In this document: positions 1 to 33,827 of the stretch, piece after piece
Numbering within the stretch: the first letter of the stretch is position 1
Layout of the letters: each line of letters begins with the position of its first letter
IMG/VR virus record: IMGVR_UViG_2758568661_000004
Origin: a virus
Lineage: Duplodnaviria > Heunggongvirae > Uroviricota > Caudoviricetes
Length of the DNA stretch: 33,827 nt
Reading direction: 5' to 3' (one strand)
Position numbers and translations under genes: made by a program
The notes under the pieces: model-generated
Databases searched by the model: none
Told to the model about the DNA's origin: nothing
Seen by the model: the letters and a program-made list of their open reading frames with translations, nothing else

Positions 1-249
1 TTACGGGAGGGTGGACAGGTGGGTGTTGAACCCATCGACTGTCGCCTGCTCCCCCGGGTGCAATGCGCCCAGGTACGCTTCCATCTGATCGATCATCTTC
101 AATGTCGACGCGGTGGAAGCAGAGTTGAGGGTATCGCTTGTTCCTGCGAGTTCGCTCACCGGCGCCGGTGGGGCGGCAGTAGTGAACACGGACACGACGG
201 ACGCCATGTCCGCCGCGGAGGGTGCGGGGAGCCGGGTGAACAGTTCCAT
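1..249 (-). CDS. Hypothetical protein (82 aa), probably leaderless
   Basis: Start re-assigned to ATG at 249 (MELFTRLP...), exactly 8 nt downstream of CCTGCGCATG; TAA at 1-3. Confidence 0.7.
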   Translation of the reverse strand: MELFTRLPAPSAADMASVVSVFTTAAPPAPVSELAGTSDTLNSASTASTLKMIDQMEAYLGALHPGEQATVDGFNTHLSTLP

Positions 250-257
250 AAGCTGTC

Positions 258-268
258 CATGCGCAGGA
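258..268 (-). promoter_or_regulatory. Class I motif TCCTGCGCATG
   Basis: Minus strand TCCTGCGCATG-GACAGCTT-ATG(249). Confidence 0.8.
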
Positions 269-274
269 ATGCGG

Positions 275-1804
275 TTATGACGCCGAAAGGTGATTGTCCA
301 GCCACGCCAGCGCGCCGGCTTCGTCGTCGAACTCACCGGCATCCTGAGCTTCCACAGCCGCTGTGATGATCGGCTTGAAGTCCGGTCCGGGCTTCATCCC
401 GCGAGCCATCAGATGCTGACCGCGGAGGATTGAGGTGCGCGGTTTGCCTCCGCCGTTCTCGTATTTGTCCAACCATTCAGCTGCCGGGGAGATTTTCGCA
501 CCGGCACCGCGACCGGCTTGGTCGGCGTCAACCACGGCAACCCATTCACGGAATGGAACATCCCCGAGGGCGCGGGCGAGCTTCCGGACGGAGTACGCGG
601 ACGGCTTCCCGCCTGAACCTGCGGTACGCATGTGGAGGGCGACGACTGTGCCGACCCATTCTGCAGTCTGGATTGGCGCGCCGATGGACAGCAGGAAGTC
701 ACGGGCGACAGGTCCGCCAGCTTCTGCATGACCATGGGAGGTGATGCGGCCGTCATCCGTGTGCTGAGTGTGGGTGTGCTTTCCGACGTCGTGGAGTAGC
801 GCCCCAAGGACAACACGTTCGCGGGCTTCGATGTCGAGTCCGTACCGGTCAGCGGAGGTGACAGCCTCATCGGCTGCCAACCCCAGGTGGGTGAACACGT
901 CACCTTCGGGGTGCCATGTCGGATCCTGTGCGACTCCGCGGGTGTTGTCCAACTCCGGGAACCAGGTGATCCAGCCGGTCTGCACGAGCACGTCGAGGCC
1001 TTTGGAGATGTTCTTACCCGCCCGGGCGAGCTTCCGGAACTCCTGCCATACCCGGTCCTTGGACAGGTCCGGGAACTCGGTGTGGATGGACGCGGCAAGC
1101 TCAGCTGTCTCCGGCGCCAACGTCATGTCGAAACGGGCGGCGAATTGCATAGCCCTGATTACCCGCAACGGGTCTTCGGAGAAAGCTTCGGTGGTGTGAC
1201 GGAGGATCTTCTGCTCGAGGTCGGCAATCCCGGCGTACGGGTCGACAAGCTCCCCTGCTGCCGGGTCGTATCCGATGGCGTTGACGGTGAAGTCGCGGCG
1301 ACCGAACGCTGCCACCTCATCCAAGGTCGGGTCCACAGTCACTTCAAAGCCGGTGTGCCCATCCCCTGTCTTCGAGTCGCGGCGCGGCAGGGACACGTCG
1401 AAGTCTTCCCCGTCGACGGCTAGTTTCAGCACCCCGAAGGACACACCGAACAGGTCGACGGAGGCAAGCTTGCCGAGCTCCTGGGCGAGTGAGTCGTACC
1501 CGTCGAGGCCGTGCACTTCGATGTCCACATCCTTCGGTTTGTGCTCCCCGGCGTTCAAAGCGTCGCGGACGGAACCGCCGACGATCAACGGGTTCCCGCC
1601 GGCGTCACGGCATGCTTGCAGGACACGTTCGGTTGCCGGTGACAGCGCCAGCAGCCCCGGTGCGGGGCAACGGTGCACGGCTGGACGTTCGCGTGTCTGG
1701 CCGCAGTTGGTGCAGGTCACATCGCCGAGGCTCAACGGTGCTCCTTGTTCGTACAGGTACTTCTTGTACTTACCGGTTTGATGGCGGGGAGGGTTCGATG
1801 TCAT
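275..1804 (-). CDS. cca: Class II tRNA nucleotidyltransferase (CCA-adding/poly(A) polymerase family) with HD domain
   Basis: VGGSVRD, DVDIE, loop PRRDSKTGDGHTGF, RRDFTVNA, EDPLRVIRAMQFAARF, HD region HPEGDVFTH...LLHDVGK; N-terminal CTNC...HRC. Confidence 0.9.
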   Translation of the reverse strand: MTSNPPRHQTGKYKKYLYEQGAPLSLGDVTCTNCGQTRERPAVHRCPAPGLLALSPATERVLQACRDAGGNPLIVGGSVRDALNAGEHKPKDVDIEVHGLDGYDSLAQELGKLASVDLFGVSFGVLKLAVDGEDFDVSLPRRDSKTGDGHTGFEVTVDPTLDEVAAFGRRDFTVNAIGYDPAAGELVDPYAGIADLEQKILRHTTEAFSEDPLRVIRAMQFAARFDMTLAPETAELAASIHTEFPDLSKDRVWQEFRKLARAGKNISKGLDVLVQTGWITWFPELDNTRGVAQDPTWHPEGDVFTHLGLAADEAVTSADRYGLDIEARERVVLGALLHDVGKHTHTQHTDDGRITSHGHAEAGGPVARDFLLSIGAPIQTAEWVGTVVALHMRTAGSGGKPSAYSVRKLARALGDVPFREWVAVVDADQAGRGAGAKISPAAEWLDKYENGGGKPRTSILRGQHLMARGMKPGPDFKPIITAAVEAQDAGEFDDEAGALAWLDNHLSAS

Positions 1805-1821
1805 GGAGTGTATGTGCGCGG

Positions 1822-2379
1822 CTAACCTGCGGCGGTCAGCTGCTCGGTCAGGGCGGTGTTCTGCTCGCGCAGCTCAGCGACGACATCCTCCAACTGCTTC
1901 TTGGCGGCGGACACGTTGGTGATGTGCGCTTGGGCTTGCGCGAGACGTTCACGCAGGTCAGCGTTCACCGCGCGTTGCTCATCCACCGCTATCCGCATGG
2001 TGGAGAGGGCTGGTGCGTCTGACCACGCCTCCTCACCGATGGAAGCGACCCGGGCAGCTGTCACGTCACCACTGACCGCGTCCTGCTGCCACCATCCCAG
2101 CTCGAGCATGATGTCCGCTGTGACAGCTTCACGTTTGGCGGTCAGCTGCGACCATTCGTCGTCGGAGAGGAAGCATTCCGGGTCGATGGAATGGCCGTAC
2201 TCGGCGTAGTCGCTGATGACAGCGTTGAGGGCTTCACTGGGGGTGTCGAACCTGGGGTCGCGGTCCCGGATGGTTGGGCTGAGGTCATCGGATGCGAACC
2301 CCATGACGGGTGAGAACTTGTTGTCGGCGGTGCGCCGCACCAGCCAGTAGTTGTCTGAGGACAGGGTGATGCCTTTCAT
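1822..2379 (-). CDS. Hypothetical protein with C-terminal coiled coil (~185 aa)
   Basis: Start trimmed to MKGITL (2379) to avoid overlap with the upstream gene; heptad-like tail LRERLAQAQAHITNVSAAKKQLEDVVAELRE. Confidence 0.65.
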   Translation of the reverse strand: MKGITLSSDNYWLVRRTADNKFSPVMGFASDDLSPTIRDRDPRFDTPSEALNAVISDYAEYGHSIDPECFLSDDEWSQLTAKREAVTADIMLELGWWQQDAVSGDVTAARVASIGEEAWSDAPALSTMRIAVDEQRAVNADLRERLAQAQAHITNVSAAKKQLEDVVAELREQNTALTEQLTAAG

Positions 2380-2423
2380 GTGGTCGAGCTGTTGGAAGAG
2401 TCCGGGAGTCCCGGCGGGTCGTC

Positions 2424-4235
2424 CTAGTTGAAGGATTTGTAGGCGGTGTACGGAACCGTCGTGGTGCTGGCGTCGAACACCAGGGTGGGGGTGTTCACGA
2501 CTGCTGTTGAGTTGGTTCCGGCCTGACCGTCCGTGTTCGCACCCCATGAGTAGAGGCGTCCCTTCCAGTCCACGCCGACGGCACCAGCTTCACCGACGTA
2601 CACATGGGCGAACTTCACCGTTGATGTGACGGTCTGCGGTGTGGATGCGTTCACGGAGGTACCGTTACCGAGCTGCCCTGACGTTCCCAGACCCCAGCAT
2701 TTGATTGCACGGTGGTTGTTGGTCATGCAGCTGAACCCGGTCGAGTACTGGAACTCAGCTTTCCCGTCGGAGGCGACCGTGGCGACGGTCGTGGCGTTGG
2801 TGCTGACGACGGTGCCGTTGCCGAGCTGCCCGGTGCTGTTCGCACCCCAGCACATCTGGCCGGCGTCGCTGTACATGCAGGCGGCGCCCCCGCGGACGGA
2901 GATTCCGGGGTTGGTGGTCATCGTGTACGCGGTGGTCTGCTGCTTGAGTGGGAACCCAGCCTTTCCCTGTGCGGTGCCGCCCTGCCCGACAACACTCGGG
3001 GTGCCGGACGGTCCTGCGCACCAGCCTTGGTTCGGTGTGGTTGTCAGGACGCACAGGTTGGTGGTGTCGAACGAACCAGCAGCAACGGTCAGGGTGCCGG
3101 ACATCAAGTTCGGTTGTGAGTATTTGAGACCAGTGCTCAGGGAACCCCAGCACCAGTACTGGTTGGCGGGGATCTGAGCGGGCACAGCGATGGTGACACC
3201 GCATGCAGCGTAGCTGGCTGCCGCTTTCGATCCGAAGACTTCCACGCTGGCGAATTTGGGGACGAACAGCGGGTCGGGTGCGATTCCTGCAGCCACAGCT
3301 GTCGGGGCGGTCTTGTCGATCTCGGTTGTGTCGCCGACCTGTCCTTTGTTGTTCAAGCCCCAGCAGTATGCGGTGCCGTCTGCTGCTACACCGCAGGTGG
3401 TGCCGCCGGACATGCTGAGGCTGCTGAACGCGTATCCGCCTGTGACGGCAGTCGGTTTGAGGATCGTGGTGGTTGCCGAGCCGACACCCAACTGCTGGGA
3501 GCCGTTCGGACCCCAGCACCATGCTGCACCGGTGTTGTCCAGCGCGCATGTGCCGCCCGCAGTGTTGTCGGTCTTGTCAACGACAACCTGGGTGAACGTG
3601 CGTCCCGCAGGCACATCTGACCGGTCCACTTTTGTTGGGACTGTCTTGCCGATGGCGGTGTTGTCGCCGAGCCCGTCTTTGCCCCAGCAGTAGATGTCGG
3701 CGCTGCTGTAGGAGATGGCGCAGCTGTGTGTCTCACCGATTGAGATGCCTTTTGACGTTTGGACGTTGAATCGTCGTTCAGTTGTCTTGGTTTCTGTCCT
3801 CCACATCGGTGCGCCGTCGGCGTTGTACCCGGTGATGTGCGTTCCAGTGGTCCCCACGTCGGCGCTGGACAGCTTCCGTGTGAACGTTTTGGTGTCTGCT
3901 TTGTAGGTGACGGTGATCGTGACGGTGCGCACTCCCGCTGCTTCCGGGGCGTTCACTGTGGTTGTGGTGTCGCCGTCGACAATCGGAGGGAGGGTGTCCG
4001 GTGGTGTGGTTCCTGCCGCAAGGGCGGCGTTCAGCTGGGATGTGTAGGCGGCGAACGCACCGTCGGCGGCTTGTGCTATCTGCTGGGATCGGTTGTTGGC
4101 GTCGTACCCGGACAGGGTGGTTGTGGATGCGGCCGCGAAGCCGATTGCCATGACCCCGGCCATGACGACGAAGGCGGCTGACGCCATCGTCGACCCTTTC
4201 TGGTCGCGTCGAAGGCGACGGAACAGGTTGCGCAT
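2424..4235 (-). CDS. Pilin-like N-terminus fused to RCC1/BLIP-II-type beta-propeller (putative tip adhesin)
   Basis: Basic leader RRLRRDQKG|STMAS followed by a hydrophobic helix; repeated CWGxNxxGQLGxG motifs; RBS AGGAG overlapping the upstream stop. Confidence 0.85.
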   Translation of the reverse strand: MRNLFRRLRRDQKGSTMASAAFVVMAGVMAIGFAAASTTTLSGYDANNRSQQIAQAADGAFAAYTSQLNAALAAGTTPPDTLPPIVDGDTTTTVNAPEAAGVRTVTITVTYKADTKTFTRKLSSADVGTTGTHITGYNADGAPMWRTETKTTERRFNVQTSKGISIGETHSCAISYSSADIYCWGKDGLGDNTAIGKTVPTKVDRSDVPAGRTFTQVVVDKTDNTAGGTCALDNTGAAWCWGPNGSQQLGVGSATTTILKPTAVTGGYAFSSLSMSGGTTCGVAADGTAYCWGLNNKGQVGDTTEIDKTAPTAVAAGIAPDPLFVPKFASVEVFGSKAAASYAACGVTIAVPAQIPANQYWCWGSLSTGLKYSQPNLMSGTLTVAAGSFDTTNLCVLTTTPNQGWCAGPSGTPSVVGQGGTAQGKAGFPLKQQTTAYTMTTNPGISVRGGAACMYSDAGQMCWGANSTGQLGNGTVVSTNATTVATVASDGKAEFQYSTGFSCMTNNHRAIKCWGLGTSGQLGNGTSVNASTPQTVTSTVKFAHVYVGEAGAVGVDWKGRLYSWGANTDGQAGTNSTAVVNTPTLVFDASTTTVPYTAYKSFN

Positions 4236-4248
4236 GTGTGGGTGTCTC

Positions 4249-4950
4249 CTAGTTCGGGTTGAACGCTGTTGAGCCGGACGGGGTGCCGTCCAGGACGTTC
4301 ATCCGGGATGCTGTCTGGGTGAATGAGGCGGAGCCTGTCGGTGCGGGAAGGCTGGCGCCGGTGGTTGTTGTGAGGGTGGCCTGCTTGATGGCTGTGCTGC
4401 CCCATTTGAGGTCGGTCACCCCGGCTGGTTGAGCGCCGGGAGTGGTCAATGTGAGGGTCGAGCCGCTACGGGTGAATGGGCGGCCGGCGATATTCGCGTA
4501 GGTGAACGTTTCCGCGTTCGCCACATCGGAGAGGACTTTCTCCTTGGCGGTTCCTGTTGTGGGGCCAGCGCATCCTGATGTGTTCGCGCCACCGGTGGCG
4601 TGCATCACTGTTGTGATGTACAGGCTCAACCGGGTGCTGTCCGCACTGACTTCCCAGATGTTCTGGACGCATTCGGGGCCGTTGACGATTGTGAAGGTGA
4701 CCTTCTTGTCGGCCGGGGTGATGATGGTTGCTTTGCTGACGTCGGAACGCCATCGGGACTCGGTGAAGGAGATTTCGGAGCGGGTGTTCGCTGCGGCGTC
4801 CACGCCGAGTTTCGCGTAGTTGAATGCGACCAAGGCTGCTGCGATGGTCGCCATGCAGAATGCGGAGATGAGGACGCCGACCAGGGTTTCCGGTAGGGAG
4901 AACCCGCGCTGGTCTGTGTGCAGCTTCCTGCGAAGTCGGGTGATCATCAT
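4249..4950 (-). CDS. Type IV prepilin-like protein (minor pilin)
   Basis: MMITRLRRKLHTDQRG|FSLPETLVGVLISAF: canonical G|FxxxE class III signal peptide; start overlaps the upstream stop (ATGA). The 395-aa ORF-track start is too far upstream. Confidence 0.85.
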   Translation of the reverse strand: MMITRLRRKLHTDQRGFSLPETLVGVLISAFCMATIAAALVAFNYAKLGVDAAANTRSEISFTESRWRSDVSKATIITPADKKVTFTIVNGPECVQNIWEVSADSTRLSLYITTVMHATGGANTSGCAGPTTGTAKEKVLSDVANAETFTYANIAGRPFTRSGSTLTLTTPGAQPAGVTDLKWGSTAIKQATLTTTTGASLPAPTGSASFTQTASRMNVLDGTPSGSTAFNPN

Positions 4951-5714
4951 GCCGCCTTGTAAATGTAGAACCGGGCGAGGTTGACGGTGCTTCCGACAAC
5001 ATGGACGGTGATGGCGGTGCCGGCTGGTGCGAACACGGAGCCGTAGGTGTATGTGTTGGTGGTCTCGTCGAACAGGATCGACTCGAGCACGGTTGCTCCG
5101 TTGCGGAACTCGATGGCTCCGACTCCGGCTGCTCCACTCACCTTCACCACGTACCGGACTTCCCCGGAACCAGTCGGGACAGTGAACGGTGTCGCACTGA
5201 TTTGTGACACCGGGACAGGTCCGCTTCCGGCTGCAGTCCCGATACCAGCGATCGACCATGTTCCGCCCACCGCTGTGGTCACGATTCCGGGGTCTGAGGT
5301 GGCGACGGTCACGCTGGCGGTGACGCAGGACTTCAGCCGGATGGCGGCGTCCTGGCAGTTCTTGTCGACGTTCTTCGGGATGGAGACGTTCACCTGCGTC
5401 GTGCCGGCGCTTGTTCCAGTTCCCACAACCAGCCACCGGGTGACGTTCACGCCTTGGTCGTTGGCTGTGATGGTCGTCGGCGCTGTCTGCGGCGTGGCGG
5501 TGATCTTTGTCGCGTCGTTCGGGTTCTCAGCGAGGTCGTTCGCGAGGTTCCTCGCGAACGTGTACCGGTCGGATTGGATAGTGGTGGACCGGACGATGTT
5601 CCCGGTGGTGGTGGAGACGCCGACAAGAGCGGTGACGGTGAGTGCGGTGATCACGATGCCGAGCATCGCGTCGATGAGCATTGAGCCGCGCTGGTTGGTG
5701 CGGAATTTCCTCAT
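4947..5714 (-). CDS. Type IV prepilin-like protein (minor pilin, D at +5)
   Basis: MRKFRTNQRG|SMLIDAMLGIVITALTV; RBS GGAAGGAG before the ATG at 5714. Confidence 0.8.
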   Translation of the reverse strand: MRKFRTNQRGSMLIDAMLGIVITALTVTALVGVSTTTGNIVRSTTIQSDRYTFARNLANDLAENPNDATKITATPQTAPTTITANDQGVNVTRWLVVGTGTSAGTTQVNVSIPKNVDKNCQDAAIRLKSCVTASVTVATSDPGIVTTAVGGTWSIAGIGTAAGSGPVPVSQISATPFTVPTGSGEVRYVVKVSGAAGVGAIEFRNGATVLESILFDETTNTYTYGSVFAPAGTAITVHVVGSTVNLARFYIYKAA

Positions 5715-5838
5715 ACCATCTCCTTCCTGTGGCTGATGTTCGGGGTGCAGGTTCCGGCGGTGAGCCGTGTTGTATCGACAGGTCACTATCGGCTGTTTTT
5801 GAGCAGCCGTCACCTGTCGGGTGGATGAGTTTGCGTGG

Positions 5839-5886
5839 ACAAGAGCGCAGCAGAGGCCAACCTTCAGGCCCCTGCTGCGCTCTTGT
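5839..5886 (-). terminator. Long inverted repeat, probable terminator
   Basis: ACAAGAGCGCAGCAG...CTGCTGCGCTCTTGT immediately after the stop of 5893..7431. Confidence 0.7.
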
Positions 5887-5892
5887 TTATGG

Positions 5893-7431
5893 CTACTTGG
5901 CGGCTCGTGCTGCGAGCTCGTCGAGGATCCGGCCGGCGAGTTCACGAAGCTGCGCGGGTGTCATCTCGGCGAGGTCGCCGTCCACCGCAACCGGGTCGGA
6001 GCCGTTGCCTTCTGCGGGCTTGGCACCGGTTCGGGTGACCTCGTCGCCGTTCTTGTCGTAGAGGATGGCGTCGCCGTCCTGGTCGATGACAGCGCGGTAC
6101 ACGACGTTCTGGGTCTGGCCGATTGACGCGACCCAGCTGCCGTCGTCACCGGGGACGATCTCGAAGATCTCCAACCCGGAAGCCCAGTCAGGCATCCACG
6201 AGTACTGCGATTCGATCTCCTGTGCGATGGAGGAGTTCGCGGAGCGGGTGTGCCCCTTGCCGTACTTGTAGACGTTGAGGGTGTTCAGCTTCCCGAACTC
6301 AGCCGTGGTCGCGTCGATGTTGGCGAGGGCGACGACCGAGGTGGAGGAGCCGCGAGGGGACAGCGGGGTGGCGTAGCCAGCGTCAGTGTCTCCGGTGTAG
6401 CGGAGGGTGAACTCGGAGCCGTTGTAGACGCCGGTGTCGTTGGCGTTCTCGAACCCGTTGCGGTTCTGCACGTGGTCCTCCCATGTGCCGACCTTGCCGT
6501 CCTTGGTGAGAGCGTCGAGTGCTTCACGCTGGAGCGCAGCGAGTGACTGCGGGTAGACGGGGCCGGGGATGTCGGAGGTGTCACGCTCGACGGTGACCTC
6601 ACCGGTCTTGCCGTTGTAGATGGCAGCTCCGTAGGCGGTCCACGTGGTGATCCAGAAGCCCTCATGAGCCTTCAACGGGATGACGATCTTGGGGGTGTCA
6701 CCGTCGCAGTAGCCGTACACGTCGTTGCTGTCCGAGGTGACGTTCGCGGGGGTCTTGGCGTCGATGAGCAGGTTGAGGTTCTCGTGGGGCAGCCATCCAC
6801 CCAGACGCTGCTCGGCGGTGTTCACATCGAAGTTGCAGTTCTCCACATTGGAGGCGTCAGCGGCACCGAACGTGGGGATGTCGATGACCTGAACGGACTC
6901 GTAGCCGACCATCCAGCCGTTGCGCTCGACGAGGGTGGTCCACAGGCCGGACTCGCCCTGGTCGATGACGACCTTGGAGTTCAGGCCGGTTCCGGTGGTG
7001 TCACCCATCAGCTTGTGGGATGAGGAGGCCGCCACGTCGTAGGGGGCGCGAGGCTCGTAGTCTGGCACCGGGTCGTTGACGACCTTGACCGAGGAAACGT
7101 ACTGAGCGTGGGTGTCAAAAGTTGACCTCACAGCCGTGACCACGGACAGCACCAGAAGCAGAAGCGCTCCGAGCACAGCGATAGTGCCGAGAGCGGCACC
7201 GGGTCCACTGTCCGACGAGAACGCGAACGCTGCAACGAGGATCAGGGCGATGATCGCTCCGGTGAAGATGAGCGTCGGGCCACTGGAGATGAAGATCTCT
7301 GCCCACATGTGGGCGAGGTTCGGACCCCACACCAGCCATGGCCACCCGAAGAATGCGACGGCGAGGATGGCGCCGATGACCCAGCCGGAGGCTGAGCCGC
7401 TGGAACGCGTGTTGTATGAGTTGTACGACAT
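5893..7431 (-). CDS. Membrane-anchored extracytoplasmic protein of unknown function
   Basis: Three N-terminal hydrophobic segments, then a large polar domain with a Cys pair; RBS AAGGGAG; class I motif upstream. Confidence 0.8.
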   Translation of the reverse strand: MSYNSYNTRSSGSASGWVIGAILAVAFFGWPWLVWGPNLAHMWAEIFISSGPTLIFTGAIIALILVAAFAFSSDSGPGAALGTIAVLGALLLLVLSVVTAVRSTFDTHAQYVSSVKVVNDPVPDYEPRAPYDVAASSSHKLMGDTTGTGLNSKVVIDQGESGLWTTLVERNGWMVGYESVQVIDIPTFGAADASNVENCNFDVNTAEQRLGGWLPHENLNLLIDAKTPANVTSDSNDVYGYCDGDTPKIVIPLKAHEGFWITTWTAYGAAIYNGKTGEVTVERDTSDIPGPVYPQSLAALQREALDALTKDGKVGTWEDHVQNRNGFENANDTGVYNGSEFTLRYTGDTDAGYATPLSPRGSSTSVVALANIDATTAEFGKLNTLNVYKYGKGHTRSANSSIAQEIESQYSWMPDWASGLEIFEIVPGDDGSWVASIGQTQNVVYRAVIDQDGDAILYDKNGDEVTRTGAKPAEGNGSDPVAVDGDLAEMTPAQLRELAGRILDELAARAAK

Positions 7432-7477
7432 GTAAGTGGGTTTCTCCCTTTCCGGAGGTTGTTCCTTCTGGGATGTA

Positions 7478-7488
7478 CATGCGCAGGA
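7478..7488 (-). promoter_or_regulatory. Class I motif TCCTGCGCATG
   Basis: TCCTGCGCATG-TACATCCC-A..., then a leader with an RBS to the ATG at 7431. Confidence 0.75.
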
Positions 7489-7495
7489 CGCAGAA

Positions 7496-7521
7496 ACGGC
7501 CGAGGGATGAGCCTCGGCCGT
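7496..7521 (-). terminator. Intrinsic terminator-like hairpin
   Basis: ACGGCCGAGG-6 nt-CCTCGGCCGT followed by TTCT on the minus strand, after gene 7543..8163. Confidence 0.7.
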
Positions 7522-7542
7522 GCACTGCTGGTCGTGAAGGGG

Positions 7543-8163
7543 TCAGTCGAGACCGGCGACGGTGATCGCCACACGGGAACGGACGTTGTCTGTCAACGCC
7601 TTGGCGAGCTCGTCGTCATCTGCGCAGGTGACGTGGATGATCACACCGGTGTCGGACTGCGGGTTCGCGCGCACCGAGGTGAAGGACACGTCATTGTGGA
7701 CGTTGATGGTCTCTGCGATGCGGCCGGAGCTTTGGCTCTTGAACGCGACCCAGTTCTCCTCCGTGACGTCATTCGGGGCGGATCCCGGCCAGGTGGAATC
7801 CATCAGCTTCTTGGATGCTTCCAGGTCGTTTCCGGCGTCGGCGGCACGGCCGGACAGATGGACAGTCCACAGGTCTGCGGAGCACCACCCGTCAACGGAC
7901 TTGAAGTGGGCGCTTTCCAGAACTGAGACGTCCTGCTCTCCGGCGGGGGTCTCCTTCCAGAGGTCGTCACTGCCCAGGGTGGTGGCGAAGGACAGCTCGT
8001 TGACGCTGGACAGGGCTAGACCGCTGGAGAATGTGAGGTCGTTCACATCCTCCGGGTTGCTCGGCATGGCGTAGGACAGGGTGGCGGGAACCAGCACTGC
8101 GAGGCTGGCGGTGACAGCGGCGGTGAACCAGATGCCACGTTTGGTGTTCTTGCGGAGGGTCAT
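7543..8163 (-). CDS. Secreted hypothetical protein
   Basis: Signal peptide MTLRKNTKRGIWFTAAVTASLAVLVPATLSYA; RBS TAAGGA. Confidence 0.75.
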   Translation of the reverse strand: MTLRKNTKRGIWFTAAVTASLAVLVPATLSYAMPSNPEDVNDLTFSSGLALSSVNELSFATTLGSDDLWKETPAGEQDVSVLESAHFKSVDGWCSADLWTVHLSGRAADAGNDLEASKKLMDSTWPGSAPNDVTEENWVAFKSQSSGRIAETINVHNDVSFTSVRANPQSDTGVIIHVTCADDDELAKALTDNVRSRVAITVAGLD

Positions 8164-8228
8164 GAGGAGCGGGGATTCCTTATGGGTGCGGGGTGTTGAC
8201 GTCCGGGATGCCGGCGTCTACTGGAAGG

Positions 8229-8238
8229 CATGCGGCGA
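8229..8238 (-). promoter_or_regulatory. Class II motif TCGCCGCATG
   Basis: TCGCCGCATG-CCTTCCAG upstream of 7543..8163. Confidence 0.6.
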
Positions 8239-8247
8239 AACTGCGCC

Positions 8248-8835
8248 TCAGCGTGTTTCCATTTCCAGACGGGACAGGAGGACTGTCATGAAGACGTCAG
8301 CGTCAGCTCCCGGTTTGCAGTTCAGGTCGGCGAACACAGCGACGGACGGGACGGTGAAGATTCGGGCGGCGGTGGACCATTTCGACCCGTCGGTGTCGGA
8401 ACCGGACACCTGCCGGAACTGCGCGTCGGGTGCTACAGCGACGTCTTTAGCGATCGCGGACACTTTGTCCTGGGATGCCCCGAACAGGTGGGCGAGGTAC
8501 CGGTCGCTGGCTCCTCGGTCGTCACCGTCCAACGTCACATCGTCTGGGACAGCCCCGGTGTGGACGGTGGCGTCACACAGCCCGTCTGGGGTGCGGTATT
8601 CCCTCTGGCCGACTGTCGCGTCAGCGAGCGTCCACCCGTCCTCGTCTGACAGGGTGTCTGTCAACGTTGGTGAGGCTTTAGCTGGTATGTCCGCTGCCTT
8701 CTCGAACGACAGGTCAACCGGCTGCTCCGCTGGTGCGGTTTTCACCACCTGGCCGGGAAGCTGGAATGACACGCAACCGGTCAAGCTGATGGCGACGACA
8801 GTGGCAGCCACAATGGCGACGGTGATGCGGGTCAA
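8248..8835 (-). CDS. Putative lipoprotein
   Basis: TTG start with RBS GGAAGG; lipobox ISLTG|C. Confidence 0.75.
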   Translation of the reverse strand: MTRITVAIVAATVVAISLTGCVSFQLPGQVVKTAPAEQPVDLSFEKAADIPAKASPTLTDTLSDEDGWTLADATVGQREYRTPDGLCDATVHTGAVPDDVTLDGDDRGASDRYLAHLFGASQDKVSAIAKDVAVAPDAQFRQVSGSDTDGSKWSTAARIFTVPSVAVFADLNCKPGADADVFMTVLLSRLEMETR

Positions 8836-8887
8836 GAACTCAGCCTTCCGACGGTCATCCCGAACCTCTCCGGGGTCATCAGGAAGT

Positions 8888-8916
8888 CATGCGGCAACAC
8901 CGGTGACCTGCGCATG
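8888..8916. promoter_or_regulatory. Back-to-back divergent motif pair: class II (-, 8888-8898) and class I (+, 8907-8916)
   Basis: catgcggcaac-accggtga-cctgcgcatg; each arm is followed by 8 nt and then ATG (8879 on -, 8925 on +). Confidence 0.75.
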
Positions 8917-8924
8917 TGTTTTGC

Positions 8925-9263
8925 ATGGAATCTTCTGCATCGGCCGGTACGTATCACCTGCACGCTGAGCAGGACGATGCCGTTGCGTATTGGAGCCAGG
9001 AGGCTGTGGCCAGTGAGAAGGCGTTCCGGAAGGCCCGATGGTCGTTCATCCCGGTGATGATGTTGGCAGCCGTGGTTGTTGGCACGGCGGCGCCGTCCAT
9101 GTTTCGTATGGGTGGCACCGCGGTGGCCGTGTTCGTTGCCGCTGAGGTGATTCTCGTTACCGGGTTCGTTACCGCTGAGGTGTTCCGGTTCCGCCGGCGG
9201 TCAGCGTGGAAGCGCCGAACCGCCTTGGCTGTGGAGTACCTGAGACGCGCTTACGCGCTGTAA
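8925..9263 (+). CDS. Small membrane protein (2 TM), probably leaderless
   Basis: ATG at 8925 is 8 nt after CCTGCGCATG; two hydrophobic segments and a basic tail. Confidence 0.7.
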   Translation: MESSASAGTYHLHAEQDDAVAYWSQEAVASEKAFRKARWSFIPVMMLAAVVVGTAAPSMFRMGGTAVAVFVAAEVILVTGFVTAEVFRFRRRSAWKRRTALAVEYLRRAYAL

Positions 9264-9304
9264 GGAAGACCGAGGATCGTGGAGGCGGCTGCCCGCGACA
9301 GCTT

Positions 9305-9655
9305 TCAGGCGCGGCCGAGTAGGACGTCGTACCGGTTCTGAGCTTCGAAGAAGGCGGTGACCGCGTTCCGGGAGCGGCGAGCGGCCTTGGTGTCACGCAC
9401 AGTCTGGATGATCGACAGGATCAGGAACACAGAGCCGATGAGGGTGAAGAGGCGTAGCCAGTCCATCCCGTTGATGTTGGCGGTCAGGGACAACCCGAAA
9501 CTGATGATCCCGAGGAAGGACCACCGCACCGTCGCAATGATGCTCCGATGAGGCATCGCGTTACGGGCAGCGTCCATCTCCTCGCGGGCGAGGAAAAGTT
9601 CCCGTTCCGCGGCGAGGATAGCGTCCCCCTCAGCCAGCTGTGACGATGCGCTCAA
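9305..9655 (-). CDS. Small membrane protein (2 TM)
   Basis: TTG start with RBS GGAAGGGA; two hydrophobic segments. Confidence 0.7.
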   Translation of the reverse strand: MSASSQLAEGDAILAAERELFLAREEMDAARNAMPHRSIIATVRWSFLGIISFGLSLTANINGMDWLRLFTLIGSVFLILSIIQTVRDTKAARRSRNAVTAFFEAQNRYDVLLGRA

Positions 9656-9688
9656 CAGGTTCCCTTCCTGAGTCGATGGTATCTGTGC

Positions 9689-10186
9689 TTAAGCGACGAC
9701 GCGCATGACGTCGTAGATGTCGATGTCCCGCTCCTGCAACCGTTCACGGACGAGGAGTGCAAGCCTTCTGTTGTTCAGGAACAGGTCCGTCCACTGGGTG
9801 CGGACAGCGTCAACATCGTCGCTTCCGATCAGGGTGTCGAACTCATCGGCCTTCTCGCTGATCGCCGACTCGTTGGTCTCGTCGACAGTCTCGTTGTGAA
9901 CGTCCATCGCCCGGTTCCACACCCGGATGCAGGTGGGGCAGGCAACACCGATCGGGGTGGGCATCGGCTCGGTGGATGTGCTCCCGACGTGCCGGCCGCA
10001 CAGTGATACCGGCTGGAAGAAGCCGAAAGCGATGTGGCGGGTGAACGCGCCGGCAGCCCAGACGGGGCTGGTGAGGCCGTCGGCGAGCTTCTTCGCGATG
10101 AGGGAGTCGGCGTCCCTTCGGACCGTCCCCATCTTCCACAGTGGGGCGATACGCCGTCCGGGTCTGATGTTCGCGTTCGAGGTCAT
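9689..10186 (-). CDS. Hypothetical protein with H...C...CxxC putative zinc-binding motif, probably leaderless
   Basis: ATG at 10186 (MTSNANIRPG) is 8 nt after the class I motif; RHIAFG...SLCG...ACPTC. Confidence 0.7.
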   Translation of the reverse strand: MTSNANIRPGRRIAPLWKMGTVRRDADSLIAKKLADGLTSPVWAAGAFTRHIAFGFFQPVSLCGRHVGSTSTEPMPTPIGVACPTCIRVWNRAMDVHNETVDETNESAISEKADEFDTLIGSDDVDAVRTQWTDLFLNNRRLALLVRERLQERDIDIYDVMRVVA

Positions 10187-10194
10187 GACTGTTC

Positions 10195-10205
10195 CATGCG
10201 CAGGA
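10195..10205 (-). promoter_or_regulatory. Class I motif TCCTGCGCATG
   Basis: TCCTGCGCATG-GAACAGTC-ATG(10186). Confidence 0.8.
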
Positions 10206-10217
10206 CTGGTGCGTAGC

Positions 10218-10736
10218 TCACCGGGGTGCCACTGCACCGTCTGGGATGGTGGGCGCGGATCCGGGCCAGTCACCGAGCTTGCCGAAAGTCGCACCGTCTA
10301 TGGCCGGGTCGAGGTAGATGACGAGCGGGTCTGTGTCCTCGCGTGGTTTGATCCAGCCGCCATCAGCGAGGGCGTCAGCGATGTTGAATGTGTCCCCGGC
10401 ACCGGCCACGACGGTGAGGATTACCCCTTGGTCTGGTTCGGTTCCATCAACAGACCAGGCCAAGCGGATGAGGTAGTCCGCGAACATGGTCGGGTCTGCA
10501 ATCTTGTATCCGTCCTCGAGGAATGCGGTGACGGCGATGTCATGACCGTCTCCCATGTCCTCCACGGTGACGGAGGTGTGCACAAGACCGTCAACATGGG
10601 CGAGGCTGTCAGCAGCTGCTGAGGCGGTCAACGGTTCCGGTGCGGGCGCGGGCGCGCAGGACGTCAACAGCAGGACCGCGCCGATGGCGGCTGCGGCCAG
10701 AGCGCGACGGTAGGTGCGTGGTTCCACACCGTCCAC
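10218..10736 (-). CDS. Putative lipoprotein
   Basis: RRALAAAAIGAVLLLTS|C lipobox and a Pro-rich linker; exact start uncertain. Confidence 0.7.
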   Translation of the reverse strand: MDGVEPRTYRRALAAAAIGAVLLLTSCAPAPAPEPLTASAAADSLAHVDGLVHTSVTVEDMGDGHDIAVTAFLEDGYKIADPTMFADYLIRLAWSVDGTEPDQGVILTVVAGAGDTFNIADALADGGWIKPREDTDPLVIYLDPAIDGATFGKLGDWPGSAPTIPDGAVAPR

Positions 10737-10760
10737 TGTCGGGTGTTCCGTGCCTTACCG

Positions 10761-11264
10761 TCAGGCGGCAGCCGCTTCGTCCGTCACATCCACCCATTCG
10801 ACCTCGTCGAGGTCTTGGGTGTCGATGATGTATTCGTCTTCGTTTCGGCCGGTGATCCTGGCGAGGACGAACTCGCGGGCGACGGTGAGTTTGTACACAC
10901 GCCCGGTCTTGTCGCCGGGGAGGATGCCGGTGAACCTGTTCGCGAACCAGCGGGCTGTGTTGATGTCACCGGTCCATGCCATGCCATCACGGCGGTCAGG
11001 GATCGCTCCCCGGTACACAGTCACCCAGTCCGGGAGGGTTTCACGGTCGGCTGGTTTCCCGTCGATGACGTAGTCGGCACGGTCGAACATCGCCATCCAC
11101 ACACCCTGGGTCAGCAACCGTTCCGGGTACTCCGCACCGGACCATGCTTCGCAGACCGCGTCTGCAAGCTCCACAGCAGTGAGCTTCTCGAAGTTGTACG
11201 CCAACGCTTCCGGCAGGTCGTTCCGACCGAGACGGCTGGCGAGTTCATTCCATGTTGTGACCAT
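10761..11264 (-). CDS. Hypothetical protein with ADP-ribosyltransferase-fold-like motifs
   Basis: VYRG...GMAWT..INTARWFA...NEDEYII; RBS AGGAGG. Confidence 0.55.
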   Translation of the reverse strand: MVTTWNELASRLGRNDLPEALAYNFEKLTAVELADAVCEAWSGAEYPERLLTQGVWMAMFDRADYVIDGKPADRETLPDWVTVYRGAIPDRRDGMAWTGDINTARWFANRFTGILPGDKTGRVYKLTVAREFVLARITGRNEDEYIIDTQDLDEVEWVDVTDEAAAA

Positions 11265-11289
11265 TCAGGACACCTCCTGCCCGGGACAC

Positions 11290-11299
11290 TATGCGGTCC
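11290..11299 (-). promoter_or_regulatory. Degenerate class II motif GGACCGCATA
   Basis: GGACCGCATA-GTGTCCCG, then RBS AGGAGG and the ATG at 11264. Confidence 0.4.
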
Positions 11300-11331
11300 A
11301 CGGAGGGTGTGGAGATTTTCCCGGGTCGGGC

Positions 11332-11565
11332 TCAGCTGAGCTGGTTGAACTGCTTCAGTTTCTGGTTCGCTTCGGCCAGCTGTGAGGTCAGTTCAGCGAC
11401 AGTCTGTTCCAGGTAGGCGATCTTCTGTGCATCGGTCACCAGCTCCGATGGGCTGACGTACACGAATCCGCCCGGATGGTTCAGCTGGGCGGTGATCTCC
11501 TCGGGACTCATCTTCGTCCACACGGTATCCGGACCCATGACATCCATTGGATTGGGATGTTTCAT
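11332..11565 (-). CDS. Small hypothetical protein with coiled-coil tail (77 aa)
   Basis: MKHPNPM start overlaps the upstream stop (ATGA). Confidence 0.65.
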   Translation of the reverse strand: MKHPNPMDVMGPDTVWTKMSPEEITAQLNHPGGFVYVSPSELVTDAQKIAYLEQTVAELTSQLAEANQKLKQFNQLS

Positions 11566-11783
11566 GCTGCGTCCGCCATGGTTACGTTCCCCTTGAGGCA
11601 GTCCGGGCACACTTCTGACTGTGGGATGCGCTCCACGGGCGGCGGGTAGACGATGCCTCCGCCGCATTTGACCGGCTGGAACTCGTCCTCCGGCTTGCCG
11701 TCGAGCAGGTGGTAGACAACCGTGTCCGGCGCTGGGTACTGGGCGATGCGTTCAGCAACAACCTTGCGGATGCGGTCAGCCAT
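11562..11783 (-). CDS. Small H...C...CxxC putative zinc-binding protein (73 aa)
   Basis: YHLL...VKCG...VCPDC; RBS GAGGAG. Confidence 0.7.
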   Translation of the reverse strand: MADRIRKVVAERIAQYPAPDTVVYHLLDGKPEDEFQPVKCGGGIVYPPPVERIPQSEVCPDCLKGNVTMADAA

Positions 11784-11832
11784 GTCACTCCTCGTGTCAG
11801 TCAGGGGGATTCCCTGATTCTTTCACCACTGT

Positions 11833-11843
11833 CATGCGCAGGA
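11833..11843 (-). promoter_or_regulatory. Class I motif TCCTGCGCATG
   Basis: TCCTGCGCATG-ACAGTGGT-G..., then a leader with a hairpin and RBS to the ATG at 11783. Confidence 0.75.
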
Positions 11844-11858
11844 TGGCTGGGATCCCGG

Positions 11859-12188
11859 TCAGGCTTCGATGGGACGCCAGTTCAACGCTGCAGTCTTCGC
11901 CACCTTGACGGCTGTTGCCTGCGCCTCAGGTGCGGCCACATCCCAGTCCCCGTGGATGGTGTGCGCGAGCTCGACCACCCGGTGTGGAGGGACGTCTTCC
12001 GGTGATGCTGTCGCTGGCCCCCACCCGGCATCGGCGACCTTCTGGGCGGTCGCCCGGTACGCCTCTGCGTAATGACGTGGGAGCTTGTCGAACGGTGCAT
12101 CCCCGCCGACAAGGTTCACGTGGTTGTAGAGGAGTTCGGCGAGGCCTTCGACAGCTTCGGGTGTGGCGGCGTTCATGCCCGAAGTCAT
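11859..12188 (-). CDS. Hypothetical protein (109 aa)
   Basis: ATGA-coupled to the upstream gene; two similar helical halves (LAELLYNH / VVELAHTIH). Confidence 0.65.
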   Translation of the reverse strand: MTSGMNAATPEAVEGLAELLYNHVNLVGGDAPFDKLPRHYAEAYRATAQKVADAGWGPATASPEDVPPHRVVELAHTIHGDWDVAAPEAQATAVKVAKTAALNWRPIEA

Positions 12189-12625
12189 GCGGCGGACAGC
12201 TCGGCAGGCTGCCCTTCCGCCGGGCGGAGGGACTGGGCGAGGTACCCCATTCGGTGCTGGAAGAAGTCGTACACTTCCACAGCGAACCGGGACTGCTCCA
12301 TGTACAGGTAGCGGGCGTTCTCGTTCTCAACGTCCGTCCACGGAGCAAGGTGTTCGGTGAGCGCCGCAACCATGTACGTGTCGAACCAGTCGGCTGCAAG
12401 TTCGTCAACGAAATCAGCAAGCCTGTCATCGTGGGCGGATGCCCCGGCGTCGATGATCGCGCGGACCCGCTCCCCCGCATCCGGTTCGCCAGTCACAGCG
12501 TTGATCTGGTCGAGCTTCTGTTCCGCCGCGGCCAGCCGGGCGCGCAGGCGTGGAATGTCGAACTCGTCCGGGTCTGCGGTGGTCAGCTTTGAGATTTCGG
12601 TGGCTGCCACGATCAAGGACCCCAT
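12185..12625 (-). CDS. Hypothetical protein (~146 aa)
   Basis: Tightly packed in the minus-strand operon; start overlaps the upstream stop; start could be the GTG at 12610. Confidence 0.65.
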   Translation of the reverse strand: MGSLIVAATEISKLTTADPDEFDIPRLRARLAAAEQKLDQINAVTGEPDAGERVRAIIDAGASAHDDRLADFVDELAADWFDTYMVAALTEHLAPWTDVENENARYLYMEQSRFAVEVYDFFQHRMGYLAQSLRPAEGQPAELSAA

Positions 12626-13086
12626 GACGGTTCGCTGTCACCAGCAGCACGGCGGTCTCGCCCAAAGGCCGGCTCGATACGTCGGATGCCGGCGGCTGCG
12701 AGGGCGTCGCGTTGCCGTTCCAGTTCTTCCGGGGTGATGCTCTGACGTCGGGTGGAGCGTCGCCCCTCAGCGGACTTGATGACGAGGAACGCTGCACGCC
12801 GGCGAGGCTTCTTCTGCCGCGGTTCCGCTGCGCGCCATCCGATCACGGCGACACCCACACCGGCAAGCACAGTGAGCAGTCCAATGCCGACGAGGAACGT
12901 CACGGCCAGCCATGCTGGCCATTCTGCTTTCATGCGGCTCCCAGCGAGGATGGTGCCCTGCAGATCCCCGTCCACGCGGTTCAGCACGAGGATTGATCCG
13001 AGTCCGATGAGGATCCCGATCACGGCGAGGAGCGCCCCGACGAGGACAGAGCGGGTACGGGTTGGTCGCTGAGGTTCTACCGCCAT
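12613..13086 (-). CDS. Membrane protein (2 TM, basic C-terminal tail)
   Basis: MAVEPQRP start with RBS AAAGGA/GGAG inside the end of the subtilase gene. Confidence 0.7.
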   Translation of the reverse strand: MAVEPQRPTRTRSVLVGALLAVIGILIGLGSILVLNRVDGDLQGTILAGSRMKAEWPAWLAVTFLVGIGLLTVLAGVGVAVIGWRAAEPRQKKPRRRAAFLVIKSAEGRRSTRRQSITPEELERQRDALAAAGIRRIEPAFGRDRRAAGDSEPSWGP

Positions 13087-14558
13087 GACTCCGGTCCTTT
13101 CGATGGTGGTACGTAGCTGTCCCACGGGGACGGCGAACGCCCCGCCTGAATATCAGGTTGCGGTCCAGGTGGGGCTTCCGTGTAACCGGATGCGTCCAGC
13201 TGAGACGGACCAGGAAGTGTGCTCCGCTTCCTCCTCTTCCGGAGGACGACAATGAGTATCACGATCCCTGCGATGATCGCTCCGACGAACGGGACGCCGA
13301 CGATCAGCGCGAGCTTCGTGATGTCAGCTGACAGCTTCGCCTGCCGGGCGGCGTCTTCCTTCTCACCCTTCTCCTCCCAGCTGCTGTCCACGACTTCGGC
13401 GTCCGGGTCTTCCTCACCGTTGATCTCCCACATCTCCGGCTCGAACCCCTTCTTGTCGAAGATGAACGGGTTCTTGTCCTCGTAGGCAGATGGGTCGTTC
13501 CGCAGCATCGCGGTCGCTGACGCGATGCCGTACCCGCCGAACTTGTCCCAGTACAGTTCGTGGTCGCCGCCGTTCGTGTTGTAGATCAACGACTGCAGCA
13601 GCTGGTTCGTGGTTGCGTCAGGGTACTTCTGCTTCGCCAGGGAGATGAACCCGGCGACGATCGGGGTGGCGTACGAGGTGCCGGAAACCGGGCCGACGGT
13701 GTCCAGCAGTCCGGACGGTCCCGCCATCAACCCGGTCATGTGCAGGCCGGGGCCGGCGACATCCACCATGTCGCTGTTGTTCTCCGTGACGTTCCCACCG
13801 ATGCTTGTGGTGTTCGGGTTCGCGTCGCTGTCGACCGACTCGACACCGATGACACCGTTCGCGTCAGCAGGGAAGCTTCCGAGGTCGAAAGCAATAAGGC
13901 TGTTCGGTAGACCGCCGAGGATGATCACGTCATGCTGGATGGCGTACGCAACCGCGGAGTATTCGATCCGGCTACCGAGCGTCGAGAAGGACATGCTGAT
14001 GATGTCGGCACCGTCATCGACAGCGTCCGTAATGGCGTCAGCGACATGCGTTTCGGATTTCGACCCGTCCTTCGTCAAGCATTCGCTTTGATTCTCGTCG
14101 CCGGCGTCCGGGTTAGGGATCGGGGTGAAGACGTTGTACAGCAGTACCTTCGCGTCCGGGGCGACACCCTTCTGGGACGGGACACCTTTCACCGGCGCTC
14201 CGTTCCCCGCCAAGAACAACGCGATGTTCGTCATGTGCTGGGAATCTTCACCTGCGGACACTGGGTTCACGCGTTTGCCGTCATGGTCGTAGCAGTAGGA
14301 CTTCTTGTGCATGGTGACGTCAGCGTCAGCCAACCCAGGGGTGTCCATGTCTGCTTGTGAGTCGAGGACGGCGATCGTCACACCCTTGCCGGTGAACCCG
14401 GCGTCGTGGGCTTCTTGGATGTGGAAGTCGTCGAAGTAGAAGTTCAGGTTGTCGCCAGGGGCAGCGGAGGCCGGGGACGCCGAGACAGAGAAGGTAAGCG
14501 CGGCGGCGACAGCTGCGGCGCTGGCGATGCGGGCTGCACGGTTCAGGTGGTTAGGCAT
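13077..14558 (-). CDS. Membrane-anchored S8 subtilisin-like serine protease (mycosin-like architecture)
   Basis: Signal peptide; catalytic D (IAVLDS), H (QHMT), S (GTSYAT); C-terminal TM followed by RKRRKR and a Pro-rich tail. Confidence 0.85.
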   Translation of the reverse strand: MPNHLNRAARIASAAAVAAALTFSVSASPASAAPGDNLNFYFDDFHIQEAHDAGFTGKGVTIAVLDSQADMDTPGLADADVTMHKKSYCYDHDGKRVNPVSAGEDSQHMTNIALFLAGNGAPVKGVPSQKGVAPDAKVLLYNVFTPIPNPDAGDENQSECLTKDGSKSETHVADAITDAVDDGADIISMSFSTLGSRIEYSAVAYAIQHDVIILGGLPNSLIAFDLGSFPADANGVIGVESVDSDANPNTTSIGGNVTENNSDMVDVAGPGLHMTGLMAGPSGLLDTVGPVSGTSYATPIVAGFISLAKQKYPDATTNQLLQSLIYNTNGGDHELYWDKFGGYGIASATAMLRNDPSAYEDKNPFIFDKKGFEPEMWEINGEEDPDAEVVDSSWEEKGEKEDAARQAKLSADITKLALIVGVPFVGAIIAGIVILIVVLRKRRKRSTLPGPSQLDASGYTEAPPGPQPDIQAGRSPSPWDSYVPPSKGPESWR

Positions 14559-14587
14559 GATTCTCCGGGGTCAGTGTCCCTGTAAGA

Positions 14588-14597
14588 CATGCGGCAG
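14588..14597 (-). promoter_or_regulatory. Class II motif CTGCCGCATG
   Basis: CTGCCGCATG-TCTTACAG, then RBS GGAG and the ATG at 14558. Confidence 0.6.
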
Positions 14598-14603
14598 ACA
14601 GTC

Positions 14604-14825
14604 CTACCGGTCGAAGTTGGCTCGGCCGGCTTTCAAATCCTCAACGACCGCCACGACCAGTTCGGCGTAATGGGCGCCTTCCACTTTGCGGACGTGCTTC
14701 TTCCGCTTCCGGCCGTCCGGGGTTTCGATACTCAAAGACTTCACCTTGTCCCGCATCCGCCGGTTCGCGCGTCGGTTCTCGTTGTCCGCGACCGGGTTGC
14801 CGGTCTTCTCATCGAACGGCTTCAT
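14604..14825 (-). CDS. Small basic hypothetical protein (73 aa)
   Basis: RBS AAAGGA; TGATG overlap with the upstream ORF; K/R-rich. Confidence 0.65.
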   Translation of the reverse strand: MKPFDEKTGNPVADNENRRANRRMRDKVKSLSIETPDGRKRKKHVRKVEGAHYAELVVAVVEDLKAGRANFDR

Positions 14826-14995
14826 CAGCTGAGGATCCTTTCCAAGGTTGCTTGCGCGTCCGCGTCACCATGAGCTGCGTCGTACCGCAAGGCAGCCACG
14901 CGAGGCTTGTAGCTGCACAGCTCATTGATCACCGCATGCGCTTCAGGGGCGAGCAGTTCAACAGCTTTCACCTCAGGGTCAACAACCTTGTTCAC
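14825..14995 (-). CDS. Small hypothetical protein (56 aa), absent from the ORF track
   Basis: MNKVVDPEVKAVELLAPEAHAVINELCSYKPRVAALRYDAAHGDADAQATLERILS*; GTGA overlap at the start and TGATG overlap at the end; fills the gap exactly. Confidence 0.7.
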   Translation of the reverse strand: MNKVVDPEVKAVELLAPEAHAVINELCSYKPRVAALRYDAAHGDADAQATLERILS

Positions 14996-15366
14996 GCTGC
15001 CACCTTCTCCGTCTCGAAAAACGACAGCAGATGGTCGGCAAGGTCATGGAACTGCTGCGGCGCCCACGGCTCACGAGCATCACGTGCCACCAGCTGATGA
15101 CGCGCGATCGCCTCCGCGAGACGGGCACGCGGGGTGTCCTTCGCCGGTTCCAGGAACTCGTACGGTTCCACATCGGGAGCGCCGAGCTCGGCGACGCAAT
15201 CGGGGCAGCGGTCACCGTGTGTTTTCGCGATGAACCAACCCCGATGCTGGAACTCAGCCAACGTCGGCAGGTCCTGTTCACGCCATGCAGGAGCGGATCG
15301 GGTGGTGCAGCCTGGGCGGTCGCACAGCATCGCCCAGACTTGTTTGCGGAGCAGTTGGCGGGACAT
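14992..15366 (-). CDS. Hypothetical protein with CxxxxC...CxxC putative zinc finger
   Basis: Start MSRQLL (15366) with RBS GAGGA; LCDRPGC...RCPDC. Confidence 0.7.
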   Translation of the reverse strand: MSRQLLRKQVWAMLCDRPGCTTRSAPAWREQDLPTLAEFQHRGWFIAKTHGDRCPDCVAELGAPDVEPYEFLEPAKDTPRARLAEAIARHQLVARDAREPWAPQQFHDLADHLLSFFETEKVAA

Positions 15367-15419
15367 TTTCGGGTTAGTTCCTCGGTGGGGCTGGATGGGT
15401 TCGGTGTGACTATCGGGTG

Positions 15420-15453
15420 CCACGGGGCGGCCGGTCAGGTGACCACCCCGTGG
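15420..15453 (-). terminator. Hairpin after the helicase-methylase gene
   Basis: CCACGGGG...CCCCGTGG with an inner GGTC/GACC stem, a few nt after the stop at 15459. Confidence 0.5.
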
Positions 15454-15458
15454 AACAT

Positions 15459-18400
15459 TCAGGCTGCCGCGGCGGGCTGCTGCAAGCGTTCCTCCGCCTG
15501 CTGGTTGATGGCGGCTTCGACACGGGCGAGGTCAAGCTCGGCAGCCAACAGCTCATCCTCATGCTCGAACCCGGCGGACTCCGCTGTCGCTTCGAACGTG
15601 ACGGCCTCCTCGGAAAGACGGTCAGCTTTCGCCAAGCTCTCCGGGATGGTCTTCGCCGCGTTGACAATCCATTCGTCCACCAACGCGATGAAACGAGCGA
15701 CCAACGTTTCCGACTTCATCCGCATGTCGTTCCCGTTCAACGGGAACGAGTACACAGACCGGTAGTGCTTGCCCAGGGTGATGGTCGGCGGCTTCTGCCC
15801 GTCCCAGTTGCGGTCGATGCGCAGATCCAGTCCGCGCCACTGACCCGACGACCAGGAGTGCCCGGCCTTGATCCCGTCGATGAACGCCTCCAATGTGGCG
15901 GCGTCATCCATCGTTCCCGTTTCAGTCACGGACTCGAGGGCTTCGGTCATCTTCTCCGCGGAATGCCGCAGCTCAGATGCGCGGCGGCGGGACTCCTCAG
16001 CCTCACGGCGCAGACGGTTCGCACCCTGCCCGAACACAGCACGCATCGTCCGGAGACGGCGCACCTCCGAACCGAGCTCAGCCTGACGGAGCAGGTCGGG
16101 GTTTCCGGCAGCCAAAGCCTTCACCTCGGCGTAGTTCAGGACAGCCTCGGACACATCCTCGATCTCACGGATAGTCCCAGATGAGACGTACATCTGAGAG
16201 ATGAAACGCTGCTTACGTTCGAGGTGCTGCCAGATGAAACTCTGGAAGCTTCCCTCGGTGAGGTACCGGTAGATACCAACCGCAGTGTTCAGGTTCCCGG
16301 GACGGAGTGCCCGGCCTTCACGCTGCTCAATGTCGGACGGGCGCCACGGGGCATCCAAATGGTGCAGAGCAACAAGGCGGGTCTGGATGTTCGTGCCGAC
16401 ACCCACCTTCTCAGTGGAGCCGATGAGGACAGAAACAGCACCTTCGCGGGCAAGCGCGAACAGGTGATCACGTGCCTTGTCGGTGGACGCTTCATGGATG
16501 AACCGGATCTTCTCAGCCGGGACACCCAACTTCACCAGATGAGCGCGAAGCCGGCCGTACGTCTGCGGGTCGCCCGGGTGAGGGGTGCCGATGTCGCACA
16601 GCACCAGCTGAAGGGCGCCCGGGGTGGTTGATGAACCATAGATGCGGTCAGCGTTCTCGAAATGGATGCGTGCGATGCTCTTCGCGGCCGCCGACACCGC
16701 CGGGCTCACCTCGTTGATCCCCACCAGTGCAGGGTCCAACGACACCTTCCGGCCGTCGTTGCACACCATCAACATGTTGTCCTCAACACCGTTGACCGTC
16801 TGCTTCTGGCTGTTCCGGATGTCATCGGCACGCTGCGCGAGGGTGCGGACGAACGCCGCCTGCTGCTCGGACTGCTGGACAACAACGTTCTCCCAGGTGC
16901 CGTCCGGGCGTTCCAGCCCGATCTCATCAGCGGTCAGCAGGTCAGCGGACTCCGCCAGCATCAGACGCAGCTCGGGGACGTTCTGCATCGCGGCAGGGCG
17001 GCGGTACAGACGGAACCCGGAACCGTCCGGGGTGACCTCCACCTTCGACTCGTACCGGACGAACGTGGCCGCCCAGGAGTCGAACTGGTCCACACCCGCC
17101 TCAACGAGACGGTTCGGCTGCAGGTAACGCTGCCACACGAACGTCTCAGCGAGAGTGTTCGACCATGGGGTGCCGGTGAACAACCCGACGATGGGCTTCC
17201 CGGGGTAACGGGCTGCCAGCGTGTCAATCTTCAACAGCAGGTCGGTGGCGCGCTTCGACGAGCCGAGGGAGAACCCCTCCGCGCGGGTGTTGATCTGCAA
17301 ACGGCGGTAGTTGTGGGCTTCATCCACCATCAGGTAGTCCACACCCAGCTGCTCGAACATGACCTGGTTCGGGTCGCGGACACCGTCACGGAGCGCAGCG
17401 ATCTTCTGCTCCAGCTTGCGGACGGCGGCGGCGACCTTCTTCGCTCCGGTGCGCCCTGACGTGGTGTTCATCAGATGCCACCTGTACTCGGACTTCTGCT
17501 GCTCCAACCAGTCCTGCTCAGTGTCCGGGTTCACACCAATGGAGGTGAATGCCTGCTGGGTTATGATCACTGCATCCCAGTCACCGGTGGCGCAACGAGC
17601 GGCGAACAGACGGCGGGCGTCCTTCGTCAGGTCATCACGGGTGGCGATGAGGAACTTACCGGTCGGGTACGCCTGCTGTGCTTCACGAGCCATCTGCTCC
17701 AGCAGGTGGTTCGGGACCACAACCAACGGCTTCCGCGCCAACCCCATCCGACGCAGGGTGAGCGCACCGGTGATCATCGACTTCGACTTGCCGGAACCGA
17801 CCGGGTGTCCGATGAGGACACGGTCGTCGGAGATGAGACGGTCGACAGCGTCACGCTGCCACGACCACAGGTTGATCTTCTCGTCCAAACCGGGGAATGT
17901 CAGGTAGGAGCCGTCGCCGCGGCGGACAACATGGGAGTTGAACCGGCGGTTGTACTCAGCGCACAGCCGTGCGGAGCGCAGGTCGTCCTCCCATACCCAG
18001 ATGGCGAAACGCTCCTGGATGGTGCGCAGAGCCTCCTCAGCGGCCAGGGTTTCCACCTGGTTGCGGATCTTCACGGTGCGCCCGTCACGCCAGAACTCGT
18101 CGAACACGACCGGGGCTTTGCCGTTCAGGCCGCATGAGAGCAGCTGGATGGGGGTGAACTTGCTGGTGCCGTACGTCAACGCGGTGGCAGGGTTCGACGA
18201 GTACGAGTCCGCCTCCCATGCGCTGACCGCGGGGATGAACGTGACCGTGGAGGAGTGCTTGAACACATCCCGGACGAACTGCTCCATGTCGGTGTCCGAA
18301 ATCCATGTGGCACCCAGCTGGGCGCGGATCTCCAACGGGCCAAGGTCAGCCGGCATCACCTGGTCGAGGGCGTGCACGTTCCGCCAGAAGCCGTCATCGA

Positions 18401-20171
18401 GCTGCGCGGCGGCGTTCGCTTCGGCAAGCTTCACCCGGATGTTCCCGGACAGGTAATCGCGGGCGGTGACCGTCACACGGGTGGCGGGGTCGGTGAACAC
18501 CAGATCGCCCAGCTGGGTGATGGCATCCTCCGACGTCACACCGAGCAGTTCAGCGACCCGGGCAACATCAACACGGCCGCACTCCCCCAGCGTGATCGCC
18601 AGAGCCTCCTCAGCGCTGCCGGCGCTGGTGGCGCGGGGCGGGTGAGCGCCGACACGACGCAGCAGAATCGGTGCGGGCTTAGCCTCACCGGAATCCTGGG
18701 AGAACTGCTCCAACGCCATCACAGCGACATAGTCAGGGTCCTTACGGAACCCACCCATCGTCGGACGGCGCCACGTCCATGCAGCCTCACCGGTCTCCGG
18801 GTCAGCCTTACCTTCGACAAGCGTTCCACGGTTCAACGGGCCGTACTTCTTCACGTACCCCTCGTAGAGGGCGAGCGCGGCAGCGCGAGCCGGTGCGATC
18901 TCGGAGTCGGGTCGTTCCGGGTGTGATTCCAGGTCGATGAGTTCGACAGCGGCGTCACGGAGTGGGATGAGGGAGCGGAGCTCTGCGTTGTTCCGGGCTT
19001 CGACGAGGCGTCCACCCTGCACCTGCATGATGGTGGTGCCGACCAGATGGTAGGAGCCTTCCTTGTGCCCGAGTTCATCCTCGAGGACGACGTCGTCGAA
19101 GTTGTCAACGACTGTGGTGGCGGACGGGATGATGAGCTGCGCGGCGGCTGCGGTGGCGCGACGGATGTCGGAGACCTTCGCGGATGATTCCACCTTCAGC
19201 GGAACGCGGCTGTACCCGGAAGCGATCGGGGTTCCTGCGATGCAGTCGGTGTGGTCGGCGAAGTACCCGGAGATGTCTACATGGTGGTCGCCGGTTACGA
19301 CTCGGTGCTTGCGGACGGTGGCGGTCTTCCGGCCACGCCCGTACCAGCTGTCGTCGGTGACCCAGTCGACGGTTGGAACCCAGCCGATGCCGTGGTCACC
19401 GGTCATCGGCTTCCGGAACGCGAGGATGTCGGCGACCACGCCGGTGCCTTCGAAGCTGTCGTTGGGGAGGCGGATGGCGGCGATCAGGTCGCCCTTCTCC
19501 GAGATGGCGGTCAGGCCACGGTCGCCGTCGAGGATGTGGCGGCTGGTGACGATGACGACGTACCCGCCGGGCTTGACAGCGTCGAGGGCGCGGAGGATAA
19601 AGTACTCATGCAGGGAGTGGTAGTTCTGGAACTCGGGGTCGTACACGGTGGTTTCTGAGAACGGGACGTTCCCGACGACCGCGTCGAAACCGCCGGTCTT
19701 GAATGCGACCTTCTCGAGCGGCTTGTTGAGGATCTGAGCACCCGGGTGGAGGGCGCGAGCGAAACGGGCGGCGGTCGGGTCGATCTCCACACCGGTCCAC
19801 TGGATGTCCATGTCGGCGGGTGCCAAGGACATGAAGTTGCCGGAGCCGCAGCCGGGTTCGAGGATGCGGCCGCCGGTGAAACCGGCAGCACGGAGGAGGG
19901 TGAACACGGATTCGGCGACAGCCCAGCCGGTGTAGAAGCTGGTGTCGATGACGTCACGGGCGACGTTCAGGTCAGCTTCGGGGATGAGTCCGGTGAGACG
20001 GTCAGCGATTCCAGCCCATCCGCCTTCCGGCTGCGCTGCGAATGCGGGGGTCAGCGGACCCCATCCGGGCCAGGTGGCGAGGGTGGCGCGCTGCTCCTCG
20101 GTGGGTTCTCCGATGATGGAGGTGAGGGTGGTCAGCGCGTCCAGCGCGCGGTTGGCGATCTGCATGCTCAT
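15459..20171 (-). CDS. N6-adenine DNA methyltransferase / SNF2-type (SF2) helicase fusion (P1 DarB-like architecture)
   Basis: MTase motif I LEPGCGSGNF and motif IV GNVPF; helicase GHPVGSGKS, VDEAH, TGTP, QREGRALRPGN; 1570 aa. Confidence 0.88.
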   Translation of the reverse strand: MSMQIANRALDALTTLTSIIGEPTEEQRATLATWPGWGPLTPAFAAQPEGGWAGIADRLTGLIPEADLNVARDVIDTSFYTGWAVAESVFTLLRAAGFTGGRILEPGCGSGNFMSLAPADMDIQWTGVEIDPTAARFARALHPGAQILNKPLEKVAFKTGGFDAVVGNVPFSETTVYDPEFQNYHSLHEYFILRALDAVKPGGYVVIVTSRHILDGDRGLTAISEKGDLIAAIRLPNDSFEGTGVVADILAFRKPMTGDHGIGWVPTVDWVTDDSWYGRGRKTATVRKHRVVTGDHHVDISGYFADHTDCIAGTPIASGYSRVPLKVESSAKVSDIRRATAAAAQLIIPSATTVVDNFDDVVLEDELGHKEGSYHLVGTTIMQVQGGRLVEARNNAELRSLIPLRDAAVELIDLESHPERPDSEIAPARAAALALYEGYVKKYGPLNRGTLVEGKADPETGEAAWTWRRPTMGGFRKDPDYVAVMALEQFSQDSGEAKPAPILLRRVGAHPPRATSAGSAEEALAITLGECGRVDVARVAELLGVTSEDAITQLGDLVFTDPATRVTVTARDYLSGNIRVKLAEANAAAQLDDGFWRNVHALDQVMPADLGPLEIRAQLGATWISDTDMEQFVRDVFKHSSTVTFIPAVSAWEADSYSSNPATALTYGTSKFTPIQLLSCGLNGKAPVVFDEFWRDGRTVKIRNQVETLAAEEALRTIQERFAIWVWEDDLRSARLCAEYNRRFNSHVVRRGDGSYLTFPGLDEKINLWSWQRDAVDRLISDDRVLIGHPVGSGKSKSMITGALTLRRMGLARKPLVVVPNHLLEQMAREAQQAYPTGKFLIATRDDLTKDARRLFAARCATGDWDAVIITQQAFTSIGVNPDTEQDWLEQQKSEYRWHLMNTTSGRTGAKKVAAAVRKLEQKIAALRDGVRDPNQVMFEQLGVDYLMVDEAHNYRRLQINTRAEGFSLGSSKRATDLLLKIDTLAARYPGKPIVGLFTGTPWSNTLAETFVWQRYLQPNRLVEAGVDQFDSWAATFVRYESKVEVTPDGSGFRLYRRPAAMQNVPELRLMLAESADLLTADEIGLERPDGTWENVVVQQSEQQAAFVRTLAQRADDIRNSQKQTVNGVEDNMLMVCNDGRKVSLDPALVGINEVSPAVSAAAKSIARIHFENADRIYGSSTTPGALQLVLCDIGTPHPGDPQTYGRLRAHLVKLGVPAEKIRFIHEASTDKARDHLFALAREGAVSVLIGSTEKVGVGTNIQTRLVALHHLDAPWRPSDIEQREGRALRPGNLNTAVGIYRYLTEGSFQSFIWQHLERKQRFISQMYVSSGTIREIEDVSEAVLNYAEVKALAAGNPDLLRQAELGSEVRRLRTMRAVFGQGANRLRREAEESRRRASELRHSAEKMTEALESVTETGTMDDAATLEAFIDGIKAGHSWSSGQWRGLDLRIDRNWDGQKPPTITLGKHYRSVYSFPLNGNDMRMKSETLVARFIALVDEWIVNAAKTIPESLAKADRLSEEAVTFEATAESAGFEHEDELLAAELDLARVEAAINQQAEERLQQPAAAA

Positions 20172-20229
20172 CGTGGCGTCGTCTCTCAGTTTCGTATGGC
20201 CGCACGGGTGCGGCGAGTGTCACTGAGGT

Positions 20230-20240
20230 CATGCGCAGGA
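20230..20240 (-). promoter_or_regulatory. Class I motif TCCTGCGCATG
   Basis: TCCTGCGCATG-ACCTCAGT-G..., 50-nt leader to the ATG at 20171. Confidence 0.75.
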
Positions 20241-20309
20241 TCGACGGAACGCCTCGGCGAACGGCGTGTTCAGCGAGGCGTTCCTGTCGGGTTTGCGCTA
20301 GCCGCGGGC

Positions 20310-22130
20310 CTACAGTGCTGGCGCCTTGAACGTTGGCGTGATTGCGCCTTGGGAAGCGGGGTTGTATCCACCGATGGGGTTGCCTGCGGAGCCGACCGCG
20401 AACGTTTGTCCGGTGCCGTCCACCCAGAACGTTCCGTATTGATTGCCGCCGGATGAGATGACGTCGGCTGCACCGACCAGCTTCTGAGGCTTCAGCCTGT
20501 TGGTGTTAGACCCGTCTCCTAGCTGGTAGCTGCTGTTCGACCCCCACACCCACAGGTCGTGGTTCTCATCGATAGCTGTACCCGAGCTCACCCCGAGCGT
20601 GACGCTCACGAACTTGAGGCCGGCGGGAACGTTCGTCCTGTCCAGTGCCACCGGGGCGTTCCGGTTGGTAACGCTCCCGTCTCCGAGGATGCCGCTGCCG
20701 TTCGTGCCCCATGCCCAACCGCCGGTGGGTGTGATTGCGACCACTGCGGAGGTCTTCGAAGAGATGTCGATCACGCCGGACACGGGGGCGACCTTCGTCG
20801 GGTTCACGAACGTGCCGCTGCTGGAAGCCTGTCCCTGGGCGACGCCCCAGCCCCACGTCCACACTTCACCATCAGTGGTGAGCGCTGCACCCGTGGTTCC
20901 ACTGGCTGTGATCTTCACCCATGTCTTCCCCTGGGTGTTGAGTTCGGATGGGGTGAGGACCGGGGTGACGGAGCTGCCGTTTCCGAGCGCTCCGGTTGCT
21001 GCGTTCCCCCAACCCCACACCTTCCCGGCTGTGTCGAAAGCCCATGTTCGGTTGTCGCCGGCGAACACCTTGGTGAACTTCTGCCCGACGAGCACTTTCG
21101 TGGGTGTCTGCTTCGCTACGGTGTCACCTGTTCCGAGTTGTCCGTTGCTGTTCGCACCCCACGCCCAGAGTTGTCCGTCACCGTCAAGGGCGACGGTGTG
21201 GTCGAGTCCTGCGGCGACGGACGCGATTGTGACCCCGGCGGGGAATGTGAGAGCTGCTGCGGGACCGGTGGTCAGCGGTCCCCGGCCGAGAGCTCCGGCT
21301 GCCCCGGTGCCCCAGGTCCATACAGACCCGTTCCTGTCGAGTTCAACGCCGATACCTGTGGCTGAGGCGAACATGGGCATCCCGTACACCTTGATGGTGA
21401 CGTTCATGGTGGTGGTGCCTGTGGTGTTCGCGGCTGTGATTGTGAAATCGAACTTGCCAGCTGCGGTTGGGGTTCCGGTGACCGCCCCGGTGGTCGAGTT
21501 GATGGTGAACCATGAGGGCGCGCCGACGGCGGCGTATGTGATGGCTTTCGGGTAGCCGGTCGCTTTCACCGTGTTCGAGTATGAGACGCCAACGGTTCCG
21601 TCAGCCCACGTGACGGCGTTGAACTCCGGTGCTTTCGGTTCGGGCTGGCCCCTTAGGTCTTCTACGATTTTCGCCAGAGGGTCCAGGGTGGCGCACCAGC
21701 TGGTGCGGTCCACATCTTCTTGAGAGTCTTCGAACTTGTAGGTGGTCTTGGATTTGGCAGTGGTGTACCACGCGTCACCACTGCCGGACAAGGACGCTGC
21801 GATCCAGCAGGTTCCGGCTGTACCGTCAGTGAATACGGCGACTTTCGCTTTGGGTGGCGCTTCCGGGAGAAGCCCGAAGCTGATGAGTCCGGCGTAGTCG
21901 GTGTACTTCCCGGGGCCGGCGGGCGGTGCGAGGAGCCGTCCTGCTGTTTCAGCGTCGTGGATGGCTGCAAGATCCTGTTTCGCGGCTTCGTTCTGTGTCC
22001 ATGGGATGACCGCGAACACGGTGGTGCTGAGCGCTCCTGCGATGACTCCGATGATGATGACGCCGACCATGATGGATACGAGGTCGATGGCTGCGCGTGA
22101 GTTTCTGAGCAGGTGGAGCAGGCGGTACAA
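20310..22130 (-). CDS. Pilin-like N-terminus + putative Ig domain + RCC1-repeat protein
   Basis: NSRAAIDLVSIMVGVIIIGVIAG...VIPWTQNEAAKQDL pilin-like helix; Ig-like TGAVTGTPTAAGKFDFTITA; repeated WGxNxxGQLG; TTG start with RBS AAAGG. Confidence 0.8.
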   Translation of the reverse strand: MYRLLHLLRNSRAAIDLVSIMVGVIIIGVIAGALSTTVFAVIPWTQNEAAKQDLAAIHDAETAGRLLAPPAGPGKYTDYAGLISFGLLPEAPPKAKVAVFTDGTAGTCWIAASLSGSGDAWYTTAKSKTTYKFEDSQEDVDRTSWCATLDPLAKIVEDLRGQPEPKAPEFNAVTWADGTVGVSYSNTVKATGYPKAITYAAVGAPSWFTINSTTGAVTGTPTAAGKFDFTITAANTTGTTTMNVTIKVYGMPMFASATGIGVELDRNGSVWTWGTGAAGALGRGPLTTGPAAALTFPAGVTIASVAAGLDHTVALDGDGQLWAWGANSNGQLGTGDTVAKQTPTKVLVGQKFTKVFAGDNRTWAFDTAGKVWGWGNAATGALGNGSSVTPVLTPSELNTQGKTWVKITASGTTGAALTTDGEVWTWGWGVAQGQASSSGTFVNPTKVAPVSGVIDISSKTSAVVAITPTGGWAWGTNGSGILGDGSVTNRNAPVALDRTNVPAGLKFVSVTLGVSSGTAIDENHDLWVWGSNSSYQLGDGSNTNRLKPQKLVGAADVISSGGNQYGTFWVDGTGQTFAVGSAGNPIGGYNPASQGAITPTFKAPAL

Positions 22131-22169
22131 GGGTGATGCCTTTCAGGTGGTTCTCGGCTTACGTACAGG

Positions 22170-22179
22170 TATGCGGCGA
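22170..22179 (-). promoter_or_regulatory. Class II motif TCGCCGCATA
   Basis: TCGCCGCATA-CCTGTACG upstream of the TTG at 22130. Confidence 0.55.
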
Positions 22180-22198
22180 AAATCCTGATGAAAATGCA

Positions 22199-22231
22199 AA
22201 GAAGCCCCACCGGTTCACGGCAGGGCTTCTT
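22199..22231 (-). terminator. Intrinsic terminator
   Basis: AAGAAGCCC...GGGCTTCTT followed on the minus strand by TGCATTTT. Confidence 0.7.
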
Positions 22232-22254
22232 GAAGGTTGGTGGGCGGTGTTCCC

Positions 22255-22602
22255 TTAGCGGGACGGGATCCAATCCGTCAGCGGGTCGCCGGACTCACCG
22301 CAGGTGCGGAGGACAAGGCCGGTGTCGGTCGGTGAAGCTGCGACGATTGCGCGTGCGGCGTCCTCATCCTCGGCCGGCTCGTAAGCCTGCTCCGTGGAGG
22401 ACACTTCGTACACGGTGCCCCACTGGATGAAGGTGACCTCACCGGTGAGGAGGTCAGCGACATCCAGCCATCCTTCCGAGGTGCGAACCTCGGGGACTTC
22501 CCGCTCGACGGTGCGGTGGTACGTGAGGGCGTACAGGGTGCGGTCGATGCGGGCGTTCGCAGCTGCGAGAGCGTATTCAAGTTCGGCGATGCGGTCGGAC
22601 AT
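22255..22602 (-). CDS. Hypothetical protein (115 aa)
   Basis: RBS AAAGGA; class I motif upstream; terminator downstream. Confidence 0.75.
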   Translation of the reverse strand: MSDRIAELEYALAAANARIDRTLYALTYHRTVEREVPEVRTSEGWLDVADLLTGEVTFIQWGTVYEVSSTEQAYEPAEDEDAARAIVAASPTDTGLVLRTCGESGDPLTDWIPSR

Positions 22603-22653
22603 GTGGCAATCCTTTCAGATGGGTGCCGCACGATGCGGCTTCTTCACCAGCCT

Positions 22654-22681
22654 CATGCGCAGGATGTGACCCTGCCGCATG
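22654..22681. promoter_or_regulatory. Back-to-back divergent motif pair: class I (-, 22654-22664) and class II (+, 22672-22681)
   Basis: catgcgcagga-tgtgacc-ctgccgcatg between the divergent genes 22602(-) and 22692(+). Confidence 0.75.
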
Positions 22682-22691
22682 TCTACCCGGT

Positions 22692-23327
22692 ATGTACTCC
22701 CGCACCACCTGGCTTCACTCCCCCGACCGTTCCCTGATTGTTGAGGCGGCAGCAGGCCGAAACATCATCTGGGATTTCGACGGAACCATCGCTGACACTG
22801 AGCAGCTGCATGAGCAGTCTTTCCGTGATGTCCTCGCCGAGCATGGCACTGTCGCGCCGGACGGGTTCTTCGAGGAGGCGTTCGGTGTTGCTGAGGAGTC
22901 CATCTGGGCGTTGCTTCGCGACGACCATGGGGCACCGATCCGATCTGTCACAGAGACGGTGGAGCGCCGGCAGGTGCTGTACCTCCGGGCAGCGGAGTCG
23001 CACATCCGGGCGGGATGGCTTGCAGATGACCTTGTCAGTGAGTTCGCCCGCGTCGGCGCCACCCAGCATGTCCTGTCCAACGGGCAAGCCCGCACCAACG
23101 AGAAGCTCATCCAACTGTTCGGGTACCACCACGCCCTCCGTGTCGTGAACCGTGGCACCCTCGACAAGGCGGTGTTCTTCGACGAGCTCGACCCGGCTGT
23201 GGTCATCGACGACCGTCAACATTATTTGGACTTGGGGCGTGGACTTGGCGCGGTCACTCTCGGTGTCCTGAACAGTCGCAGCTCCCAGCCGTTGGAAGCT
23301 GACGCTGTGGTGTCCATCGCAGCGTAG
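22692..23327 (+). CDS. HAD-superfamily hydrolase/phosphatase
   Basis: Motif I WDFDGT, cap region, LSN, C-terminal VIDD; ATG at 22692 is 10 nt after the class II motif. Confidence 0.8.
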   Translation: MYSRTTWLHSPDRSLIVEAAAGRNIIWDFDGTIADTEQLHEQSFRDVLAEHGTVAPDGFFEEAFGVAEESIWALLRDDHGAPIRSVTETVERRQVLYLRAAESHIRAGWLADDLVSEFARVGATQHVLSNGQARTNEKLIQLFGYHHALRVVNRGTLDKAVFFDELDPAVVIDDRQHYLDLGRGLGAVTLGVLNSRSSQPLEADAVVSIAA

Positions 23328-23337
23328 GGAAAGAGCA

Positions 23338-23369
23338 ACGCCCCGCCAACCGGAAGGTCAGCGGGGCGT
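23338..23369. terminator. Terminator between convergent genes
   Basis: ACGCCCCGC...GCGGGGCGT between the stops at 23327(+) and 23388(-). Confidence 0.7.
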
Positions 23370-23387
23370 CAGCCTGCGCGCGTGCGG

Positions 23388-25262
23388 CTACTCGGCGTTC
23401 ACCTTGCGGCGGCGAACCACCGTCAGCACCATGCCGGCGAGCATGAGCACAGCTGCGAACATGGCGAACGGTGCGCTCTCGAAACCGAGGGCCGGGATGA
23501 CCGGGTTTCCGTCAGCGGGGATGGCCGGGTTTCTGTCAGCCGGGATGGTCAACGATGCGACCGTCACCTCGTTTCCGTTCTCGTCGACATACACGATGTG
23601 GTGGTCACCGGCAGGAGCGGATGCGGGAATCCGCACCGTCACGTCGATGACACCGTTCTCGTCAGCGGTGAACTCGCCGAGGTCGATCGGGTCGGAGTGT
23701 AGGACCATGTGGATCACAGTGTAGGGAAATAGGCCGATGAGTCGGATCCGGATCGAGATGGAGCCGTCATCGTTCACTGAGTATTCTTCGACCGGGTACA
23801 TGACCGCACCGGTGAGTTGGACTTCGTCGTAGCCGTTGCCGTTCTGAGCGACGATGAAGGCGGTGAACACCTGACCCTTCTTGGTCGGGGTGCCGGAGAT
23901 GATGCCGGTGGTGGCGTTAAACGTGACCCCGTCCGGCAGGCCGCCGCCGGAGATCTTCCAGTTAACCTGCTGGTCGGCGGTCAGCTGGAACGAGAACGCC
24001 TTGCCTTCAAGGAGCTCGGGGAGCGCACCGCTGGTGATGCGGGGGCCGGCGGCGGCGACCGAACCGGTGAACGTCACCGTGTCGATGCCGTTGGCGTTCT
24101 CAGCGGACACCGAGAACGTGTAGCTCTCCACCGCGGTCGGAGTGCCGGAGAGGACACCAGTGTTGTAGTTGAAGTGCAGACCGATGGGCAGAACGCCGGC
24201 GGAGTGCGACCATTCGACATCCTGGTCGGCAGCGAACGTGTACGTGAATGCCTTGCCGACCTTGAAGTCGAAGTGGGTGGCGGTGGACGTGATGGTGGGT
24301 GCAGCCTCACCGGATGCGACCGTGCCGTTGAACGACTTGATGTTCTGACCGAAGCCATCGACAACCTTGACGGCGAACACGAAGTCGCCGGACTTCGTGG
24401 GGGTGCCGGTGAGAGCGCCGGTTGCCGAGTTCAGGTGGACACCGGCGGGCAGGCTGCCTTCGATGACCGACCAACGGAAGTCACCGGTGCGGTCGGTGCC
24501 GAACGTGAAGTTGACGGACTCGCCGGCGGTGAACGACGGAAGTTGGGTGGTGGTGATTGCCGGGGCGGCGGGGTTCACGTGGATGGTGAACGTGTGGGGG
24601 CTGCGGCTGACTTCGTCCGGTCCGATCGCCACCAGGGTGAACGTGTAGTCACCCGCCCTGGTCGGGGTGCCGTGGATGGAACTCCGCTCAACATCGAGGG
24701 TGAAGCCGGGCGGGAAGTCGAAACCACCGTTGATCGGGTCGATCGACATGGCACCGCCCCATTGCGTCGCTTCGAGCTGGAAGTTGTACGGGGAGCCGAC
24801 GGTTCCGGACGGTGCCGTGAGGGAGATCCACACCGGGTGGTAGTCGGGTGGAACGACCTTGGTGATGGTGCCGGTGAACGTCTGGTCGGACGTCCCCTCA
24901 GCACCGTCGGAGGCGGTGACTGTGAACGCGTACGCGCCGGGGGCGTCGGCGACGGTTCCGGTGAGGTGACCGGTGCCGTCGACGTTCAGGCCGAGATCTT
25001 CGACGCTCGCGTCAGCAGCCGCATAGGAGACAGCGTTCATCGCCATCAGCTGCACGTCAACACTGTCGCCGACTGTCAGGTCTCCGACAGCGTCAGGCTG
25101 GGACATCCACATGATGCCGGTGCCGCCGCCGGGGCCGCCGCCGGGGCCGCCGGGGATGTCACCGGGGCCGTAAGCCATCGCGGGTGTGGCCGCGAACATG
25201 GTTGTCGCCGCTATGGCCGCGACGGTGATGGCGGCGCCTGTGCGGCGGCCGAAAGTCGTCAT
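23388..25262 (-). CDS. Putative Ig-repeat cell-surface protein with sortase-like C-terminal signal (IPALG)
   Basis: Signal peptide MTTFGRR...PAMA; repeated xLPxGxxxNxxTGxxSGTPT; VIPALG + TM + RRRK; RBS AAAGGA. Confidence 0.85.
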   Translation of the reverse strand: MTTFGRRTGAAITVAAIAATTMFAATPAMAYGPGDIPGGPGGGPGGGTGIMWMSQPDAVGDLTVGDSVDVQLMAMNAVSYAAADASVEDLGLNVDGTGHLTGTVADAPGAYAFTVTASDGAEGTSDQTFTGTITKVVPPDYHPVWISLTAPSGTVGSPYNFQLEATQWGGAMSIDPINGGFDFPPGFTLDVERSSIHGTPTRAGDYTFTLVAIGPDEVSRSPHTFTIHVNPAAPAITTTQLPSFTAGESVNFTFGTDRTGDFRWSVIEGSLPAGVHLNSATGALTGTPTKSGDFVFAVKVVDGFGQNIKSFNGTVASGEAAPTITSTATHFDFKVGKAFTYTFAADQDVEWSHSAGVLPIGLHFNYNTGVLSGTPTAVESYTFSVSAENANGIDTVTFTGSVAAAGPRITSGALPELLEGKAFSFQLTADQQVNWKISGGGLPDGVTFNATTGIISGTPTKKGQVFTAFIVAQNGNGYDEVQLTGAVMYPVEEYSVNDDGSISIRIRLIGLFPYTVIHMVLHSDPIDLGEFTADENGVIDVTVRIPASAPAGDHHIVYVDENGNEVTVASLTIPADRNPAIPADGNPVIPALGFESAPFAMFAAVLMLAGMVLTVVRRRKVNAE

Positions 25263-25335
25263 TCTCAAGAGGATCCTTTCAAGACCGGTCAAAGATGTTG
25301 CCGGCGCATGGGTGGATGCTCCTGGCACCCGGAAA

Positions 25336-25362
25336 GCCCCGCCAGCGTGATGCTGACGGGGC
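25336..25362 (-). terminator. Intrinsic terminator-like hairpin between the two Ig genes
   Basis: Minus strand GCCCCGTCAGC-ATCAC-GCTGGCGGGGC-TTTC. Confidence 0.65.
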
Positions 25363-25391
25363 GTCCCATTGATGCTGCTTAGGTGTGCGGC

Positions 25392-27500
25392 TTAGGCGGC
25401 TGCGACCTTGCGGCGGCGGACCATGAGGGCTGCACCGCCGAGGAGCATCAGAGCGGCAACACCGAAGTACGGCGCACCCTCGAAGCCGAGGCCGGGGATG
25501 ACAGCGGTGCTGTCACCGGCTGCGGCGACTGTGATCTCGGAGATGAGGTACTCGACACCGTTCTCATCCACGAAGTACAGGTGGTGCGTGCCGGCGGGGG
25601 TGTTCAGGGGAATCTTCACACTGGCCACGACCTTGCCGTTGGAGTCAGCAGTGAACGAACCGAGGGTGACCGGGTTGGAACGCAGGACAACGGTGACGTC
25701 CGAATCGGGCGAGAAGCCGCTTCCGCTGACGGTGATCGTTGTGCCGGCGACCACGGTCCCGTTGTTCGTCCCTCCGGGCTGGTCGACGACCACGTTGCTC
25801 GGCTTCACAATCCCTTCGAAGTCCTTCGACACGGAACCCTCGTCGTTGAACGCGGTGACAGTGACCTCGTACTTGCCGTCATACTCCGGCGTCCCGGACA
25901 GGAGGCCGGACTTGCTCAGGGTGATGCCGGCGGGCAGGTAGCCGGAGCTGACCTCCCACTTGACGTCCTGGTCTGCGGTCAGCTGGTACGAGTACACGGC
26001 ACCCTGCGTCATCTCGGGGAGCGTCGCGGAGGTGATCGTCGGGTTGTTCTCGCCGACAACGTAACGCTGGACGGTGCCGATGTAGTGCTGCTCGTCGGTG
26101 TCCTCGGTGCGGTTCTGCGAACCGACGATCGCGAAGTCGTAGTAGCCGTCGTAAGCCTCGTCACCGTACTCAACGGTTCCGGACAGTGTTGCCGTGTCGC
26201 GGTTGAAGGTCAGGCCTGCGGGCAGGGTGCCGTCCGCGTCCCAGAAGTCCACGTTGGTGCCGGTGAACTTGTGGTTGATCTTCTGTCCGACCACCAGGTT
26301 GCCGAGGTTGTACTCGTCGACGACCGGGAGGCCAGCCTTGACGTTGATCTGGAATCCGTTGAACGGCGAGTCCTCACCGAACTGGTAGCGGGAGTTCGCG
26401 GCGGACACCTTGAAGTTGAAGGTTCCAGCCTCCGTGGGGGTGCCGCTGACGACGCCCATGCCGCCGTCGGAGGTGAACTCCAGACCGTCAGGCAGGTCGC
26501 CCGACTCCTGAAGCTCGTCAGCGTTGTTGGTGACGATGTAGGAGGAGAACTCCTCGCCGACACGGGCGGTGCCGTGGAACTCCTCCTGAGCGCCAGCGAA
26601 GTTCGGCAGACCACGCAGTGCCTCACCGTAGAACGTCTGGGTGTAGTCCTCACCGTCGACCGTGGCGATCAGGGTGATGCCCCAGCCGCCGTACGTGTCG
26701 AAGACACCGTCGAGGTAGAAGTCGCCGTCCTCGTTGACGATGGACAGACCATACGTGTTCGAGTCCTCGTCGAAGCGGATGGCAGTCGCACCGGGAACGT
26801 CGAGCTGCTGGTGGACCTGCAGGTCCTGCTCCCAACCTTCGAGGTCCTCCTGCGTGGTCACCCACGGGCTGTCCACGACGACGTCGTTGATGTGAAGGTT
26901 GAAGACCTGGTCTGCCGTGGAGTCATCCGAACCGACGGCCGTCACGGTGAACGTGAAGTCGCCCGACTCGGTGGGGGTGCCGGAGATGTGGTCTGCCTCA
27001 ACGACGAGTCCAGCCGGGACGCCCTCGCCAACCGTGTAGGACACGGCGTTCGGGACGTTGAAGCCGACGTAGTACTCGGAGCCGACGGTGCCATCAGCGA
27101 GGGTGTCGGTGTTCCACACGGGGGTGATGTCGGCAGCGAGGAGGGCGCCGGTGAACGTCTGCGTGGCGGTGACATCCGAAGAGCTGACGGCGTTCACGCC
27201 GAAGGAGTACTCGCCGGGGGTGCCGGTGACGTAACCGGTGAGGAGGCCGTCGCTGCTCACATCCAGACCGAGCTCCTCGGCGGCAGCATCCGCTGCGTTG
27301 AACGATACGGCGTCGTCGGCTTCCAGCTGGCGGCTGACCTCGTCACCGATTGTCAGGTCGCCGAGCAGGTCAGGCTCTGAAACCCAGACCGGGGTGAGCG
27401 GGCCAGCCATCGCGGGCGATGCCGCGAAAGCTGTGGCGGCGATGACAGCCGCGGTGACGAGCGACGCGCTGACGCGCCTGCCCAAGTTGGTGGTACTCAT
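25392..27500 (-). CDS. Putative Ig-repeat cell-surface protein with sortase-like C-terminal signal (IPGLG)
   Basis: Signal peptide MSTTNLGRR...PAMA; Ig-like repeats; VIPGLG + TM + RRRK; RBS AAAGGA; paralog of the downstream gene. Confidence 0.85.
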   Translation of the reverse strand: MSTTNLGRRVSASLVTAAVIAATAFAASPAMAGPLTPVWVSEPDLLGDLTIGDEVSRQLEADDAVSFNAADAAAEELGLDVSSDGLLTGYVTGTPGEYSFGVNAVSSSDVTATQTFTGALLAADITPVWNTDTLADGTVGSEYYVGFNVPNAVSYTVGEGVPAGLVVEADHISGTPTESGDFTFTVTAVGSDDSTADQVFNLHINDVVVDSPWVTTQEDLEGWEQDLQVHQQLDVPGATAIRFDEDSNTYGLSIVNEDGDFYLDGVFDTYGGWGITLIATVDGEDYTQTFYGEALRGLPNFAGAQEEFHGTARVGEEFSSYIVTNNADELQESGDLPDGLEFTSDGGMGVVSGTPTEAGTFNFKVSAANSRYQFGEDSPFNGFQINVKAGLPVVDEYNLGNLVVGQKINHKFTGTNVDFWDADGTLPAGLTFNRDTATLSGTVEYGDEAYDGYYDFAIVGSQNRTEDTDEQHYIGTVQRYVVGENNPTITSATLPEMTQGAVYSYQLTADQDVKWEVSSGYLPAGITLSKSGLLSGTPEYDGKYEVTVTAFNDEGSVSKDFEGIVKPSNVVVDQPGGTNNGTVVAGTTITVSGSGFSPDSDVTVVLRSNPVTLGSFTADSNGKVVASVKIPLNTPAGTHHLYFVDENGVEYLISEITVAAAGDSTAVIPGLGFEGAPYFGVAALMLLGGAALMVRRRKVAAA

Positions 27501-27624
27501 ACTGAAGGGTGGTCCTTTCGAAGATGAGCCGGCTGCGTATTGCATCCGGATAGTGCGTCTTTGCGGCGTTGTCGCCATCAACTACATGCGCGGCAGCACG
27601 CAATGCGTGGCTCTGCATTTTTCC

Positions 27625-27635
27625 CATGCGCAGGA
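27625..27635 (-). promoter_or_regulatory. Class I motif TCCTGCGCATG
   Basis: TCCTGCGCATG-GGAAAAAT-G... upstream of 25392..27500. Confidence 0.75.
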
Positions 27636-27640
27636 ATGAC

Positions 27641-27748
27641 GAAAGCCGCACCAAGAATCTGATGCGGCTTTCCTCTGATGTGTGCACACGCTATTGCCGG
27701 TGTCGCTATCTGGCATTCCCCCACACGGCAACGAATGCCAGATGCGAC
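27641..27748 (-). terminator. Two tandem hairpins after the UvrD-like gene
   Basis: GAAAGCCGCA...TGCGGCTTTC (27641-27672) and GTCGC-T-ATCTGGCATTC...GAATGCCAGAT-GCGAC (27702-27748). Confidence 0.6.
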
Positions 27749-27762
27749 CCTCACTGGGGGCT

Positions 27763-29430
27763 CTACTCCTCGGTGACTCCGGCGGGGAAGTCCTTAATCC
27801 AGGAGAGGGTCTTCGCGTCGAGGTGACGCTTCGCCCGTGTGGCTGCCACGTACATGAGGCGAACTTCCTCACCCTTCAACGGGAGCATCTCCTCAGTTTC
27901 CTTATCCACCTTCGGGTACGGGAAGTCCGGCCCGAGACGGACATGCGTCCATTCCAGACCCTTGGACACGTGAGCGGTGGCGATGGTGATGTCCGCCTGG
28001 TCTGCGGGGACGCAGGAGTCGATGGCGGCGATGATCTCTTGGGCACCGGTCCTGACGATGATGTTCACCATGGTGGTGAGGTTCGTGTTCGTGTCCTCTT
28101 CCTCGTCGGTGACGGAGTCCACCACGTCCTGCCATTTCCGGAACCCAGCGAAGTCAGGGTGGCTTGTCCAACCGTTCTTGTCCAAGTCGATGGCGGCCTG
28201 GGCGATACCGCGAAGCTCCTGCGCTTTCCGTTCACCGGCGATGTGCACGTTCATCCCCAACTTCAGGAAGAAGAGGATTTCGTTGACGGCGCCGCCGTTC
28301 GTGCGTGTGATGATGCAATCTGGGTTGCGGTGGGAGTGCTTGTCCGTGTGAACGGAGGAGCGCTTACCAGGTGTTCCGCGTACCTTCAGGTCGGAACCGA
28401 GCACGTCAAGGAACACGTTCGCGAAGTCGGCGATGGCGTCGCCGAAACGGAACGACTGGGTGAGCGGGATGCGCGCACCCTCGAAACCTTCGAGGGCGGA
28501 CACAGCGCCGCGCCAGGCGTAGATTGCCTGCTGGGCGTCGCCCACCACGATGACCTGCGCGTTCGCTTGAGCCAGAACAACACTGGTGGTCACCGGGTCG
28601 GAGTCCTGAGCCTCGTCGTACATGATGTAGTCGTACGGCAGTTCAGGCTTGGACAGCGCCCAGATCTTCAAGTAATGGCTGTGGGTGACGGGGACGGTAC
28701 CGGCGGTGCCGCTTTTGACCGAGTAGGTGTCCTCGGGGATACGGTACCCGTCATCGTCAACCTCCGGAGCGGCGGACATGTCGGTGAGCATCACGTCATC
28801 CCAGTAGATGCGCGCCCAACGGACAATCTCGTCGATGAAAGCTTTCGTGGCGTCCTGCTCAGCCTCCTGAGCGACCGCCATTCCGATGCTGTCGCTGATC
28901 TTCGCTTTCGCTTTCTCGGACACGGTGAACACGAACCGGGCGGGCAGGATGACATGCTCGGCGGTGATTTCGTCGTCTGCGGTCTGGCAGAACCGGTTGA
29001 CGGTGTCGATGACAACCTTCATCGCGGAGGACGGGGCGACCTTGTGCACCATCTGGTAGCCGGGGATGTCGATGCGGTCCATGCCGAGCAGCTTGGCGGT
29101 GTCGGTGGCGTTCAGACGCTTGTCCAGTCGGGAGCGGCGGGCGGTGCCGTGGACGGCGTAGGCGAGGGAGTGGGCGGTGCGGCAGTCCACGTTCCCGTGG
29201 AACTTCCCGCGGGCTTCGTCGGCGATGGCGCGGTTGAACGCCAGGTACAGGCCGCGCTGGCCGAGCTTCTCCTCAGCGATCATGACGAGGGTGCTGGTCT
29301 TGCCGGTTCCGGCCAAAGCTTCGATGACGAAGTTCCGTCCGGTGCGTGCCTCCTCGAGGGCGGCCTGCTGTTCCGGGGTTGCGACGATCTGGGGTGCGTC
29401 GACGGTCGGGGGCGCGTCAGTAATGGTCAT
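27763..29430 (-). CDS. UvrD/Rep-like superfamily 1 helicase, probably leaderless
   Basis: ALAGTGKT, DEAQD, VGDAQQAIYAWRGA, LTQSFRFG, TAHVSKGLEW, YVAATRAK; ATG 8 nt after the class I motif. Confidence 0.9.
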   Translation of the reverse strand: MTITDAPPTVDAPQIVATPEQQAALEEARTGRNFVIEALAGTGKTSTLVMIAEEKLGQRGLYLAFNRAIADEARGKFHGNVDCRTAHSLAYAVHGTARRSRLDKRLNATDTAKLLGMDRIDIPGYQMVHKVAPSSAMKVVIDTVNRFCQTADDEITAEHVILPARFVFTVSEKAKAKISDSIGMAVAQEAEQDATKAFIDEIVRWARIYWDDVMLTDMSAAPEVDDDGYRIPEDTYSVKSGTAGTVPVTHSHYLKIWALSKPELPYDYIMYDEAQDSDPVTTSVVLAQANAQVIVVGDAQQAIYAWRGAVSALEGFEGARIPLTQSFRFGDAIADFANVFLDVLGSDLKVRGTPGKRSSVHTDKHSHRNPDCIITRTNGGAVNEILFFLKLGMNVHIAGERKAQELRGIAQAAIDLDKNGWTSHPDFAGFRKWQDVVDSVTDEEEDTNTNLTTMVNIIVRTGAQEIIAAIDSCVPADQADITIATAHVSKGLEWTHVRLGPDFPYPKVDKETEEMLPLKGEEVRLMYVAATRAKRHLDAKTLSWIKDFPAGVTEE

Positions 29431-29438
29431 GCCTGCTC

Positions 29439-29449
29439 CATGCGCAGGA
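29439..29449 (-). promoter_or_regulatory. Class I motif TCCTGCGCATG
   Basis: TCCTGCGCATG-GAGCAGGC-ATG(29430); directly abuts the stop codon of the J-domain gene. Confidence 0.8.
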
Positions 29450-30499
29450 TCACGCTTCGGCGGACGCTTTCTCCTTCTTCGCTGCCCGGTCGGCGTCGTT
29501 CTGCATGCGGCGTTGCGCTTGCTCCCACAGTTGGTAGGTGCTCTTCGGTGATACGGAGTTCACCTGGCCGTCGAATCCGAGGGTCACCCATTGGCCGACA
29601 ACCAGGTTGGGTGCGGTGATGAGGCCGGCCTGGCTGGTCCGCCAATGTTCGATGATCGCTTCCCGGCCGTCGGTTTCGGACACTTGGAACGGTCCATGCC
29701 CGAAGGTGGAACCACGCCAGATCAGCTGCTCCCACAACGACGCACCGTTGTACATGTTCCGCAGCTGGAACCATGCGTTCGCGGAAAACGCAGCCAAGTA
29801 CCAGAGGATGCAGGAGAGCAGCGGGATCCACGCCCATGCCCGGGTCATCCCCCACCATTCGAAAGCCAACCCGGTGAGGGACATGAGCACGGTCATGCCC
29901 ATGTAGAGCTGTCCGGCACCGGCGAGGAACTTCGTGCCGAACCATCGTGCGCGACCGCTGAACAAGGTGATGGAGAGTCCCGCGAGGATGGTGCCAGTTG
30001 CGGTTGATGCTGCAGACCAGACCGGGTACGCCGATTCCGGGTTGATCAGCCACACCAGGCCGGAGATCATGAACCCGATGGTGGGTGCGAGGAACGCGCA
30101 GATCCCCGTCAGCCACAGCAGCTCCCCTGACCCTTTCGGGAACAGGGTCTGTCGGAGGTTCCGGGTGGGTGGTTCCGGGAATTTCACCGGTTCAGGTGCT
30201 GGCGTCCACGGACCGGAGGTGGTGTTGCCGGTTGCGGTTGCCCCGCCGGCGGTTCTTGCCTGCTGCGGTTCAGGTGCCGGTTCCCGCAACGACTGGTCGT
30301 ACTCTTCGCGGGTGACCGGGTCGAGGAGGATGTCCTGCGCTTCGTTCAACCGTTTCGTCATCGCTTCGCCAGCAGCACCAGTGCCGCGGTCAGGATGGTG
30401 CACCCTCACAAGCTTCAGGTACGCCTTCTTGATCTCCTGCTCGGAGGCGCTCGGCTGGACACCCAGCAGGGTGTAATGGGTGGCAGTTTTGGTTGGCAT
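29450..30499 (-). CDS. J-domain (DnaJ-like) membrane protein
   Basis: HYTLLGVQPSASEQEIKKAYLKLVRVHHPDR (HPD motif), Pro/Thr linker, then about 4 hydrophobic segments. Confidence 0.85.
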   Translation of the reverse strand: MPTKTATHYTLLGVQPSASEQEIKKAYLKLVRVHHPDRGTGAAGEAMTKRLNEAQDILLDPVTREEYDQSLREPAPEPQQARTAGGATATGNTTSGPWTPAPEPVKFPEPPTRNLRQTLFPKGSGELLWLTGICAFLAPTIGFMISGLVWLINPESAYPVWSAASTATGTILAGLSITLFSGRARWFGTKFLAGAGQLYMGMTVLMSLTGLAFEWWGMTRAWAWIPLLSCILWYLAAFSANAWFQLRNMYNGASLWEQLIWRGSTFGHGPFQVSETDGREAIIEHWRTSQAGLITAPNLVVGQWVTLGFDGQVNSVSPKSTYQLWEQAQRRMQNDADRAAKKEKASAEA

Positions 30500-30548
30500 C
30501 GTGTCCCGACGTTAGCGGCTCAACGGTGAGCTTGGAGAAACCTCGCCG

Positions 30549-31190
30549 TCAGGCAGCGACCGATTTCACAGTTACTTTCGCGGTGACGGAAACAGTCACC
30601 TTGTCCGGGGTGTGAAGGGTTCGGTTCAGCTTGGTTGCCGGGGTGTCTTCCACTCCGTCCGGTCGGTTCACTTCCACACCGGCGAGTTCCACGGACACCT
30701 CTTCAACGGACACAGGAACCCGGTTGACGGATGCCCCGTCCAAGGAGCTGTCGTACGCTGCGGAGTTTCGAGCAGCTGCGGGGATGATGTGCTGGCGGGC
30801 GATGCTGATCGCGTTCTCGCGGCCGGCGTCGGACAGCTCCCAGGTCAGCTGCCAGTCGGTGAGGGTGACATCCGTCGCGGTGAGCAGGCCGGTCCCTTCC
30901 AGCCAATGCCACACCTGCGACGGCTGGTTCCCGGCGATGAGAGCTTCCACTGTGGCGGACACCCGACCGTTCTTCGGGGACAGGTCAGGGGCGGAGAGGC
31001 TGAACCCGCGGATGACATCCGGTTCCTCCGCACCGTGATGGCTGAGGGAGTCGAACAGGCCGGCGAGCTCAGCGTTCACCTCATCGGCTGATGCGCGGCC
31101 ATCGAACACGAAGGTGAGCTTCACGGTGCAGGCGTCCGAGTCAACGGTGGTGGTGGCGGTGGAGAGGGTGGTGACGGTGAGGTCGGACAT
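30549..31190 (-). CDS. Hypothetical protein, possibly SIMPL/DUF541 (BP26)-like
   Basis: Start MSDLTV with RBS AAGGA; pattern of an N-terminal strand, WELSD..RENAI..A..AAAR..AAY and a terminal TVSVTAKV strand recalls DUF541; no signal peptide. Confidence 0.5.
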   Translation of the reverse strand: MSDLTVTTLSTATTTVDSDACTVKLTFVFDGRASADEVNAELAGLFDSLSHHGAEEPDVIRGFSLSAPDLSPKNGRVSATVEALIAGNQPSQVWHWLEGTGLLTATDVTLTDWQLTWELSDAGRENAISIARQHIIPAAARNSAAYDSSLDGASVNRVPVSVEEVSVELAGVEVNRPDGVEDTPATKLNRTLHTPDKVTVSVTAKVTVKSVAA

Positions 31191-31238
31191 GCGGATAGGG
31201 TCCTTGCGGTTCGCGGGTTGATGGGCGGACCGGGAAGA

Positions 31239-31296
31239 CATGCGGCGAACTAAGAACCCGCGCCATCAGCTCACAAAGGGCGTGTTCCTGCGCATG
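31239..31296. promoter_or_regulatory. Divergent motif pair: class II (-, 31239-31248) and class I (+, 31286-31296)
   Basis: Minus strand TCGCCGCATG-TCTTCCCG; plus strand TCCTGCGCATG-TACAGGAC-ATG(31305). Confidence 0.75.
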
Positions 31297-31304
31297 TACA
31301 GGAC

Positions 31305-32183
31305 ATGCCCCATGTCCCCGACCCCTCGACGACCTTTGCTGCAGCTTCTGAGCCGGCTGACGGCCGCATCTTCAATCAGATGAGCCGCTGGCTGCTTTGG
31401 CCGGTCGCGCTCACCGTCGTCGTCATCATCGTCTACTCGTTCATCATCTCGTTCCAGTCCCAGGTGGACTTGGCTGTGGCAGCACGCATCCGCCCGGAGG
31501 TTGCCTACGGATGGCCGATCATCGTGGACGGGACGATCATCGTCTCGACGTTCGCGGCGTTCATCCTGCAGCCCCGCGGATTCCGCGTGACTTGGTACCC
31601 GTGGCTGAATTTGATTCTGGGCGGGAGCCTGTCCATATGGGCCAACGGTTCCCACGCCACGAACGCCACCCCCACCGTGTGGGAGATGTTCATTGTCGGT
31701 GCGGTCCCACCGGCCGCGTTGCTCCTGTCCACCCACATGCTGATCATCATGCTTGGCCACAAGCCGACGGTTGTGGCACCCGTAGCGGTTCCGGCCGCAG
31801 CAGTGCCCGCCGCAACCCCGGCCGCCGGCCCAGCCGCGCGCCCGGTCGTCGAAGCGGTCATCGACCGCCCGACCCCACCCGTGGAGGTTGACCAGCCTGC
31901 AATCCTGCATGCCGTCCCCTCCCCTGTCCCATCGCTCGAGCCGGCACACCGGCCGCAGGTGAGTGACACCCCCGCACCAACCCGAACCACCCGTGAACCG
32001 AAAAATCCCACAGCGACGTCCGTCGTGTCACGGTTGACCCGCGCTCAGGCGGCGGACAGGATCCGCGACCTGCTCGCATCAGGGTCAACCGTCACCGCAG
32101 AAGAGGTCGGCGAGTGGATGGGTTCAACAGCAGCACGAGGCCAGGTCGTCATCGACCAGGTCAACCAGGAGGGAGCAGCATGA
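31305..32183 (+). CDS. DUF2637-like membrane protein with Pro/Ala-rich linker and possible C-terminal HTH, probably leaderless
   Basis: 4 TM including WPIIVDGTIIV and ANGSHA; ATG 8 nt after the class I motif. Confidence 0.7.
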   Translation: MPHVPDPSTTFAAASEPADGRIFNQMSRWLLWPVALTVVVIIVYSFIISFQSQVDLAVAARIRPEVAYGWPIIVDGTIIVSTFAAFILQPRGFRVTWYPWLNLILGGSLSIWANGSHATNATPTVWEMFIVGAVPPAALLLSTHMLIIMLGHKPTVVAPVAVPAAAVPAATPAAGPAARPVVEAVIDRPTPPVEVDQPAILHAVPSPVPSLEPAHRPQVSDTPAPTRTTREPKNPTATSVVSRLTRAQAADRIRDLLASGSTVTAEEVGEWMGSTAARGQVVIDQVNQEGAA

Positions 32184-32983
32184 GCACAGGATTGATGAAA
32201 CGCACCTACAACCGCACCGGCGGATGGGATGCGAAGCACACCCACACGGACGGCGTCTCCTACTGGCGTCACGGAGTCCTTCACTGTTCTGACAGCTTCG
32301 CTGTTGACCGTGACGGGAAGAAGGAAGTGTGGCTGTTCGGGAAGCACATCCCCACCCCGGAGACAGCTGATGCTGTCCCGTTGACGTTCATCGGGCAGTC
32401 GAAGACCGGGTACCTCCGATGGGTGGATGATGACGGAGCGATCCGCGCCACCAGCCACCTGAACCCGCATGAGAACTTGGAGACCCGCTGGTTCGACCGT
32501 GACGGAAACCCGGAAGCGCATCACCGCGGCGGGTACCACGTCCGTGTCCACCATGACAACGGTGAGGTGCGTTACTACAAGCAGCCGAACCTGAACACAG
32601 CCCCGCTTCTGCATCGTTTGGATGGCGCCGCGATTGAGTTCCCGGAGTCCCCGCGGAAGTCGCAATGGTTGGAGGACGGCTTCCAGGTGGACGGCCCCAT
32701 CCAGCTGCTGATCCGTTTCCAGAAGCACCGCCGTGAGCATGGGCGCGCGAACGCGTTCGATTTTTCCGTCCCCGAGCTCACCGAGAAGGAGCAGGGCAGG
32801 TTGAAGCTGACAGTGCTCCGCCACCCGGATTCTGAGGTGGCGTTGGACATCAGCTTGTCGTACACGGAGCCATACATTGAGGCTGTCTCTATCCTCGACC
32901 CGGACCTCCCCGAGATTGTGTTCGTTGACTTCGGTGGCGAGGAAGCAGACCCGCTGTTCGTTCCGATGGATGACGCTGTCTGA
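32180..32983 (+). CDS. Hypothetical protein with LHRxDGxA-type repeats
   Basis: ATGA-coupled start MSTGLMKR, RBS GGAGGGAG; LHCSDSFAV and LHRLDGAAIE. Confidence 0.7.
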   Translation: MSTGLMKRTYNRTGGWDAKHTHTDGVSYWRHGVLHCSDSFAVDRDGKKEVWLFGKHIPTPETADAVPLTFIGQSKTGYLRWVDDDGAIRATSHLNPHENLETRWFDRDGNPEAHHRGGYHVRVHHDNGEVRYYKQPNLNTAPLLHRLDGAAIEFPESPRKSQWLEDGFQVDGPIQLLIRFQKHRREHGRANAFDFSVPELTEKEQGRLKLTVLRHPDSEVALDISLSYTEPYIEAVSILDPDLPEIVFVDFGGEEADPLFVPMDDAV

Positions 32984-33063
32984 GGTTTTCCCACAGTGTC
33001 GGCTGGACCGTCTACGTTGATGCCACCGCAGTAGCGGTCACAACATTTGACGGAGACAGCACA

Positions 33064-33198
33064 ATGACGCGTGACAGGTACGAGCCGTTGCTCGAGCAGG
33101 AACCGGATCGAGGGTACGAAGAGCAGCTTCAGATGTGGAAGGAGCTGTCAGGGCCATCGTCCGATGACACCGACCCTGACGACCCGGGCATCATCTGA
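33064..33198 (+). CDS. Small acidic hypothetical protein (44 aa), absent from the ORF track
   Basis: RBS GGAG; MTRDRYEPLLEQEPDRGYEEQLQMWKELSGPSSDDTDPDDPGII*; followed by a bidirectional terminator. Confidence 0.55.
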   Translation: MTRDRYEPLLEQEPDRGYEEQLQMWKELSGPSSDDTDPDDPGII

Positions 33199-33214
33199 CC
33201 GGACAGGCTAAATG

Positions 33215-33242
33215 GAAAAGGCACCCCGCGGGGTGCCTTTTC
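33215..33242. terminator. Bidirectional terminator (perfect 28-bp palindrome)
   Basis: GAAAAGGCACCCCGCGGGGTGCCTTTTC between convergent genes. Confidence 0.85.
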
Positions 33243-33262
33243 TGTTCCCGGTGCTGGCCGGG

Positions 33263-33577
33263 TTAGTCGATCTTGTCGGCGTTGAAGTAGTCACCGATCT
33301 TGTACTGCTCGTAGGTGTCCTCGTCGACGTACGAGTACCCGTTCAGCTCTCCCTGTCGGAGGGTGAACTTCCACCGGTCAGCGACGGTGTGCTCGACCGT
33401 TTCCTTCTGTGCGCAGCCGGCTCCCTGGTTGGGGCTGTCCACGCACTCCTCGGTGGAGTACGTGTAGTGCTTCTCGAACTCCTTCGAGGTGATCGTGCCG
33501 TAGTCGATGGGGGCGCAGCCGGCGAGGACGAGGACAGCTGTGGCTGCGGCGGTGAGGGTGGCGAGGATTCTCTTCAT
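33263..33577 (-). CDS. Small putative lipoprotein (104 aa), probably leaderless
   Basis: MKRILATLTAAATAVLVLAG|C lipobox; ATG 8 nt after the class I motif. Confidence 0.8.
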   Translation of the reverse strand: MKRILATLTAAATAVLVLAGCAPIDYGTITSKEFEKHYTYSTEECVDSPNQGAGCAQKETVEHTVADRWKFTLRQGELNGYSYVDEDTYEQYKIGDYFNADKID

Positions 33578-33585
33578 GTCACTCT

Positions 33586-33595
33586 CATGCGCAGG
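33586..33595 (-). promoter_or_regulatory. Class I motif CCTGCGCATG
   Basis: ACCTGCGCATG-AGAGTGAC-ATG(33577). Confidence 0.8.
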
Positions 33596-33612
33596 TTCAG
33601 GCCGGGGATGCA

Positions 33613-33648
33613 AAAGAACCGGCTCCCGTGATGGGTTGCCGGTTCTTT
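33613..33648 (-). terminator. Intrinsic terminator
   Basis: AAAGAACCGGC...GCCGGTTCTTT with a T-run on the minus strand. Confidence 0.75.
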
Positions 33649-33661
33649 CATGCTTGTGAGG

Positions 33662-33826
33662 TTAGCTGACGAAGGTGTATTTGTTGCGGAAGGTGAGGCC
33701 GTAGATGGTTCCCCTGCCGGAGCCTTCGACCTTCTCCCAGTACACATCGCGGTACGTGCCGTTGTAGGAGGTGACACGCACCTCGGTGCCGTCGGACTTC
33801 CGCTTCCACACCTGACCGGCTTCGAA
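33662..33826 (-). CDS. 3' end of a small hypothetical protein (starts beyond the window)
   Basis: Frame FEAGQVWKRKSDGTEVRVTSYNGTYRDVYWEKVEGSGRGTIYGLTFRNKYTFVS*, followed by a terminator. Confidence 0.65.
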   Translation of the reverse strand, partial: FEAGQVWKRKSDGTEVRVTSYNGTYRDVYWEKVEGSGRGTIYGLTFRNKYTFVS

Positions 33827-33827
33827 G

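Follow-up and report, generated by a model that had tools for sequence, protein, structure and literature searches.

The window analysed here, a stretch of 33,827 nucleotides from the Caudoviricetes record IMGVR_UViG_2758568661_000004, encodes a UvrD-type helicase, a 1570-aa methylase-helicase, repeat proteins of the He_PIG and RCC1 types, a DUF2637 protein, a DnaJ protein and a nucleotidyltransferase of the CCA-adding type. Most of the small proteins have no match in Pfam, PHROGs or NCBIfam, and near-identity searches of plasmid and phage collections with the window returned no match. A pattern search of the window for the 10-mer CCTGCGCATG yields exactly the 11 positions and strands that were listed in a sequence-only reading of this DNA (Table 1), against 0.13 +/- 0.37 copies in 100 dinucleotide shuffles, in agreement with the earlier estimate of about 0.1. 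By our own gene map, non-coding DNA makes up 7.8% of the window and accommodates all 11 copies (P about 6e-13), which occupy 11 of the 25 intergenic gaps. The earlier statement that every copy lies upstream of a gene and in its orientation, and that none is intragenic, holds for 11 of 11; the frame downstream of each copy is co-oriented and open, with a third-position GC of 0.73-0.89. The variety of the genes headed by the word (UvrD-type helicase, methylase-helicase, surface and repeat proteins, DUF2637) was also recovered on checking the genes. The word is rigid: there are only two 1-mismatch words in the window, both within genes and none in gaps, and at up to two mismatches the total of 67 is near the chance value of 49.6.

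Table 1. Motifs and associated hairpins in the window (class I, copies of CCTGCGCATG; all +1 positions are predicted)
Feature	Coordinates	Strand	Predicted +1	Context
Class I	258..267	-	249	A of leaderless ATG; gene runs past window start
Class I	7478..7487	-	7469 (A)	38-nt leader with GGGAG; 512-aa gene 5893-7431
Hairpin	7490..7528	-		GC-rich, U-rich tail, directly upstream of 7478 motif; -26.1 kcal/mol, z -4.6; terminator-like
Class II (G-CCGCATG)	8229..8235	-		In gap ahead of 206-aa gene
Class II	8888..8894	-		ATG 8 nt further; 195-aa gene
Class I	8907..8916	+	8925	Leaderless ATG, 112-aa gene; back to back with class II 8888-8894(-), 12 bp apart
Class I	10195..10204	-	10186	Leaderless ATG, 165-aa gene
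Class II (CCGCATA)	11290..11296	-		Ahead of 167-aa gene
Class I	11833..11842	-	11824 (G, then AAAGAA)	41-nt leader with GAGGAG; 73-aa gene
Class II	14588..14594	-		Ahead of S8 peptidase gene
Class I	20230..20239	-	20221 (G)	50-nt leader; 1570-aa methylase-helicase gene 15459-20171
Hairpin	20242..20289	-		Directly upstream of 20230 motif; -33.4 kcal/mol, z -7.0; strong, terminator-like
Class II (CCGCATA)	22170..22176	-		Ahead of RCC1 repeat gene; follows terminator-like hairpin 22199-22231, 14-bp stem
Class I	22654..22663	-	22645 (G, then AAGAA)	43-nt leader; 115-aa gene; back to back with class II 22675-22681(+), 11 bp
Class II	22675..22681	+		ATG 10 nt further; HAD-type hydrolase gene on + strand
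Second word GCCGCGCATG (relatives' spelling)	27585-27594	-		After class I motif 27625..27634
Class I	27625..27634	-	27616 (G)	Heads He_PIG repeat protein gene
Hairpin	27638..27675	-		U-rich tail, directly upstream of 27625 motif; -28.2 kcal/mol, z -6.3; strong, terminator-like
Class I	29439..29448	-	29430	Leaderless ATG of UvrD-type helicase; motif 1 nt past DnaJ gene TGA stop
Class II	31239..31245	-		Ahead of conserved 213-aa gene adjoining DUF2637
Class I	31287..31296	+	31305	Leaderless ATG of DUF2637 gene; divergent from class II 31239-31245(-)
Class I	33586..33595	-	33577	Leaderless ATG; 104-aa protein, signal-peptide-like N-terminus
Hairpin	33612..33649	-		Then UUUU, directly upstream of 33586 motif; -23.3 kcal/mol, z -3.7; terminator-like

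The arrangement of the bases downstream of the word is equally regular. The earlier account, in which an ATG follows after exactly 8 nt in six copies, the other five have A or G at the same position, and spacer bases 8 and 9 are C/T and A/G throughout, is reproduced in full (purine in 5 of 5; both spacer bases in 11 of 11 window copies). The frame thus starts 0 nt past the predicted +1 at six sites and 35-50 nt past it at five. Its assertion of a clear ribosome-binding site in four of the latter five is borne out in part, with fair sites after the copies at 7478, 11833 and 22654, a weaker one after 20230 and an unclear case at 27625. In an extended set of 14 copies, which adds to the window three copies located just outside it, the base preceding CCTGCGCATG is always T or A, position -1 is a pyrimidine in 13, position +1 is a purine in all 14, and 8 have an ATG at +1 and no ribosome-binding site. 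Such a pyrimidine-preceded purine at a fixed distance, independent of the start codon, is what a promoter is expected to show, and it is found both in the window with its flank and in the relative Leaf264 discussed below. Most likely, transcription starts 9 nt after the final G of the word, at a site that often coincides with the start codon. The upstream side is compatible with this prediction. Because the hairpins escaped run-of-T terminator criteria, the upstream regions were folded directly, which revealed a strong terminator-like hairpin immediately before 4 of the 11 class I copies (z from -3.7 to -7.0), a terminator-then-promoter layout. In the gaps of the window there is also a second, related motif (class II in Table 1), and at three divergent junctions motifs of the two classes stand back to back, 11-41 bp apart. 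The conserved 213-aa neighbor of DUF2637, which is preceded by one of the class II motifs, shows no DNA-binding features.

The same geometry, with a distinct spelling in each case, is kept in four related lineages, namely Leifsonia sp. Leaf264, an Agromyces contig, a metagenome contig and three giant plasmids of Curtobacterium. The two motif classes read CCGCACATG and GCCACATG in Leaf264, CCGCGCATG and GCCGCATG in the Agromyces and metagenome contigs, and CCGCGCATA and GCCGCATA in the Curtobacterium plasmids. In two lineages, the same base has changed in both classes, which argues for a single co-evolving reader; in Leaf264, both the G and the A spelling are present on one replicon. In Leaf264, class I words have their start codons most often after a spacer of 8 (53 sites) and class II words after one of 10 (55 sites); the larger class I counts at spacers 3 and 6 are GTG triplets within the conserved GGTG block rather than start codons. 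Among the 47 class I sites of Leaf264 that lack a start codon at the predicted +1, 46 have a purine there (P 3e-13). On the Curtobacterium plasmids, a start codon at the fixed spacing follows 56-86 copies of the word per plasmid, compared to 9-14 in the reversed control. The split between coding and non-coding copies on the Leaf264 contig is a lower bound and was not used as evidence because the crude gene caller over-extends 5' ends.

The sequence-only reading also proposed that the element is element-specific. In the complete genome of Leaf264 this is directly apparent: 78 of the 81 copies of the variant word belong to a 701-kb plasmid-like contig and 3 to the other 3.8 Mb. For the exact word of the window, the support is indirect, coming from this one relative and from 401 sampled Micrococcales genomes, which together contain just 12 instances of the word followed by its spacer and a start codon, and no clusters of the word. 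Scans of genome and viral contigs with a UvrD alignment detect only distant relatives (<=38% identity), all of them without the motif. In Curtobacterium, Leifsonia and Agromyces from leaves and soil, plasmids of this kind are common and carry flagella, nucleotide metabolism and many surface proteins. We found no paper that describes the motif or promoters on these giant plasmids; pCPAA3 appears in the literature solely as a giant plasmid.

Comparison with known promoter classes brings out both the promoter-like and the unusual features of the word. Its earlier designation as a -10-type element fits the invariant A at -11 and T at -10, but not the lack of T at -7 or the conserved block that extends upstream to -19. 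That it is not the housekeeping TANNNT is confirmed, positions -12 to -7 being CATGNN. The housekeeping -10 element has a T at -7 and is positioned 6-7 nt before the start; none of the 11 window copies has this T, and in 78 Leaf264 sites the base at -7 is A in 25, C in 14, G in 21 and T in 18. In the 14 sites, no column between -50 and -20 exceeds 71% conservation, so that no -35 element is recognizable; a TG dinucleotide is present at -16/-15, one base off the TGn extension at -15/-14; and a scan of the window with the consensus sigma-70 promoter gives 0 sites. ECF promoters combine an AAC-type -35 with a CGT-type -10 at 16-17 bp spacing, and the window copies have no conserved -35; in Leaf264 there is a weak GCAAAA-like box at -33 to -28 (58-80%).

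Actinobacterial leaderless genes are transcribed from promoters of the housekeeping sigma factor, with TANNNT 6-7 nt before the start codon. The sites described here resemble them in starting at the A or G of the start codon, in having a single element at a fixed short distance, and in the A at -11. They differ in that the word lacks T at -12 and -7, conservation reaches 7 nt further upstream, and the chromosome of Leaf264, the one host with a complete genome in this comparison, has almost no copies of the word. In T4 late promoters, an extended -10 word, TATAAATA, suffices without a -35 box, and gp55, a divergent phage sigma-like protein, directs the host core polymerase. Here, too, one extended word in the -10 region, with no -35, is present in many copies across the element. 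Unlike the T4 word, it is G+C-rich, lies further upstream (-19 to -9) and is accompanied by a second class in a different register; genes of the gp55, gp33 or clamp type were not identified, and the setting is a plasmid in an actinobacterial host. Promoters of the sigma-28/FliA/WhiG type have the structure TAAA-N15-GCCGATAA. A long G+C-rich -10, the first four bases of GCCGATAA in class II (GCCGCATG or GCCGCATA) and a FliA-type sigma factor on every element are reminiscent of this type, but both the class I and the class II words differ from GCCGATAA and have no conserved TAAA box at -35, and CCGATA(A) boxes co-exist with them in flagellar clusters. SigN promoters are few and of the conventional two-box kind, unlike the several hundred word copies per replicon seen here, which have no -35 box and for which no sigma factor was identified. 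SigN (ZpdN), from the Bacillus subtilis plasmid pBS32, is described as a plasmid-encoded sigma factor with plasmid-borne promoters (PMC6751061, PMC10601692).

A search for sigma-family and RNA polymerase genes, suggested as a check in the sequence-only reading, shows that sigma-family genes are indeed carried, including on this element, whereas no RNA polymerase was found on the related plasmids and none of the genes could be tied to the word. The FliA-type sigma factor, encoded on all five elements including this one, is the only sigma common to all five. The plasmid FliA proteins look orthodox, given their 50-57% identity to FliA of other Microbacteriaceae encoded on contigs of more than 3 Mb, which are presumably chromosomes. 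The flagellar clusters of these elements contain separate CCGATA(A) boxes, which, going by the published sigma-28 consensus, we take to be the -10 type of FliA itself; together with the ordinary character of FliA, this argues against FliA as the reader of the word. Apart from a single ECF sigma in D40, the FliA-type protein is the only sigma factor encoded by the Curtobacterium plasmids. Leaf264 has two orphan ECF-like sigma paralogs, on the minus strand of contig 5 at 356510-357109 and 475962-476735, for which no orthologs are detectable on the Curtobacterium plasmids or in 56 kb of this element. A word-based search with a Leaf264 orphan sigma matched only itself; an exhaustive profile search assigned it to the ECF sigma family at large and yielded no close ortholog, and the three best small matches come from other samples. 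The FliA-like sigma and the two orphan paralogs can be considered candidate readers. The LuxR/GerE-type protein of pS16, which all three Curtobacterium plasmids conserve, was rejected as a common reader, since neither the Leaf264 contig nor the examined 56 kb of this element encodes a homolog.

Taken together, the sequence anatomy and the relatives support the core of the earlier proposal, a promoter element that fixes the start 9 nt past its final G and serves a mobile element rather than the host in general, and in silico the promoter reading of the word is well supported. Several other readings have to be weighed. A restriction or methylation site, with TGCGCA or CATG as the palindrome, was rejected, given that the copies are orientation-locked and intergenic and that the palindromes are not kept in relatives. 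The words might be promoters that are read by a host-encoded alternative sigma or another host factor recruited by the plasmid, with no element-encoded reader. This would accord with the failure to find a conserved plasmid-borne reader, in particular with the meager sigma complement of the Curtobacterium plasmids, and with the many sigma factors encoded by the Leaf264 chromosome; the spelling differences track host genus, a pattern equally compatible with readers from the host and from the plasmid. Nevertheless, the chromosomal regulon of a host factor would be almost empty in Leaf264, where so few copies lie outside the plasmid contig, and the retention of both spellings on one replicon also speaks against it, so that we regard host reading as unlikely. 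The possibility that the words are sites of an element-encoded repressor or another DNA-binding protein acting over housekeeping promoters appears quite improbable. Cluster A mycobacteriophage stoperators, which are bound by a known repressor, are asymmetric words of about 13 bp in tens of intergenic copies with one orientation, and the present word shares the asymmetry, repetition, intergenic placement and orientation lock; its rigidity and the LuxR/GerE-type protein of the Curtobacterium plasmids might be cited as well. What does not fit is the exact register to start codons (spacer 8 or 10) at hundreds of sites, along with the -1 pyrimidine/+1 purine rule that holds also where no start codon is present; stoperators keep no constant distance to start codons and carry no start-site signature. 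Moreover, there is no TANNNT or -35 beside the word for the housekeeping sigma to use, no conserved repressor candidate emerged, the LuxR-type protein being restricted as noted, and the Leaf264 variant does not retain the short palindrome TGCGCA found within the word.

An RNA-level signal would account for the fixed distance to start codons without a ribosome-binding site and for the many copies between co-directional genes, either as an endoribonuclease site at which polycistronic transcripts are cut 8-9 nt downstream to yield leaderless mRNAs, or as a translation signal akin to the start-associated sequences of Cluster K mycobacteriophages. Copies that head divergent genes have no upstream transcript to cut, four copies directly follow terminator-like hairpins, five window copies are 35-50 nt ahead of genes with their own ribosome-binding site, and the word has neither Shine-Dalgarno character nor a conserved fold; an RNA-level role is therefore very improbable. 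The chance that the word is read by an element-encoded RNA polymerase, whether of the single-subunit phage type or a divergent multisubunit enzyme as in jumbo phages, is slimmer still. In its rigidity, its length of about 11 bp and its lack of a -35 box, the word does resemble the promoters of phage polymerases, and the elements are very large, with many replication and nucleotide-metabolism genes. On the other side, the beta-prime catalytic domain has no match on the three Curtobacterium plasmids although the controls were positive, and the long frames of the Leaf264 contig and of the examined DNA of this element contain no DFDGD-type catalytic motif; a T7-type polymerase also has no match on the related plasmids, a weak point because the positive control failed to match as well.

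The explanation that we consider probable is that a promoter class with TCCTGCGCATG as its core is confined to a single family of giant plasmid-like elements, 0.5-0.7 Mb in size, from soil and leaf actinobacteria of the Microbacteriaceae, and is presumably read via a factor that the elements themselves carry. Under this model, the TCCTGCGCATG block, spanning -19 to -9, would need no recognizable -35 box or TANNNT hexamer and would set the start at the purine 9 nt past its last G. Where this purine is the A of an ATG, the product would be a leaderless mRNA; elsewhere, a leader of 35-50 nt that includes a ribosome-binding site would precede the coding sequence. The second class, GCCGCATG, with a start about 11 nt downstream, would serve other genes, and the two classes together would head most operons of the element. 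Both might be read by the host core RNA polymerase via the element-carried specificity factor, most likely a divergent sigma-family protein that recognizes the common (G/A)CAT(G/A) core and whose evolution has been tied to that of hundreds of sites on each plasmid. Among the points against this explanation is that such rigidity over 10-11 bp is more characteristic of operators and phage polymerase promoters than of sigma -10 elements. A bolder extension, which we put forward tentatively and would not yet expect to hold in full, is that plasmids of 0.5-0.7 Mb in Microbacteriaceae run nearly all of their approximately 700 genes from these two compact, -35-less promoter classes, with several hundred promoters per replicon that are invisible to the housekeeping sigma. 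A fast-evolving factor would co-evolve with them base by base, making the plasmid a transcriptionally insulated second genome with one plasmid gene as the master switch; the orphan ECF-like sigma paralogs of Leaf264 could be the prototype of such a factor.

If the preferred explanation is correct, these giant plasmids carry their own transcription code. This would explain how hundreds of foreign genes are switched jointly and how they may remain silent or insulated in a new host. The words would provide a simple sequence tag to find and delimit such elements in draft genomes and metagenomes, and the start codons of their many leaderless genes could be annotated more reliably. With bases changed in parallel in the two promoter classes, the plasmids would offer a natural experiment on how a reader and its hundreds of sites evolve together. 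Finally, given its factor, such a rigid, short, -35-less promoter could become an orthogonal expression part for actinobacteria.

The class I word, the 10-mer CCTGCGCATG in the window, occurs there 11 times, precisely at the positions and on the strands that the sequence-only reading had listed, against 0.13 copies (maximum 2) in dinucleotide-preserving shuffles, in line with its rough estimate of about 0.1. The word is rigid: when up to 2 mismatches are allowed, the number of matches (67, with 49.6 expected) is at chance level, and the two one-mismatch words in the window both lie within genes. On a gene map built from open frames, third-position GC, Pfam matches and the gene calls of a public contig with the same DNA, all 11 copies fall within the non-coding 7.8% of the window (P about 6e-13), so that the claimed absence from genes holds, and the word is present in 11 of the 25 intergenic gaps. 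In the oriented alignment, the base 5' of the word is T or A, and the 8-nt spacer behind it is unconserved except for its final base, a pyrimidine in 11/11 copies; the next base, the predicted +1 position 9 nt after the last G, is a purine in 11/11, both regularities being those previously reported. The split of the copies into six and five is likewise reproduced. In six, the purine doubles as the first base of an ATG start codon, the long frame behind it has high third-position GC, and a ribosome-binding site is missing; in the other five, the purine is retained and the downstream gene has its own leader of 35-50 nt. The genes behind the words are as unrelated as had been noted, encoding a UvrD-type helicase, a 1570-aa methylase-helicase, He_PIG and RCC1 repeat proteins, a DUF2637 protein, a neighbour of a DnaJ-domain protein, small secreted proteins and unknowns.

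Strong G+C-rich hairpins (-23 to -33 kcal/mol, z -3.7 to -7.0 against shuffles) are located within a few bases upstream of four class I copies (7478, 20230, 27625 and 33586), and three of the four are followed by a U-rich tail; a hairpin followed by a class I word is the layout of a terminator and then a new promoter. Three class I copies are paired back to back with a word of a second, shorter motif class (class II, G-CCGCAT-G/A), which lies 11-41 bp away and points into the divergent gene. Class II words are found in seven gaps of the window, and the two classes together mark 15 of the 25, the unmarked ones being mostly short intra-operon gaps or convergent junctions. A sigma-70-type consensus scan of the whole window identified 0 promoters against 1.6-2.2 expected per half, a difference that alone is not significant.

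Several other features of the window are listed in the table below. The copy at 27625 is followed, 31 bp downstream, by a second class-I-like word, GCCGCGCATG, spelled as in the metagenome contig and Agromyces; it may represent a relic or else a tandem promoter. The large predicted surface proteins, one of the RCC1-propeller proteins having a pilin-like N-terminal methylation motif nearby, are encoded by genes that, judging from word placement, would all be driven by class I or class II words. The tRNA gene called by ARAGORN, which is inside the DUF2637 gene and antisense to it, may be spurious.

Coordinates of features in the window and on related contigs
Feature	Sequence	Coordinates	Strand	Locus
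CCA-adding / poly(A) polymerase family protein with HD domain, 509 aa	window	275-1804	-	
Large predicted surface proteins (RCC1-propeller proteins and two He_PIG Ig-repeat proteins)	window	2424-5945, 20310-22130, 23388-27581	-	
Class-I-like word GCCGCGCATG	window	27585-27594	-	
tRNA-Arg(gcg)	window	31759-31832	-	
Sigma-like paralog	Leaf264 contig 5	356510-357109	-	L159
Sigma-like paralog	Leaf264 contig 5	475962-476735	-	L165
Run of C residues	Leaf264 contig 5	about 1120-1180 of L138		L138
Full flagellar gene cluster with FliA-type sigma	SRR7126390_24	1-17057		L189

Near-identical DNA was not detected in the plasmid or phage collections searched, and relatives were traced through the window helicase protein, at graded identity. 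The gene order at the helicase (DUF2637, conserved unknown, DnaJ, helicase) is kept among these relatives. None of them uses the exact class I word of the window (e.g., pS16 has 0 copies), and all have a variant word in the same place and register. On each Curtobacterium plasmid, the word is followed by ATG or GTG at the fixed spacing in 56-86 copies, against 9-14 for the reversed control. In the Leaf264 lineage, the base before CATG changed from G to A, and in the Curtobacterium lineage, the last G changed to A, in both classes in each case. Such parallel changes across two classes within one lineage are expected where a single protein module recognises the core common to both and its sites evolve along with it. 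The pS16 and D40 plasmids also encode nrdHIEF, thymidylate synthase, SbcCD, a 1700-aa FtsK/SpoIIIE protein and ArdC, a DNA-metabolism set that is very chromosome-like or phage-like for replicons typed as non-mobilizable. The sole literature mention of these plasmids that we found describes pCPAA3 as a giant plasmid with polymerase III subunits (PMC8929003); the literature search retrieved no paper describing the motif.

Relatives of the window's element and their spellings of the two words
Replicon	Helicase identity	Locus	Class I	Class II
This window			CCTGCGCATG	GCCGCATG
Leifsonia sp. Leaf264, 701-kb contig	71%	L138	CCGCACATG (128 copies) and CCGCGCATG (71)	GCCACATG (156 copies)
Metagenome contig	58%	L140	CCGCGCATG	GCCGCATG
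Agromyces sp., 448-kb contig	49%	L190	CCGCGCATG	GCCGCATG
Circular Curtobacterium plasmids pS16, D40, pCPAA3 (546-608 kb)	41-47%	L001, L003, L004	CCGCGCATA(G)	GCCGCATA

Start-codon statistics over the whole 701-kb Leaf264 contig reveal a sharp class I peak at a spacer of 8 nt (53 sites, background 1-5) and a class II peak at 10 nt (55 sites); the larger class I counts at spacers 3 and 6 do not reflect start codons, as the GTG there belongs to a conserved GGTG block. Where exact class I sites have no start codon at +1, the base there is a purine in 46 of 47 cases (P 3e-13), usually followed by A and then another A. The purine is thus kept even without a start codon, so that the position has a significance of its own, consistent with a transcription start and not with a translation signal. 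Further features of the Leaf264 sites are the GGTG block, at -6 to -3, and a GCAAAA-like box (-33 to -28) that is weak; the element of the window shows neither clearly among its 14 copies. About 16 consecutive C residues, which may be a slippage-prone tract, separate one class II word of Leaf264 from the ribosome-binding site of a gene for a 177-aa protein.

In Leaf264, the class I word is concentrated on one contig. Of the 81 copies of TCCGCACATG in the entire 4.5-Mb genome, 78 are on the 701-kb contig and 3 elsewhere, i.e., a roughly 140-fold higher density on that contig than in the rest; the reversed control has 2 copies. Across 401 sampled Micrococcales genomes (about 1.4 Gb), the combination of the window's word with N7-YATG behind it has 12 occurrences in total (at most 3 per genome), compared with 6 in the 34-kb window alone; the bare word reaches 12 copies in one 2.2-Mb genome. 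Window DNA is present in a single public sequencing run, of which a 16.6-kb contig extends 4.9 kb beyond the window and adds three class I copies that share the features of the window copies. A 59.6-kb Logan contig of the same run (SRR7126390_24) has four further CCTGCGCATG copies beside its flagellar gene cluster, together with class II words, which indicates that flagellar genes are plasmid-borne in the window's element too, as they are in its Curtobacterium and Leifsonia relatives. This run is listed at just 5 million letters, yet contigs of 16-60 kb were assembled, a combination that would fit sequencing of an isolated element, not a whole bacterium.

The main rival explanations concern both what the words are and what reads them. 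Repressor sites of the stoperator kind are contradicted by the exact register and by the start-site signature; the placement of copies at divergent junctions, behind terminators and ahead of leadered genes contradicts an RNA processing or translation signal. As for the reader of a promoter, a polymerase encoded by the element is unlikely, given that no gene for one was found: the beta-prime catalytic domain had no match on the three Curtobacterium plasmids, in a search whose controls gave matches, and no DFDGD-type motif is present within long frames of the Leaf264 contig or the available DNA of the window's element (a T7-type polymerase search was negative, as was its positive control). The sequence-only reading had proposed an element-encoded reader; sigma-family genes are indeed present on the elements, and an RNA polymerase gene was detected on none of those examined. 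Between such a reader and a recruited host factor, the former is moderately favoured.

A FliA-type sigma is encoded within the plasmid-borne flagellar cluster of every element, including the window's own, and its gene is preceded by a class II word in the window's element and in Leaf264. These sigmas are 50-57% identical to FliA of other Microbacteriaceae on contigs >3 Mb, presumably chromosomes. The flagellar clusters contain CCGATA(A) boxes which, going by the published consensus, are presumably of sigma-28's own -10 type, so the FliA-type sigma probably reads those boxes rather than the plasmid-wide words. A LuxR/GerE protein conserved among the Curtobacterium plasmids was rejected as a common reader, being absent from Leaf264. 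Leaf264 also encodes two plasmid-only sigma-like paralogs (200 and 258 aa, 30% identical to each other) with a clear sigma region 4 and an N-terminal half that is not recognised by Pfam. Full-length alignments to ECF sigma factors of solved structure were obtained for both, and an exhaustive profile search places them within the broad ECF-type family, without a close ortholog. The 300-400 nt upstream of their genes are free of both word classes, which is unusual for that replicon. A third member, about 28% identical, is found on another motif-bearing contig; no orthologs were detectable on the Curtobacterium plasmids or in 56 kb of the window's element. The paralogs are attractive candidate readers of the two promoter classes.

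The motif lacks the defining features of housekeeping sigma, extended -10, ECF sigma and sigma-28 promoters. Mechanistically, the nearest parallel is found in phage T4, whose late promoters have no -35 element and depend on a divergent sigma-like protein for recognition. Among plasmids, the closest parallel is SigN of pBS32 (PMC6751061). Taken together, the data are very probably explained by a promoter that fixes the predicted start 9 nt downstream and is used by this plasmid family, while being almost absent from a host chromosome.

Follow-up and report, generated by a model that had tools for sequence, protein, structure and literature searches.

A second compact, promoter-like motif class in a family of giant Microbacteriaceae plasmids

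The DNA analysed here, a window of 33,827 nucleotides, is part of a giant Microbacteriaceae plasmid and carries seven to eight copies of a GCCGCATG-type motif, hereafter class II, at gene gaps or junctions, each co-oriented with the following gene. Judging from sequence patterns, we put the probability at roughly 0.6 that class II forms the core of a second compact promoter class that works independently of a -35 element and is private to this plasmid family. It is most likely distinct from the main motif of the plasmid (class I) as well as from ordinary flagellar sigma-28 promoters. The sites are placed non-randomly and form, together with class I, two classes with class-specific spacing; orthologous genes keep their class, the motif is restricted to the plasmids, and separate sigma-28 promoters are present on the same replicon. 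From these patterns we infer promoter function, where transcription would start and what kind of reader is involved.

Class II sites and their targets

The word RCCGCATR matches the window 15 times versus 4.6 expected (at least 15 in 0 of 100 shuffles), and RCCGCATR-N7-G matches it 12 times versus 1.44 expected (at least 12 in 0 of 100 shuffles). Of the 15 RCCGCATR matches, 7 are intergenic, although intergenic sequence accounts for about 9 % of the window, and all seven are co-oriented with the next gene, also when independent gene calls were used, which confirms that the predicted sites are real. The window replicon was examined as a 76-kb piece, and in an unbiased 7-mer enrichment of its upstream regions class I words rank first, followed by GCCGCAT, TGCCGCA and GCATGTC alongside Shine-Dalgarno-like words, with CCGATAG lower. 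Class II and flagellar -10 words are thus enriched separately, and the anticipated enrichment of GCCGCATR upstream of genes was found, after that of the class I words.

The class II and neighbouring class I features are listed below, with bits referring to the score against a class II matrix trained on Agromyces.

7543..8163, minus strand: target gene, 206 aa, signal peptide, no Pfam family
8221..8239, minus strand: class II site ttc-GCCGCATG-ccttcca-G, 65 nt before gene 7543-8163; 22.8 bits, class I score -9.3
8248..8835, minus strand: target gene, 195-aa lipoprotein (LTGC lipobox)
8880..8898, minus strand: class II site gtt-GCCGCATG-acttcct-G, 52 nt before gene 8248-8835; 20.5 bits
8907..8916, plus strand: class I motif CCTGCGCATG, 8 nt before the ATG of ORF 8925-9263
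11282..11297, minus strand: doubtful site ACCGCATA-gtgtccc-G before gene 10761-11264, flanks unlike class II
12178..12196, minus strand: additional class II site tcc-GCCGCATG-acttcgg-G at an ATGA junction; 15.2 bits
13077..14558, minus strand: target gene, secreted S8 subtilase, 493 aa, signal peptide (Peptidase_S8, E = 2.5e-27)
14580..14598, minus strand: class II site tct-GCCGCATG-tcttaca-G, 29 nt before the subtilase gene; 21.3 bits
20310..22130, minus strand: target gene, 606 aa, N-terminal hydrophobic anchor, He_PIG and RCC1 repeats
22162..22180, minus strand: class II site ttc-GCCGCATA-cctgtac-G, 39 nt before gene 20310-22130; 16.0 bits
22199..22231, minus strand: terminator-like hairpin of 14 pairs with a T tail, ending 22 nt upstream of class II site 22170
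22654..22663, minus strand: class I motif CCTGCGCATG before gene 22255-22602, the divergent partner of the following site, with the two cores 16 nt apart
22671..22689, plus strand: class II site cct-GCCGCATG-tctaccc-G, 10 nt before ATG 22692; 25.0 bits
22692..23327, plus strand: target gene, HAD-family hydrolase, 211 aa
30549..31190, minus strand: target gene, 213 aa, no family, no signal peptide
31231..31249, minus strand: class II site ttc-GCCGCATG-tcttccc-G, 48 nt before ATG 31190; 25.1 bits
31287..31296, plus strand: class I motif, 8 nt before the ATG of the DUF2637 gene 31305-32183, divergent from class II site 31231-31249

Six of the seven sites in the original prediction were upheld, one of them with its start on the plus strand moved from 22672 to 22674; the degenerate site at 11290 is doubtful, and an eighth site at 12186, which matches the class II pattern in full, had been overlooked. 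The 11290 site lacks the YGC and TCY flanks and is absent from the top 22 window matches of the class II matrix, so that a matrix from another genus gives it no support. The quoted spacers are correct, with G as base 8 in all seven and CT as bases 2-3 in six of them, a pair that no class I site has there. This G after N7 is invariant locally only, the Agromyces relative having G there in 48 % of sites.

Several arrangements recur in the relatives. The Agromyces orthologue of gene 7543-8163 (contig C223, 764-1348) is likewise preceded by ttcGCCGCATG, and that of gene 8248-8835 (C223, 101-706) is class II as well. ATG 22692 has no Shine-Dalgarno sequence and follows its class II site with leaderless geometry, and the orthologue of this gene (contig C468, 12159-12785) has a class II site at the identical 10-nt distance. 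The divergent class II/class I pair of 31231-31296 is found again at the start of Agromyces contig C208. Within the window, the class I motif at 8907-8916 stands back to back with class II site 8880-8898, 17 nt from the class II core at 8888, and site 12178-12196, which runs across the stop of gene 12185-12625, is followed after 9 nt by ATG 12176 of gene 11859-12176.

The prediction had further counted four envelope proteins among the seven targets first listed. This count is right, four of the seven showing a signal peptide, a lipobox or an N-terminal anchor; the same holds for 5 of 11 class I targets, however, and the envelope bias of class II is therefore not significant within the window. 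It is significant in the two related plasmids: in Agromyces, 40 % of class II genes encode an N-terminal hydrophobic segment versus 16 % of class I genes (p = 0.001), and the respective shares in pS16 are 30 % and 7 % (p = 2e-4). Conserved class II genes include those for a T2SSE ATPase, an M23 peptidase, and NERD and HNH proteins. The class II targets are non-flagellar (subtilase, lipoprotein, HAD hydrolase, M23 peptidase, T2SSE ATPase and others), the sole flagellar-related one being a sigma gene.

Two discrete classes in three lineages

Related elements were identified in Agromyces humi contigs and in the Curtobacterium plasmid pS16, which is a complete relative, and each contains both motif classes with hardly any intermediates. 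Among 251 sampled Microbacteriaceae genomes, an excess of class II was seen in the Agromyces genome only (43 matches versus 3 for the control), all other sampled genomes having at most 6 class II matches. Genes were called by our own codon log-odds procedure, on which the start-codon distances given below rest and which agrees with the calls of the collection wherever a gene has both.

Directly 5' of the CGCATG core, YGC (class II) and CC(T/C)G (class I) are mutually exclusive. Across 454 kb of the Agromyces element, the triplet preceding non-genic CGCATR cores is CCG in 169 cases, YGC in 66 and any other in at most 5, and the second base after the core is C in 63 of 66 class II sites versus 29 of 169 class I sites (p = 1.5e-30). 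The class II consensus reads ttCGCCGCATG-TCY-n-CC. The forms seen most often in pS16 are CCG-CGCAYA (147 sites) and YGC-CGCAYA (54 sites), or 158 class I and 142 class II sites if any last core base is allowed. The base after CGCAT varies in class II of pS16 (C 47, A 40, G 20) and the downstream block is weak, which means that class II is less sharply defined in this plasmid.

The two classes also differ in geometry. Counted from the end of the core, position 10 is a pyrimidine in 89 % and position 11 a purine in 94 % of Agromyces class II sites, whereas class I sites have a pyrimidine (94 %) and a purine (94 %) at positions 8 and 9. Leaderless start codons follow class II after 9-10 nt versus a fixed 8 nt for class I: in Agromyces, 16 class II start codons lie 10 nt past the core and none at 8 nt, whereas 39 class I start codons lie at 8 nt but not one at 10 nt. 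The respective numbers are 16 at 9 nt and 17 at 10 nt versus 59 at 8 nt in pS16, and 2 at 9 nt and 2 at 10 nt versus 8 at 8 nt in the window replicon. Class II as a mere form of class I was rejected on these grounds, namely YGC replacing CC(T/C)G, the pyrimidine-purine step at 10/11 and the start codons at 9-10 nt.

Application of the Agromyces-trained class II matrix to the window yields 31239, 22676, 8229, 14588, 8888, 22170 and 12186 as the top seven matches, all seven with a negative class I score, and the matrices of each class score negative on sites of the other. Taken with the bimodal triplets, the differing flanks and the class-specific distances, this supports the original prediction of a second class, the two matrices separating instead of collapsing into one degenerate motif.

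Class membership is furthermore conserved. Orthologue pairs between the window and Agromyces are concordant in 13 of 13 cases (7 I-I, 6 II-II, 0 discordant, p = 6e-4), and for the more distant pair of Agromyces and pS16 in 21 of 25 (11 I-I, 10 II-II, 4 discordant, p = 1e-3). At orthologous upstream regions, identity amounts to 58-75 % inside the motif block versus 25-47 % outside, so the block alone is conserved and the DNA flanking it is scrambled. Such retention of class by orthologues in different genera points to a gene set with a function of its own and suggests that class identity may be under selection.

Neither class has a detectable -35 signal. No information was found at any position upstream of the class II block, in the 66 Agromyces sites or in those of the window, and none upstream of the class I block in Agromyces. 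In back-to-back pairs the cores are 8-17 nt apart and the partner occupies the -35 position, leaving no space for such an element. A sigma-70 consensus scan of 7-24 kb gave 0 promoter-like sites, and a strong terminator lies immediately upstream of class II site 22170.

Under our preferred reading as a promoter class, the conserved block would consist of t-T-C-G-C-C-G-C-A-T-G, T-C-Y, one free base, C-C, a G-rich patch and the pyrimidine-purine step. Transcription would most likely start at the purine of that step, 10-11 nt after the last G of GCCGCATG, and thus 1-2 nt further from the common CGCATG core than in class I (CCTGCGCATG, putative start 9 nt after the core). Class II would head a gene set of its own, including the FliA/WhiG-like sigma gene of the plasmid and many genes for secreted proteins, lipoproteins, peptidases and secretion ATPases. 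The plasmid genes would accordingly fall into three tiers, with class I serving the bulk of genes, class II as the second tier and classical sigma-28 promoters in front of the late flagellar genes.

Candidate readers of class II

Two ordinary promoter types were rejected for class II. Housekeeping sigma-A promoters, whose TANNNT hexamer stands 6-7 nt ahead of the start, do not fit, with no T enriched at the -7 equivalent, no TA at -12/-11 and no TANNNT. ECF sigma promoters, which combine an AAC-type -35 with a short CGT-type -10 at a spacing of 16-17 nt, do not fit the absence of upstream information and the back-to-back partners at the -35 position.

Because the core is common to both classes, the class II reader is probably a plasmid-specified recognition function related to the class I reader, with a different specificity or binding register, and presumably neither the host housekeeping sigma nor a FliA-like sigma. 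The alternative that survives best, though we judge it unlikely, is that one plasmid-specific holoenzyme reads both classes via CGCAT. The class II flanks (TTC upstream, TCY-n-CC-GG downstream) would then act as discriminator or overlapping operator, either shifting the start by 2 nt and tuning strength or binding a separate regulator, so that the classes would differ in regulation and not in recognition factor. This would agree with the common core of 5-6 nt, the lack of a -35 in either class, their co-occurrence in all three lineages and a similar share of leaderless genes (about 23-24 %), and the frequent back-to-back I/II pairs likewise suggest one machinery. The common CGCAT and the constant co-occurrence of the classes would be explained just as well by one factor binding in two modes or by one holoenzyme plus a regulator. 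A precedent is the plasmid-specific 34-bp motif of pMP7017, which overlaps the -10 element and is taken as a regulator site (PMC10832533). What stands against a single reader is the lack of intermediates together with the strict coupling of upstream dinucleotide, downstream block and start spacing. A 2-nt longer gap from the -10-like core to the start, kept in three lineages, is also unusual for a single recognition mode, and the class II block, which lacks symmetry and passes into the core without a break, does not resemble typical dimeric operators.

The sigma content of the plasmids bears on this choice. On the complete pS16, no second sigma-70-family gene was found, which favours a single reader; the only one present is FliA-like, leaving no candidate gene for a distinct class II factor. 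Of the predicted second, related promoter specificity, the separate promoter-like class (as opposed to degenerate class I) has held up, and the paralogous sigma factor was not found. Class II may mark a temporal class. No candidate repressor emerged either; the LuxR-type gene of pS16 had no match in the window replicon piece or in the fetched Agromyces contigs.

A full flagellar cluster is also located on the giant plasmid of the window, and ttcGCCGCAT(G/A) precedes the FliA/WhiG-like sigma gene by 124-165 nt in all three lineages (window replicon, Agromyces and pS16). The encoded protein has FliA_WhiG as its best family with 114.8 bits, under the cut-off of 189.6 and hence divergent. It is conceivable, although we find it improbable, that this sigma reads class II itself, without a -35, activating its own gene and a surface-protein regulon. 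Self-activation is common among alternative sigmas, the divergent protein is the sole sigma on the plasmid and has class II upstream of its gene, and GCCGCATG and GCCGATAG have GCCG and the final G in common. Its natural targets, however, are textbook sigma-28 promoters, CTAAC-N15/16-GCCGAYAG, which stand before five flagellar operons (fliC, flgN, flgB, flbD/motA and fliM) in both the window replicon and Agromyces. Region 4 of the plasmid sigma is intact, implying use of a -35 element, while class II has no -35 information, places its core 10 nt from the putative start site and heads non-flagellar genes.

Sigma-28 (FliA/SigD/WhiG) promoters in general, TAAA-N15-GCCGATAA, resemble class II in a -10 that begins with GCCG but have ATA where class II has CAT. 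The flagellar -10 on the replicon is GCCGAYAG or CCCGATAG where class II has GCCGCATG. Class II does not look like a sigma-28 promoter, for want of a TAAA/CTAAC -35, a GCCGATAA -10 (CGATA core) and late flagellar targets. With true sigma-28 promoters before the late flagellar genes of the same replicon, the FliA resemblance of class II noted in the original prediction is probably coincidental, and the proposed FliA/WhiG link was not supported.

As a more tentative extension of our preferred reading, the two -35-less classes, neither of them related to consensus promoters, may be read by one or two plasmid-encoded RNA polymerase specificity factors undetectable as sigma-70 family, with class II as the master tier of a private multi-tier programme that would switch on the plasmid sigma-28, hence the plasmid-borne flagellum, plus a secretion and surface-protein regulon.

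Comparison with known systems and implications

One of the closest known relatives of class II is class I of the same plasmid family, represented by CCTGCGCATG in the window, CCGCGCATG in Agromyces and CCGCGCAYA in Curtobacterium pS16. Both share the CGCAT(G) core, the missing -35, plasmid restriction, orientation towards genes, a fixed leaderless distance and the pyrimidine-purine step. Class II differs in GC (not TG or CG) 5' of the core, the upstream TTC, the downstream TCY-n-CC block, a start 1-2 nt further away, different genes with the class kept across genera, and negative cross-matrix scores.

Late promoters of phage T4 (TATAAATA, gp55) and extended -10 promoters also need an element of the -10 region only. 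Like them, class II would hold all its information in a compact stretch, some 8-20 nt ahead of the start and without a -35, by which a mobile element would mark its own genes; unlike T4 late promoters, it is an unrelated GC-rich sequence without TANNNT and is carried by a plasmid instead of a lytic phage. A dedicated factor for class II, gp55-like or other, was not found.

Cluster A mycobacteriophages have stoperators, 13-bp asymmetric repressor sites, which like class II are short, orientation-locked and repeated in gene gaps of an Actinobacteria mobile element. By this analogy class II could consist of operator sites for a plasmid repressor, or of an RNA-level signal, but we deem this very improbable given the fixed 9-10 nt to start codons without Shine-Dalgarno sequence, the constant position of the pyrimidine-purine step in about 90 % of sites, the pairing of classes with different spacing, the lack of any other promoter-like element nearby and the terminator directly upstream of one site; a transcription start downstream of the motif would moreover place it outside the RNA.

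The Bifidobacterium breve megaplasmid pMP7017 has a 34-bp plasmid-specific motif overlapping the -10 element (PMC10832533). On the Frondihabitans plasmid pNBRC108728a we observed CTGCTAYACTAAG promoters. Both cases resemble ours in that an actinobacterial megaplasmid carries a conserved promoter-region motif before many genes that is absent from the chromosome. Their motifs, however, are built on a canonical TATACT / TAYACT -10 for the housekeeping sigma, a hexamer that class II does not have.

The two matrices can be used to annotate transcription units and leaderless start codons on these poorly annotated plasmids. Of the two classes, class II is the more informative for finding the factor, with about 20 conserved positions that were kept between genera while class I drifted. 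If the sites are promoters, plasmids of 0.45-0.6 Mb would tag several hundred genes with signals that the ordinary sigmas of the host should not read, and would divide their genes into at least two conserved regulons. The position of class II upstream of the flagellar sigma gene would then offer a handle on how the plasmid-borne flagellar system is switched on. The family would represent a rare non-phage mobile element with its own promoter code, implying an unrecognised specificity factor for actinobacterial RNA polymerase.

Relatives of the replicon

Neither megablast nor blastn returned a close DNA relative of the window among phages and plasmids, and its relatives were detected at the protein level only, namely the giant Microbacteriaceae plasmids pS16 and pCPAA3 of Curtobacterium, a Frondihabitans plasmid and Agromyces humi ANK073. 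Joining the window to two Logan contigs from one run gave a 76-kb piece of the replicon, in which one gene for a sigma factor of 268 aa and a complete flagellar cluster lie directly outside the window start, with plasmid-type genes such as those for RNase H and DndB farther out. One Agromyces humi contig is syntenic with this piece over the sigma gene, the flagellar cluster and the stretch up to the genes at 7543-8835. The 454 kb of Agromyces contigs carrying the motif system and the entire pS16 served as comparison sets, and genes on these relatives were called with a custom codon log-odds caller. Two genes of the window are conserved in relatives.

15459-20171, minus strand: 1570-aa fusion of an N6-adenine methyltransferase and a SNF2/DEAD helicase, driven by class I, the main motif CCTGCGCATG of the plasmid, in three of three lineages examined.
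275-1804, minus strand: CCA-adding/poly(A) polymerase-type nucleotidyltransferase with an HD domain, 509 aa, plasmid-borne, with an Agromyces counterpart of 62% identity.

The methylase-helicase shows about 49% identity to its counterparts on Curtobacterium pS16 and pCPAA3 and 63% to that of Agromyces humi ANK073, the closest relative. Large plasmids of Curtobacterium, Agromyces, Mycobacterium and Rhodococcus encode the fusion with identities of 45-63%.

Class II as a motif class of its own

Judged by sequence comparison, class II is a genuine promoter-like class, separately conserved and with a geometry and gene set of its own. For the word RCCGCATR, 15 matches in the window compare with 4.6 expected, and for RCCGCATR-N7-G 12 matches compare with 1.44 expected; no shuffle reached either count. 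Intergenic DNA makes up only about 9% of the window but holds seven of the 15 RCCGCATR matches, all oriented with the next gene, and the gene starts used here agree with independent gene calls supplied with the Logan contigs. The original observation of sites in gene gaps, co-oriented with the downstream gene, is thus borne out with small corrections, as are the spacer sequences that it quoted. The plus-strand site starts at 22674 instead of 22672, and the 'degenerate' site at 11290 was dropped because a class II matrix trained on Agromyces did not recover it. One further site was found.

12178-12193, minus strand: class II site with full fit to the pattern, overlapping the stop codon of the gene at 12185-12625 and followed at 9 nt by the next gene's ATG.

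The ATG within the motif was ruled out as the start of a gene or of a minicistron, since its frame differs from that of the genes at 8229 and 14588.

In the window, class II differs from class I by GC instead of TG just upstream of the shared CGCATG, and it is flanked by T-rich/C sequence upstream and a pyrimidine-rich block downstream. The triplet preceding the 311 non-genic CGCATR cores of Agromyces is bimodal, being CCG in 169 and YGC in 66 cases, with any other triplet seen at most five times. The second post-core base is C in 63/66 class II versus 29/169 class I sites (p = 1.5e-30), and coupling to class at p < 1e-5 also holds for several further flank positions. On pS16 the split is 147 CCG-CGCAYA versus 54 YGC-CGCAYA sites, or 158 class I versus 142 class II, nearly equal numbers, when any last core base is allowed. 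That last base has shifted from G to A in pS16 class I, where it is almost always A, while class II there carries C, A or G (47, 40 and 20 times after GCCGCAT).

When the class II matrix, trained on Agromyces alone, was run on the window, it returned the sites at 31239, 22676, 8229, 14588 and 8888 at 20-25 bits, followed by 22170 at 16.0 bits, 12186 at 15.2 bits and then a drop to 9.7 bits; random sequences gave a mean maximum of 11.8 bits and a highest value of 20.8 bits in 30 trials. The class I score is negative at all seven class II sites of the window, and the class II score of class I sites is nearly always negative or near zero, with a maximum of 2.3 bits. Unbiased 7-mer enrichment in upstream regions placed class I words at the top, class II words among the next-ranked and the sigma-28 word CCGATAG lower. 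Given these cross-scores, the bimodal triplets and the 7-mer ranking, the two classes therefore do not collapse into one degenerate matrix, and the proposal of a separate class held when tested for such a collapse.

Class membership is also kept between orthologues. Among reciprocal best-hit gene pairs with one motif class on both sides, window and Agromyces gave seven I-I, six II-II and no discordant pairs (p = 6e-4), and Agromyces and pS16 gave 11 I-I, 10 II-II and four discordant pairs (p = 1e-3); window and pS16 share four pairs only. Protein identity across the compared pairs is 29-76%, with the six class II pairs at 37-65%. In aligned promoter regions the block alone is conserved, with 58-75% identity inside versus 25-47% outside. 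Between window and Agromyces, class II is better conserved than class I, which differs by one base, and the HAD gene retains its 10-nt leaderless spacing in both genera.

The suggestion that class II favours envelope proteins fared differently by replicon. An N-terminal signal peptide, lipobox or anchor is found in four of the seven (or eight) class II targets of the window, a bias that is not significant (50% vs 45% envelope share) because five of 11 class I targets are likewise of envelope type. In the relatives, as measured by a crude hydrophobicity proxy, envelope-type genes make up 40% of class II versus 16% of class I targets in Agromyces (p = 0.001) and 30% versus 7% in pS16 (p = 2e-4). 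Among the class II genes kept across lineages are those for a T2SSE secretion/pilus ATPase, a thioredoxin-reductase-like protein, an M23 peptidase and proteins of the NERD and HNH types; the word ttcGCCGCAT(G/A) also stands 124-165 nt upstream of the plasmid sigma gene in the window replicon, Agromyces and pS16.

The two classes also occur side by side. All three divergent junctions in the window (8888/8911, 22654/22676 and 31239/31291) hold one site of each class, with a core-to-core gap of just 16-17 nt at two of them. Back-to-back pairs in Agromyces comprise eight I/II, five I/I and one II/II, so this pairing is a tendency, not a law. A tandem pair, formed with the regular class I site at 27625, precedes the gene at 25392-27500.

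27585-27593, minus strand: CCGCGCATG motif, the Agromyces form of class I and not the window's CCTGCGCATG, 40 nt downstream of the site at 27625.

In the Agromyces humi assembly, a contig end is no more than 300 nt away for eight of 45 strict class II sites versus one of 196 class I sites.

C368:10, C368:17118, C223:51, C421:2405, C208:107, C75:95 and C152:5676: class II sites near contig ends (C-numbers denote Agromyces humi contigs).

Promoter regions of about 90-140 nt are shared by the ends of different contigs, some of them at higher G+C, which suggests that the assembly was probably broken by repeated promoter-bearing segments or alternative junctions.

Geometry of the putative promoters and the reader of class II

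No information was detected upstream of the conserved block in either class, and back-to-back partners with 8-17 nt between cores occupy the would-be -35 position. Class I has a pyrimidine at position 8 and a purine at position 9 after the core (94% each), and where its genes have no Shine-Dalgarno sequence, the start codon follows the core at exactly 8 nt (Agromyces 39, pS16 59, window replicon 8). In class II the pyrimidine (89%) and purine (94%) stand at positions 10 and 11, and start codons follow the core by 10 nt in 16 and by 8 nt in none of the Agromyces sites, by 9 nt in 16 and 10 nt in 17 pS16 sites, and by 9 nt in two and 10 nt in two sites of the window replicon, the ATG at 22692 included. 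If a gene without a ribosome-binding site begins 9-10 nt from its sole conserved element, the best explanation is a leaderless mRNA starting at or beside the start codon, which would make the motif the -10-region element of a leaderless promoter. Transcription would then start 10-11 nt after GCCGCATG in class II and 9 nt after CCTGCGCATG in class I. The G after N7, originally noted as invariant, is so in the window sites, but as a general feature it does not stand, with G in just 48% of Agromyces sites; it falls within a G-rich patch 2-3 nt upstream of the putative start.

As to what reads class II, the paralogous sigma factor originally proposed was not found, since pS16 and the Agromyces plasmid contigs each yielded a single Sigma70_r2 match. 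The only other region-4-like match on pS16, a 184-aa LuxR-type regulator, is unconserved and was rejected as reader because neither the window replicon piece nor the Agromyces contigs examined contain a match to it. Among 251 sampled Microbacteriaceae genomes, the class II word is in excess in Agromyces only (43 vs 3 for the control), mainly on contigs that also carry class I, and the other 250 show no excess, which makes a host sigma regulon unlikely. The most likely mechanism, to which we assign a probability of roughly 0.6, is that a plasmid-specified function, related to, yet distinct from, the class I reader, reads class II as a promoter that needs no -35 element. One reader serving both classes through a class-specific discriminator or operator would suit their common CGCATG core and is a possible, if rather doubtful, alternative.

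In the literature, no paper was found that describes the class I or class II words as a motif, string matches being primers. The closest published parallel found is the megaplasmid pMP7017, with a plasmid-specific 34-bp motif around the -10 element (PMC10832533). In the related giant plasmid pNBRC108728a of Frondihabitans sucicola neither of the CGCATG classes is present, nor is the flagellar export gene flhA; where the window replicon uses class I and II, this plasmid has its own repeated extended -10 promoters CTGCTAYACTAAG. Their motif (aa)CCTGCTAYACTAAG is of the canonical extended -10 type and stands 7 nt before start codons, and its CCTGC prefix is common to the window's class I.

Sigma-28 promoters and the flagellar cluster

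The plasmid sigma is a divergent FliA/WhiG-like group-3 factor that scores 114.8 bits with FliA_WhiG, below the cut-off of 189.6. Its identity is 65% with the copy in Agromyces and 40% with that in pS16, and its gene adjoins the flagellin gene in three of three lineages. Textbook sigma-28 promoters, CTAAC-N15/16-GCCGAYAG, are present on the same replicons ahead of fliC, flgN, flgB, flbD/motA and fliM and are conserved between the window replicon and Agromyces.

L044:8210-8240, L044:11790-11830 and L003:13520-13550 (stretches around the window replicon), with orthologous positions on Agromyces C223: sigma-28 promoters.

These promoters are the putative natural targets of the plasmid sigma and form what would be a third promoter tier of the plasmid. 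Class II lacks their -35 element, has CAT where they have ATA, lies farther from the start and precedes mostly non-flagellar genes. The resemblance of class II to a FliA/WhiG promoter, noted originally, is on these grounds probably a coincidence, and reading of class II by the plasmid FliA-like sigma appears improbable. That class II is a non-promoter site is least credible of all, as a consensus scan found no sigma-70-like promoter at 7-24 kb of the window and 22 nt separate the 22170 site from the end of a 14-pair terminator hairpin with T tail upstream of it, both of which fit the promoter reading.

The flagellar cluster itself comprises fliC, fliD, fliS, flgB/C, fliE-J, fliK, flgD/E, motAB, fliMNOPQR, flhBA, csrA, fliW and flgLKN together with the FliA/WhiG-like sigma gene.

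L044:6251-21008, L005 and L003:11805-21530, just before the window start: flagellar cluster, complete, on a plasmid-like replicon.

The cluster shares its gene order with contig C223 of Agromyces humi and with Curtobacterium pS16. Since Agromyces has been described as non-motile, a plasmid-borne flagellum in this genus would be notable.
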